The notes under the pieces: model-generated | Databases searched by the model: none | Told to the model about the DNA's origin: nothing | The model's input: the letters and a program-made list of their open reading frames with translations, nothing else | In this document: one piece after another, positions 1 through 64,000 of the stretch | Layout of the letters: each line of letters begins with the position of its first letter | Position numbering within the stretch: the first letter of the stretch is position 1 | Source: Monocercomonoides exilis PA203 | Taxonomy: Eukaryota; Protista; Preaxostyla | DNA: 64,000 nucleotides | Assembly: GCA_001643675.2 (NCBI GenBank) | Contig: LSRY02000014.1 | Span: forward strand, 682,001-746,000 | Direction of reading: 5' to 3' | Made by a program: the position numbers and the translations under genes

Positions 1-179
1 TTGTTTCTTATATATATTTTTATTTTGCTCTTGAAAAACCATTTGTTTCACAAAAAAGAATTGTCAGAATATATGGGATAATTCTATTCGTTTTGTTAAT
101 GTCGAACAGCTTGACAATAATTTTAATTGAAAGACTATAAAATTGACAGATTATGAATAATTTATTAATTTAATAAATA

Positions 180-905
180 CAGTCTGAACCGGATATAATC
201 ACATCGAATACAATCATATTCGTTATTAGTCACATTTTTCCATGCACCGACATTTTTGGCCAATATTTCATTCGTTTTCAATCACATATTATCACAGGGC
301 TGAAAATATCTTATCACATTTTTTATTATCGTGGGTGATATTTTTTATGAATAATCGATTATTTGAACAAAAATTTCAACAATTTGATTTTTCAAAATAG
401 AATATAAATAATTCTGAATGATGCAAATTAATGATGAAAATTGATTTCACGAGTGAATAAAGTGCTTTTGTGAGGAATTTTCATGAATGAAAAAATTGAC
501 TCAAAATTAATAAATTTGTTAATGTGGGACATAATATTTGACTTCAAGCATTTTCAGAAAAAAATTATGCACTTTTCATTGACTTTTTGAGGTCAAAAAA
601 CACAATAAAAATTAGTCCACTTTTTGACATAGGCGAAATCTCGCAATTCTTCATGTATTGATTTCAACGATGCCTGTTTTCCGATATAAAAATAATATTT
701 ATTTTTGAATTTGAGAAAGTGAAATAAAGTTATAAGTTAAACAATTTTTTCTTGTTTTGTGCAAAAAAAGCTTGAAAGTCTATATTTTCCCCCATGTATT
801 TTGAGTCAATTTTTTCGTTGTTAAGCAGCATCATATATTATCACAATCGGATATAGTCACAAAAAGTTGTGCAAAAACCGATGTGATAAAATCCGATTTC
901 GACTG
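180..905. mobile_element. Non-autonomous pogo/Tc1-mariner-type MITE (726 bp)
   Basis: 27-bp imperfect TIRs at 180-206 (cagtctgaaccggatataatcacatcg) and 879-905 (reverse complement cagtcgaaatcggattttatcacatcg), 22/27 identical. TA precedes the left end; the right flank is GA. Repeated subterminal RTCACA motifs; no ORF. Confidence 0.7.
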
Positions 906-1441
906 GATGCATTGTTCAAAGGTGTTTGTATTAATAGTTTCAGAACAAAATTGTTTGTCATTAAGCACTTTTCTAATATAATTCAAATGAATTGAATATT
1001 TCATTAATGGAATGCCAGTAGATGGATGACACTCAGATAAAAAAAAACAAGAAATGCTTTAAACATTTTCTATCGATATATCTTTTGATTTTTTGAAATA
1101 ACTTTAATATGAATTTTGTCATTTATTATCAATTTTGTTAATCTTTCAACCATTGCTATTATTTTTAAAAACAGATCCAAACTTTTCAAATGTAGTATTG
1201 TTTTGGGAAAACACTTTATTGACACATCTCCTTTATTATTTGTTTTTCAATACATGCTGACTTTTAGCGATCTTTATGTCTTTAAAAAAATGTCATTTTT
1301 ATTAAGGGAGAATGATTCAACAGGCATTATTGCATTATATTAATCATCTCCAGATGCCCAATTTATAAGAGAAACAAAAAAATTACAGAAGTTGAATGGC
1401 TTTCAATAGAAGAGGATCACTATTTAATTGATGAAAAAGAA

Positions 1442-3060
1442 ATGAAATGCATCAACACAGATGTGATAACAATCATGTTTGAAAAATGTGAGTGCAATAG
1501 AGAGGAAATAATGAAGAATGGAATTGATCTTGTCGAAAAAATTGTGATAACAAAAAAAGAATTATTCAACTCAGGAATAATTCATTAAAGCAGTTTCTTC
1601 AGAACACTTGCAGCTAAATCAAAAGGAAGAGATATGCGTTCTGCTGGAAGACCGCCTTTTTTGAGTCAACAAAACACATCTGTTGGATAAAACTCAGTGA
1701 ATGAAGAAATAGCTCAAGGAGCGTATATTTGTGGCAAACAAGTGAGACATATGGTTTGAAGTTCTATCGTTAATAATATTTGGGTAATTCTTTTTGAAAA
1801 GTCGCAAATGTTTAATTTTCAAATACTTCAAGAATTTCACATTTTACCAAATATTTTGTTAACAAATATCAAACTTCACTTAAATGGAATTTATTATTTG
1901 ATAATGCTATTTCAAACATTCTTGAGGAGATTTGTGAGCTGAAACAGAAATTTGATCAAGATATGAAATTTTTGATTTATTTGAAAATCAAACATTTGCG
2001 ACTTTTCAAAAAGAATCACCCATTTGTTATTTTTTCATCATTGGTTTTTCAGGCTCAACTTACAATTTCTGAAAGAACTGGAACGCCTGTTGATGATGTT
2101 CATATTTGGAGAACATGGACTCACAGATTTTTATGCAATCAATCTGATTTATTTTTCGTTCATCCTGTTCAGCTTCCAAATGCAAGAGCAGCTAACTCAA
2201 CGAAAGAGCTTCTTGATCCATGGATTGCCAAAGTTTAGTCCTTGTTTGATGAGTTCGATTATTTGCCCGAATTCATTTTTAATATTTATGAAATTTATTT
2301 ATTTGGCTCGGATATTAGACCAGTTAAAGATGCAAATGCTTTGTATTCCCAGGTTTCATTTGTTCCAGAACCAATATTGCCGTATACAAAATTTTCACTC
2401 CTTCACATAACAGCAAATGATGTGATGTGTCCTTTTATTACAAAAGACAAAGACAAAAAGCTCCCCATCGAATTTGAAAAAGCAAGCGAGCCTTTGTTGA
2501 GATTTATTGCTGATGAAACTTGAGCAATTACGAAAGAAAGCTTTCTGATGGTATTTGACAGAGTGATAATGCACTCAATTATTAACTGAAGAATTTTTTA
2601 TTGGGAAAATAACATACACTGTTTTCTGTTTATGGATTTTCTTGCTGCACATTTGTCCCCTCATATAACACAGAACGCTGACGTTCACAATTTTAATAAG
2701 TTCTCACTGCCTTCTCACACGTCACATCTTGTCTAGCCATTGGATCTGCATATCAATGCTGCATTTGAAAATTGGTTGAGAGCAAGTAATTTCTAACTCC
2801 AGTGCCTTCTTCTGGAGAATAAAGAATATCATTTTTAAACAAATTTGTCAATTCATTACACGCGAAATTCAATCCTTCGACAATTAAAGCTTCATTCAGA
2901 GATACTGGAATCTGGTCATTCTATCTCGACATCGTTCGATCGAAACTCAATGAGAAAAATCTAGAATGGGTAAAAGTTTCGGAAAATATAATGAATACAA
3001 CAAAGCCATATTTTAGCGGGGAAATGTTCTTTTCGTCCCGACAACGTGAAGGTGTTGCAA
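1442..3060 (+). pseudogene. Degenerate pogo/Fot-like (DDE_1, DD35D) transposase
   Basis: GRPPFLS (~1646), WRTWTHRF..L..ARA..T.E...W (Tc5/CENP-B HTH-like), FIFNIYE (decayed first Asp), FLFMD (2635), LPSHTSHLV*PLD (Asp at 2743), IKASFRDTGIW. Several in-frame stops, a frameshift near 2830-2880 and a probable intron at 1754-2052. Ends are approximate. Confidence 0.85.
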
Positions 3061-3805
3061 AAGATATTTATCCTAATATTTCTTTGTTTTTAAATAAAAA
3101 AATTTTAATTACTTTTTTGATTATTAATTAGTTGTGAATGTTTGAAAAACAATTCCTTGAATCGAAAATATTTCCATTTTTTATTTCAAATGATTATACG
3201 AAAGAAAGGATGAACATGAGTTGACATTCAAAATAGTCCAGAATTTATGATATGTCACGAATTTGCTGCGTTCTAATCTTTATCTTAATTTCATCTGAAA
3301 CATCTGCTTTTGAAACAGCTGTGAAATGTTAACGATTTAAATACAAAATCTCTTCCCCATGATAAACAATACTTGGAAAAATAATTGCTCCCCATAAAGT
3401 TATTTTTTGTAAGATAATCACCCACACATTTATTCACACAAATATTTTCTTTTTTTTTTTCTTTTTTTTTCGTGTGGAAAATTGGTGATGAATTTGACAA
3501 ACTTTTTTTCACGTAATCCAAAGTTATGTTTAACCTTTTTCACACCTATTCAGCACTGAAATCAACATTATTATCTGAAAAAATTTCATTAAAATATAAA
3601 AGTCTTCTTCAATTTGGTATTTTCAAAAAAACAGTTATTTTCCAACGAAATAACAAAATTTTTATTTCACATATATTTTACACACAAAAATTTCAGAACC
3701 TAACTAAATTAAAGAGAACTGAAGGAATTTTTTAGATATGTCTATCCCATTTTTATATTATTTTTTTGTTGATCATAAAATCCGATTTTTAAAGCCAAGA
3801 TCAAA

Positions 3806-4509
3806 ATGGGCTCAGGGTATATTGTTTTTTTGCTTTATAACAGTCTAATTTGATATTTATTTTGATATACATTTAATCAATTTCGTATAAATTTTAATTT
3901 TTCCCATCACATTTAGAAAACCACGTGGACTTCACGCTGCCAGAAAATTGCACAACAAACGTATCTCTGGTCGTTGGGCCGATAAGGCTTACAAGCGTCG
4001 TGTACTCGCAACAAGATGGAAGGCTGATCCTTTCCAGAAATGCTCACATGCAAAGGGGATCGTTGTGGAGAAGATGTTTGTTTCAACATTTTTAAGAGTT
4101 ATTTCAATTTTAAAGGAATAAATTTTGTAATTGAAAATTTTTATTTTATATTTAAAGTGGTGTTGAAGCTAAACAGCCAAACTCTGCACTCAGAAAATGC
4201 GTTCGTGTCCAGCTTGTGAAAAACGGAAAGAAAGTTGCAGCTTTTGTTCCAAAGGATGGTTGCTTAAACTTTGTTGACGATAACGTTTGCAAAAAGCTGC
4301 ATATTTTCCCTTTTCATTTGGAACTTATTACTCTTTGAAACTGTTTTTGTTAAAATGCGAATTTTTAGGATGAGGTTTTGATCTCAGGTTTTGGTAGAAA
4401 AGGTCACGCTGTTGGTGATTTGCCCGGAGTTCGTTTCAAGGTTGTTAAAGTTGCTGGTATTTCTTTACGTGCTTTGTATCTGCACAAGAAGGAGAAGATT
4501 AGATCGTAA
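3806..4509 (+). CDS. RPS23: 40S ribosomal protein S23 (uS12), 145 aa, 4 exons
   Basis: Exons 3806-3816, 3917-4075, 4158-4284, 4369-4509 with GT-AG introns splice to [15 protein letters not shown]...[19 protein letters not shown]...[13 protein letters not shown]...KEKIRS*. Confidence 0.98.
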
Positions 4510-4820
4510 GTTTTTTAATTCTCACTTCATGATGTTGGGTGGTTTTTCCACATGTTTGAACATGGCAGCAAATTTTTTGTAACTGGGATAATCACATTGT
4601 TCTTTTATTTTCAATTTTTTAAATGCTTTAAAGATTTTGCACAAGTTGGGTGGAATGTGAATCAACTTTTCATTATTTGTAGAAGTTTATCATTTATAAA
4701 GATAAAAAAGGAATATAAAATTATTTCATTTTTTGTTGAAAGAATCCGTACTTTTTTAGAAATAAAAAATGTGATAATGATATTTTTCTTTGCCATAATG
4801 AAAATCGCAAATGAGGTTGA

Positions 4821-6811
4821 ATGGAATCTGACATTTTTTCCGTGAGCCTTCCAGCCCTTTTTCCTCCAACATCTTATTTTGCACACGAAGGCGAAGATTA
4901 TCCGGAAGTACAGATACAAGGTTCTTTAAAATTTCTTGTTACACAAAGCAAATATAAATAAGTTTCTTTTAAACAGAGATTTTAGACCAAGCTTCAAAAA
5001 TTAATGGAGAGAATCAACTTCATCTTTTAGTGCTTGCTGAAAAAAAGATTACAGAGCTTAAAGGAAATAATGCTTTGAATATTTTCTCAAACGCATTCAT
5101 TCGTTCATTGATTCATTTGCTGAAATCCAATGCAAATTCAAACGAATCACAAATTGCCGACTTTCTTTTGGCTTTATCCCCTCTTATACACGAAGCTGTC
5201 ATATCTGGTAAATTTTCTTCAGTAGAAACTCGCTCTCTCCTGAAAAATCTAACTTCAGTGTTGTGTGAGCGCATTTTTGATAATGAAATGAACACAAATT
5301 TATCCATTATTTATTCTGCATGTGTTTGCATGCTTCAAATTGATCATGCCTTACATGAAACAGCCCTTCTGAAAATGACAAATTCAATCTTGACATTTAT
5401 TGATTTCGAAATCAAAGAAACTTCTGTACAACATCAGTATATTTGCATTTTTATTCATTCTTTGTATTGCCTAATAGAAGAAAATGGTTTTTTTTTTTCA
5501 GATTTTTAAATATTTCTTAATTTTATTTTACTAAAAATAATTTAATTTCTCTTCTTCTTTTCAGATTATATTCGCCTACTGACAAATGGAAATGTTCATA
5601 TGAGAATTTTGAATATCCTACAAAATCCATTAATTTCTCATCGGCCTATGCTTGTAAGCGAATGCTTGAAAATTTTAGCTAAAATATGTATTGGACAATC
5701 TGGAACAATTTGCAATCTTCTCGAAAATACGAAAATTATAAGTCTGATTAATGCAATTTTCCAAACATTTATAAAACCGATGATTGAAACATGGAAAAGA
5801 AGTGTCGTTACAGCTCAAAAATCGCATCCAATGCTTAATCAGTCACTTAACCAAAATATCAAATCTCCAACAGTGGAATTGAGACATTTATCAAATACAA
5901 ACAAGTTTGAAACAGCTCGAGAAATATCAACTTCAGCATCTACCATTCAATGCCAGTCGTTTTGCGATAACGTCCATCTTTCAACACAATTCCCGTTGCT
6001 TTGCAGGTTATCGATTGGGGATTCTCTTGCATCGCTTTTGGATATGTGCACAACTTGCGAAGCATCTACATTTTGCCTCGCTGAACACACAGACTTACTC
6101 AAAATGATTCTGAATTTAGCGAGCTTCCAACCACATGTTGTCAAAGAATGCAACTGTATATTTCTCGAGGAATATCAACGGGACCGGATTGAAGAAGATA
6201 TTAGATTCCTTGAACTTCGATTCGAGTCAGATAATCAAATTGAGAACTTGTCTCATTTATTTGAGCAAATGCATTACAGATGCGTTGATTTACTGGGATC
6301 TACCCTTGTCGATACAGTTTGGGGTTCAGAAGATTGCAATTTGTGCGTGTCTGTATTTCGATGTCTTCTTCAGCAACTGACTCAAGAAAGAGAAGGATCC
6401 GACGAGGATTTATATGCTGTTTGTTTGAATATCTCAAAGTTTCTTGTTATTATGAGACGAGCAGTCACTGGCGAAGACGAAGTCGACAGTTACTCCTCTG
6501 AGTTTTCTGATGATGAATGCGAATACACAAACGATGAATCTGATGATTGTTGTTACATCCCGTGCAATAAATATGCTGTTTGGGACTTAGCAAGAATACC
6601 CGATACTCGAGCTGATTCCTGCGGTAATAAAAAGTTTGTGAGGAACTTTCAAGAGAATGAGTGGAAGATATTTGTTGCAGCGCTGGAGTGTGGAGAAGAA
6701 GAAGGAATTGAAGATATCATGGTGATGCTTGTGCATGATAGATGGTCAATGATGCGTAGATCAGCAAGAGAACTTCTTCAACTCCTCCGTTGTTGGAAGA
6801 GTTTTGGCTGA
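4821..6811 (+). CDS. Hypothetical alpha-helical (ARM-like) protein, about 618 aa, 3 exons
   Basis: Exons 4821-4920, 4977-5486, 5565-6811 join in frame through GT-AG introns. Leu/Cys-rich helical sequence with a C-terminal EEEGIEDI motif. Confidence 0.8.
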
Positions 6812-9800
6812 ATTATTAAGTTGGATGGGCTCAGTAGAAGTCTCAGTCACATCAAAAAAGCAAGTTGTTATTGTGAACTTGAAACTTAACGAACGATATT
6901 AACACGAGTTATTCGGATAAATATTGTGATTTGCTGAAATTTAAAGAGAAAAATTTATTTCTGAATGCGTATGAGAAAATAGTCATTGTACAACATAAAG
7001 CAAAAGAAAACATCATGAAAGAAATTATGTTCTCTGTAAGAAAATTGTTCGATTTTTTAGCTTTTTAACTTATTTATTTTTAACGCGTTTTTACATATTT
7101 ATCACATAAAAAATTTAAAATAAGAATTTTTATATTCAAAATTAAAATTTTAGCAAACAAAATTATAATTCTTTCTAATGAAATAATAAAATTTTCATTC
7201 AAAACAACATTTCATAAATCACAATCGTATAAACTTGAATTTGTGATTAGGATTGTTCATGCAATATTTATGTTATTTTCTTAACTGTTTAAAAAAGGAA
7301 TTTGTCGCAAATATTTGCTTTTTTGGGGGGGAAAAAAAAATACAATATCATATCAAAGGAGAAGTTTGGAACATATCAAAGTCAAAGATAGTTTTTTCAA
7401 AACATAAAAAAAAAAGATGATTAAACAAAACTTGTTTCAATATTCTCCTATTTGTTGAATTGGCAAAAAGAAAAAAGAAAAAGCAACGAAATCTGCTCAA
7501 TTGCATATTTTTATGGAAGTAAAAGATATCGTAATTGCTGAAAAACAAACGAATCAAATACATATTAATCAAACTTCAAAGTTCTTCAGAGCAAAAAACA
7601 AAGAAAAGAAAATCGCTTTGAAAAAACACGAATTAAAAATTATAACAATGTATGCACGAAAAGGGAGACTTTCATCTCAGACATTTTCAAAGAAAGCCGG
7701 TAATTGGCATCATTCATTCTTTGGAAAGTATCGCACGTCTTTTCAATGCCCGCAAGAAAATAATCTTACAGACTCGAGAAGTGTTCAATCTCCATTGATT
7801 GTGAAACAACAAAAGCAAGATCTCTTTCATACCTCACAAAATTCTATCAACAATCATTTCCATATTGATCAATCATCCATATTTTATAATAATCATCAGA
7901 ACAAAAAATGTTCTTTTGTTTGTTTTCATAATTATCATGATTAGTTCCAAATATTTACTGTTTTCATTTCAAAATTATTCTTCGATCAAAATGAAACTGT
8001 TATTTAAAAAAAAAAATCTTTTTTATTATTGAATTACAAAAATGATTCAAATAAAAATGATGGAACAGAGTTTGAAAGTGAAAATAATCATCAATTATTC
8101 CAATTTCTCAATTACAAAATAGAAAATTTTATGGACACATGAACTGTTTGATGTGGATGATTAACAAAATTCAATGATTTCCATCATGATATCTTCTATC
8201 GAAAATACTTGAAGATGTCAAGTTATTAATAAGATAATTTCAAATAAGATTCTTTTTCTCATTTATTTTACGAACTTTTACAAAAAATATGTTAAAAGCT
8301 CTTTCTGATTTCAGATTTATTAACTATTTGTCTTTTTGGAAATATTTTTTATTCTCTTGAATGCAAAAATGATTATTGTTGGAAAATTTGAAACAAAAAT
8401 CAAATAAAAAGTGTTTGAATAACGAATAATACTTTATATTTGTTTATATGGGACGATATTTTTTTCTTTAAGAATTCAGTTCGATTGTGCGCATTTAATT
8501 TAATTCTCAATTTTGAGACATTTCCTGTTTTTTTGACATGAGAATGAAAAATTTCTTATGATAAGGTTGAGGAAAAAGTTTGAAACAAATTGTTGTTTTT
8601 TTCATAAATGCAAGAATTTTGCTCCATATCACATGATAGAGAGTTGTGATTTAAAAAAAGAAAAGAAAAGATTTCAATTTCGAATTTTGAATGATAATAA
8701 AAAAAATTATAAATCACTAATTCATGACAATGTGAAAATTGATTAGAACAATCAGAATAATTCGAATTGAAAACAAAAACATAAACAAATACTTAAATAC
8801 ATTTTATTGAAATTCCATGCAAAATTCATTTTCCAATATTCTGGTTGGATTATCTCACTTATTAGAATTATTTTTTGAATAGGGCAATGATTTTATCTTG
8901 ACCTTTTTTCTTTATCAAGACCTTTTTCTTTTTTGTCATGCATTTAGCTTTTCACAAGCCTGCGATAAATAAAAAATAACCAGAAATGTTTGAAATGTTT
9001 TAATTTTCTTATTCTGTATTTTTTTTTCAAAATTTCTTGTTTCACAAAAAGATTGAGGATTATAATAATTTTATGTTTTGATCATTGACTTACTGCTTTT
9101 CCAGCGAATATTTTTTATCGGAAGTTTTAAGCTTTCATATCATAATACATCGTTTATTTTTTATAAACAAAACTTGTTTTAAACTTTCTCAACTTGTTTT
9201 TTTAACACTTTTTCTCATTTCATGCATTTTTTTTAAAAAACACGATCTCAGAGACTTGCATCCATTTGTTTTAAAATTTTATGAAATGAAATAAAAACTA
9301 ATTTGAAATGATTCGATATCTCAAAGAAAAATCAACAAAACATTTGTATATGACGAACAATTTTCAGATCAAAAATTTCATATGTTCTACTATTTCGCTT
9401 CAAATTCTTGTTCTATTCTTTCACTTTTCAGGATTATATAAAAATATACAATAAATAACACCTTGTTTAAATTTTTTATATGCTAAAAATATACACAAAT
9501 TCAAATTTATTCCGATAATTGTGTTTTATGCAAAAACAGTGAAATGAGAAGAAAAGGTCAAAAATACAATTGAAAAAGTTTCAAACAAGAAAAAACAATA
9601 ATATACGAATGTTGAATTGTGATGTTGTGGCAATAAATGCATGATATAAAATATTCGTTTCACTGCCAGCAGGTCTTTGATCAAGGTCCAAAAATAATAA
9701 AAATATTGAATATTTTTTTGTACATAAAAATTTCAAAAAAATTTTTTAAAGTATTCTGAAAAACAAAAATATCAGAAAGTCTATTTATTTTGTTTTTGTT

Positions 9801-10540
9801 TTTAACCTTTTCACAAATCAACAAAGCAAAAATAAGTATCAAAAAAAGGGTTGAGAAAAATTTTTGAGGTCAAGAAAAAATATGCACCCTATTAATTCAT
9901 CAAAATAATAACAAGAGATAGAAAATACAAACATTTTTGTTCGATTCTCTCAAAGTGTTCATAAAATTCCACATTGACAAAGTCTGAAAAAAGATATTTT
10001 TTCTTTTCACAATGAAAAAACCGATCTTATTAATTTTTCATTTCAAGTTTCAACTTCATCAATTTCATCAAATTGACAAAAATTCGTTTTGTGAAGAAAG
10101 AAGCCAAAAGATAACAATGCAAGCGATGAAAACGACTCTCAACTTTTATCAAATCAAAGCATTAAAACAATGTTCCTTTCCCAACACTCAAATAAAACTT
10201 TCGCCAATTTTAAAAATGAAAAAAAAAAGATTTGAATCTGTATGAAAGAATCATTGTTAATAACTTGTTTGATAGCATAAAAAGCACTTTAAAAATATAA
10301 AACCATGTGAACGTATGCATCTCAGTAACAAATATTCCATTCTCAGTTCATTATTTTTTGATAAAAATACAACAAATCTCAAAAATTTACATTCTCTATA
10401 ATAATTCTCCTTGTAATTACGATTATCTCAAAATTCAATGAAGTGAATTTCAGTTTTTATTAAATTGTATCCGAAATGTTCAAACAACTTTCTTTTTCGT
10501 TTCTTTTTCATGCTTGAAAAGCATTTCTTATTTTCAGCTC

Positions 10541-13500
10541 TCATCCCTTTTCAAATATACCTTTTTTTTCATTCACTTCCATTTCCCCTTCCTTTTCACG
10601 CTCCTTGCTCTCGCAACTTTTTTCGTTTTCTTCACTGCTTTCCTCAAAAATGATTGCATCGGTCATCGTCACAAGAAAAGTCACACTTGGAAAAATCCCA
10701 ACCAGCTCTTTCTTCACTTCTGTGAGTGTCGGTCTTTTCGATGCCTCTGATGACAGGCATTCATCCACCACTCTCTTCACAATACTCTCTTCAATTCCCA
10801 TCTCATCTGGCTTCTCTCCGTCAACAATCTTCTGCCCAGCCACTTCCCCTTCATACTCTCCAAATGGGATCTGGAGCGTCATGCACTCCCACAGCATCAT
10901 CCCAATCGAGAATGCCACTGACTTCTCTGTCGCTCCCATCTTCCTGTTCACCTGCAGCTCAGGTGCCTTCCACCGCAAACACTCCTTCCACTTATCCTCC
11001 GATTCTTCAAATGCTGATGATGGAAGAGAATCTCCCTCTTCATCATCATCATCATCACTTGCAGATATCACAATTGTGGTTGATAAGATTGAAGATGAAT
11101 CATCATCATCATCAGAAGAAAACGAAGAACAATCCGAGTGAAGGGCAATGCAGATCACCATGTGCTCAGACAAAAGCACAATGTGCGAACTCAGGTTTCG
11201 CAAAGAGGGAAGTTCATCTTCCTCATCTTCAAGCGAGTGCAAAGCCCCATTCGCCACCCAGAATAGCATCTGTGCTCCGGTCATCTCCCTCTCCTTCAAG
11301 GTACCAATTGCCATCTCCTTCTTTTCATTCCTTCCATGAAGCAGAATGAACAGTGAATCTCTCAGATCCACAATCAGTTTTTCAAAAGGCGATGAGCAAG
11401 CCATTGCATCCACCAGATTCGACATGGATGAGGTAGTTGGGCACAGATCTTCCCCATGAATAAATGTGGTTTCTGTGTCTGTGAATGAAACTGATGGAGA
11501 TGATGTTCTCTTCCTCGTTTCTTCTTCTTTTTCCTTCTCTAATTCACATTCTTTAATCTTATCTGATTCTTGTTCAAGAATACATTCCGTTGATCCATTC
11601 TCAGCCAGAAGATATTCCGAAGACTCAGAATGTCCCATTTTCTTTTCATATTCTCTATTCTTTGTCCTCTCTTCATTCTTCTTCTCTGCCTCCCTCTCTG
11701 CCCTTCTCCACTGATCTTCTGGTGACATCTCCATTGTCACCATCTCAAATACCTTTGGATCCTTTCTGACATTATCATTTACAATCTCTTTGTATTTCCT
11801 AATTTCTTCTTTTCCTATCCTCCATCGAATGGCGAGAACAACGAATCCAATTAGAATAACAAAAAGAACAATTGACATAGCTATTATTATCCACAATGAA
11901 CTTGTCAAGTTGTCTCCTTTCATAATATTTCCATTTCCATTTGGTTCAGGCTCACTTTTATTCTTCAAAACAAATGACTTCGTTGATGAAGGAGACTCTG
12001 CATCCCCAAATAAAATATGCACATACACTTCTATTTCATCTCCACAGCTGGTGATGAGATCTTTTGCCACACTTCCTTCAACTTCTCTTTCTGACAAGAA
12101 TCCATTTGAATCAAAATCATGTTTTTCAATCTCTTTCTCTTCTCCAAGACTCTTCACAACTGAGAATGACAGATTGCATGGAACAAGAAGCATCCCTTTG
12201 AATGTCAGCTCCATTCTGTCTGTCTCTTCTTTTGCTTCCACACTCTCCAACACAGGAATGAAGAATGATGAATCCCTTTCTGAAGCAATTCCTTCAAAAT
12301 TGCACCCATCATTCAACATCCAAAGTGATGTGCCATCCTTCAATCCGTCTCCTCCTTTCAAACTCATCACATTCAATGTTACTGAATCTGAACAGATGAT
12401 ATTTCTCCTCAATGATGGATATCCTTCAATTGATGGATTGTTATTCAAAAACTCTCCTTTCTCAATCGACACAGATCCTCCGCTCATTATTATTCCTCCT
12501 ACTGGTGAATTTGTGATTGTTGTATCTTTCATCATCGCTGAACTCTTCACAACATCCACAAGGGATCCTTCCCATCTGCACATCTCTTCTTCCTCATTAT
12601 TCAAATATTGCTCATTTCTTTTATTTGAACTCCCATCAAACATGCAGCTGTCCATTGAAACATCTGTGCAATCCTCCAATTTCATCAATTTCCCTTTTAC
12701 AGTCGTTGAGCTGACATCACCTATTGTACAATTTGTCAATTGAATTGTCTTTTTCATTGTCAAGCAAGATATCAATGATTCTTCATTTCCTTCAACTGAA
12801 ATGTTTTCTGAATGAAACTTTTCCATACTTAATTGCCCACATTCATTAATATCTATCAGAGATGTATCAGTTGTTGAATTGCACAATGATAATGAATCAA
12901 TCACCGATGGAAGTAGCGATGAAAGACACAATGCAGATTCATGAAGAATGAGATTTGATATTGTGAATTCCATGATTTGTAATTCACCCTTCTCCATATT
13001 AATAATGTGAAATGGAATGCTCGCAAAAGCTGCATTTACACCTTCCACTGGTAGTTTTGAACTGAATGAGCAATTCATTATCTCAAGAATCCCTCCTTCT
13101 GGTGACATCAATGATTCATGTGAAGAGATGAAATTTGAATCAAACACAAAATTCACTCTCACCAACGAGACTGTTCCTGTTGTTGTCACTAATGTCTCTC
13201 TTGTTTTTCCAATGTTTGATTTCACTTCAACTTCACACAAGCCTCTGCTCTTCGAACTCAAACTCATTTCCTCCAGATTTATTTCTCTTCCAACCACACC
13301 CTCAGTGTCAACATACAATAGACTCACATATTCAGATGTCAGGTGCACCAATCCATGCTCAATTGAGTCACATGGAAGTGTGTTTGTTCCACACTGTCTG
13401 TCATTCGATCCGTCCACACTGCTCACAACAATTGTGTCACTCTGATGGATAGTCACAAATCCAATCAGATCTGTATCGCTTTGGTAATCACTCTCATCTC

Positions 13501-16500
13501 TTCCATATATCGCATTAATTCGTGAATAATGGACTTCTCGAAGATCAAACTGAAATTGGCTTTCATTGATCTGCGATGTGATGTTGAAGCATTCAATGAA
13601 AATATCATTCCCCACTTTTGCTGTATTTGCACTGAACTTCATCCCCACAAATGTGAAATTCAATTCTCCTCTTTCCTTTGTTGTTAGATACATTCCTCCT
13701 CCTCTTCCTGTGCTTTCACTGCAGCTGCACTTACTGACTTCGGACTTAATCATCTTCATTGATCCAGACGCACAGAGCGTGAAGACTATTGCTCCTCCTT
13801 TTTCACTTGTTTCTGCTTTGTTATCCGTAATGTTGCTCTCATTCACAATAAAACAAATCTTTTTCTCACTCTTTGACTCCAAAATACTTGCTCCATTGTC
13901 ACTTCTCTTCACTCCTGAAATTGATGACTGGTCAATCTCAATATTTATTCCTTCTTCATCTCCTTCATTTATCTTCAATCTTGGTTCAGATTTCTTTATC
14001 GATAAAACACATCCTCCACTTTCATTTAACGATTCCACTCGAACATTCACAAAATGACAAACAATTCCAGCATCGTGAATGACAAAAATACTGTTTCCAA
14101 CATTGCACGATTCCATCGACAAATCATTCACTTCCACACTTCCTCCAATCACATCCACAAACACACAATCAAATCCATTGTTCATTCCAGTTTCTGAATG
14201 GAATGAACATTCATGTATCACCAAATCTCCATCTCTGTTTGAAATAATTGATTCCACCGAGTTGTCAAAATCAGATGCCAGTTGAAGTTGGATGTTTGAT
14301 AATTCAAGATGTTCATCATTTTCCATGAAATATTCCAGTTGACTTCCAATTGCCTTTTCAAAATTCAATATCGCTTTTATATCTTCTTCTCCCATCTTCA
14401 CACTCTTTTTGATCTGATAATTGGACAGGTCATATGAATCTCGAATGAAAGTTGATCCTTCAATCTGAATTGTTTTATTTCCAGTCCCCTGTTCCATGTT
14501 TTCCATCCCTTTCCACATTGTGAAGCATGGCTCTTCTTCACTTCCACATCTTGCAACATCAAATCCTTCGGATGAGATAAATATCTCAAATGAGCTATAT
14601 GGAACAAGGAACATGAACAAATCCTTTTCTTGATGAAAATCATCACTCCCAACAAACAAATTGTTATCATCTTTCATTGATGAATAATCAAACTTGAGTG
14701 ACTCATTTGTCACAGAAGAATTAAAATCCTTTCCTAAAATGAACACATTCTTTCCAATGGCTGCATTGTTGTTTGCAAATGAAACGTTTTCAAAAAGAAA
14801 TGGCTTCACATTGGAGCAAGCATGGCAATCCAAATACAAGAATCCCCCTTTTCTATTGCTTGATGAAAGCGAACAAAATGACGCATTTGTAGATTTTATA
14901 AACAAATCTTCTCCATTTTTTAATGTCACTCTTGCAATACCTCCTTCACCGCTTCCAGTGTTCACAATATTTGAAAAGTTGCTGTTTTCAAACAAAACAG
15001 AAGAAGCCATTACCAATGGAGATATGATAAACGAACAATCTGCCAAACTGCATCCCTTCAATGTGCAACTTCCAGTGGTTGTTGTTATCAACGAGTATTG
15101 AACAGTATTTGTTGACGACTGAATGTCAAATAAACAGCTTACGAGCTTAAGATTATAACTCGAATAGATTAATGAATTCACACTTGGCGTAAATTGATTT
15201 GGAATCTGCAATGTCAAATATAAGAAGCTGAGTGGCTGAATTGATGAAATAACAGATGATGATGAGGATGCAGAATCTCCAATGATTTTCTTATTAAAAT
15301 GAATAGTCTTGTGTTTAATGGCTTCTCCATCAATCACAAGTGCATCCGTGAAAGAATAAATATCTTCAATTGTCCCTTCATCTTTCACTTTCACTTTCCT
15401 TTCTCCTTCTGCGTCACTTCTGTCAATGTGATCAATTCCACTTTTCATCGATTGGCATGGGAATGTCTCATCTCCGCAACCCAATGTGTCATGCCCACCA
15501 GTCAACACAGACACCTCCATCCACTTCAGTTCAACAAGAAACACTCGAAGATCCATTTCCCCATATTTCCCATCTTCCCCTACAAATGCATTCCCATCCT
15601 CCTTGTAATCTGTGTTAACAATTGCAAAACGCTCTGTATTCACACTGTTCACCAGATTGTTGCTCTTCACAAACATGTTCTTCCCAACTGTTGCTGAGCA
15701 TTCAGAAAACGATGTCGATGAAAGTTGAAATGCTTCTCCATTTGAAGTGCAATCCAAATATATTCCTCCTCCTTTTCCTCCCTCACTCATATTCTCGCAA
15801 ATACATCCAATAAATGAACTCTCTTGAATTGCCATATATCCTCCTTCATACAACACCATCTTCAGTGCTCCTCCTTCTTTGCTCTTCTTTGAAATTGCCC
15901 CTTCTATCTTGGTATCATTTAACACCATTCCAACTCCCATGCTCCCTTCAAACACTACTGCCTTTCCTTCGACTGCTGATCCCCCATCAATATCCAATCT
16001 TTCCATTGTGCAATTCAACAGCTTCACTTTGTATTCCTGTTCATTTATATTTGCTGAGGAAAGTGAAAATGAAAATAACGAGACTGTTGATTTCACATTT
16101 GAAATCGTGACAGAATCCAGTTCAACTATCTTTCCTGTCAATTTGATCAAAGAAAATTCAATTGTGTTTTCCTCCCCTCCAACCACACTCATCTCACAGT
16201 TCTTCATGAACAACTCACCATTTTGAGTGTTTGATTCAATCACTGATGTGATTGTTTTGCTAAAACTTGATAGAATGACAATCCCAATGAACTTCATTTC
16301 AGTGAGTGATAATGATTTTAGAATGCATTCTTCAGATCCACTCACTTCTCTTTGGCATTCGATATTTACAACAACTTCCTGTTTTGCTTTTATATGCATT
16401 TCACTCACATCTGCACATCCAGTAACACACGAATTTGCACATAAAACAATTTCCTGCTTTATATTCTGCGTTCTCTTCAAATGTTCCATCCCAAAATTCA

Positions 16501-19500
16501 CGCTCAAACAAGGCGCTTTCTCCAACCCGCAGTACAATTCATCCACTCCAGATGTTCCATCAACAAACACCGAGTCAGCAAAGTATCCATCGAAGAATAT
16601 GAACAAGTCAACGTTCCAATCTCCAAAAGCCTCTGTTTTGTCATGTCCAACAGCCGAGTTGTCTTTCTGAGTGATGTTTCCCATGAAAGTGAACAAGGGC
16701 TCTTTCACAGAAGCGACAAGGGATTCACACACAAAATACATATCTCTTCCGACACTGGCCTTGTTGGCTGAAAACACGATATTGGTGATGGAAAAGGTTG
16801 TGGATGACACTTGTGAATCATCCTTGTACTCGATCATGAGAGCACCGCCTCTTCCTCCAGAACTTGTATCCTCGCTCACACAGCAGGTGGAGAAGGTGGA
16901 ATCACTCACCGAAAAGGAGTTGGCAGGGGCAGATGAGGCGAATGAGATGCACCCGCCATTGGTGGCAGTCTGTTGGCTCAACTGTTCTGAGTTGATGCTG
17001 GTGATGGTGCAGTTGGCGAGGGAGAGGGAAAGGGCAGGGGAGGTGGCAGAGGAGAGAACACAACTGGCGGGGGAGGCAGTGGATGTGATATCGGTAATGT
17101 TGGAGGAGTTGAGGGTGAGGGGAGCTGTGAGGGAGGTGAGGTGGAAGATGCTTTGGCTATTGAGGGGGAGACTGGTGATTGCTGTGTGGTTGAGGGCAAG
17201 GGAGCCAGCAGTGAGGAAGAAGAGAGGTGTTTTTATTGTTATGGAGGTTGTTCCGGTGATTGTGGTTGTGTTGAGGTTGAGGGAAGGGGAGTTATTGGAG
17301 AGGTGGAAGAGGATGGGAGTGATGGGGTTTGTGGAGTTGTGAGCGATGGCGAGGGTAGAGACTGTGAGGGAGCCCTGAGTTTGTTGGAAGAGGGCAGAAG
17401 AGGCAGATGGATCTGGTGAAGAGGAAGAAGATGATGATGTTTGAGGAATACCATATGAAGAGATAATTGTGGCATCTGTTCCATTTCCGGTGATTATTGT
17501 ATTTGGGGCACTGAATGTGAGTGTCTGAATAGGGACAAATGTTGAAGCGAGGAGGGTGAGGGAGACGTGTTGGAGGAGGGAAATGAAGCTGCTGAGCGCA
17601 TACTCGATGGTGGCACATGGGGTCTGTTCAGGTCTACCACAGGTATCAGCATCTGATCCGCTGTTGGCAACTATTTTGATTGTCGAAATGAGAAGAATCC
17701 AGTGGTTAACAGTCTCATTACCTGCTGTTCCTGCATTCCATATTCTGTTTGTTGGAGTTGTTGAGATGCAATTCTCGAATGGAGATTGAGTGATACTGCT
17801 TCCACTGAAGAACACATCGTTTCCTCTGCCATTAGTGGCGGAGTTTCCATCGAAGAAACAGAATGTGATAATTTTTTCCCCACTCATCCAGGAATAAGTT
17901 GAATGATAATAAATAGCAGCACCCCCATAATTGGCAGAGGCAGTCAATTTATTGTTTACAAACTGGCAATCATTAATCAAAAATTGGCTTGGTTTGTTGC
18001 TTGGAGGAATATTGAATGTTAAAGAACCAGCAGAATCACCACCAGAATTTGCAATGCACTTGCATTTGGAAAACAAGAATTGAGCACTTGTTGACATACT
18101 ACCAATCCCAAAATACCAACAAGTTCCACACCAATTTGTTATTTTACAACTTTCCACTCGGTTTTCTGAGAATGAATAAACAGAATTTGTCCGAGGGCTC
18201 CATATTGATGCTGCTCCTCCATGATCCGCTGAACAACTTGTCAAATTTGATTTTGTGATACTGACTTTCAACAAAGCATTACAAAACAACGATCCACCAT
18301 CTGAATCAGTTGAACAGTTGAAAAACGAGCATGAATTGATTGTGAGATTTGCACTTAAATAGTTGACTTTAAGAGCACCTCCTTGATCACTTTCACTGCT
18401 TGAATCATTCCATTCGCACCATTCAAATATATGGCTGTTCAGATCAAAGGAAGTCAATCTTCCAGGTTTCTTTCTTTGAGATTCAGTTCCAACATGTACA
18501 ATAGCATCATTTGGTAAAAAGCGTGTTTGGTGAAGGAAAGAGGCATTGAATGCAGAAAGAGAAGTGGATGGGCTGTTGATGGAGGGAAGAATAGCACCAT
18601 CGATGGGGTTGTGGGTGCGGATGAAGATGGTCGAGTGGATGGAGACGGTTGAGTGAAGAGAGAAGGAGGGGATTGCATTGTTATTGATGTTGGTGGAGGT
18701 GAAAATGGAAGAAGAGGAAGAGGTGGTTGAGATGAATGAATTGAGTGAGTGTGAAGGAAGGGATGGAAGAGATCGAGGGGATTGGGGAGAGGAGATGTTG
18801 GAGAAGAGGGTGTTTGAGAGATGGAGATTGAGATGGATTTGGAGGTGGGGATGGGATTGGTGATAGATATGGAGAGGGGAAGGGGAAGAGGAAATGGAAG
18901 GGGAAGGGGAAGAGGAAATGGAAAGAGAAGAGGAAGGGGAAGGGGAAGAAAAAGAAGAGGATGAGGATGAGGATGAGAAAGATGAAGGAGATGGGGAAAG
19001 GGAAGGAGATGGAGAAGGGGATGGGGAAGAGAGGGAAGAAGGAGAAAAAAGGAAGGGATTGTGAAGGGAGATGAAAGAGGAGAAAGAGGAGTGGGAGATG
19101 GAGAAGGAGGCGGGGATTGGGGAGTGGGTATCCGGGAGGAGATTGTTTGGGGTGGAGAAGAGGGGGAAGGAGAAGATGGCCAGTTGGTGGATGATGAGGG
19201 AGAAGTTTGTGAGGGTGAGGGAGGCGTGGGCAGAGATGAAAAGTGGAGATTTTGTTGCCTGGTTGACTTGGAAAGTGGAGGAGATAATGGTGGAAGCTGA
19301 GTGGCATTGGGAAGTGAGAAGTGGACAACCAGCGAGAGGGATAATGTTGAGATGTGTCACACACAAGGAGCTGTTGATGATATTTAGACTTGTTTGAATG
19401 CTGCAAATGTAATTGTCAGCAAGTTTTATAACTTTTTCTAATGAATTGTAAAAATTAACGTTACCATCTCCACATATATTTCCAATGCTGATCATGCCGT

Positions 19501-19612
19501 TCTGCATCTCCTCGTTCCATTTTTGTTGAATTTGCCTTTCTGCAAAGCCTTTATCATTACAGCTACTCGAAGCAAGCATCATTAACGATAAAATATTAAA
19601 TGCAGCTTTCAT
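10541..19612 (-). CDS. Giant type I membrane protein: 5 Cys-capped beta-helix-like modules, TM helix, C-lobe-only pseudokinase
   Basis: Uninterrupted 3051-codon ORF (track start is TTG; likely ATG at 19612 or 19633, MKAAFNILSLMMLASS is signal-like). GGA/GGG-x-FxxN repeats, CGxxxxPC motifs, TM LWIIIAMSIVLFVILIGFVVLAI, then CLRWKAPE, FSIGMMLWE and RPT. Confidence 0.9.
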   Translation of the reverse strand: MKAAFNILSLMMLASSSCNDKGFAERQIQQKWNEEMQNGMISIGNICGDGNVNFYNSLEKVIKLADNYICSIQTSLNIINSSLCVTHLNIIPLAGCPLLTSQCHSASTIISSTFQVNQATKSPLFISAHASLTLTNFSLIIHQLAIFSFPLFSTPNNLLPDTHSPIPASFSISHSSFSSFISLHNPFLFSPSSLSSPSPSPSPSLSPSPSSFSSSSSSSSFSSPSPSSSLSISSSPSPSISSSPSPLHIYHQSHPHLQIHLNLHLSNTLFSNISSPQSPRSLPSLPSHSLNSFISTTSSSSSIFTSTNINNNAIPSFSLHSTVSIHSTIFIRTHNPIDGAILPSINSPSTSLSAFNASFLHQTRFLPNDAIVHVGTESQRKKPGRLTSFDLNSHIFEWCEWNDSSSESDQGGALKVNYLSANLTINSCSFFNCSTDSDGGSLFCNALLKVSITKSNLTSCSADHGGAASIWSPRTNSVYSFSENRVESCKITNWCGTCWYFGIGSMSTSAQFLFSKCKCIANSGGDSAGSLTFNIPPSNKPSQFLINDCQFVNNKLTASANYGGAAIYYHSTYSWMSGEKIITFCFFDGNSATNGRGNDVFFSGSSITQSPFENCISTTPTNRIWNAGTAGNETVNHWILLISTIKIVANSGSDADTCGRPEQTPCATIEYALSSFISLLQHVSLTLLASTFVPIQTLTFSAPNTIITGNGTDATIISSYGIPQTSSSSSSSPDPSASSALFQQTQGSLTVSTLAIAHNSTNPITPILFHLSNNSPSLNLNTTTITGTTSITIKTPLFFLTAGSLALNHTAITSLPLNSQSIFHLTSLTAPLTLNSSNITDITSTASPASCVLSSATSPALSLSLANCTITSINSEQLSQQTATNGGCISFASSAPANSFSVSDSTFSTCCVSEDTSSGGRGGALMIEYKDDSQVSSTTFSITNIVFSANKASVGRDMYFVCESLVASVKEPLFTFMGNITQKDNSAVGHDKTEAFGDWNVDLFIFFDGYFADSVFVDGTSGVDELYCGLEKAPCLSVNFGMEHLKRTQNIKQEIVLCANSCVTGCADVSEMHIKAKQEVVVNIECQREVSGSEECILKSLSLTEMKFIGIVILSSFSKTITSVIESNTQNGELFMKNCEMSVVGGEENTIEFSLIKLTGKIVELDSVTISNVKSTVSLFSFSLSSANINEQEYKVKLLNCTMERLDIDGGSAVEGKAVVFEGSMGVGMVLNDTKIEGAISKKSKEGGALKMVLYEGGYMAIQESSFIGCICENMSEGGKGGGIYLDCTSNGEAFQLSSTSFSECSATVGKNMFVKSNNLVNSVNTERFAIVNTDYKEDGNAFVGEDGKYGEMDLRVFLVELKWMEVSVLTGGHDTLGCGDETFPCQSMKSGIDHIDRSDAEGERKVKVKDEGTIEDIYSFTDALVIDGEAIKHKTIHFNKKIIGDSASSSSSVISSIQPLSFLYLTLQIPNQFTPSVNSLIYSSYNLKLVSCLFDIQSSTNTVQYSLITTTTGSCTLKGCSLADCSFIISPLVMASSVLFENSNFSNIVNTGSGEGGIARVTLKNGEDLFIKSTNASFCSLSSSNRKGGFLYLDCHACSNVKPFLFENVSFANNNAAIGKNVFILGKDFNSSVTNESLKFDYSSMKDDNNLFVGSDDFHQEKDLFMFLVPYSSFEIFISSEGFDVARCGSEEEPCFTMWKGMENMEQGTGNKTIQIEGSTFIRDSYDLSNYQIKKSVKMGEEDIKAILNFEKAIGSQLEYFMENDEHLELSNIQLQLASDFDNSVESIISNRDGDLVIHECSFHSETGMNNGFDCVFVDVIGGSVEVNDLSMESCNVGNSIFVIHDAGIVCHFVNVRVESLNESGGCVLSIKKSEPRLKINEGDEEGINIEIDQSSISGVKRSDNGASILESKSEKKICFIVNESNITDNKAETSEKGGAIVFTLCASGSMKMIKSEVSKCSCSESTGRGGGMYLTTKERGELNFTFVGMKFSANTAKVGNDIFIECFNITSQINESQFQFDLREVHYSRINAIYGRDESDYQSDTDLIGFVTIHQSDTIVVSSVDGSNDRQCGTNTLPCDSIEHGLVHLTSEYVSLLYVDTEGVVGREINLEEMSLSSKSRGLCEVEVKSNIGKTRETLVTTTGTVSLVRVNFVFDSNFISSHESLMSPEGGILEIMNCSFSSKLPVEGVNAAFASIPFHIINMEKGELQIMEFTISNLILHESALCLSSLLPSVIDSLSLCNSTTDTSLIDINECGQLSMEKFHSENISVEGNEESLISCLTMKKTIQLTNCTIGDVSSTTVKGKLMKLEDCTDVSMDSCMFDGSSNKRNEQYLNNEEEEMCRWEGSLVDVVKSSAMMKDTTITNSPVGGIIMSGGSVSIEKGEFLNNNPSIEGYPSLRRNIICSDSVTLNVMSLKGGDGLKDGTSLWMLNDGCNFEGIASERDSSFFIPVLESVEAKEETDRMELTFKGMLLVPCNLSFSVVKSLGEEKEIEKHDFDSNGFLSEREVEGSVAKDLITSCGDEIEVYVHILFGDAESPSSTKSFVLKNKSEPEPNGNGNIMKGDNLTSSLWIIIAMSIVLFVILIGFVVLAIRWRIGKEEIRKYKEIVNDNVRKDPKVFEMVTMEMSPEDQWRRAEREAEKKNEERTKNREYEKKMGHSESSEYLLAENGSTECILEQESDKIKECELEKEKEEETRKRTSSPSVSFTDTETTFIHGEDLCPTTSSMSNLVDAMACSSPFEKLIVDLRDSLFILLHGRNEKKEMAIGTLKEREMTGAQMLFWVANGALHSLEDEEDELPSLRNLSSHIVLLSEHMVICIALHSDCSSFSSDDDDDSSSILSTTIVISASDDDDDEEGDSLPSSAFEESEDKWKECLRWKAPELQVNRKMGATEKSVAFSIGMMLWECMTLQIPFGEYEGEVAGQKIVDGEKPDEMGIEESIVKRVVDECLSSEASKRPTLTEVKKELVGIFPSVTFLVTMTDAIIFEESSEENEKSCESKEREKEGEMEVNEKKGIFEKG
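18871..19130 (+). repeat. Polypurine low-complexity tract encoding a Ser/Pro-rich linker on the minus strand
   Basis: Almost pure G/A sequence including tandem ggggaaggggaagaggaaatggaa x2; translates as SPSPSPS/poly-Ser. Confidence 0.85.
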
Positions 19613-21026
19613 GCTGGAGAAGTGCCAAACCATGGATGTGGATGTGAGGGAAATGGGGTAATATAAAATTCCTGCGCCCCATTTTATTTTCCTCAATTAT
19701 TATTCTTATCAAATTATCGATTTCACAATAAGTTCTCATGATCGGATAATTATTGAAGAAGAAAATTCAAAAGTTAATTGTGGAGGAAGCTTGATGTTTT
19801 TTTTTCTTTCTTTTCTTTCTTTTTTCTACACTGCTTCCTTCATAACGAAATAAAAAACTTTTTGAAACAAAAGTGAAAATATAAAATAATTCTTTTGAAT
19901 TTTTGTTTTCAAATTTTCGCGATGAAAAAATACGTTTATTCTGCAACAAAAAGATAAAGTAAAAGAGAAATTTTCAAAAATTCTATTTTTTCAACTTTTG
20001 AGGGGATTGTGAAAGTGATTTATCATTCTCACTTTTTTTTAGTGTAACCTAACAACACTTTTTTTATCAAAAGTTTTATGAACCGGAAAGTTTTTAAGTA
20101 CCGATTAATTATTTTGAATGTCGATGAAAAACTCACGTTTTTAATTTGTTGGTAAAAGTGGAATTGTATGCTCCAAAGTCCGTCATCCACTTTTTGGCTC
20201 ATGACAGATAAAAACGAAAAAAGTGCAAATTTACAGCAAACGACCACCTAAGGTCCACAGTAAAAAATTGGTTTGAGTGGCTAATTTTAATGAAATAATG
20301 AATTCTGAAGAACAAAAAGAGGGTTTCTATTTTTGGAAATAAACTAATTTTGTCATTGAGTAATTTTCAGAGTTTCTGAAACACTTATTATATTTTCTTT
20401 GATTTTTGATAGTTCACAGCAAGAGAAGCATATTGTTTTAGAAATAAAAACAAAAATTAAAATGAAAAACAACTTTACAAAAAAATAATTTTCTCTCAAA
20501 AAATGATTTTATTTGGAAGAACTCCGTGAAATGAAAAGCATTCCTGAAACAAAAAATGAAAAAATAACCAAAGTAGTTGACAGTTCTCTGTCTTTTTTTA
20601 AAAAAATTAAATGCCAAAATCACGATTGAGATAAATGTTACTTTCCAATAATGAAACCAAAAAACTGAAATACTCTTTCATGAAAAAACCCTCTAACAAC
20701 TGCATTGAGCATCAAGTAACAAAGATGAATGTGTGCGTTCAATCTCAAACTAGAAGATTTAAAAACTCTGAAGAATTTTCATATTGAGATAAATATTATC
20801 TCAATAAAATTAAAATTGAAAAAAGAAAAGGACAAACAAAAATAAAGGAAAAGAAATAGAAACGGAGAGTTTTCAAGGCTCATCGAAAGGAAAATATAAA
20901 AGTTTTGATGAAGATAATAATAATTATTAATTTTACATCATCCATCAAAAAGTGAGTTACATTTCTTTAAAAAAAATGAAATTAACAAACATATTCAAAA
21001 TTATATTTGATTTACAGCTTTCCTCA

Positions 21027-24000
21027 TTAATTCTTCTCATCCGTAAACGACCTGTATTGCCTTCTCTTTTTGTTTTCCACCACACAAACAACAATTATAA
21101 TCATTGCAACTGCAACGATTGCAAATGCACTTACAGATGCAATGATTGCAGTCACTTGACCTTTTGTCAATTTTTTTGGATCTTCTTTCTTTTGCTTGGC
21201 CAAAGTTATATAATCCGTACTCCTTTTTTCTCCTTTTGCTATTCCGCTCTGATACCTCAGGCGACAAACTAATGACGTGTATTCATCACCTTCCAGCAGA
21301 GATGAAGGAATTGTCACTCTCATCTCTGTCTCGTTCACATACTCAGAAACTGGACATTCAATCCACTCCTTCATTTTCCCCACTCTTTTCTCAGATGCTT
21401 CAACTGTAAGTTCACATGGAAACAGATAAGACCCATGAATCACTGCTTGTGCGCCTTTGTTTGATTCTAAAATTCGATCTTTTCCTTTCTCTGATGTCTC
21501 CTTTGCCTTTTTAATCAAAGTTGCATTCTTTAAAACAGGAGTGAAGATATATGAGTCCATATTTTCTGCTGCGTTTCCATACACCTTTCCTTCCACAAGC
21601 ATTCCAAATGGCTTCCCATCCAATCCATCGCTTCCAGCTGCCAAGCTATTGATGAAAATATAATAACTTTCAGACTTGTCCGGAGATCGAATATTGTTTC
21701 GCAGCGATGGAAACTTGTCCCAATTGTTGCCGATCGGATGATTGTTCACAAAGCTGCAGTTGTTCATTGTTAGACGAGAATACGTAGAATAAATCGCACC
21801 TTCGCTGATATCCACAAACGAGCTGTCATTGATGTACAAATGAAACGCTCCATGCACATAAAGCAACCCAGAATTCCATGAACACAGTGGATTATCCTCT
21901 TCTCCTTCTCTATTCATCTGATCGCTGCTTGCAAATGATTCTTTAAATTTCAAAAAGTGGTTCTTTTCTCCTTCTTTGATATTTCCGTATTCATTGCTCT
22001 GTTTGCCATTTGTAATGTTTCCGTTTCTCCCATAAATGACTAGTTGTTTATACGTTTCTGGTCCCTGGCTGGAAACAATCAATCTGTATGGAAGAGCTCT
22101 TCCGTCTCCGCCCTTCACATTTTCTCCTTTCAATCCTGTATACCAAGGCTTGAAAACAACATCGGTTATCTTCAGATCATATTCGGCGTAAATAATATCC
22201 AATGCATCTCCTTTAATGGCATCTGGATACTCGATATCAATGTGCTCAAAACTTATGTAATAATTTCTCATCTCAAACACAGCTATTTCACTATCCGCCT
22301 TCATATTCGATCCAATTTGAAGAATGCCCCGATTCTTCTCTGTGACTGAGAATGAATTTGAAGCTTTGCTAGATCCCTGTTCCCACTCAGATGAAGGTTC
22401 AGATGAAGCCTCAGATGCAGAAGTTAGTGTGACGAACTCGTCAATTAAAAACGGCTTGTCCACAAAGACTCTTCCAATAATATACATCGATACTTCTCCA
22501 TTTTGTATTCCATGTTCGATGGCTGTGCTGATCAGATTGCACGGCCTTTCTTTTCTTCCACAAATCTTGTCGTTGCAAGCCCTCTCTCCTCCAACATAAA
22601 TGTTCTGCGAATGGTACGGCAGTCTGTCCGCTTCGTCGCTCAGAAGATCAACAATATTCATTTCTCCGCCTTTCCTTTCTTCCAGAAGCATCAGATTTGC
22701 ACTTCCATAAATATCTTCCATCTCAAATTCGAAAAATTCTTCTTTTATCTGTTTTCTTCCTATTGGAATTGAAAGATACATATTCTTGCCTCTGTCGGCA
22801 CTGCAATCAGAAAATCTCATCCCGTTCAATTTCAAATTCACTGTTTCTGTTATTTCATCAGAAGTTCGAATAAACAGTGCTCCACCTTTCGATTCTTCGT
22901 TCTGCATTGAATTTCTCCCATTTGAAGCAGTTTTCGGACTTTCGCACGAACAATTAACAAATCTTCCCTTAGAAAAGCTGTAATAATTGTAGTTTCCAAT
23001 CTCCAAATACAGTGCTCCTCCAACTTTATGTTCTGTTGACCTACAGTTTGAAATATTTCCACTGAAAAAGTTAAGCTCTCTGCACTCCGCCAAAATAGTA
23101 AGGATTGACTGTGTTGTGCATGTTGTGGTGATTGTGTCCATGCTCAATCCACACAAATAAACATCTTTCGCAGCTTCCGCCAAGACGATTGCAAAAGAAG
23201 ATGTGAAATGAGAGATAAGCACGTAGTTAAGAGAGAGTTTTCCTATTTTGCATTCAATCAGCACACAGTTCAGCATCTGTTTTGGGTCTGTGCACGAGAT
23301 GTTCACTCGGTAGATGTCAGCAAACGCTCCATTTCCATTACACACAAACAGACTGTTGTCTCTCCCGCTTTGTCTCGTTGTGTCAACTTGCACATCTGCT
23401 CTGGATAGCCGAAAATTCGCATTTTGCAGCACATTAAACAGTCCCTCGCCTGGGTGCACCTTCGCTTCGTCCAGCACTGTTGTGATTCTGATGGCGTTGT
23501 CTTTTCTATTTAGGATTTTGACAAATCTTTCTTCAATCATTATTGGTTCAACGTCGAATTTGTTGCTGTCTTCTGTTGCATACAAAGAAAATTCCCTTCC
23601 TTGCAATACATTATTGACCGCTTGCTTCATCGTCTTGCAAGGTCTCTTTTCCTGTTTGCCGCATTCTTCGCTGTCTTCTCCGTTTATCCCATCGATATCG
23701 ATATCCACTGTATCAAACCGCAGCCAGTCGCTATGAAAAACTATTGTTCCATCTTTCTTTATCGCTCCAATTCGATGTTCTTTTGTCAAACTGAAGGAAT
23801 CTACATCAAAAGGCGATTGATTCATTTCAATTACTCCCTCGCTGCATAATGCGAGATCATTTCCGCATTGTCCTGCTGAATTTTCTTTGAAGAAACAATT
23901 TTTGAATAGAATTTCGTCGATCAGCTTTGCCTCTTTTCCCAAATGTATTGCCATCCCTCCGCCTGTCTTCGCCTTGCATTCCAGAAATGTACCGTTTCTG

Positions 24001-25133
24001 CATTCAAATCCTGCCATCTGAGTTAAGTCCATTATCAATAACCCTCCTCCATCAGCAGCTGCCTCACAGCTGCGAAACACCACATTTTCCAGTTTCACTT
24101 TCCCTTTCATCGCACCAATCATCGCTCCTCCCCCACGAACAGCTCTTCCATAATCAATTTTTGTATCAGCAATGTTCAGTTCACTTTCCGGGTGCATCAT
24201 CTCAAAATAGATGCAACCTCCATTTTCTGATTTCAGTGATTGCATCGAAGATATTTCGCATTCAGATAAGGTAATCGTCACTTTTTTGTCTGCCCCACTT
24301 TTCGCTTCGAGCAACACCGGTCCTGCATTTTCCCTCTCAATGGTGTTAAATTGGCTTCCTTCTAGTGCGAACGAAGATGGAAGTTCCAGGGCACATTCTT
24401 TGTCAAGTCTTGCACAGTTAATTTGAAAATTCTTCAATTGTTGCAAGACAACTTCCTCAGAGATGTGTAGTATGGCCACACTAGAAAGATAACAATTGCC
24501 TAAATAACCCCAATAAAATCCGTCAATCGATATTTTACCTTCAATTATTCTCAATATCGAGAACGGTGCAAATTCATCTGTCCGTTTGTGAAAATAAATG
24601 CTGCAATCTCTAACAGCCAAGTCTCCGTCAACTCCTCTAGAAAGAATAATTGCAGATGTCTCTTCTGCTTCATTTAATGGTCGTCTGGTTTTAAATGGAA
24701 TAAGATTAAATGTTAAATGATCTAGCGTCAGTGTTTTCTCATTCACCATGTGGAACTTCCCTCTTGCTGCCAGAACAGTCAAATCAAATGCGATTGTTCT
24801 TCTAACCGCTTGTTTTGAAGTTGTTGTAATTGCCAGGCTGAAATCTTTTAAAAATTGTAAACCATATGGCATTTCAGAAGTGTCAACAATTTTGATGGAC
24901 TTATCTCCAGGACCTTCACCAAGCAACTCAATCCCTTTCGCAATTGTTTTGCACGGATCCGCCTCACTTCCACAGTTCTGCTTCGAATCGTCTCCTTTTT
25001 CAGAAATAAAAATGGTATCAACAGCTGCCTCTTCCCAGCCATTGGTAAATGCATTTGACCGATTTTTGTTATCGCGTTGAGGAGCGGTGCAATTTGCAAA
25101 TAGATGGTTCACCAGTATTAAAATCAAAATCAT
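21027..25133 (-). CDS. Type I membrane protein of the same family: 3 modules, short cytoplasmic tail, no pseudokinase (1368 aa)
   Basis: Signal-like MILILILVNHLFA; CGSEADPC, CGKQEKRPC, CGRKERPC; membrane-proximal LCSWNSG...FVNNHP...FPSLRNNI; TM near the C-terminus with a tail of about 16 aa. Confidence 0.9.
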   Translation of the reverse strand: MILILILVNHLFANCTAPQRDNKNRSNAFTNGWEEAAVDTIFISEKGDDSKQNCGSEADPCKTIAKGIELLGEGPGDKSIKIVDTSEMPYGLQFLKDFSLAITTTSKQAVRRTIAFDLTVLAARGKFHMVNEKTLTLDHLTFNLIPFKTRRPLNEAEETSAIILSRGVDGDLAVRDCSIYFHKRTDEFAPFSILRIIEGKISIDGFYWGYLGNCYLSSVAILHISEEVVLQQLKNFQINCARLDKECALELPSSFALEGSQFNTIERENAGPVLLEAKSGADKKVTITLSECEISSMQSLKSENGGCIYFEMMHPESELNIADTKIDYGRAVRGGGAMIGAMKGKVKLENVVFRSCEAAADGGGLLIMDLTQMAGFECRNGTFLECKAKTGGGMAIHLGKEAKLIDEILFKNCFFKENSAGQCGNDLALCSEGVIEMNQSPFDVDSFSLTKEHRIGAIKKDGTIVFHSDWLRFDTVDIDIDGINGEDSEECGKQEKRPCKTMKQAVNNVLQGREFSLYATEDSNKFDVEPIMIEERFVKILNRKDNAIRITTVLDEAKVHPGEGLFNVLQNANFRLSRADVQVDTTRQSGRDNSLFVCNGNGAFADIYRVNISCTDPKQMLNCVLIECKIGKLSLNYVLISHFTSSFAIVLAEAAKDVYLCGLSMDTITTTCTTQSILTILAECRELNFFSGNISNCRSTEHKVGGALYLEIGNYNYYSFSKGRFVNCSCESPKTASNGRNSMQNEESKGGALFIRTSDEITETVNLKLNGMRFSDCSADRGKNMYLSIPIGRKQIKEEFFEFEMEDIYGSANLMLLEERKGGEMNIVDLLSDEADRLPYHSQNIYVGGERACNDKICGRKERPCNLISTAIEHGIQNGEVSMYIIGRVFVDKPFLIDEFVTLTSASEASSEPSSEWEQGSSKASNSFSVTEKNRGILQIGSNMKADSEIAVFEMRNYYISFEHIDIEYPDAIKGDALDIIYAEYDLKITDVVFKPWYTGLKGENVKGGDGRALPYRLIVSSQGPETYKQLVIYGRNGNITNGKQSNEYGNIKEGEKNHFLKFKESFASSDQMNREGEEDNPLCSWNSGLLYVHGAFHLYINDSSFVDISEGAIYSTYSRLTMNNCSFVNNHPIGNNWDKFPSLRNNIRSPDKSESYYIFINSLAAGSDGLDGKPFGMLVEGKVYGNAAENMDSYIFTPVLKNATLIKKAKETSEKGKDRILESNKGAQAVIHGSYLFPCELTVEASEKRVGKMKEWIECPVSEYVNETEMRVTIPSSLLEGDEYTSLVCRLRYQSGIAKGEKRSTDYITLAKQKKEDPKKLTKGQVTAIIASVSAFAIVAVAMIIIVVCVVENKKRRQYRSFTDEKN

Positions 25134-25801
25134 TTTAATGAGAAATACAATTGGTTTTTGATCAATTTACGTATTCAAAAAATCAGAGTCACCAAATTTT
25201 TTTGAATTGAAGAATGAGAATATATTGAAAAAAAACGTTACAAATAAACCTGAGTGAAATTTTGACTTTTGAAAAGAAAAACTGATGAAAGGCTGATGTG
25301 AAAAATAATTGTCTCATGTTTAAAAAATCATCGATATTTTTTAATTGCAACAAATAAATAAACATCTGTTGCATATGAAAATTGTGTGATGAGACGAAGA
25401 TATTGAAGTCAAGTTTGTCAGAAATCAAGATTCTTTTGTCAAAAGTCAAAACATCACACAGTGGGGCAAAACTCCTCCATTCATAAAAAAATCAACAATT
25501 AGATACATTTTTTCAACAGTCATATCATTTTAATTATTTCATTCTCACGTAAAAAAACACAAAGAAAAGTCAAAAATTGAGAAAAAGAAAAGAAAATAAT
25601 GCTTGGAACTAAATTCAGAAAGCAAAATATTTCGTCACTTGCAAAATAATTTTCAATATTTAGAAGCTAAATATTCTTTTCATGCAGATAACATTTCAAA
25701 ATTAACCTTCAAAATGCATTTCAATATGATTAAATAATAACCTGAAAATGGATTAATGCTTTTTTATTTTTATTTTATTATTTTTTTATTTTTTTATATT
25801 T

Positions 25802-25803
<2 letters not shown>

Positions 25804-25836
<33 letters not shown>
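25804..25836 (+). repeat. Poly-T homopolymer (33 nt)
   Basis: Direct observation. Confidence 0.9.
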
Positions 25837-25837
<1 letters not shown>

Positions 25838-26100
25838 GTTATTATTCTGCAAGTTCTTCAAGATGAACGAAACATCTCCAGATTTGCCCCTCAAAATAAC
25901 TTTAACAAGTCAAAGAAGAGCATTTTTGAAGCGATGATTTTTGTCCGCGAGAAAAGCCAAATAAAATTAAAAATAAATAAATAAATCAATAAAATAACAG
26001 CCAAAATAAAACGATTGAATTTGAATAAAAACTAATTTCCATAAAACTGAAATAAGTTCTAATCAAACAATCAAACAAAAATGCGAATTATAAATCTCTT

Positions 26101-27499
26101 CTACAAAGAGCGAACGTAATATTTAAGAATGTTGTACATGGCAATCTCAGAAACCCCAAACTTCTGAGGCGTTGCAGCATGATTGCAAAACATCTGCTGA
26201 GTCACAAGTGCATAAAGAAAAGAGAGAAGCGAAAAGGCTTCAAAAGAAGTAAAACTTGAAGTTGATATGCTTTTTGAGGAAAAGTTGCCAAATTCTTGAG
26301 CAATGGAAGGAGAATGAACAGGAGATATTGAAGAAGAAGAAGAAGAAGAAGAAGAAGAAGAAGAAGAAGAAGAAGAAGAAGAAAATCCAAATGAAGGTTG
26401 TCCATATTCAGTAGAAGGGTGCAAGTAATGGAATGAGTAAATTTGTGAAGCCAAAGTCGAATCAAAATCAGAGTCAGAAGATGTAGATAAAGATGCAGAA
26501 GCAAAAGAAGAAGGAGAAGGAGAAGGAGAAGTAGAGGAAGAGGAAGTGGCAGAGGCAGAGGCAGAGACAGAGACAGAGGCAGAAGATGAAGATGAAGATG
26601 AAGATGAAGAAGTAGTTTGTGGTATTTGCATATTCTTTGAAAAAGTGTCCTTATCCGAATTTTGTTCATATTCTTTTTCTTTTTCTTTTTCATGAATTTC
26701 ATAAGCAGATGAATTAAACAGATTCAAATGGGCAAAGACGACAGAAGCGAACGAAGGAAGTTTGTAGTTTGGATTGGAATAAGTCCGCTGAGTCACTTCG
26801 TCAATAAACGGAGTTGAAATAGCTTTGATATCTGATCAAAAGAAAACATATCAAAATAAATAAATAAATAAATAAGAGAGATAGATAAGATGAAGAAAAA
26901 GATGTAATTGAAAAAAGAACTTACATAAAAAAAAATATAAAAAAATAAAAAATGCAACTAAAAATAAGACTCATAAAAACTAATATTTCATAGCACACAT
27001 GCAATAATCTGAACAATTTCATCTTCTTCCTCCTCTAAATTGTTGCTTTCGGAACTAATCAGCTTCCATCCTTCGTATTTATCACACTTTGATGCAGATG
27101 TCCCCAAAGAACAGATCTCTTCCTTATTTTTCTTTGAACCATCTTCACAAACAGTTTTATAATCTTTCTTTTCTTCCTTCATCTCCCTTTTTTCGTTGCC
27201 TGCCACTTCTTTTTCAGCCGAACCCGCCTGCTTCGTGCCACTCGAGCACGTTTTCATCCATTTTGCTTTCTCGTTTTTCAGGCGGAGTATCGAAAAGGCA
27301 TCCAAAGCAGCTGCACAGCACACACAAACATCGCCTGCAAGAGACAAAGAAGAGCAGCGCTCGACCAGATGAAGGAGAGAATTGAATGCAGTTGGAAGCG
27401 AAAGTGGGATGCCCAACTGAAGGAATGAAAAACGAGTGTGAAGAGAAAGAGGATCGGAAAGAGGCAAAGGAAAAAAAGGAATTGAAGAAGAAGAAGAAG

Positions 27500-27531
<32 letters not shown>

Positions 27532-29730
27532 TCTGTAATTGATTTGATTGATGGTGGTGGTGATGATGATAAAGATGGAAGGTCAAGGAGCGGAGATGAC
27601 AGAGGAATCGAAGAGGTCAATGAATCAATGGGATAATCAGAAATAATACTTGGAGGCAGCTGGGAAGAAAGAAGAGACAGAAAATAAGAAGAAACGAATC
27701 TTTTTTGATCATGCGGTATCTTCAAATGTGTGTATGATGAAATATCATCAATGGATTGCATAAAGCTTGTTTCATCTGATAACACAGAAGTTGAGCACGA
27801 CATTGCGCTTTTGTGGCGTTGGTCCTTTTGCTCCGCATCGCCATCACCCTCTTTTCCAGCTGAATTGCCTCCATATTCGTTTATTGGAATGCTCAGCTCT
27901 ACACTTTCATTTGATGATATCAGGAGCTCATCTGATGCTGAAGACGATATCTCCAATGAACCAGATGAATGACAATCTGTTGAAATTGGAGTTGTTTTCA
28001 TCTCATCTTTTCCATCACCAGTGGAAATGCTGCTGAAGGGTTTTGCTGATATTTTGGCAGAATTAATAACTGTGCTTTCCTTTTCCCGTCCATCTTTTAA
28101 TTCAGCTAATTGCTCTTTAAGAAAAGGATGCTCGCACGCTTGTTTTGGATAAATACGTTTTGCAGAATTGACTTGGAGGCAATTCTCGATGAAACTCCTG
28201 GCGTGGATATCTGCTATTTTTTCGAATGGAAGGTTTTGGTGCATTTTTTTGATTCGTCTTTGAGAAGAAGAATTAATAATGACATGCATTAATATTAAGA
28301 AGAAGAACAAAAGGGAAGTTTAAAAGAAGATGTTATGGAGCAGCGCAAACTCTCTTAGTTGATCTTCGTTCTGAACTTGGTTGATAACATATTCTTTACC
28401 GATAAGGTCATAATTGAAAGGTAACTCCCTTCAGAGCAAATTATTAACATAGTTTCAAAAATGCATATGTAATTGTAATGTTGACACACAAACACTCAAA
28501 ATAACAATAAGATTGCAAACATTTGGCTGTCCATAAGCTTCCAGGCAATGATGCCCAATGACCACATGTCATTATTTAACCAGGGCTGAATCTTCTCATC
28601 ATCACTCAATCTTGTGAATCCCTTTGATAAGTTTATCCATGTTTCTGGCGCAGCATATAGCTTGGGGCTGCATTTAAAAATGATAAAGAAAGAAAGAAAG
28701 AAAGAAAATTATGATTACATTTAATTATTTCGTGATTTGTAAACATTTATGCCAAAATTTTAAAATAAAAGTCATATGAAACAACAATAAGCATTCAAAC
28801 CCTTTATTTGCTTGTGTTTCGTTAAGTGAATTTGGTATAAATACTTTTACAATTCCAAAATCTGCAACTTTCAAAAGAGGCACTCCCCCATCTTTTGGCA
28901 GATTCACTAAAATGTTTTGCGGTTTAAGGTCTCTAAATAGGCAAATTGAAAATTTATATATAATCATAAAACAAATTTCCTTCGCTGATTTTCCCCTTCA
29001 AATAACAACAATTGCATACCTGTGCACTATATTATTTTCTTCGAAAATTTTTAAGACGTACACTTTACATTGTTTATTCATAATGGAATTTAGTAATAAT
29101 TTTCAAATATTTCAAATAAAAAAAAATGAGAAAGGTATAAAGAAATTACTTATTTCAAACAAATTTGTGCTAATATCTTCTTGCAGAATTTCGAATCTTT
29201 GAACATGTCCTTTTTTTCATTCAAATAAGTATCAAATGTCTTAAAAATTTTGATGCAAAATGCTTTGAATTAAAAATACGATACCATATCACAATATTCC
29301 ATAAGATATCCAATGCACTGCTCTTTTTCTATAAAAAACATAACTTTCAAAATATGTTCAGTCACCCTAATATGGAAATATAAAATTTCAGATTTAATTT
29401 TTAAAGAAAAATATAATTCTTAATACTGTGAAAATTTTTCTAGATATTCAAATTCTTGACGAATGCTGTCCTTTGCAGATTTATTTTGCGGATATTTCAA
29501 AATTTTCAATGCACAAATTTGATTTTCATATATAACTTTGTAAACGCTTGTAAAAAATCAATATAAATAATCTAAAGAAAAAGAAATAATACATTCCAAA
29601 ACTTCCATGTCCTGGGCAAAGAGATAACTTGTTAAAAAATCTGTTGAATTCAAAACATACCAATATATATTGGATTATCAATTCCACATTCTGCTTTTAA
29701 CATTTGGAAAATGTCTTTTCTAGTGTTCAT
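26101..29730 (-). CDS. Ser/Thr protein kinase with a long Ser-rich C-terminal region, at least 11 exons
   Basis: Spliced motifs IG^HGSFG, CALK, LMEYC, HR^DLKPQN, VADFG, YAAPE, DMWSLG, KR..HPFL. At least 10 GT-AG introns. The 3' end may extend to an exon near 25840. Confidence 0.88.
26330..26383 (+). repeat. (GAA)18 microsatellite encoding poly-Ser on the minus strand
   Basis: Direct observation. Confidence 0.9.
27484..27528 (+). repeat. (GAA)15 microsatellite encoding poly-Ser on the minus strand
   Basis: Direct observation. Confidence 0.9.
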
Positions 29731-29952
29731 AAGTTTCAGGTTTCTCGAAAAATGCAATAGCTTCTGCAATTAACAAAATAATTCAGCAAATATTGCAGAA
29801 AATAAAAAACTAATATTTTGTAAGGGGTTCTTCAAAGTAAATAATGTATCTTTTGATCAGGTCAAAAGTAATAAACTTTTTGAAATCAAATTTAATAACA
29901 GAGACGTTGTAATTTTTGAATGTCTAGTTTTCCACACAATTCACCAAGTGCA

Positions 29953-30567
29953 ATGTCTTCTTCAGGCAACCCTTTTCGCAACACTGTTTCTCAGCCTCTT
30001 CCTGTGCAACAAAGTCAGCTCGAGAAAATTACGCAATTGTCCAAAAGGTTGGAGACAATGAGCACCCACAGCGCGAAGGAAAAATCGGTTTGATTGAAAT
30101 TGGTATATTTTTCTGATATTTTTTTTAAAACTCAATTTAGACAATGAGAAAAGAAATTGAAACAAAATTGAAGCAAGTTCAACAATCATTTGACAAATAC
30201 ACAAATGGAACAAGTCAAACTTCTCAACTTTTAAAACAGAGAGTTGAGCAATTGAAGCTTAGCGTGGATAATTTGAAAGGTTATTTATATTAATATTATT
30301 TTTTATATAATCAACTTTCTTTCTAAATAATTGAATTTTTCGTTTATTTCCAGGTTCATTTGCTACTTTCGATAAAAAGATAGTCAAAGACCTTGAAGCA
30401 CAAAAAACAAGAATTGAAATGGATCTTCTTGAGAATAAAAAACAAACAAGCGAAAAAACACAACAACAAATGGTCAGCTTAACACAGGATATTGAAATGG
30501 CAAAGTAATAACTATAATTAGCATTTATTTCTTAATGCTGTTCACCTTTTTTTTTTTTTTTTTTTTT

Positions 30568-30604
<37 letters not shown>

Positions 30605-31238
30605 TTTGTTTGTTTGAACATGATCTTAGAACGGAATTGGCAGAAGGAAAAAAAGCAAATCAAAAGGATGCTCAAAAAGTTATAGATGCCTGTCAAGGTG
30701 ACATGGAAGAAGCTGTAAAGGAAGCCGAAAAGCGGAAAGAAAATCGTGAAAAACAACGTATGACGTTATTCTCTACAGTTAATTTGAAAATTGTTTTCAA
30801 ACGTTAAAAATAATTTGCATTAATTCATGTATTTTTTGAATGTGAACCGAAACATTTTACTAACATAGTTCAAGCGTTGCTTGTTTCATATACTAATAGC
30901 AGCAAAGCTATTGAAGAAATGAAGCAACTATTAAAAGATGAAAAGAAAGCGAAAATTGACAGTTTTAAATCCATTTCTCAATCACAAGAAGCTGCTTGGG
31001 AACGTGTTCAGATGATGCTAACTGTTTGTGAATATGTTTATTGATATGAAAATTAAAATTTGATTTTTTTTTTTTTTAATGTTAATATATTAATATGTAT
31101 TAATCTATATATATCTGCAATTTTAATTTTCTATGCCTTCTTTTTGATCAGACTGAAAGCCGAAGAAGCAATGAGTCAGAAGATAAACTAACAAAGCAAC
31201 TGGAAACAATGTGGACCGAATATGGAATAGGAGAATGA
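29953..31238 (+). CDS. 264-aa coiled-coil protein, probable SF-assemblin/beta-giardin family, 6 exons
   Basis: Exons 29953-30087, 30141-30279, 30354-30504, 30630-30757, 30869-31023, 31152-31238 splice to one ORF. Short Pro/Ser head, then a continuous coiled coil ending ESRRSNESEDKLTKQLE. The gene model is solid; the family call is tentative. Confidence 0.6.
30547..30603 (+). repeat. Intronic poly-T (T24-ac-T31)
   Basis: Direct observation, inside intron 30505-30629. Confidence 0.9.
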
Positions 31239-31526
31239 TAATTATGTTTTTGTATTAAAAACAATCACTATTTTCTTCATTTCAAACTATTCTAATTTGC
31301 TCTTCTCATGTCTGTTTGCTTAATATTTTGATTTCTGTAATTTTTTTTCATCCTCCGACATATGAATATCTTTTTTTTTCCCTTGAATATTATTAAATGT
31401 AAATTCAAACATTTCCATTTAACAATAAAAATTTAAAAATAAAAATATTTTGCAAGAATAGAAAACCATAAAAAAATCTTTGGTTAGTGCTTGAAGACTT
31501 TTCGTATTTCATCTCTTGACTCGTTC

Positions 31527-33029
31527 ATGATAAGCGTAAGTAGTTCGTTTTCTTTTCTTTTTATTTCTTTCACTTTAATTTTATTCCATTTATTTATTAT
31601 TTTCATTCGTAATTCATTGAATTAATTTCTTTGATGAACATAATCCAAAATTTCAGAAGATGACATTGTATTTGACGAAGCAGAATGCAAGAAAAAACTT
31701 TCGCATCTGCATAATTCAAAAGAAATTAACGACTATTCAATTACAATCACTGAAATTTTTGAGAAGACTCGATATTTTTTCATTCAAAATCCTCTGAAAT
31801 ATCCAAAGTTGTTTGAACTCTGGAAGAATATTTTCAGACATCTTTTTATAAGCGACAATATCTCTTCAAAAAAATATGGTTCTTTTGAACAAGAAGAATC
31901 AATGATCAAAAACATAGCTGAAAGATTCATTAATCAAAAAAGAAAAGAGAAACATGGTAACATTAATTCGAACACTGAACGATTGCAAATTTATCTCTAT
32001 TCTACATCTTATAACTACAATTATGACAGAGAGATATCAGTTGCTATGCTGAAAGAATTTGAAGAAACATTAATTAAGATGAAATGTAGTGATCAAACAA
32101 AGATAAATGACATTCTGCTTGCGCTCTTAATTGTTACAAAAAATGGTATAATTTGAAATTTTTTTGTTTCAAATTAGTTAATTATTATTTAATCAAATGA
32201 TCTTTCTCAATTTGCATTTGAAAAAATTAAACTATTTTCACCATCAGATTATGCATTTAATTCAGCGGAATTCTTCAAATTAAAATACCAAGAAAAATTA
32301 ATCGGCTTTGCCAAAAAATGCATTTGCGATCCGAAGTGCTCTTCATTCACCTATTGCTTGTGTTGGATGTGCATGTTTCAAACCAAAAATATGAACAAGT
32401 CAGTTGCATGGGATGCGTTAATGGAATTGGATATTTTAAATGTAATGCAAACACAAATAATGAATCTTTATAAGAGCTTACAAAAAATGAACAAAGAGAG
32501 AGAGGTTCTCGAGAAGCGTGAACTGACAGAATGGCAGCTGTGCGAGTGGATATGGTTATCGGCTTCTGTTGTTCAATCTAAGTGCATGCTTCTCGAAAGT
32601 ATCCTACAGATGCCAGACCTTTGCCGAATGCCGGATATGATCCTTAACGGACCCATGCACCTGCGTGGAGAGATTTCTGATAACATTCTAATTTTTATAG
32701 AAAACCTCATATTGTTTGGTGAGTATAGCGACATTGTTGCCATTTTGGATCTTGGACTTTTTGATCTAGTTGTCCGTCAACTGACAGAAAACTTATTTGT
32801 TAGAAGACATCGGCAATACTCAACAGATCACTGCATGAATGAGATGTTTCAAGCAATCGAGCGAATACAATCAGATGAGGGAGACACAAAGGAGTGTTGG
32901 ATGTTGAGGCAGCGAGTGTATGACAAGATTGCTGAAAGCGGGGCAGAAGACATAGTCGAGGCACGCACTTTTTCGAATAAATTTTACGGTTTCAATGACT
33001 TCATGATAAATTCAAAAAAAAAGTGTTAG
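31527..33029 (+). CDS. Hypothetical alpha-helical (ARM-like) protein, probably related to 4821-6811
   Basis: Open frame ~31657-32145, intron ~32146-32247, last exon to TAG at 33029. C-terminal AESGAEDI motif. First exon uncertain. Confidence 0.72.
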
Positions 33030-33255
33030 CGATTATTTAAGTCTACTGCCACACCGCTAAATATCTTCAAATTCAAAAGATGAAAAAAAATTTTTTTTTT
33101 CACAATTTGTCGATGGAGCATTTTTATGCATCTGTAGAGAGAGTTGATTTTTTTATATCTTCCGCATAACACCACTTGAACAACAAACCAACTGCAAAAG
33201 CAAGAAGATGTAAAGAGTTGCATCTGAATTCGTTGCAATGTAACTTCGTATTTGA

Positions 33256-36200
33256 TCAAGTTGCTGAACTTTCAGATTTTGCATCATCAACAGCATCAAA
33301 AATGTCCGAGGCTGCTTGTATGTTTGCATAGATTTCGACAAAGACAGGAAACAAAGAAGGAAAACACGCAAAATGTGTCAGGTAATCCGAGAGGAATGCG
33401 CCCATCCAACACAAACACTCGTTCAGCATTGGGCGAAGAAGAAGATTCAGCTTTTGCAAATGATTTCTTTTCCGTTCTTTTTCGTTCCACTTCAAACTTT
33501 TGTTTTCTGTTGAATATATATCACATTTTTTATTTGTTATATCTTGATTTGTCAGCTCTTCCAGCTCCATCTGTAGCTCTAATGCATCATTTGAAACATA
33601 CTCTGCAATTTCTGCAGCGTTTCCAGCCAGCTCTCCCAGCACCTTTTCCATCGAATAGATCAGCTTATAAGCTTCGCTCAGCGTCACATCCTGCCTCATC
33701 TTGGCTGACAGCGCGGTGAACAGCCCGCTTTCGTCAGAGTCGTATTTGGGTGCTTGCTCAGCTGACTGAGAGGAAGTCAGAGAAAGCTCTCTGCGCAAAT
33801 GCGCAGGAAGCGATGCCAAAGTAAACGGATGTGTCATCCTCCGGACAGCTTCTGTGAGAAGGCAAATATCTGCAGCCATTTTGTGGATTCCGAGAGGAAC
33901 AATCAGACCGTATTTCACCAATTCCAGTAAGTCTCTCCAATCAGGAACCAGTTGGAATGCTCCGAGAACTTCATCACAGCGAGCGCCTGGACTGCTTTTC
34001 TCGCTTTTTCCTCCTCCCAGGCGGACCATTCTTGCGTCTTCTTCCTCTTCGCTCACAATTTGCTTTTCTTCTTCCTTAATCTTCTTCCACACTCTTGTTT
34101 GTGTATCTGCAAGTGCATCATCTTCCTTTTGGAGACTCTCGTTTTCCTCGTCTCGTCGCAGTAAAGCTCCACTCCACGTTTGCCATTTCTCCATTTGATT
34201 TCTTTTTCTCTCTTCCTCTTCCTCCTCTTCCTGTGTTTTGCGAACGAATGCACAAGACAGAAGCGTCTGTGCCATTCCAAGCACGCATTCTGCTGGAATG
34301 GAAAGATACTGCCAATTAATAGGAAGAAGGCAGAAATTTGACCCAATAGTTGTTAATTTTGACTCTTTGATTGATGATTGTTCGCCTCTGTGAATACAAA
34401 CAGATGAAGACAAGCGATAAGTTGACATTCCATTTTCTGAAACTTCTTTTCCAGATTTTTCATTTGAGGAATCAATATTTCCCTTTTCTTCTCTTTCGTT
34501 ATTCAAAGCACTATCCGAGAGATAGTTTCGAAGATGTTCTTTCTGCCTCTGTTGTGCTTCCACAGAACCAGCTGCAATTCCAAACAGCAGCCTCGATATC
34601 TGAACAACTACAGACTGGTATCCGTTGAGATGCGCTGATTCGGCTGAGTGGCTGGAATCTGCAGAATCATAAGTCGTGCTGAGAGGAACAGCCTTTGTGA
34701 GTGTGAGCATCATGCGCTCCAATTTCAGAATGAGCTGCTCTGTCGTTAAAACGGTTACTTTTGCAAAATCTCCGGATGCTGATTGCTTTAACGAGAAGAA
34801 GTCGTTCAATGCTGCTTCACTTAGCTCGTTTGGAATGGCCCAGTGGATGTCTTCTCTGACTCCTTCGCCAGCTTTCTGCTTTGTTCGCTTGCAGTTTAAA
34901 AGCTCCTTTGTGCATGCGACACACACTCCCCACAAAATGAAGCGGAGTTGTCTGCGCTCCCAAATGCGAAATTCGGCTTCGGAGGAAAACTGAACAGACT
35001 GTGAGCATGCCAGTCGAAGGGAAGAAGGAAACTTAAGTGAAGAAGGCATTGACGAAGACGGAGACGCTGAGTCAGAAGTGATATCCAAAAAAGCAGAAAA
35101 CAGCATCAGAACACGCCAATGAAGTGAAAACAGCAAAGACTTGTTGACAATTGGTGAAAGAAATATTGACTGTGCATTCTGTTCAGAAGACAGACGTTGC
35201 CCTTGGGCAGATGCAGATGTCTCCTCTGCACTGCTCTGAATGCTCAAAGAAGAGGGAGAGGGATTGGAAGAGTCTGAGGTTATTGCTCTTGGAATAAGAG
35301 AGGAAGAGCTGCGTTCTCTGCCAAAGCGGCCCATGACACTTTTACTGGGACGATGCACCTTCGAATTCTGCTGTGCTGTCTTCGCATCCAAAGAATCGTT
35401 TGAAGCAGACGAAAGCACCTCTGCAAACGGTAAAGGCGACGGAGATGTGACCTCGGCAGTTGCAAGTGAAAGTGCAGATGCGGCTGGCGAAGGAGCAGAC
35501 AAAGGCGTTTCAAGTGGTGTTTGGGCAAGCGGAAGCGATGCTGCAGATGTCGATGCTACAACAGCAGCAAATGGAGAGTCAGATTTGAGAGATGAAACTG
35601 AAGAAGACTCAGGAGAAGATGGCTGAGAAGATGAGCTTGGCGTTTGTGGAAGAAGTTGGGTAGAATTTGACTGGGCAGTTGAGGTGCTTTGCTCTGGTGC
35701 TTGCAATGCGCCCAACCCTAATGAGACAGAGACCGGATGAAAAATTGCTATTGTCTGACGTTTGCTTCTATTCGTTAAATTGTCTGCTGGGTACTCACCT
35801 CTCAATCGAGGATCCCACAAGCAATTGCACTCTCCTGGAAATTCAAGGCTTGCATCACAACGACACAATGCCCGAGAGCGAGATGGCAGGCACCATTGAG
35901 ATAAATTTTTCTGTTTCGTAGTGTCTTCTGCAAGCGAAACATCGGCTTCTAGTGGTAATATTGTAATAATGTTCTTTTTGTCAGATCCTTCGCGTTTTAA
36001 AAAGTGCTCTTGGATTAACTGCTTTCCAATACGTTGCAGTTTTAATGGAATCGAATTGAGAAACTCAGAAGCGATAATTAGAGTTTCAACAGAAATTGCC
36101 ATTCTTTCTTCGTAACTAAATGAAAGCATATTCTTTGCCTTAAATTGAGCTGAAGATTCTAAAGAACGAAACGAACACAAAGCATCATCTAACAAACAAG

Positions 36201-36679
36201 CATTTAACACTTTTGATAAAGGAAAAATAAGAAATACCTTGTTTAAACCGCAAATGTTTCTGCCTTATTAGAGAAATAAATTGAGAACGATTTCTGGCGG
36301 GAAACATCCATGACAATTCAGCAAGATCTATCTGATTTAATTTAGTAAATATTATCGGTGGGTGAAATCTAGGCACTTCTGCAGCTGCCTGAAGCTTTTT
36401 TTTCACATAAAGAGCTGTCGGCATTTGATTACTGTCGACCTTTGAGAGTGGAACATTTTCTTCTTCTTCAGTTTTTATGGTTGTGGTTAAACCAGTGTTT
36501 TGTTTTGGTTCAAGTTTTTGTACTTGTTGTTGCGTTGGACTTTGCTGACATTGAGGTTGTTTTAGCTTCGAAGGAGGTGGTGGAAGAATTTTAACCTTAA
36601 GCTTCGTCAATGCAACTAGCTTAGAAGGAATTGGTGGAGGCGGAGCAGAAGGACGTTTTGGAATGAAAGGCTGACTCAT
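33256..36679 (-). CDS. About 1120-aa protein, possibly DUF810/PATROL1 (Munc13-related)-like
   Basis: Exons 36679-36238 and 36188-33256 with a 49-nt intron. Motifs EFRIWERRQLRFI, LLSCAF, LLELVK..PLGI and WMGAFLSDYLTHF occur in the order recalled for DUF810. The CDS is confident; the family call is tentative. Confidence 0.6.
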
Positions 36680-36951
36680 TAAAGGTCCAGAAAATGAATT
36701 TTAATAACTTTCAAGATCAATAACCAAAATAATATCCCTTAACAAGTTGAAATTCTTGATTATTTTTTGAAAACATAATAACAAAAATAATAATAATAAA
36801 TTGAAGCAAATCAATAAAGCAATAAAAAAATTCAAAAATCAACCAACTAGAATTTTCAATTCATGAAACAGATTGATAACTTTTTCATTGCAGCTTATAT
36901 TGTAAACGTATTTAATCTTCCAGATGTATCGGAGGAAAAAGAACTCAGGAT

Positions 36952-38052
36952 TCAATCGTCTGTATCTTCTTTTCCATCATCATCGTCGTCGTCATCATCT
37001 TTCATTTCCCTTAATCTTTTAACAAGCCTTCTTTTTTCTACGCTAGACATTTTCTTCAATAATTCTCTTGCTAATCTTTCTGCAAAAGCAAGAGATACTG
37101 TTTTCGGGAGAACAACATCATTGAAGGCATCAGAAGATTCTGAGCTTGAATAATCTGAACGCGACAAAGAAACAGAAATAGATCTTCTCCTCTTCGAGTG
37201 TTTCGAATGCTTCAAAGATGATCTCCCTTTATGAGACGAGTATTTTTCTGCTTCTTCCCGTTTAAGCTTTTGTGGAACCTGATGAGCAGCGCTGCCATCT
37301 TCTTTTTGCAATGACCGTATTTTTTCCATGTGTTCCATTGCAGTTAGTGGATCTTCCAAATATTGTCTTCGTTCATCTATCTTATCAACAAGAAATAATG
37401 GACATTCTTTTTCTCCAGATTGATGTCCCCATTGTCCGCATCTTGCACATTTCACATTTCTCATCTAGTTTATAAATTAAATTGTTGGAAATGGTTAAAA
37501 ATATTTGAATATTATTTTTTAAAGTGAAAATGAATAATTATTCTTCATACTTCCATTCCAAATGGATGATGTCTCAATTCAAAATCGGTAGTGGAAGCAG
37601 TTAGCTTTGGTACGCCTTTCATAACAGGAAACTTTTTTTCAAGCGGATCATCTTTAGTCAATTTCGAAGGATCAACATCTTGTTCCTTTGCTTCATCTTC
37701 CTCTCCTTTTTTATCTTCAATGTATCCAGGAGGCAATGAATATATAAATGAAAGTCCTCTACGTTTTCTATCTCGTTCCGATTCGGGTCCTGCAGTCATT
37801 CGCTCTATTTCTTCTTTTTCAAGTTCCTTTCTTCTTTGTTCCTCGTGCTCCTTATCTTTTTTTAATTTTTCTTCATGTTTTTTCAAAGCTTCAGCTTTTC
37901 TTCTTTGATTATATTTAGTGAGGGGATGGAAATACTATTTTTCAACGAAATCCACAAAAGCAAGTTATTATCAAATAGGAGAAATTCATTAAACAAAATA
38001 TCTTAAACGCATTCCAAACCTTTCCCATTAAAAATGCAAGACCTTTTGTCAT
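36952..38052 (-). CDS. CIR1: CIR1/Cwc25-family splicing factor with Cir_N domain and zinc knuckle, 309 aa, 3 exons
   Basis: Exons 38052-38020, 37934-37551, 37464-36952 give MTKGLAFLMGKYFHPLTKYNQRR, LSFIYSLPPG, PFGMEMRNVKCARCGQWGHQSGEKECP and an RS/K-rich tail. Confidence 0.88.
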
Positions 38053-38168
38053 TGAAAATAAAATAATTCGATATATTGACTTCTATTAAAAGTCAAAAAG
38101 CAAAAAATCAAAACACAGAATGAAGAAAAATATTAATTATATCCCGAGTTGATCATTGATTCTTTTTA
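38053..38168. promoter_or_regulatory. Putative bidirectional promoter between CIR1 and PRP22
   Basis: Only 116 bp separate the two divergent ATGs. Confidence 0.55.
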
Positions 38169-41100
38169 ATGTCGTTCGATCTAAATGTTAAATCGAAGAT
38201 CGTAACAGAATTAGAAAGATATGAACCTCAATTAGCTTCTGAGCCATTTCCATCTGCGGTGTACGATATATATGTTATTTCTAAGAGCAAAGAATCGTTT
38301 TTAAAACAATTAGCCGATTCTGGACTTGATGATGGATCAATGACAAATTTTTATGAAAGGCTTTATGAACAAATTACAAAAATGAAGAAAACAATTATTC
38401 CAAGTATGATTTACTTATTTTAATAAATGTTTTAATATTTATAATTTTTTTCAAAATAGTCTCTGAATTGCCAACAAAAAGGAAAGACATTTCTAAAACT
38501 CAAAATCAGAGTGCCGACTCTATATCCATTTCATCTTCACCATCGATTACACAACCACAAAGTCGATACGACAACTCAAAAAAAGAACGAATCCAACTCG
38601 ATGATAGGCCAGAAATATGGAAAATATATGATGGGCAAGTGCAGTCCTGCTCCGACTCTGGTGCGTATATAAGTTTGGATGGTGTTCGAGGACATCCTCA
38701 GGGATTATGTAGAAATAGCGAATATTCAGATGGTAATCTCAAGGCTAGGGACTATCTCCATCGTTATGATCGAGTGAAAGTTAAGGTTATATCTGTCGCA
38801 GCAAGAACATTTGATTTATCTATGAGACAGGTCGATCAAAAAACTGGGGCAGATATCAGAATGCCTCCATCTCAAAAGCAGTATTTAAAAGAGAGAGGTT
38901 TGCTTATGGAAGATGAAGATGATGGGGATGTCGAAGATGCACTTTTCCGTCCTCTGCTATCTGGTGCACCGGTTTCATCATCGTCAACTGTTCCTTCTTC
39001 TTTCTCTACTGTTCCTGCCTCTGCTTTGTCTAGTTCTTCTTTTGCTAGTCGCGGTCATAGAAAGCAAAAAACAGATGCAGACAAGTGGGAAGAAAAGCAG
39101 CTCTTAAGCGCAGGAATTATTACGCGTGAGGAGCTGGAAGGTTGGGATCAGGAGAGGGAGATGATGCAAGAGGATGAGGACAACGATGACATGGCCCAGC
39201 TGAGCGATGCAGCAAAGAAGCGCTTGGGAATCCCCATCACGGGAAGCGGTGGTGTGGCTACTCTTCCGCGTGCTGGGGTGCAACTGGATGCAGAAGAGGA
39301 TGTTGAGGATATCGACATTGAAGTCACAGAGGCAGAGCCTTCATTTCTCAAGGGAATCTCCTCTCATTCAATGCAATTCTCACCATTGCGTATCGTCCAG
39401 GCACCAGACGGTTCATTGGTCAGCATCGCTGAAGAAACCCAGAAGACGCTGAAGGATCAGCGGGAAGAGCTCACAAGGCAGCGAAATGAGATGTTTGAGA
39501 ACATTCCAAAAGGTTTGGACAGAGGGTGGCTGGATCCAATGCCAGAGGATAATGAAAGGCTGTTGGCGTCTGAGCTGCGTGGTCTCGGAATGATGGCTGT
39601 GGCTGGTGCTAGTGGAGCAGTGGGCCTGGAGAAGCTGCCGGAATGGAAGCGTGAGGCTCTGGGAAAGCATCCGACCTTTGGCCGACCAGTGACAAAGATG
39701 TCGATAAAGGAGCAGAGAGAATCGCTGCCAATCTACCAGTTCAGGAATGCATTGCTGGCTGCGCTTTCTAAGAGTCAGATGCTCATCGTGATTGGAGAGA
39801 CTGGTTCTGGGAAGACTACTCAGATTCCGCAGTACCTGGCTGAAGAAGGATACACAGCTACTGGGCGTGTTGGCGTCACACAGCCTCGTCGTGTGGCTGC
39901 ACAGTCTGTTGCGAAGAGAGTGAGTGAAGAGGTTGGGTGTGTCTTGGGGCAAGAAGTTGGGTACGCCATCCGTTTTGAAGAAGTTGTTTCAAAAGAGACA
40001 GTCATCAAATATATGACAGATGGGTATCTTTTAAGAGAATGCCTTGTTGACACAAAGCTCAGCCAGTATTCAGTCATCATGTTGGATGAAGCCCACGAAC
40101 GCACAATTCACACAGATGTGCTGTTTGCACTGTGCAAAGAAGCGTGTCGTCAGCGTCCAAACGATCTGAAGCTGATTGTCACATCTGCAACATTGGATGC
40201 TGAGAAGTTCTCGTCGTATTTCAATGACTGCCCAATTATCACCATTCCTGGGCGCTCGTATGAAGTGGAGGTGTTCTACGCAAAGCAGCCAGAGCCGAAC
40301 TATTTGGAGGCTGCGACAATTGCAGCAATGCAAATCCACTTGAAGGAAAGCGAAGGAGACATCCTTGTCTTTCTCACTGGGCAGGAGGAGATCGATCTCT
40401 GCTGCTCCATCCTCCACAAGCGGATGAAAGATCTGGGCGACAAAGTTCCCGAGCTGATCATTCTGCCTGTTTATTCGTCGCTGCCTTCGGAAAACCAGAC
40501 CCGCATCTTCGAGCCAGCGCCGCGGGGAGCAAGAAAGTGTATAGTGGCGACAAACATTGCTGAGGCCTCGCTGACCATTGATGGAATCCGCTTTGTGATT
40601 GACTCCGGTTTTGTGAAGCAGAACAGCTTCAATCCGCGTCTTGGGATGGACTCGCTGACAATTGTGCCTATCTCAAAGGCATCCGCAAAGCAGCGGAAAG
40701 GAAGAGCCGGGAGAACAGCACCCGGAAAGTGCTACCGCCTCTACACAGAAAGTGCCTTCAAGAATGAGATGATGCCAACCACGATCCCTGAAATTCAACG
40801 AGCGAACCTGGCAAACACGGTGCTTTTGCTGAAGGCGATGGGTATCAATGATGTGATGTCCTTCGACTTTATGGACAAGCCGCCAAGGCAGACGCTTGTG
40901 GCAGCACTGGAGCTGCTGTATGCACTTGGGGCACTGGACGAGGAAGGGCTTCTGACTCCCATCGGAAGGAGGATGGCAGAGTTTCCGCTTGAGCCTCAGC
41001 TGAGCAAGATGCTACTAACGTCTGTGGAGTTGGGATGCACAGAGGAGATTCTGACGATTGCCTCGATGATTTCTGTGGAGACGATCTTCTTCCGGCCGAA

Positions 41101-41701
41101 GGACAAGCAGCTGGAGGCAGACGCGAAGAAGCAGGCGTTCTCGCAGCCTGAAGGTGATCATTTGACATACTTAACGATCTACAACAGGTGGCAAAAGGAA
41201 GGATACTCGTCCACTTGGTGTGCGCGGAACTTCATTCACATCCGGGCGATGCGGAAGGCGCAGGATATTCGGACGCATCTGCTGCAGATTATGAACAAGT
41301 ACAACTATCCAATCACTTCATGCGGGCGCAACTACAACTCAATCCTCCAGGCCGTTGTGTCAGGCTTCTTCAACCATGCTGCCAAGAGAGATCCGACTGA
41401 AGGCTACAAGACGCTTTCAGAAGGGTCGACGGTGTATATCCACCCGTCTTCAGCACTGTTCCAGAAGAATCCGGAGTGGGTGCTGTATCACGAGGTGGTG
41501 ATGACTACTAAAGAGTACATGAGGCACGTGTCAGCCATCGACCCCCGGTGGCTGCTGGTGTTTGCCCCGAACTATTATGTGAAGGTGGACCCCAGAATGC
41601 TCTCGAAGGAGAAGAGGAAGCAGAGAATAGAGCCGCTGTACTCGAAGTTCCAGGATGCGAACTCGTGGCGTATTTCAAAGCAGAAGATTAGAAAGAACTG
41701 A
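38169..41701 (+). CDS. PRP22: Pre-mRNA splicing DEAH-box helicase Prp22/DHX8, about 1158 aa, 2 exons
   Basis: Exons 38169-38403 and 38460-41701. S1 domain, GETGSGKTTQ, DEAH, SAT, QRKGRAGR, HA2/OB fold, C-terminal EPLYSKFQDANSWRISK. Confidence 0.96.
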
Positions 41702-42400
41702 TTGGGAAGGAGGAGTTTTAGGATTGATTACATATTTGTGGTTTCTTGCTAAGAATCGGAAAGTGACAGGTTTTGATATTTTCTGAGTAAATTATGCACT
41801 TGAAAAAAAACAAACACTTCACAAACTGTCTTTCATGTAAATTTTGTACAAATAGTTTTCCGTTTTGTTTTTTACTGGATTTTTAATTTTCACTTCATCT
41901 TTAGAATCAATGTGATAATAAAGAATGTTTAAATGTTTGAAACTCAAAGATTATATTTTTGTGCTTCTTTTTAAACTTTTTGAATTTCGATTCCTTTTTC
42001 TTTATTCATATGTTGAAAAGATGATTCATATAAACGTTCCCACTCACTTCATATCAGCTTAAAGGCCTTTTAAATAATAATGCATTTTCCAAGCCAAACA
42101 TATTCTGTTGCTTAAAACGCTTCAAACGATGTTATACAAAAAATGAAACAATTCAACGAATCTGTTTACTCAAAAAAGAATAACATAAAAAGAATAAAAA
42201 AAAGAAGTTGACAAGAAAAGACAGCAATATGAAATCCAAACATAACTGCCAGATAATCTGATCAACGAAGGAATGAAATGAAAAGGCAATAATATCAATA
42301 TGAGAAAAACGATATGTAAGATAAATTTAAAATAAATATGAAAATCGAATTTTCTGAATGTTTATATATCTTCAAACAATATCTCTCCATTCAACCTATT

Positions 42401-42450
42401 TAAAATAAAATAAAATAAAATAAAATAAAATAAAATAAAATAAAATAAAA
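42401..42450 (+). repeat. (TAAAA)10 microsatellite
   Basis: Direct observation. Confidence 0.9.
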
Positions 42451-42538
42451 TAGCTACTCCACAAAAGACCTTTCAAAACCATTTCTCTTGATTCAAACTT
42501 CCACCAACCACTTTTTTTCATTCCCTTCAAGAAAATTC

Positions 42539-45480
42539 TCATTTGTTCCTGCTTTCGATGTATCTCAGCCGCGCAATTCGAGCTCTTTCCATGTCTGTCA
42601 ATCCATCTTCTGGTGGATGCAGTGAAGAAGCTTCAGGTGATGATGAAGACGACGATGAAGATGAAGAAGAAGAAGATGATGATGATGATGATGATGATGA
42701 AGTCGAAGAGGCAGACGCAGGCCCGTGTTTAGTGCTGCTTTCTGGCTTCCTCTCTCTTTCATCGTCCATCCTTTCACTCTGCAACAGAGCTGCCTCCTGC
42801 TGCTGTGCAAACTCCCTCTCTTCCTCTGAAACTCCCCCTTCATTTGCTCCGCCCATCCCTTCGCTTCCTTGCCTGCCGTTCTCCTGCTGCTCCATCATCG
42901 CCAGCTGGTATTGAATGAACGCTGCTTCGTCCTCGTCAATCGTCGGGTCGTTGATCAGGCTGTTAAACTGAGCTGCAGTGCCTTCTTCATCTTCGGTGGA
43001 CACTTGAACTGAACTAGGAAGCTCATACCTGGAAGCCTCTCTCTCCTTTTCCTTTTCCCTTTCCCTGTCTCTTTCTCTTTCTCTTTCCCTCTTTCTCTCT
43101 CTCTCCCTTTCTCTTTGCCTTTCTTCCTCCTCCTCTTCTTCTTCTTCTTCTCTTGTTCTCGGTGCTGCTTGTGATGCATCGTTTCTGTTATTCTGTTGAT
43201 TCAAAGATGTCAGTGCTTCTGCTCTTCTCCTCATAATCTCTCTCACACGTGCAGCTTCTGCGTCTTCTCCTGCTCTTTCAGGCTGATGAACACGTCTATT
43301 GCCTCTTCCGCCTCCTCCTCCCCCTTCTCCCCCTTCTCCTCCACCTTCCCCATTGTTCAGCAGATGGTCTTCCTCGTTCTGCTGTTGCTGTTGCTGCTGC
43401 CGTGCAAGTCTCCGACGTTTGCGGCAGGGATACGTGACACAGCGGACAATAGAGCCGATGATCCAGATGAGCGTGGGGATGAGGATGATGCCTGGAAGAA
43501 GGAAGAGCACAATCAGAATCATCACGTCGCCGAACGTCGTCTTCCCAGGGATGGCAAGCATGACTTGCGACGGACGCTCAGAAAAGCCTGGCAGATCAGA
43601 TAAAATGTGAGTGGTTGAAGAGGCAGAGGCAAATGATGGAGAGGAGAAGTCAGAAGAAGAGGAAGAGGGTTCTTGTGAATCGAAAGAGGAAGAAGGAAAT
43701 AGGTCTGGAAAAAGATCGGAGAGGATCTCAGAATCAATTCGAGGAGATGTGTTTGCAGAACAGTCAGAAGAAGAAGAAGAAGAAGAAGAAGAAGAAGAAG
43801 AAGAAGAAGAAGAAGAAGATGTTGCTGAGGTTGCTGATGATGAAGACGATGAGAAAGTTGAAAGTTGAGAGGAAGAAGAGGTCGAAGAAGGCACAAACGA
43901 CAAATCAGTACTTGCTCCTGTCTCATTGGAATGAGCAACGTTATTCTCAGAAAATGAAATGTTTTCGTGGCTCAATGCTTTGTGAATGGATAACGAAGAA
44001 TTAATGGCAGCAGCAGCATGTTCTGATGTTTCAGAGGCAGATGCTTTGCTGTTCAGGCGAGAAGAGGAGGCAATTGAGGCAGAATTGCAGGCGTTTCTTC
44101 TCCGCATCAGCTCTCTCTCAACAACTGAATACGACGAGTTGTCTGGCTGCGGGTAGAAAAAGCGCTTTTTCATAAAGCGGAATGGAAGCGACGCCTCCAG
44201 CGAGGGATTGAAGGGCATTGAAAGTGCTTCCTTCTTCCTCGCAGATCCAGGCGACAACGGTGAGCTATGAGAAGCCGGTGGAGTTGGCTTCCAGAACACA
44301 GAGTCGAAGACAGAAGCCGGCGAAAGTGCAGCCGACGAGAAACGGAGCATATGCTCTGAGAGTGAGACAAGGCGGGGTGTGACGAGTGGAGATGAAAAGA
44401 GAAGATCAGCCAGCGAGTCGACAGAAAGAGATGATGCAAAAAAGGACGAATGTGATGCAGCAGTGAAACGCTTATTGGTGCTCGACTCTAATTCAGATAA
44501 ATATGCAAATGCAGGTTTCGCTTCCTCAGTTGGAGTCGATAAAACAGAATTACCGTTTTGATTCCTGGTAGTTCGTTTTGGGGCTTCTCTTGTATCAAAA
44601 TAGCATCGTTTGTATGAACCAACCGATAGAGATAGCAAGTGATTTGATTGTTGCAATGGCTCAAAATTGGAGTTTGAATGCTCCCATCCACCTTCCGTCC
44701 CAGGTGGAGGCCAATATGTTGCATTTCTTGATGTCATATTACAAAGATTATCTCTTTAATCATATCGTTGATTATTGACGAACAAAGAAGCTAAAATAAG
44801 AATTACCTAAAAAAAATCAAACGTTAATTCCACTACAGTTGCATTATAAGGCAACGCTTCTTCTTCATGGCTGTCGGTGCTGTTTTTTGGAAGAATAATT
44901 GGAGCAACTGCAATTGTAAAAATGTGAACGCAAGTTGAACCTTTTGATTCTAAAATGCAAATAAAGTATAACAATGATAGTTCAAATGTTCAAAAAGTAT
45001 TAAAATTCATAAAATAATTGTAAACCATCCAAAGGATATGATAAAGAGTAGTTCTTATAATCTTGCATGTAGCAATCTCCAACTGCATAATTTTTACTAA
45101 AATTGTCATATTGAACGCATCAGAAAAGAATTAGAAAGAAAATGTGTCCGGAAAAAGTTGAAGGTGAATTCATTTTTTGTATAAAGATTACAAAGCACGT
45201 GTATAATTTTCTTACAATGAAACTTTAAACATACTAAATTAATGATGAATAAGAATTAATAAGTATTATAGTTGCTGCCCATTGAGAAAAAATTGCAATT
45301 ACTTTGTTTTTTAATCAAAATGTCACAATAATTGTTCAATAACTTTCTTTAATAAAAGAAAAAACTAAAAGTGAATAAAGCAAGACGTAAAAGTACGCTT
45401 ACAATTGATATCCTTTGCTCGGGAAGTGAACCCGTGCAAATGATAAACATAATGCTGTGAAAAGCCTTCCAGCAGCTCAT
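42539..45480 (-). CDS. Hypothetical low-complexity membrane protein; 5' exons unresolved
   Basis: 732-aa terminal ORF (42539-44737) with TM VMILIVLFLLPGIILIPTLIWII and poly-S/Q/G/E and RE repeats. Coding-like segments and splice donors lie upstream to ~45480. Confidence 0.65.
43767..43817 (+). repeat. (GAA)17 microsatellite encoding poly-Ser on the minus strand
   Basis: Direct observation. Confidence 0.9.
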
Positions 45481-45658
45481 TTTGAAGACTTAAGGGTTAA
45501 CAAAATTTTTCATCAGCATTTATCTCACTTATTTCATTGGACTGTATAATATATTGAGAGATTTTGTATTAACTGGGAAGTTTCAATATGTTTTGATCAA
45601 AAGCAAAACTTATTTTTGAAAAGGATCTGACGGTTATTTTTCTTTTTTCGTTTTTTTG

Positions 45659-47530
45659 ATGGCAACTGTTTCTGGTGAAAATCCAGAAGAAAATCTCATA
45701 GAAGTTTGAATTTGTTCACATGTTTATGATGTAAAATTTATTGATTTGCGCAAAATATAAACACAACAAAATCATCTGTAATTTATGAAAGACTGATCAA
45801 AATGAGATTGAACAAAATTTAATTGATGACATTCGAGAAACTGACGATTTGGATGAAGAATTTAGAGATGGAGAAGAAGATGAAGAAGGACGCAATGAAG
45901 AGCAGGAAGAAGATTGGAAAGATGAAAATGAACAAGAATATCATGAAGATGTTCCAGGGGAGGCTGCCCTATTATTTGATGAGTTATCAGATGATAAGTT
46001 CAAAGAGTTTATTGAAAAGGCTTATTTGGAATATGGACAGCTTACAGCTGATAATCATGATTTGCAAAAGAAATATGCAGCATATCTTGCTTCGAATCCT
46101 TCTGACGTGCGTGAAGAAGAAAGACCAGAAGAAGAAATAAAGCCACAATTTTATGATGCACTTCGAAAGATTGAAGCACTTCGTCAAGAGTATGATTCCG
46201 TTGATGAAGATGCTCAGTTTGTTGTTGAAGATGCAACAAGAAGACTTAAAGAGGCGCAGGAAGAATTGCGTGAAGCAGCGGATGCTTTCGACAAATTTAA
46301 GCGGACTGTAGCACAAGGATCTCGCTTTAAAACGACAGGTAAACCAATTGACGATAACAAGATTGAAGAAATGATGGAAAGAGATCGTCAGAAAGATGAA
46401 GAAATTCAAATAAAACGTCTTCGAAACACCACACTTCAAACAACACTTTCTAAATTTGAGGAGCAGCATAAAAAAGTTGTATGTTATGAAAATTCTATAT
46501 TTTTGAAATGTTAAGTCTCAAAATTATTTCTTTATTTGAAATTTATGTGATTGCAATCGCGAATTTGTAGGATGATGCTAAAACGCAAAGACATCAGATT
46601 GACTTTGAGCAGTTGAAGATTGAGAACCAAACATTTAACGAAAAAATAGAAGAGCGAACTGAAGTTTGTAACTTTTGATTTTTCTTTTATTTGCACATAA
46701 ATTTATAATTTGATTTTATATGTTAACAAATATGAATATGAATATTTATTATTGAAACTTATCTAACATTATTTTTTTCGACTTGATCTTTTTTATGAAC
46801 ATAATACAAATTTTTTAATAATAATTATTTTAATTTTATAACATTAGGAATTGCAAAAACTACGGAAAAAGATAAACATGACTGTGCACGTTCTTTCACA
46901 CTTCACTGAGAAATTAGAATTTTTGCATTCAGCAAATTCAGAACTTAAGGAAAGACTTGCTGAGTTAGAAAGAGAGACAACCAGAAAAAGAGATGCATTG
47001 GCAAACATAAAGGTGAGATATTTTATTAATTAACTTTAATTGCTACAACATATATTTTTTCAATATTTTAAATGTTTCCTTTAACTTTTTACCATAAATT
47101 TTTGTTTTACCGTTAGCTTGAGCGTGATCATTTGAAAGTGGATAATCAGCGTTTAAGACAGGAAAATGGATTAGTTGGCAATGAAGAACTGTTGCGAGAT
47201 TTCAAAGAACGCAGGAAGAAGCAAAATACATTAAAAAAGAAGCTCGTTGGATTGCAGCACAAATACGAACTTGTAACGGGTGAAAACGTTGCTGGATTTA
47301 GTGAGAAATTGCTAAAAGCTGCGCAAGAAGGAAACAAGGTACAATTGGGTGATGAAGAAGAGGAAGGAGGGGAAGGAGACGATGATGATATCGAAGGAGA
47401 AATGATTGAAGAACTGATTGAAGGGCAAAAGGGAGAAAAGGAAGATGGGATGGAGCAAACTGCCTCGTCAACACTGAGATCATCAGCAGCACCATCCTCA
47501 AGTAATGACGACAATTCAAAAAGGGAATGA
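45659..47530 (+). CDS. CCDC96: Cilia/flagella-associated coiled-coil protein CCDC96/CFAP184 (DUF4201), 466 aa, 5 exons
   Basis: Exons 45659-45703, 45792-46475, 46571-46663, 46848-47012, 47117-47530, all phase 0. Signature IDFEQLKIENQTFNEKIEER..EL.KLR...VHVLSH..EKL and GLVGNEELLRDF. Confidence 0.88.
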
Positions 47531-47931
47531 AAGGGATAACAGGTTACAACAAAAGAAATGGTATTAGAATTGATTATTTTAAAAAAATAAATATTTGGAG
47601 ACATCTAGTTTTTTATATAAAATGTACATATCAATCATTATTCGAATCAAGAAAAAAAAACAGTAATATGTAAACATAAAGTTTGAAGATTTAATTTGGG
47701 AAATGGATAATATATTTAATATTAATTGCATAATCAAAATTAAACTTCATTTGACTAAATTATAAATAAACTGATATTATATCAAAAAAATATTTATTGA
47801 ACAACGAAGATAAAGCTTTTCCCGAAAAGAATTTGTAAAAAATGATATCTGCAATGGTATTGTTGTAATTCTAAGAAACTATCATAAACTTTTGACTTTG
47901 ATTGTTTTTCTATTTTTTTCTAAAAAGCTTT

Positions 47932-47932
<1 letters not shown>

Positions 47933-47979
<47 letters not shown>
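47933..47979 (+). repeat. Poly-T homopolymer (47 nt)
   Basis: Direct observation. Confidence 0.9.
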
Positions 47980-48071
47980 CGGAAACAACGTTAATTTCCA
48001 ATTTTTCTTTTTTTCTTTTGCTGGAAGTTATGTTTGAGTTTTATTTCTCAATATTTATTTTTTATATATTT

Positions 48072-48276
48072 GGCTGATCCTTTTTGAAATCATACTTTCG
48101 TTCGAGTTTTGATCAAAATTTTAATCTCAATGGGATTTAGAAAAATTGAGCCTGAACTGATAATACACACAGTACATGATGATGTTGAAAAGAAATATAA
48201 TTTTTATCAAAATCCCATTGATATTAAAATTTTGATCAAAACTCGAACGAAAGTTTGATTTGTTAAAGGATCAGCC
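48072..48276. mobile_element. 205-bp fold-back MITE with 67-bp TIRs and ATTT target-site duplication
   Basis: Arms 48072-48138 and 48210-48276 are reverse complements with about 5 mismatches. ATTT flanks both sides (48068-48071 and 48277-48280). Confidence 0.8.
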
Positions 48277-48673
48277 ATTTTAGGTTTGAATAAGAAAAGG
48301 ATGGAGACATTACTATTTTTCTTTCGCATGAAGCATTAGCAAGTCTGTTTTAATGTCCCGCTCTTTGAGAGAGAAGTGATGTGAACTCTAAAAGAAGATC
48401 TGAAAAAAAAATTAGTGATAACAAATTGAATTTGCTCAGATTGATTACTAAAAATATCATTCAAATAAACTTTTATCTGTAAATATTTCCCATTTCATTC
48501 TTTCCAATTTACGTGTTTTCGTCGTGTTTTTGATATTATAGGTATCTGGATGGATTGAAAACTTTCAAAGAGTAAATATTCTATTTGAAAGCATTGATTG
48601 CAAGTGATTATGCAACAATAATTCTACAGGTATTTATTTTTTGTGCTCATCCAATCTACCTGGAATTTTCCCT

Positions 48674-51600
48674 TCAATATCTACTACCTAATAATGATAT
48701 TGATTTTATGGTATTGCTGTCCTCGTCTTCGCTTTCGTTCTCGAAATCAATGGCATCTGATACTGTGAGCATAGCAGCTCCTGCCGGGAAATGTTGAATA
48801 AACTCTCTTTTCATTACAATGAGAGTTGGGCGGTTGCCCGGATGAGGAGAAAGTGCATGGTGAACTATTTCTGTGAATGATGCTCCCTTTTCTATTTCTA
48901 CGTTTGGCCTCTCTCCATTCACAATCTTCTGCCCTGCCACCTCTGCCTCATACTCTCCAAACGGGATTTGAAGGGTCAAACACTCCCACAGCATCATCCC
49001 AATCGAGAACGACACTGACTCCTTTGTTGCTCCCATCTTCTTGTTCATCTGCAGCTCTGGTGCCTTCCACCTCAGGCACTCTTTTTTGAAGGCATCCTCA
49101 TCCTCTTCAAATGCTGATGAGGGAAGGGAGTCATCATCATTACCATCATCGTCACTGGTAGATGTCACAACTGTTGATGATGAGATGGAGGATGAATCTG
49201 AATCATCATCTGACAATAAGTCAGAGTGCATCACAACGCAGATCACCATGTGTTTTGAGAACAGAACAATGTGCGGACTCAGATTATTCAATGATTGAAG
49301 AGGGTTTTCCATCTCATCAAATGAATGGAGTGCCAGATTGGCCACCCAGAACAGGATCTGTGCAGCTGTTTGCTCTCTTTCCTGAATACTCCCAATCGCC
49401 ATCTCCTTCTTCTCATTCCTTCCATGAAGCAGCATGAACAATGAATCCCTCAGATCCACAATCAATTTTTCATGTGGAGACGAGCATGCCATTGCATCCA
49501 CCAGATTCGACATGGATGAGGTTGTTGGGCACAGATCCTCCCCTCGAACAAATGTGGATTCCGTGTCTGAAGTATCTGTGGTTGAAGTGGATGAAATGGA
49601 TGGCGACGGTGTTCGCTTCCTTGTCTCTTCCTCAACTTCTTTCTCATCAACTTTCTCCAGCATCCATTCTGGAATCTTGTCTGAGTCCCTTCCCAAAATG
49701 TATTCAGTGGAGCCACTCTCACTCAGCAAATGCTCTGATGACTCTGAGTGTCCCAAGCTTTTCTCATACACCCTCTTCTTCATTCTCTCTTCATTCTTCT
49801 TTTCAGCCTCCCTCTCTGCTCTCCTCCACTGCTCCTCTGGTGACATCTCCATCGTCACCATCTCAAATGCTTTCGGATCCTTTTTCACTGTGTCTTCCAC
49901 AATCACTTCAAGTTCCTCTGTCCTTCTCTTTTGCTTTCTCCATCGAATGGCCAGAACAACTGATACAATGAGAACAATTAAAAGGATTATTGCCATGACA
50001 ACAACAATTATTGGCCAAAATGATTTTCCTTCTTTCTCTCCTTCAACAATTCTGTCATCTCCTTTTCCTTCGGTTTCGCTTCTGTTCTTCAGGATAAACA
50101 AATCAGTCGATGAAGGCGAATCAATCTTTCCAAACAGAAGACTCACACTCACTTCTGTCTCTGCTCCCACTGCTCCCATCTGAACCGATGAAACAACTGC
50201 AACAATTTCGTTCTCTGACACACTTTCCTTTTCTCCAATCCCATAGCTCTCAACCACCTCTTCCCTTCCATTCCTGAAGCTCAACTTCAACCAAACATCA
50301 CATGGTAGAAGAAGTCTCCCACTCAGCGTGATGATTGTTCTTCCCTCAGATCCTGTCTCATTCCTCGCCTCTTCCACAACTGGGATGAATAGTGGTGATC
50401 CTCTCTCCTCCATCATCCCGCTCAACTCGCATCCTTCATCCAATATCCAAAGTGAAGAATTATCCTTCAATCCATCTCCTCCTTTCAAATTCATCACATT
50501 CAACACTCCTGAATCTGAGCAAATGATATTTCTTCTCAGTGATGGATATCCTTCAATTGATGGGTTGTTGTTCGTGAAATTCCCTGCTTCTATTGTCACG
50601 CTTCCTCCACAAATAGAAAGACCACCAATGGAAGAGTTAACGACACTCGTATCCTTCATCATTACATTTGAATCACTCAGACGAATCAGCGACTCATTCC
50701 ATTTGCATATTCCCTCCAGGTCAGTGTTTTCATCCTTCTCTTTTCCATCTTTGTTTCTCAATCCATCAAACAAACACAAATCCATTGAAGCGCTTGCGCA
50801 TTTATTGATATCCATTGCGCAAGAACCATACCCTTTCGCGACAGCGATGCTCACTGAGCAATTTGACAGCTCCAATTGATGAATTAACTCACTGAATTCC
50901 AATGGCACTTGATCACTTTGTTGAGTGACATTTTCAACCCTCACACTCTGAAGCAACGATATCCTTTTTTCATCCTTCGATTCCATCAACACTTTTGAAG
51001 TTAGTGATATGATAGGCTCTTCAAATGATACATCTTCAAACACACTCGAAATAATGCTGATTGAATCAGATTCCCCGTTGATAGCGCTCACTGTGAGATG
51101 CAATTCAGACACAGAGCATCGTTCCAGCAAGCAACCTCCGTTAAACACTCGAATAATGTGATATCCAACAGAAGCTCTTTCTGAAATCATTGAACTGCTT
51201 CGAAATGAGCAACTGCCCAATGTTGAAAGACCACTCTTCACACATAGGAATGACGAGTGCGAATCGCTTGAAGTCGAACAATACTCAAAGCACACTCGAC
51301 TTATGGCAACATTGTTGATTGCCTGAATAATGAAGTCACTTGTTCCATTGATGGATGCACCAACATTAACAACACATGGATTTCTCAGTCGCGATGAGAG
51401 TTCCATCTCATTCAGCTCCGCTTCACCTTCGAGATTTGCCTGCTCCACAACATACATTTCACTCACATATTCCCCTGTCAAATGATCCAACGCATAATCA
51501 ATCGTGGCACACGGAAGCAAGGGCGCACCGCACTGACGATCATTCTTCCCTCCGCTTGATTGCTCTGAGCAAACATATATAGTGTCCGAAAGATATACAG

Positions 51601-54600
51601 TGATGAAATCCAGAAGATTCGTGTCTGTCTTGTGCTCTGTGCTGTCTATCCCACAAATCCCTTTTTCTTGATCCGAGATCTTCCTGAGGTCAAATCGGAA
51701 TTGCGTTTCATTGATCTGCGACGATATGCTGAAACACTGAACAAAAATATCACACCCAACCCCTGCTGTATTCGCCACAAATACCATCGTCCTGAACTCA
51801 AAATCCAACATTCCTGTCTCATTGCTCCCCACATACACCCCTCCTCCCTTTCCGATGTCTGAACAGCTGCACCGAACAATACTGCTGTTCACCATGTTCA
51901 TCCTTCCACCTCCATTAATCCACAGCTCCATAACCCCTCCTTGCAAGCTTTGCTTTGCTCTGCAGTCACTTGCAACGCTTCCATTCACCTTCATCATCAC
52001 TCCCTTTCCTGTGTCTGTTCGCATGACGCTGCACCGATCGCTCCTTCCTTGAACACCCTCCAGAATGCAATCCTTGAGTTCAACGCTTCCAACAAGATTT
52101 GTTTCGAATCTTCCAAGTGCATTTTCCTCTCCAACAATCTTCACAATCGCATCACAATTCATGTTCACTCCGGAAATAGTTGCTTTCTCAATCACACATG
52201 TGGCCTCATCCCCAACAGCAAACACACTGTCGCCAATGTTGCTCGACTCCATCCTGAACAAATGCACAATCAGCACCCCTTGCTTTGCAAACACAAGCGA
52301 GCAGGAAAACTCACTCCCATCTTTCGCAGCTGAAACAAATGAGCAGTCGCTGAGGTTCAACAGACCTCCTTCGTTCCAAATAAGAGCTTTCACATGTTCT
52401 TCAAACGCTTCTGCCTGCTCAAAGCATATATCTTCCACAAGCACTCCACCATGACTCCTGATAAACCACAATTCTCCCACACTTGCTTTCTTTTCAAATA
52501 CCACTCTGCTCTTCTTTGACTCGTCTCTCTTCCCATCCGATTTCATTTCAAACTCTTCCAAATCATGCTCATCCTGAATAACTGTTTCTTCAGAAACGAA
52601 CATTAAACGAGATTCCCCTTCGCTTTTCAGTTGTTCCATCCCTTTCCAAAACGAATTGCATGGATCTTCTTGTCTTCCACACCTTGCCACATCAAAACCT
52701 TCTTTTCCAACATACACTTCCCATCCCTCATAGGAAACCAAAAATCTAAGCAAATCCGTTTCAACAAACTTGCCATCACTCCCCACAAACATGTTCCCAT
52801 CTGTGTCTCCTTCTCCACTCCCATAATTGAATATGAATGCATCCTGATTCACAGACTCGTTGAGATCACAATCAACAATAAACACATTCCTTCCCAGCCA
52901 TGCTTCATTCTGATCAAACACCAGTCCTTCAAACACAAATCGCGGACTTTCCTCTGTGTTTGTGGTGTTCAAGAAAGCAAATCCCCCTTTTCCGTCTTCA
53001 ATACTGCATCCGCACTTCATCAGCCGCGTTCTGTTCACAACAACATTCCCTTCCCTTCCAACTTCAATCTCAGCCACTCCTCCTTTCTTTCCACCATCTG
53101 TCCTGATTCCTGTGAAGTTGCATCCTTCAATCACTGCTCTTGCAAGAAGAAGAAACGGAACAACTGAAAAACTCGAAGACTCCATCTGGCAATTTATCAA
53201 TTCCACTCCATCGCCACTTGCCTCAATCACCCCAAACTTCACTTCCGCTTCACACACAATTTGACAGCTTTCAAGAGTTAGCGTTCCTGCTTTTGAGATG
53301 ATTGCCGCTTTCAATTCGTTTTCCAGTTTGCTTGGCAATTCCAACGAGACCCTGCCAATTGTCAGACTTGCACGTGCTGTCAATACTGCTTCAAACACTC
53401 CATCTCTCTTTGGATTTCCTTGAATTACCAAAATCACTTTTTCTCGTTCTCCTCCAGTCACTCCAACAACACTTGTTTCCTCCAGAAATTCATAACAGTC
53501 TTTGACGCTCCCAACATTCACAATCTGCAAGTATCTCTCGGCTGAATCGTCAAAGTGCCCCACTCCACTCCAGATCGATTTGCAAGGAAAAGCCTCGCTT
53601 CCGCATCCCTTCACATCAATTCCTTTTCCTCCATCCACAACCACCACACCCGCTCGACGCTCCACAAGGAACAACATCAAATCAACACTCTCATCGAAGT
53701 TCACTTCATCCACCCCAGCCATATCTGCAATTCTCACTCCATTTTCATCAAATAAATCAATAGCAATCGATGCCTGTGTGGCAGTGTTGTTCAAGTCAAC
53801 ACATTCCAAAAACAGATCTTTCCCTTCTTTTCCTTTGTTCTCCTTAAACCACACTTCCCTCAGATTCATCCCTTTTCCATCGGCTCCCTCAACTTGAATA
53901 AATATTCCTCCACCTCTCCCTTTCCCCTCATCCACAGAACACATCTCCACTCGCACCCACTTCATTATTAACTCTCCTCCCAATCCCACAACACAGCTCC
54001 CTCCTCCTCCCCTTCCTTCCACTGACTTGCAACCAGAAATTGTGCTCCCATTCATCATCTTCATTCTCCCCCCTGTTTCAATCTTCCATCCACCTCCATC
54101 ATATGTGCACCAGCAGTTATCCACAGTGCATCCATCTGCTGTGCAACTGCTTCCATCACACACAACAACAAACCCACTTCCTTCTCTCCCTGAACATCCT
54201 GTAATTAGTGTTTTTGCCAGTATGACAGTCCCACTTCTCGCCTGAATGATCCCTCTTTCTCCAAAAAATATCACACTCCTCACTTCGCAATCATCAAATC
54301 TGACTGTGCCCCCTTTTCCAACAACAATCCACTTCTCACAAGCTCCATTTCCCTCTTCTCCACCACTCCAAAAGATATCACCAACAAATGAACACTGTCC
54401 AGCACACGCTTCAACAACACAATCGAAAGCACTTCCACCTCCATTCACTCCTGAAAGGTCAAACTTCACATCAGAAAACACAAGTTGTGTCAGCGCCTCA
54501 CCACTGCTCAGCACAAACTGCGCGTCTCCCCCAATCACAAGCGATGGTTTGCTTTCGTCTCCTTGGATGGTCAACGAATCTCCATTTCGATCAATCTGCC

Positions 54601-57600
54601 CACTCACTGGCGTTGTTGCTTGCAGCTGGATGATGGAATGCGTGGTGTTCATCAGCTGAAATCCCAAATCAACAGATTCACATGGAAGCTCTCGATACCC
54701 GCACAGTGTCGAATTGCTCCCATTTCCATTCACAAACACAAATCGCGACGAGCTCGGAAACAGATACTCCATCATCGTCACCCCCTCTGTGGTCTCTGAC
54801 AATCGATCAAGCACCCACAGCCGATCTTCTGCTGTATCGTTCTGTGCTGATCCATTCCAGAGCACCCCAACAATCATCAGTCGAGGTTGGATGCACTCCA
54901 CAAACACATCTTTCCCCTTCAATGCTCCATTCTCATCAAACACAATCTTCTTCATCGAGTATTCTGATCTAGTTCCCCACAAGTTCATATACAGCCCTCC
55001 TCCAAACCCACTTCCCGATGGAACTGTACTGCGGTTCACAGTGTTTTCATCAAATCCAAAATACCCTCCATCATCCACTTCCACAATCACACTTCCACCT
55101 CGTGACCCTCCAGCATCACATCCATTGTGCTCCAATGTGCAGTTCACAATCTCCACCCTCTCTGCTTCTCCAACTTTTCCATCAATCGCTCCTCCATTTC
55201 CTGCTCCTCGCTTCAACCCTGAAAATGTGCTGTTCCTCATTCCAACGCTGATATCTCCTTCCACTCTGATCACATTTCCATCTGTCTCATTTCTTTCTCG
55301 AAATTCACTGTTTGCAATCTCAACATTTCCTCCTGCCTTTGCCCTCACAACACTCCCTTCTTCACTGACTCCCACATTTCTCATATAAATACCATCCAGT
55401 ACTCCTTCAGCCTCATTTCCATCAAACAATATAACTCCTGCCTTCACAAACACACATTCTTCAATTCTGCAACGTGTCATTTCCATTCTGCCTCCTGAAA
55501 CAGCCACAATCCCCATCCCAACAACACCATTTTCATTCACAAAGTCGCACTCTTCAATCTTCAGATTCATTGAACTGCAACACATCATCCATTTTTCTCT
55601 TCCATCTCCTTCTGATCGCGGCAGCTGAAATACCATTCCATGCAACCTGATATCTTGTTGTGTTTCAATCATTCCTTTCCCGATCCCATTTCCATCCTCT
55701 TTCACTTTGATCAATGTGCCGTTCGCTTCTCCGCAAATATCCATCGGTTGTGCATCCAAAATAATATCTTTCTCAAACACAAATGAGCTCTGCAGCTTCA
55801 ATGTTGCATTCTTCTTCCCAAAAAGCACACTTCCCGCATGCTCTATCGTTTTGCATGCAAAATCTTTGAATCCACAAACTTCATAATCAATCCCACTTCC
55901 ACCCACACATCCCACAGCTGGCATCCCTCGAAACAGCACTGCCAGCGGGATCACTTGATCCACTGCATTCGACTCACATCCTCCAACATCATCCAGCCTC
56001 GCAATCTCAACTGCCTTCTCAAACTCAAATCCAATTGTCGTTCCATTCACAATCCTCTTCAGCTCCTTGCCTTCCACAAACACCCAATTCCCTCCTCTTG
56101 TTGCGCTGCATCCATCAAACACCGCATTCTGAATGCAGAATGCTTTCACCTCATCATCCACAGACAAATACATCCCTCCTCCACGCCCTCCACTATCCTC
56201 CACACTTCCAGCATGGCAATCTGAACACTCAATAGCCTGCACAGATGAAGTGTTTCCCAACTCTGTCAAACCTCCTGCCTTCACTTTCACAAATATTCCT
56301 CCTCCATTTCCCCCTGTGCTTTCGCAGCTCTCGAAGTTTCCTCCAACTATCTTCAATATTTGTTCCTCACCCACAACGCAACATACAGCTGATCCGTTCC
56401 TTCCTCTCACGATTCCTGATTTAAGCACACATTCCTCCAATATAACACCTTTGGCTCCACATGAATTGATAATCCTGCATTCCTTTCCTGACCCTTCATT
56501 ATCAAACACAGAATTCTTAACATTCAGTTGAGCTTCTGCTCCACAGACATACACCAATCCCGTTTCGGACGAGGTAGTGGCATTCAGAGATTTCATATTC
56601 GCAATATCCACTGCTGCTGCTCCCTCTATCCTCGCCAGATTACTCCCTGAAAAACACATATTGTCAACTGCCACAAATGCCAGCTCTGTCTTTCCATTGC
56701 TCGCAACAACAACACAAAATGTGCGTATTGCACCTTCGCTCAGAGATCGAAATGAGCAGTTCTCGATTCTCAATGTCCCCTTGCTTTCTTGGCTGAAAAG
56801 CGCCTCATGCTCCTGAGCAGATCCGGGAACAGAAAATAATAACAGCTTCACACAAGAATTCGGCTGCCCATTTCCTTTCATATGCAGAAGCCCTGTTTCA
56901 CCAGAGGCGCTTCCATGCACAATCACTTCGCTCATTTCACTTTTTCCATGAACAAAGCACCCTTTCTCGTGGCTCAGAGAAACACTCTCATTCAGCTCAA
57001 ACACACCCACAACCTCCACATCTTTTTCTTGCTCCTGCTGCCTCTGGAACGAATATCCCACTGTTTTGCACGGATACTCAATAAATCCGCATCCAACCAC
57101 ATCCAGTCCATTCGCTGAGGATGCGGAAATCGTGCTTCCCACATCGTGCAGCAAATACACAAGTGGTATGGCATTCAGACGATCAGCCCCATCAAAGCCT
57201 CTCATCCCATCCACTTCAGACAACTGCATGGATTTTCCAAATGGAAATCTTTCTTCAATCACACTCTCTGTCAGATTAGGCGATTCCATAAACAGATCAT
57301 TTCCATATTCTGCACTATTCGCTCCGCCTTCGCCAAATGATGGCAAAGAAACCACAAAGTTTGCATCAGCTTCATCCGCCTCAATCAAAAACCCTCCCCC
57401 CAATCCCTTTCCAGGTGTAGCTGTTGCTGTGCACAAGCAAAACGAACACTTGTTCACTTTCACAACATTCGTCTTTGCAATGTGCAAGTGCATCCCTCCT
57501 CCTCCCTTTCCAATTTCATTCACTGAGCAAGCATTGAATGTGCACTCTTCAATGAGTGCAGAATGCAATCCAGTCTCTCCACATGCAGCCACACTCATCC

Positions 57601-60600
57601 CTCCTCCATCTCCAGTTGCACGAGTGATGCTTGTGAAATTGCTTTTTGTCGCATTCATCACATTCACATTGCTCACACTCACAGCACTTCCTCCGCCCAA
57701 TTTCACAGAATCAAACAAGCAATTCTCCATCACTAGCTCTGTTCCAGCTTCGCTCTCAACACCAACAATTGCAGAAATATCCCCAAACACAACATTTCTC
57801 ATCTTGAAATTCACAAATTTCAGCAATCCCCCACTTGCCTTTGCAAAAGTGTTCATCAGCTCATCTCCACTCTCTGCCATCTCTGCTTCACAATACGACA
57901 ATAGCATGCTCCCTGCTTGGCATTCCACAAACACTTTCTCACTTGAACCCTGAAATGGAGCCAGCTGAAATCGAATGTTTGTCATTGATGTTTTCATTCT
58001 GCTCACAATCACTGCTTTCCCACTGAGCATCTCTGGACACTCCACTCGCACAGCTGTTCTTTCGCTCACACATTTCAATTCCCATTCTTCATTTCCCATC
58101 ACCGTCTCTTCCTTCCACACAAACCCTTCTTGCACCACAATCGCTCTCTTTCCATCTCCAAATCGCAAGTGAACCACTTTTCCAATTGTGCGGCAGGGAT
58201 AATTCTTGGTCCCACATCCACTGAAATCCCTCATCCCACTCCCTCCCACATATCCGCTCCCTCCAAACACAGCCAAATATGCCAGCAGTGGCACAGCCTC
58301 TTCTCCGCATCCATCCTCCATTCCCATCATATCTTTGTTTTCCATCTTTGTTGTGCCAAACAACACACTCGTGCTGCTCACAACCCTCGACAATTCCCTC
58401 GCCTCCACAAACACATTCCTTCCCCACCAACCCGAGCATCCACTGAACTGCACATCCTCAAGAATAATATCCTCTCCTCCATCTTCCACACAAATCATCA
58501 TCCCTCCCCCTTTTCCTTTCTTTGTTTCCTCGTCTGCCACACTGCACTGTTTCAAAGCTGTTTTGCTCCAGTTCCCCACCCTCAATGAACCTCCTCTCTT
58601 CACTCGAATACAAAATCCCCCACCATCTCCTTCTTGGCAGCTGCAATTGTTCAGTGACACATTGCTCAGATCAACCATTTCACCACTTCCAACCACCTCA
58701 TTGACAACACTTCCATTTCCATGAAGCCTTTGGAGGTTCTCAACCAGCACATTCTTCAGCTCAATGCCTCCCACCAGCGAATTAAACACAGAGCAATTAC
58801 TCAAAAATAATCCACTTATCTGAAGCTCGTCCACATTCAGCGTTCCAGCTCCTGAGCAAATAATCAGCGGGGATGTGAATGGCAGACCAGATCCATGATC
58901 TTCAGATGCAAATAGCTTCATTCTGTTCAGTTTCATCTTTCCCACTGAGCTCACTGCAAAGAGTGTCATCCCTTGCTTTGCTGCTGAATGCTCCACACTG
59001 AAATTCGACCCCAACAGCGATCCACTCGACACTTCAAACAAGAACTGGCCAGGAAGATTTTCAGTCTTGATCACACACTGCTCCTGAGCAACGCCTCTCA
59101 CAACGATATCCCTCAAAGGTCTTGATACTCCCCTTTTTGGTGAAAACACACTCTCCAGCAGCTTCAATCGCTGTTCTCCAGAATCTGAAAAGCTCTCCAC
59201 TACATATTCTATCGACTGGCATGCAGAACCCTCATCGATTCCACAAAAATCTTTGTCAACCCCATCTTTTTTCACAAAACGTTCCAGTATCCCATTCGGA
59301 AGCCAACTGTTCTTTTCTCCAAGTGCTGAGTGATACACTCTGTTGCCTTCTGCTCTTGTTGAAAACGAAGAAACACACAAAATGAAATTCTCCCCAATTA
59401 CAGATGTATTGTCATATATATATATGTCATTCCCTTTTTGATCGTAAGCAGAGTTGTTGTGAAAGAAAGAGAAAACAATCATTTGGTAATTTATTGTTCC
59501 TGAAAATAGAAAATAATAATAGACACCGCCTCCAAAGGAAGCTGTCGAGTTCTTAAAAGTGCATTCATGTGTTTTCATTGTATATGACATGCTACAAAAC
59601 AAAAGTGCTCCACCTCCAATGCTGGATTTCACATCGCATGTATCAAAATAACATCTGCTAACAATTGGTCCGTCTTCTTCACAGCCTGTTGAGCGGCATG
59701 CTTGAATTCTTATTCCACCACCATATGCTCTAGCGGAAGTGTTTCGACAAACGCAATCTTCAATAGAAGTGCACTGCACGATGCAAAACAAAAGCGAAAC
59801 ACCTGCGTCGCCTCTTGAATCACATCTTTCAAAAACGTTTCTTTTCCATTGAACACTCTTCCCATAATATACCATGATTGCTCCTCCGTATCTCTGACAA
59901 GTGCATGTGTCAAACAAGCAATCTTCAACAATCACTACGCAATTATCTTCACCATAAATTCCGATTGCCCCTCCTGAGTATTTTGTACTGCTATCAGAAA
60001 CTGATTCATTTGTAAAGGCTGATGAAGTGTTGTGCCATTCACATGCAATGAATTGCAGAGTGTCATTTCTCTCTCCAAGATCTTGCTTCTTCATTATTAT
60101 GTTTCCTTCAATCTTTAAGTCATTTCCTGTTTTCCTGCAACGAGCGAATGAAGTGTTAAAGGCATCCATCGCTGATTGCCCATTAATTGAACTCACTATT
60201 TCTCCATCCAGAACATTATCCACCTCTGTGAAACTGCAAGAGTCAATAATCGCCAAGCAACAACACTTATCACAAGCTGTTCGAAAATCTCTTGGTCCTG
60301 TTGCAGTCACGTTGGCAAAATCTGAATGAACGATTGAAATAATCGAAGAAGGCACAGATGACACAAATGGAATCTCAGTCAGCGCAAATGACATAAATGA
60401 CGATTCAACAATGTTCACATCATTTTCTTGAGTTTCAATAGGCAACCGATTTCCAGGGCCAACAAGAGAAGAAATACTTGTCGTTGGTTCCAATGAAAGA
60501 AGTGTCAAATTTTTGATGAGAAATGTGCTGGCAGAGCTCCTGAACATATTTGATTCAGAACAGCACGAAATGGCTATCACACATTGATCAACAAAAACAA

Positions 60601-60943
60601 GCGACTGCCTTCCAGCATCAATAATTGAACGAACGCTGCTCTGATCAAAGTGAATCTTCTGCGTTGTCAGCGAAGTGTTTGTCAAGCCCAATTGCGAAGA
60701 TATCTGACTATTAGTCAACTTTTGATAAAGATTTCCTTTTGTTTTTCCAATCTCTTTTGCGAATGAAGATCCTTCAATCCCCCACTTATGTTTTATGTCA
60801 TAAGATAAAAAAGGCTTCTCATCACTCCTCTTTTCAAAGAAATCAATGTTTTCAGTCTTTATTGAACTTTGACCTTGACAGTCGGATTTTGGACTTTCTG
60901 TTGAGCAGCTCATGAGAATTAAATAGAAAAGAACAATAATCAT
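48674..60943 (-). CDS. Giant type I membrane protein: 8 Cys-capped beta-helix-like modules, TM helix, C-lobe-only pseudokinase
   Basis: Uninterrupted 4109-codon ORF (track start is TTG; likely ATG at 60943, MIIVLFYLILMSCS is signal-like). Eight CGxxxx(P/A)C motifs, TM FWPIIVVVMAIILLIVLIVSVVLAI, then CLRWKAPE, FSIGMMLWE and RPT. Confidence 0.92.
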   Translation of the reverse strand: MIIVLFYLILMSCSTESPKSDCQGQSSIKTENIDFFEKRSDEKPFLSYDIKHKWGIEGSSFAKEIGKTKGNLYQKLTNSQISSQLGLTNTSLTTQKIHFDQSSVRSIIDAGRQSLVFVDQCVIAISCCSESNMFRSSASTFLIKNLTLLSLEPTTSISSLVGPGNRLPIETQENDVNIVESSFMSFALTEIPFVSSVPSSIISIVHSDFANVTATGPRDFRTACDKCCCLAIIDSCSFTEVDNVLDGEIVSSINGQSAMDAFNTSFARCRKTGNDLKIEGNIIMKKQDLGERNDTLQFIACEWHNTSSAFTNESVSDSSTKYSGGAIGIYGEDNCVVIVEDCLFDTCTCQRYGGAIMVYYGKSVQWKRNVFERCDSRGDAGVSLLFCIVQCTSIEDCVCRNTSARAYGGGIRIQACRSTGCEEDGPIVSRCYFDTCDVKSSIGGGALLFCSMSYTMKTHECTFKNSTASFGGGVYYYFLFSGTINYQMIVFSFFHNNSAYDQKGNDIYIYDNTSVIGENFILCVSSFSTRAEGNRVYHSALGEKNSWLPNGILERFVKKDGVDKDFCGIDEGSACQSIEYVVESFSDSGEQRLKLLESVFSPKRGVSRPLRDIVVRGVAQEQCVIKTENLPGQFLFEVSSGSLLGSNFSVEHSAAKQGMTLFAVSSVGKMKLNRMKLFASEDHGSGLPFTSPLIICSGAGTLNVDELQISGLFLSNCSVFNSLVGGIELKNVLVENLQRLHGNGSVVNEVVGSGEMVDLSNVSLNNCSCQEGDGGGFCIRVKRGGSLRVGNWSKTALKQCSVADEETKKGKGGGMMICVEDGGEDIILEDVQFSGCSGWWGRNVFVEARELSRVVSSTSVLFGTTKMENKDMMGMEDGCGEEAVPLLAYLAVFGGSGYVGGSGMRDFSGCGTKNYPCRTIGKVVHLRFGDGKRAIVVQEGFVWKEETVMGNEEWELKCVSERTAVRVECPEMLSGKAVIVSRMKTSMTNIRFQLAPFQGSSEKVFVECQAGSMLLSYCEAEMAESGDELMNTFAKASGGLLKFVNFKMRNVVFGDISAIVGVESEAGTELVMENCLFDSVKLGGGSAVSVSNVNVMNATKSNFTSITRATGDGGGMSVAACGETGLHSALIEECTFNACSVNEIGKGGGGMHLHIAKTNVVKVNKCSFCLCTATATPGKGLGGGFLIEADEADANFVVSLPSFGEGGANSAEYGNDLFMESPNLTESVIEERFPFGKSMQLSEVDGMRGFDGADRLNAIPLVYLLHDVGSTISASSANGLDVVGCGFIEYPCKTVGYSFQRQQEQEKDVEVVGVFELNESVSLSHEKGCFVHGKSEMSEVIVHGSASGETGLLHMKGNGQPNSCVKLLLFSVPGSAQEHEALFSQESKGTLRIENCSFRSLSEGAIRTFCVVVASNGKTELAFVAVDNMCFSGSNLARIEGAAAVDIANMKSLNATTSSETGLVYVCGAEAQLNVKNSVFDNEGSGKECRIINSCGAKGVILEECVLKSGIVRGRNGSAVCCVVGEEQILKIVGGNFESCESTGGNGGGIFVKVKAGGLTELGNTSSVQAIECSDCHAGSVEDSGGRGGGMYLSVDDEVKAFCIQNAVFDGCSATRGGNWVFVEGKELKRIVNGTTIGFEFEKAVEIARLDDVGGCESNAVDQVIPLAVLFRGMPAVGCVGGSGIDYEVCGFKDFACKTIEHAGSVLFGKKNATLKLQSSFVFEKDIILDAQPMDICGEANGTLIKVKEDGNGIGKGMIETQQDIRLHGMVFQLPRSEGDGREKWMMCCSSMNLKIEECDFVNENGVVGMGIVAVSGGRMEMTRCRIEECVFVKAGVILFDGNEAEGVLDGIYMRNVGVSEEGSVVRAKAGGNVEIANSEFRERNETDGNVIRVEGDISVGMRNSTFSGLKRGAGNGGAIDGKVGEAERVEIVNCTLEHNGCDAGGSRGGSVIVEVDDGGYFGFDENTVNRSTVPSGSGFGGGLYMNLWGTRSEYSMKKIVFDENGALKGKDVFVECIQPRLMIVGVLWNGSAQNDTAEDRLWVLDRLSETTEGVTMMEYLFPSSSRFVFVNGNGSNSTLCGYRELPCESVDLGFQLMNTTHSIIQLQATTPVSGQIDRNGDSLTIQGDESKPSLVIGGDAQFVLSSGEALTQLVFSDVKFDLSGVNGGGSAFDCVVEACAGQCSFVGDIFWSGGEEGNGACEKWIVVGKGGTVRFDDCEVRSVIFFGERGIIQARSGTVILAKTLITGCSGREGSGFVVVCDGSSCTADGCTVDNCWCTYDGGGWKIETGGRMKMMNGSTISGCKSVEGRGGGGSCVVGLGGELIMKWVRVEMCSVDEGKGRGGGIFIQVEGADGKGMNLREVWFKENKGKEGKDLFLECVDLNNTATQASIAIDLFDENGVRIADMAGVDEVNFDESVDLMLFLVERRAGVVVVDGGKGIDVKGCGSEAFPCKSIWSGVGHFDDSAERYLQIVNVGSVKDCYEFLEETSVVGVTGGEREKVILVIQGNPKRDGVFEAVLTARASLTIGRVSLELPSKLENELKAAIISKAGTLTLESCQIVCEAEVKFGVIEASGDGVELINCQMESSSFSVVPFLLLARAVIEGCNFTGIRTDGGKKGGVAEIEVGREGNVVVNRTRLMKCGCSIEDGKGGFAFLNTTNTEESPRFVFEGLVFDQNEAWLGRNVFIVDCDLNESVNQDAFIFNYGSGEGDTDGNMFVGSDGKFVETDLLRFLVSYEGWEVYVGKEGFDVARCGRQEDPCNSFWKGMEQLKSEGESRLMFVSEETVIQDEHDLEEFEMKSDGKRDESKKSRVVFEKKASVGELWFIRSHGGVLVEDICFEQAEAFEEHVKALIWNEGGLLNLSDCSFVSAAKDGSEFSCSLVFAKQGVLIVHLFRMESSNIGDSVFAVGDEATCVIEKATISGVNMNCDAIVKIVGEENALGRFETNLVGSVELKDCILEGVQGRSDRCSVMRTDTGKGVMMKVNGSVASDCRAKQSLQGGVMELWINGGGRMNMVNSSIVRCSCSDIGKGGGVYVGSNETGMLDFEFRTMVFVANTAGVGCDIFVQCFSISSQINETQFRFDLRKISDQEKGICGIDSTEHKTDTNLLDFITVYLSDTIYVCSEQSSGGKNDRQCGAPLLPCATIDYALDHLTGEYVSEMYVVEQANLEGEAELNEMELSSRLRNPCVVNVGASINGTSDFIIQAINNVAISRVCFEYCSTSSDSHSSFLCVKSGLSTLGSCSFRSSSMISERASVGYHIIRVFNGGCLLERCSVSELHLTVSAINGESDSISIISSVFEDVSFEEPIISLTSKVLMESKDEKRISLLQSVRVENVTQQSDQVPLEFSELIHQLELSNCSVSIAVAKGYGSCAMDINKCASASMDLCLFDGLRNKDGKEKDENTDLEGICKWNESLIRLSDSNVMMKDTSVVNSSIGGLSICGGSVTIEAGNFTNNNPSIEGYPSLRRNIICSDSGVLNVMNLKGGDGLKDNSSLWILDEGCELSGMMEERGSPLFIPVVEEARNETGSEGRTIITLSGRLLLPCDVWLKLSFRNGREEVVESYGIGEKESVSENEIVAVVSSVQMGAVGAETEVSVSLLFGKIDSPSSTDLFILKNRSETEGKGDDRIVEGEKEGKSFWPIIVVVMAIILLIVLIVSVVLAIRWRKQKRRTEELEVIVEDTVKKDPKAFEMVTMEMSPEEQWRRAEREAEKKNEERMKKRVYEKSLGHSESSEHLLSESGSTEYILGRDSDKIPEWMLEKVDEKEVEEETRKRTPSPSISSTSTTDTSDTESTFVRGEDLCPTTSSMSNLVDAMACSSPHEKLIVDLRDSLFMLLHGRNEKKEMAIGSIQEREQTAAQILFWVANLALHSFDEMENPLQSLNNLSPHIVLFSKHMVICVVMHSDLLSDDDSDSSSISSSTVVTSTSDDDGNDDDSLPSSAFEEDEDAFKKECLRWKAPELQMNKKMGATKESVSFSIGMMLWECLTLQIPFGEYEAEVAGQKIVNGERPNVEIEKGASFTEIVHHALSPHPGNRPTLIVMKREFIQHFPAGAAMLTVSDAIDFENESEDEDSNTIKSISLLGSRY

Positions 60944-62413
60944 CGATAACTGCTTCTCGCCCCGTCTCAGATAGAAGAAAATACCTTCTCTCCAAACAAT
61001 CAATATTTTCTGCCAAGATCAAAATCGAATATTAAATTTTTGCTCTGATAAAAATTATTTTTCCAAAAAAATTATATCCTGCTCAACTTTTGAAGAACAA
61101 ACATATTGAAGATTTTCACAGAAGATCAGAAGGCAAAGATGGTCATTTCTGTGTCAAAGACGATTTTTCGCAATTTTCGTGAAATTACTCAAAAGATGCT
61201 CTAAATAACGGTCCAATTATTAACAGAAAAATAAACAACAAAGAAAAAATAAAATTAAAAAGATAAGTTTGATGATCAAACTTGTTCAAAATTTCTGCCA
61301 CATATTTCCCAAAAGTCTCTTTCGTTTGTTTGTTTCCGATTTTCTTCATTATTTGATGAGTCAACCGTTAACAAAAAAATAAAATAGGCTGTTGGACTTA
61401 AATTGCACGATATTTGTAATGATTCTGATGAATGTAAACTTTCACAATGATCAATCATCAATTTTTTGTTCTTTCTTTCTTATCAATGCTATTCATCAAT
61501 CTCTTTTTCCTGATACTCTTTCGATGGTGGTGCATTTTCGCATTATACTTCAAATTCAACTCAATTTGAAATAGAGAATCCGTTTTGACAAAGAATCGTC
61601 TTCTTTTTCAGTATCATCTTTTCTTCACTCGCATTTTCCAATTTCGCGAATAAATCGATGATAATTGTTGCAATAAATGTTATTACTCACTGCGTATCAA
61701 CGATTTGCAAAATATCACTTTTGGAAACTGAATGTTCTGGTGCTGGATGGTTCATTTATTGTGAAATCAGTTCTCGAAAATCGAAAATAAAAATAGAATA
61801 ATGTCTTTCATCCAAAGCAAGCAGCTTGAAAATAGCAACTTCTATCTCTCAAATTTTGCTGTTGTATTATGATGTGGCTTCATTACGCAATTACTGAAAT
61901 ATATTCAAACCTATGAAAATATTACCATTAAAAGCAAATTTCAATAAATAAATTGTGAAATTTGTTAGACCAGTAAGTTTTCATACATAATATTGCAACT
62001 TTGTTGTCTTTCGCTTTTTTTTTAGATAAGAAAAATGCGTTTTTTAATATATATGAAAAACAATATGGGTAATTTTATGTGATAATGAAAAAAGTCAACA
62101 AACAGTTTAATTATATTGCTATGATATTGACAATTCTGTTATAATTAAAAGTGTTGAAGAAATTTTTTTGCATATTTTTTGTTGTCGAAATTAAGTTTTC
62201 TTTTCGCAATTTTCGAATGTTAAAGAAATATTTTCAATATTTTTCAAAGTTAAAATAAGAGTATTATCTTTGAGTTTTAGATGCAAGCCTTCAATGTTAA
62301 ATATTATCCCTTCAAAAACAATCAAATAATAACCAAGAATATCAAATGCGAAATGTGAAATGTTTTATTCTTTTTTAAAAAGCATAAATAATGTGAAAAA
62401 GTCATTTATTTAA

Positions 62414-64000
62414 TCAGCCTCTTTTTTGTTGTAATGTAATTAATCTATCATGTTCAGCCTCCAGCAACGCTTTTAATCTTGCTTTATCGGCTTTGACTTC
62501 ACTTAGCTCTTCTTCAACATTTCTTTTATCTTGCTCTGAAATTGAAATTTTCTCTTTGAGTTCATGGATCCTTCCCATTAACGTGTCTTGCAGCATTGAC
62601 TTGCTCTGCTTTATGGATTCTATTTGTCCCATCAATTGCCCAAATTGTGATTCTGCTTTTTCTTCTGCAGCAACGGCTTGTGCACACCTCTGTGCCATTT
62701 CAGCTATCTGAGACTTTAAGGAAGTTATCTCAGCGTTATAAGCATCTTCTTTATTACGCAATTGCTTTTGAATTGTTCAAAAGTTGACATAATTTAACAA
62801 TTTAAATTATGTTTTTAAATTAATAAACATCGAAACATGATTCAATTGTTTCAAGAAGAATAAATCATTTCTTATTTAGAAAACAAAGTCAGCAAGCAAA
62901 TGTTATTGCAAACCTGGATCGTTGCGTTCAATTCATTGATTTCGCTTTGGCGTTTTTGTTCTTCTTTTGAAGCATTGGTAAGTTGATTTTTCAGCTATGA
63001 AGCATCAATATTTTGAAAAAGTTTATAAAATTATCATTATTCAAAAAAAATGATCTCTCAATTAATTCAAACGTTTTCTTCAATGCTTTTCTGTTTTTCT
63101 TCATATCTTTCTTTGTCGTTGTCCTGAATGTTTTGGAGGCGCTTCAATTCAAGTACTTCTTCTGCTAATGCCCTGTTCTGCTTCCATTAGCGTTTTAATA
63201 TTTGTGATAAAATCATGTGAATATATTAGTAAATAATAACTGATGAAGCACACTTGCTCTTGCGATTTTTTCAGCTTGCTCGTAACTTCTTCCAACTCAT
63301 TTTCAAATTGCTCTTTAAGAGATTGCATTTGCACTTCGCTCGATTCGTTCTATTCAAATATTGAATATTAAAAATTAACAAATGAAAAAGAGTTGATAAG
63401 AAATAAATTAATAAACAAGAATTAAACAATCATTTCAAAACATCGATGATCGTGTTAATTTAATTTCAAAAAATAAAGCAAATGCGAAACTCACTCAAAT
63501 TTTCAGAAACAGAATTTTTATTGCATACCCGGAGCAAAATCCGATCAAGTTCTTTTTTCATCTTCTCTCGTTCACGATCTGCGTCTTTCATCTCCCTTTC
63601 CATTATGCTAAGTTGCTCTGTGGCATTTTCCCGTTCCTCACTTAAATGTTCAACAGCATTCTGTAACTGTGCAATTTTTGTGGAGGAGGATTCTTGAAGT
63701 GATTCAAGCTCAGTTGTGAGTTGCTTTTCCTGCAAGCGTTCAGAAATTCATTGAAGTTGTTCATGAAAATGTTATTTGCAAATGTGCAATAACAATATTT
63801 TCAGAATCGTCAAAAAATGCATGCGTGCATGCATTTATTTTCAAGAAGAAAAGAAAAAATGCGAATATCTCAATGAAAATAATATAATACGTTTTGGTGA
63901 AGCTCTTTTACCACTGCCATTGAACCAGAATATTTCTTTGTAATTTTTTCAAGATCGCTTTTTGTTGTTTTCAGTTCTTCTCTCAGATCGTTTAACTAAG
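62414..64000 (-). CDS. 3' part of a multi-exon long coiled-coil protein; 5' end outside the window
   Basis: E/K/Q/L-rich heptad ORF segments (63466-63735, 63149-63334, 62414-62761) separated by AT-rich introns. Confidence 0.75.

Follow-up and report, generated by a model that had tools for sequence, protein, structure and literature searches.

Receptor pseudokinases and kinase-derived scaffolds such as ILK keep a kinase domain for protein binding rather than for catalysis, and known pseudokinases retain both lobes. In protists, the TMKs of Entamoeba histolytica (e.g. PATMK) constitute a large family of type-I proteins in which one membrane span links a repetitive ectodomain to a kinase-like domain inside the cell; some of them may be pseudokinases, and PATMK has a part in phagocytosis (PMC2211552, PMC2880585). 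Trichomonad Pmp-like proteins, also from metamonads, pair a Pmp- or beta-helix-type ectodomain with a short cytoplasmic tail that bears endocytic motifs, and 90% of T. vaginalis Pmps have a single TM domain (PMC6701047). Chlamydial Pmps are surface adhesins with a beta-helical fold in which each coil has one turn of the GGA(I,L,V) type (PMC10715098, PMC11166332).

The window analysed here is a stretch of 64,000 nucleotides from Monocercomonoides exilis PA203 (contig LSRY02000014.1, positions 682,001 to 746,000), in which three receptor-like genes, A, B and C, are considered. M. exilis, an oxymonad that lives in the gut, is the model eukaryote without mitochondria. It eats bacteria by phagocytosis (PMC12308965). 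The giant family represented by A and C has been published as 'the largest gene family ... protein tyrosine kinases' (332 predicted, 320 TKL; PMC6759080, PMC8767320), and 'unclassified repeats' overlap these genes (PMC8767320); a term search of the two papers returned no mention of a TM segment, a beta-helix ectodomain or loss of the catalytic half. The short-tail class represented by B is annotated just as 'uncharacterized protein', and the proteins closest to the window genes are all M. exilis entries of the type 'uncharacterized protein MONOS_...'.

Gene layout and beta-helical ectodomains

In the ORF listing of the window, the ORFs of A, B and C all lie on the minus strand. The original prediction described three co-oriented paralogues with a signal peptide, repeated modules, a membrane-proximal domain and a single membrane span, and all of these common parts were located in each gene. 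A and B are separated by 1.3 kb in the same orientation, while C lies 23.5 kb away from this pair with unrelated genes in between, including a DEAH helicase; the three genes form no single tight cluster. The start of each module is marked by a 'CG..PC' cap motif, of which there are 5 in A, 3 in B and 8 in C, in agreement with the module numbers (5 and 8) predicted for the giants. The motif C.W...NN.P....PSLR.NI occurs in all three proteins (PSLR at A 2427, B 1142 and C 3487), and each has one strongly hydrophobic span near its C-terminus, with basic residues directly behind it. The features are as follows.

10541-19612, minus: gene A, predicted giant type-I membrane protein of the half-kinase class (continuous ORF; caps, PSLR and TM located; collinear with C)
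18647-19399, minus: gene A, aa ~100-350, charge-free Ser/Pro/Thr-rich low-complexity insert (composition; no counterpart in C)
12626-17686, minus: gene A, beta-helix modules m1-m5, aa 671-2357 (cap motifs and module-to-module matches)
11909-12625, minus: gene A, membrane-proximal domain, aa 2358-2596 (49% identity to the C domain, 26% to the B domain)
11816-11908, minus: gene A, TM span, aa 2597-2627 (hydropathy 3.33, 19-residue window)
10544-11815, minus: gene A, cytoplasmic tail (Pfam PK_Tyr_Ser-Thr match and tail alignment)
21027-25133, minus: gene B, 1368 aa, short-tail (YxxPhi) class (ORF, motifs, class matches and structure model; RNA-library contig pieces across the gene)
22608-23708, minus: gene B, module 2, aa 476-842, predicted complete right-handed parallel beta-helix (AF2 block pLDDT mostly 73-96; VIA Z 20-22)
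21189-21536, minus: gene B, predicted Ig-like (TIG-like) stalk domain adjoining the membrane, aa ~1200-1315 (strand-rich model stretch and Foldseek)
21072-21155, minus: gene B, TM span, aa 1327-1354 (hydropathy 3.21)
21045-21056, minus: gene B, YRSF (YxxPhi), aa 1360-1363, after the basic cluster NKKRRQ (Y1360 invariant in the class 2 alignment)
48674-60943, minus: gene C, predicted giant of the half-kinase class (ORF, motifs and segment comparison)
50753-59290, minus: gene C, beta-helix modules m1-m8, aa 572-3417 (cap motifs)
50030-50752, minus: gene C, membrane-proximal domain, aa 3418-3658 (motif position and comparison with A)
49937-50029, minus: gene C, TM span, aa 3659-3689 (hydropathy 3.72)
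48677-49936, minus: gene C, predicted cytoplasmic half-kinase tail (paralogue identity; PDB profile search)

Gene A (ORF of 3051 aa; likely start Met29, followed by a hydrophobic leader) opens with a signal peptide and a head. Behind these come 5 capped beta-helix modules (caps at aa 686, 1056, 1407, 1717 and 2102), then the membrane-proximal domain, the TM span and a tail of 424 aa. The same plan applies to gene C (ORF of 4109 aa; likely start Met21 at nt 60943), with 8 capped modules (caps at aa 587, 930, 1305, 1710, 2101, 2467, 2775 and 3158) and a 420-aa tail. In gene B, whose N-terminal sequence is MILILILVNHLFANC, the signal peptide is followed by three beta-helix domains and an Ig-like domain, and the TM span leads into a tail of 14 aa.

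The two giants had been described as nearly collinear from the last modules through the tail. Their parts do follow the same order, yet the ectodomains are not close to identical in sequence: identity is 30-33% in the last modules (A m3 vs C m6, 30%; A m4 vs C m7, 33%; A m5 vs C m8, 30%), 24% between the heads and 23% between the two m1 modules, compared with 49% in the membrane-proximal domain and 64% across the TM span and tail. The A-C alignment begins only at A 353, after the low-complexity insert, in which the S+T+P fraction rises to 0.62 and D/E/K/R/G fall to about 0; skew inversions at 16760-19340 in gene A track this Ser/Thr/Pro-rich composition. The possibility that gene A is a chimera was rejected on the collinearity of A 353-1085 with C 253-957 (E 2e-32). 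N-glycosylation sequons are in excess in C alone (57 vs 27 expected) and not in A or B, and were thus not taken as evidence of secretion.

The fold of the ectodomain is predicted from an AF2 model of B 476-1326 (mean pLDDT 75). Model residues 1-361 superpose on beta-helix proteins (VIA Z 20-22, rmsd 3.2-4.0 A, 275-298 residues), namely polysaccharide lyases, the PfbA adhesin and phage tailspikes (entries 8ja4, 9ozd, 5olr, 7o7a and 4mr0), at a sequence identity of 7-12%, and tandem-helix PL6 lyases align across model residues 1-718. The folded module thus appears to be a right-handed parallel beta-helix with a pectate-lyase-like fold; the other modules were assigned by sequence similarity among modules. 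Model residues 725-840 form a strand-rich stretch on which the Foldseek matches to TIG/Rel-homology C-terminal and Ig V domains (probability about 1.0, TM 0.4-0.5) probably sit, and the model suggests that the membrane-proximal part combines the end of the last helix with an Ig-like domain.

The original prediction had taken GGA/FxxN repeats as typical of beta-helix adhesin or pectin-lyase folds. The model supports the fold, and the GG[AGS][ILVMF] turn, which recurs 2-3 times in a module at intervals of about 30 aa, is enriched 5-10 times over shuffles; FxxN, in contrast, is barely enriched (17 vs 10, 5 vs 4 and 14 vs 9). No Pfam match to Chlam_PMP (PF02415) was obtained at E <=0.1 for A, B and C or at E <=1 for 21 class 2 members, and the family surfaced only as a sub-threshold lead in atlas searches.

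The best structural matches include alginate, rhamnogalacturonan and Vibrio-polysaccharide lyases, glycosidases and phage depolymerases, as would be expected if the beta-helices were surface-tethered lyases or hydrolases digesting bacterial capsules or dietary glycans. This enzymatic reading is distinctly unlikely, since no Pfam enzyme family was matched (weak Beta_helix matches occur in 3 of the 21 class 2 members only), identity to the structural matches is very low, no catalytic constellation was identified, and the fast divergence of the giant modules argues against conserved active sites. Because the beta-helix fold is common to enzymes and adhesins, binding rather than catalysis is an assumption.

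The giant family and its half-kinase tail

When the giant tails are aligned with the Pfam protein kinase models (PF00069/PF07714), just the end of the model is covered: positions 160-258 of 258 for A (PK_Tyr_Ser-Thr, E 4.3e-8, which passes the curated cut-off) and 162-254 of 263 for C. Similarly, only about 100 residues of the tail, beginning at the APE motif and ending with the last helix of the C-lobe, align in a PDB profile search, with matches to TAK1, ZAK, BTK and ILK (E 2.6e-6 and weaker). In a 26-sequence tail alignment A-P-E is invariant (A292 P293 E294), and GxGxxG, VAIK, HRD and DFG are all missing from the conserved columns; a conserved stretch, SL.NLSPHIVLF...VICIVMHSD, placed by eye, probably stands where HRD/DFG would be expected. 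Taken together, the kinase-like part of the tail appears to be the C-terminal lobe of a TKL-type kinase, devoid of the N-lobe and the catalytic motifs, an assignment drawn from sequence because the AF2 tail model with 26 paralogues reached a pLDDT of 38. Within the cytoplasmic region of the giants, about 420 aa long, this kinase C-lobe remnant is preceded by a conserved juxtamembrane helix and a Ser/Thr-rich linker, and in gene A it contains an acidic Ser/Asp insert. The non-catalytic tail of the original prediction is therefore upheld at the level of sequence, with the C-lobe alone matched and no G-loop, HRD or DFG.

The size of the family, on which the proposal of a diversified repertoire depended, proved to be very large. 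A pattern coding for the tail heptapeptide EMVTMEM has 762 exact matches in the genome versus 0 in the control, and the PSLRxNI pattern has 425 versus 16, which points to at least 762 genomic copies of the half-kinase giant class, each with 5-8 or more predicted helices. The tail of gene C is 79-85% identical to that of each of 101 other loci scored genome-wide, a figure that is somewhat inflated because both identity and dN/dS were calculated on those loci that best matched the tail of gene C (the tail of A is only 64% identical to that of C). Among these giants, column identity is 0.06-0.36 in the last module versus 0.8-0.99 in the tail, the latter subject to the same inflation, and the expectation that ectodomains vary more than tails was borne out.

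Region-by-region Nei-Gojobori estimates follow the same pattern. In the tail, dN is 0.065, dS 0.95 and dN/dS 0.07, the dS being low enough against 1.5-2.0 elsewhere to leave room for some gene conversion; the membrane-proximal domain has dN 0.44, dS 1.48 and dN/dS 0.28; and in the last module dN reaches 1.09 with dS saturated, which makes dN/dS unreliable there. The giant tails are under strong purifying selection, and the ectodomains are nearly unalignable.

Word-based protein searches with B, the tail alignment and the class 2 alignment returned M. exilis only, among the proteins listed, and two tail peptides found no relative in JGI metagenome contigs, a weak negative. An exhaustive profile search recovered homologous receptors of Blattamonas nauphoetae with the same C-lobe-only tail (hhalign of M. 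exilis against Blattamonas: probability 97.9%, 227 columns), and the aligned Blattamonas sequence has the same degenerate stretch, VLQNLNPHWVIL. This homologous half-kinase receptor family of B. nauphoetae is reported here as new.

A huge repertoire of hypervariable ectodomains on a constant inner part also recalls a variant surface coat, in which the giants would serve as an antigenic-variation repertoire, like Giardia VSPs or Plasmodium PfEMP1, evading host IgA, with the tail needed only for trafficking or anchoring. We consider such a coat unlikely: a 420-aa tail at dN/dS 0.07 is far beyond the needs of an anchor, M. exilis is a bacterivorous commensal, no sign of one-at-a-time expression was seen, and the RNA contigs described below suggest that several short-tail paralogues are co-present.

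Gene B and the short-tail class

Gene B belongs with 50 loci that match at 45-83% identity (class 2), whereas the giants match at 24-33% only. Comparisons within this class used 3.8-kb loci and 21 annotated proteins. Open frames cluster near 1350-1380 and about 1000 aa, for proteins of about 1350 or 990 aa, dN/dS is 0.21-0.25 in all regions, and the ectodomain is evenly conserved, not hypervariable. In the tree, one long branch with 100/100 support splits class 2 from the giants, which places gene B in a separate clade of about 50 loci with 2-3 predicted helices; it is not a truncated giant. The short-tail class is a newly recognised sister class, smaller than the giant family. Short-tail forms from Blattamonas are not supported as orthologues of class 2, as all Blattamonas sequences cluster together (98/88) in a tree whose deep nodes are weak (61/23) and which has several long branches.

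Gene B ends 14 residues past the membrane span. Throughout class 2 the tail measures roughly 16 aa and carries a basic cluster and Y-x-x-[I/F/M], the latter present in 32 of 32 distinct C-termini as 20 different tetrapeptides; in 28 of these C-termini the distance from the TM run to the Tyr is 7 residues, and Y1360 is invariant in the class alignment. The divergent member MONOS_15675 has YVSF at this site, and MONOS_1224 has Phe in place of the Tyr. With a Tyr, a large hydrophobic side chain at +3, x positions that vary and a location near the membrane, the tail has the features of a putative YxxPhi sorting signal. The M. exilis genome contains at least 5 loci with a mu-homology domain (PF00928), and its endolysosomal machinery is described as expanded (PMC6759080). 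The original description of the 1368-aa gene as lacking the signalling tail is thus correct as to the half-kinase tail, but the protein is not simply tail-less, having its own conserved basic cluster and YxxPhi motif. A hidden tail exon downstream of B was rejected, as tblastn found none and none of the RNA contigs connects B with such an exon; by tblastn, no tail remnant was found between B and A.

Exact-match RNA-library contig pieces lie across gene B, with none at 19697-20787 (1.1 kb, from the A ORF to the presumed 3' UTR of B), and the only joint observed, in a single contig, leaves out 98 bases within B. To judge from contigs that are 95-99% identical to B, several short-tail paralogues are present together in the RNA libraries; these data are assembled contigs of a single study that register presence, not amount, and are compatible with DNA carry-over.

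The earlier proposal that gene B is a tail-less decoy or co-receptor working with neighbouring giants draws on the nearness of giant A, which is co-oriented and 1.3 kb away, and on a membrane-proximal domain that is 26% identical. It is not supported and is very unlikely: B lies in a separate old clade (100/100) with its own invariant sorting motif, the ectodomain of its class is evenly conserved where a decoy would be expected to track variable partners, and there is no fixed pairing with giants, only 2 of the 14 class 2 loci checked lying within 10 kb of a giant tail motif.

It is highly improbable that both classes are merely non-functional repeated DNA, that is, an expanding family of decaying genes. 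About 9 of the 50 class 2 loci are broken or short, and the overlap with 'unclassified repeats' noted in PMC8767320 would suit such decay; against it, ORFs of 1368-4109 aa are intact, purifying selection is strong with near-saturated synonymous change, and homologues are kept in another genus (Blattamonas).

Proposed roles and comparison with described systems

The outer plan is common to both classes and includes a signal peptide, a beta-helix chain with CG..PC caps and GG[A/G]-type turns, an Ig-like stalk and one membrane span. The explanation towards which we lean, with moderate confidence, is that these are two related receptor classes, giants with a half-kinase docking tail and a YxxPhi uptake class, whose beta-helices bind glycans. 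The beta-helix chains would bind glycans on bacterial prey or gut mucus; the tails of the giants (class 1) may act as non-enzymatic docking platforms that relay binding, e.g. to active kinases or the phagocytic machinery; and class 2 proteins would be receptors, not decoys, sorted by clathrin-adaptor mu subunits into the endocytic/phagosomal pathway. We infer that the giants likely serve glycan or prey recognition and the short-tail class adaptor-mediated uptake. A broader proposal, tentative and rather unlikely, is that oxymonads run a two-tier germline-encoded glycan recognition system that predates the Monocercomonoides-Blattamonas split. In it, hundreds of fast-diverging beta-helix receptors would recognise prey or non-self through a single invariant half-kinase docking platform, a kind of signalling module not known from elsewhere, and the few conserved YxxPhi receptors would bring bound material into the endocytic or phagosomal pathway.

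At least 762 genes of 6-12 kb have so far entered the literature just as "tyrosine kinases", and annotating them as predicted beta-helix receptors with a dead half-kinase changes the reading of the M. exilis "kinome" and of the "unclassified repeats". The giants point to possible recognition of prey or mucus by a bacterivorous gut protist, and the short-tail class, being small and conserved with a classic sorting motif, offers an experimental handle. The Blattamonas homologues show that at least two oxymonad genera inherited the half-kinase state from their ancestor, and they add sequence diversity for structure prediction.

Compared with the Entamoeba TMKs, the M. exilis giants are analogues and not members of the family. 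TMK ectodomains are CXXC-rich, whereas those of M. exilis are predicted to be beta-helical; inside the cell, TMKs have a complete kinase with both lobes and the catalytic residues (only the Gly-rich loop is missing in PATMK), whereas the oxymonad tail is without an N-lobe; and the giant family is about ten times larger. The likeness to chlamydial Pmps lies in the predicted beta-helical fold and the GGA-type turns. However, chlamydial Pmps are bacterial autotransporters with a C-terminal beta-barrel, whereas the oxymonad proteins carry a signal peptide of the eukaryotic kind and a TM helix, show no clear enrichment of FxxN and have no Pfam match to Chlam_PMP.

Trichomonad Pmp-like proteins (PMC6701047) are the closest architectural analogue of gene B's class. 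Sequence homology between the two was not recovered in the searches made here, Chlam_PMP remaining unmatched; tandem complete helices and an Ig-like stalk, predicted in the oxymonad proteins, are not mentioned for trichomonad Pmps in the passages searched of that paper, and their tails carry NPx[YF] and an acidic cluster, in contrast to the basic cluster and YxxPhi of class 2. As for receptor pseudokinases and kinase-derived scaffolds, the ILK C-lobe is among the PDB matches aligned with the giant tail. The oxymonad tail differs from them in that only the C-lobe region can be recognised, next to a conserved juxtamembrane region that is helical and rich in Ser/Thr.

Architecture of the three window genes

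Within the 82.3-Mb, 101-contig assembly of Monocercomonoides exilis that holds the window, intergenic sequence in this region has ~29% GC and coding sequence 37-45%. Three family genes, designated A, B and C, are encoded there, and the features considered below are as follows.

Features of the window
10541-19696, minus strand: gene A, long ORF, plausible start Met29
16997-17599, minus strand: gene A, aa ~700-900, Ser/Thr-rich version of the beta-helix module (a homologous module)
18647-19399, minus strand: gene A, aa ~100-350, charge-free Ser/Pro/Thr-rich insert, up to 62% S+T+P
21027-25133, minus strand: gene B, long ORF, plausible start Met1
26988-28310, minus strand: ORF starting with the last ~50 residues of a kinase domain (Pfam positions 216-263), then Ser-rich
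38468-41701, plus strand: intact DEAH-box RNA helicase, 1077 aa, with S1, DEAD, Helicase_C, HA2 and OB_NTP_bind domains, between family genes
48674-61003, minus strand: gene C, long ORF, plausible start Met21

Translations and motif and hydropathy scans bear out the original observation of three co-oriented paralogues with a signal peptide, repeated modules, a PSLR motif and one transmembrane (TM) helix. All three have a hydrophobic leader after the plausible start Met, modules opened by a CG..PC cap, the common motif C.W...NN.P....PSLR.NI in the membrane-proximal domain, and a single strong membrane span with basic residues after it, consistent with type-I topology. The caps number five in A, three in B and eight in C, as first counted for the giants A and C (class 1), and the span is followed by 424 residues in A, 420 in C and 14 in B, the 1368-aa gene that had been read as lacking a signalling tail. 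A and B are 1.3 kb apart, and C lies 23.5 kb from this pair beyond unrelated genes that include the helicase, an ordinary housekeeping gene with the domain set of Prp22-type helicases. The ORF at 26988-28310, probably the last exon of an ordinary intron-bearing kinase, was ruled out as a family tail because the tail of C gives no tblastn match there.

The two giants had been described as nearly collinear; their parts do follow the same order, but the ectodomains are only distantly alike. Identity is 24% between the heads, 23% between the first modules (m1, numbered from the N-terminus), 30% between A m3 and C m6, 33% between A m4 and C m7 and 30% between A m5 and C m8, rising to 49% in the membrane-proximal domain and 64% over the TM span and tail. 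The GGA/FxxN repeats held to typify beta-helices survive in their first half: GG[AGS][ILVMF] turns are enriched 5-10-fold over shuffles with a period of ~30 residues, whereas FxxN is hardly enriched. GC-skew inversions in gene A are due to its Ser/Pro/Thr-rich insert, which may be a mucin-like, heavily glycosylated stretch, and to its Ser/Thr-rich module, which speaks against a chimeric origin of the gene. The gene C ectodomain (50030-60943) contains twice the N-x-S/T sequons of shuffles (57 versus 27 +/- 4.6), an excess absent in A and B.

Predicted fold of the ectodomain

Pfam detects nothing significant in the ectodomains of A, B and C, and weak Beta_helix matches in only 3 of 21 members of gene B's class (class 2). 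An AF2 structure model of B residues 476-1326, built on an alignment of 21 paralogues, has a mean pLDDT of 75, with the module 2 blocks mostly at 73-96. Over 275-298 residues, module 2 of this model superposes with Z 20-22 and an rmsd of 3.2-4.0 A on right-handed parallel beta-helix proteins of solved structure, in agreement with the beta-helix modules originally predicted. The matched structures include alginate epimerase/lyase, Vibrio RbmB, rhamnogalacturonan lyase and PL6 lyases, together with the pneumococcal adhesin PfbA and phage tailspikes; the enzymes among them would also suit a rival reading of the family, as tethered enzymes. Two-helix PL6 lyases superpose on model residues 1-718; the short third 'module' of B and the first half of the membrane-proximal domain therefore form one further helix, broken, according to model and conservation, by a disordered, poorly conserved loop. 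In the model, the ~115 residues that precede the membrane are rich in strands; it is to these that we would assign the Ig/TIG-like matches found by Foldseek (probability ~1.0). Atlas searches, taken as leads only, agree with this fold (DUF1565, Chlam_PMP, Beta_helix and TIG).

Half-kinase tail and family-wide conservation of the giants

The tail of the giants matches the Pfam kinase model over its second half only (positions 160-258 of 258), and a profile of 26 tails aligns with TAK1, ZAK, BTK and ILK over only ~100 residues that start at the APE motif and finish with the C-lobe. APE is invariant in the tail alignment, in which there is no Gly-rich loop, VAIK, HRD or DFG. The conserved stretch SL.NLSPHIVLF...VICIVMHSD, positioned by eye, appears to occupy the place of the catalytic and Mg-binding loops and is followed by an acidic Ser/Asp-rich insert; upstream lie a Ser/Thr-rich linker and a very conserved juxtamembrane segment (MVTMEMSPEEQW..., GHSESSEHLLSESGSTEYILG). 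Since the AF2 model of the tail reaches a pLDDT of only 38, 'half-kinase' is a conclusion at the level of sequence.

A genome search with the 408-aa tail of C yielded 1366 candidates, of which 102 loci were scored; the 101 others all have 79-85% identity to the C tail, and most lie within open frames of 2000-4200 aa. The large family that had been proposed for counting is evident from degenerate DNA patterns, with 762 occurrences for EMVTMEM (0 in the control) and 425 for PSLRxNI (16 in the control). When 28 giants are compared column by column, mean identity climbs from 0.06-0.36 (last module) through 0.4-0.67 (membrane-proximal domain) to 0.8-0.99 (tail), the tail value being somewhat inflated because the loci are the best tail matches to C; the ectodomain is thus more variable than the tail, as expected. 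This gradient would also suit a rival reading, a variant coat.

Divergence among giants (Nei-Gojobori)
Tail: dN 0.065, dS 0.95, dN/dS 0.07
Membrane-proximal domain: dN 0.44, dS 1.48, dN/dS 0.28
Last module: dN 1.09, dS saturated, dN/dS unreliable

A dN/dS of 0.07 at a dS of 0.95 indicates that the tail is held by protein-level selection and not by recent copying alone, and these values are to be weighed against the rival view of the family as junk DNA; the lower tail dS would still allow a degree of gene conversion. Many giants have a close neighbour of the family on the other strand, several such pairs sharing identical tail scores, for example on assembly (G000) contigs C22 (982172(+)/988025(-)), C36 (537953(+)/542532(-)), C6 (726952(+)/731121(-)) and C9 (1472011(-)/1492355(+)), and these look like inverted (palindromic) duplications. 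One genomic locus (G000:C29:365342-366085, minus strand) lies inside a 7940-aa open frame, and enormous M. exilis proteins with 16-21 matched stretches are found in the database (P0150, P0151 and P0174; 7937 aa in MONOS_336, 7752 aa in MONOS_9641 and 7749 aa in a third). Two further giants (P0155, MONOS_330, 3231 aa; P0160, MONOS_10356, 2889 aa) have short tails with neither half-kinase nor YxxPhi motif, and there may be more than two tail types.

The 2019 genome paper names protein tyrosine kinases as the largest family, with 332 predicted and 320 of them TKL (PMC6759080), and the 2021 assembly paper states that "unclassified repeats" overlap these kinase genes (PMC8767320). A term search of both papers gave nothing on a transmembrane segment, a beta-helix ectodomain or loss of the catalytic half, and a term search of a Preaxostyla genomics paper and a culture-community paper gave nothing on the family. 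Tail-bearing database models (P0022-P0141) are mostly fragments of 226-765 aa, so published gene models often miss the ectodomain, which may account for the reading of the family as no more than kinases.

Short-tail class, relatives and proposed function

Gene B belongs to a class of its own, separate from the giants. A search with its last 279 residues found 50 loci at 45-83% identity, all extending to within 8 residues of the C-terminus of B, then a few at ~35%, with the giants at just 24-33%. Open frames of at least 900 aa occur at 41 of the 50 loci and cluster at ~1350-1380 or ~1000 aa; database proteins fall into the same two sizes, the ~990-aa forms lacking module 1. A tree of the membrane-proximal region, built from 29 giants and 21 class 2 members, separates the classes by a single branch of length ~4.6 with 100/100 support, and two-module forms are nested within three-module forms. 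Unlike in the giants, conservation varies little from end to end (0.45-0.7; dN/dS 0.21-0.25, Nei-Gojobori). No tail remnant lies downstream of B, and a tail motif occurs within 10 kb at only 2 of 14 class 2 loci checked, so the A-B adjacency is not a rule.

Assembled RNA contigs from four libraries of one study, which indicate presence rather than level and may include DNA carry-over, match B exactly in pieces spread from 20788 (~240 nt beyond the stop codon) to 24549. In these libraries no exact-match piece falls in 19697-20787, the 1.1 kb between the ORF of A and 20788, and none of the contigs connects B with a tail exon. In a single contig of a single run, 98 bases of B are skipped (21637 to 21736); further pieces match at 95-99% identity and probably come from paralogues. 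A rival reading, in which tail-less members act as decoys or co-receptors, is disfavoured by the ending that they have in place of the tail. All 32 distinct class 2 C-termini carry an (R/K)-rich cluster and then Y-x-x-[I/F/M] in 20 different tetrapeptides, the Tyr being 7 residues past the membrane run in 28; YVSF is the form in the divergent MONOS_15675, and in MONOS_1224 Phe replaces Tyr. As a sequence feature, such an ending is what a functional tyrosine-based sorting signal would be expected to show. Several mu-homology adaptor subunits are encoded in the genome, for which PMC6759080 describes putative phagosomes and an expansion of the endolysosomal machinery.

Gene B and the tails have only M. 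exilis proteins as their nearest database matches, the same species accounts for all proteins listed in word-based searches, and a metagenome contig scan with two tail peptides found no relative. When 1.84 billion representatives were searched exhaustively with the class 2 profile, only 350 proteins were retrieved at E <= 1e-3. The 30 of these that were looked up belong to M. exilis and Blattamonas nauphoetae, except for one unnamed protein on a 3-kb ENA metagenome contig; among the best 150, at least 28 have the Blattamonas-type NMKWW motif ahead of the membrane span. The Blattamonas proteins (1284-2697 aa) have a membrane-proximal domain, a TM span and a cytoplasmic part of ~280-325 aa. In two kinase-type tails scanned, Pfam matches only the kinase C-lobe region (earliest model position 137), and hhalign aligns the M. 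exilis tail profile with one of the Blattamonas tails over 227 columns, including the degenerate catalytic-loop stretch (probability 97.9%, E 3.6e-13); the half-kinase receptor is therefore common to two oxymonad genera. In a joint tree all Blattamonas sequences group together (98/88), and the deep order is weak (61/23) with long branches, so the tree gives no age for class 2 relative to the genus split. The metagenome protein (L061, ENA ERZ27256838, 3044-bp contig, gene at 560-2035; 491 aa) combines a beta-helix match (profile positions 10-338) with a single TM span and the short tail RRRKSSAYKSL, which includes YKSL, and looks like a class 2 protein. A 5090-aa Blattamonas protein (P0221, BLNAU_13651), named 'PPM-type phosphatase domain-containing' in UniRef, shows 16 matched stretches plus, at 4468-4693, a match resembling the membrane-proximal domain; it may represent a fusion of a beta-helix receptor with a phosphatase.

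In the mechanism that we propose, the beta-helix chains would bind glycans, either those of prey bacteria or those of mucus, the tail of the giants would provide a docking platform that relays binding, and class 2 proteins would be uptake receptors sorted by adaptors. The closest described analogues are the Entamoeba TMKs and the trichomonad Pmp-like proteins, the latter with a single TM domain and endocytic motifs (PMC6701047).
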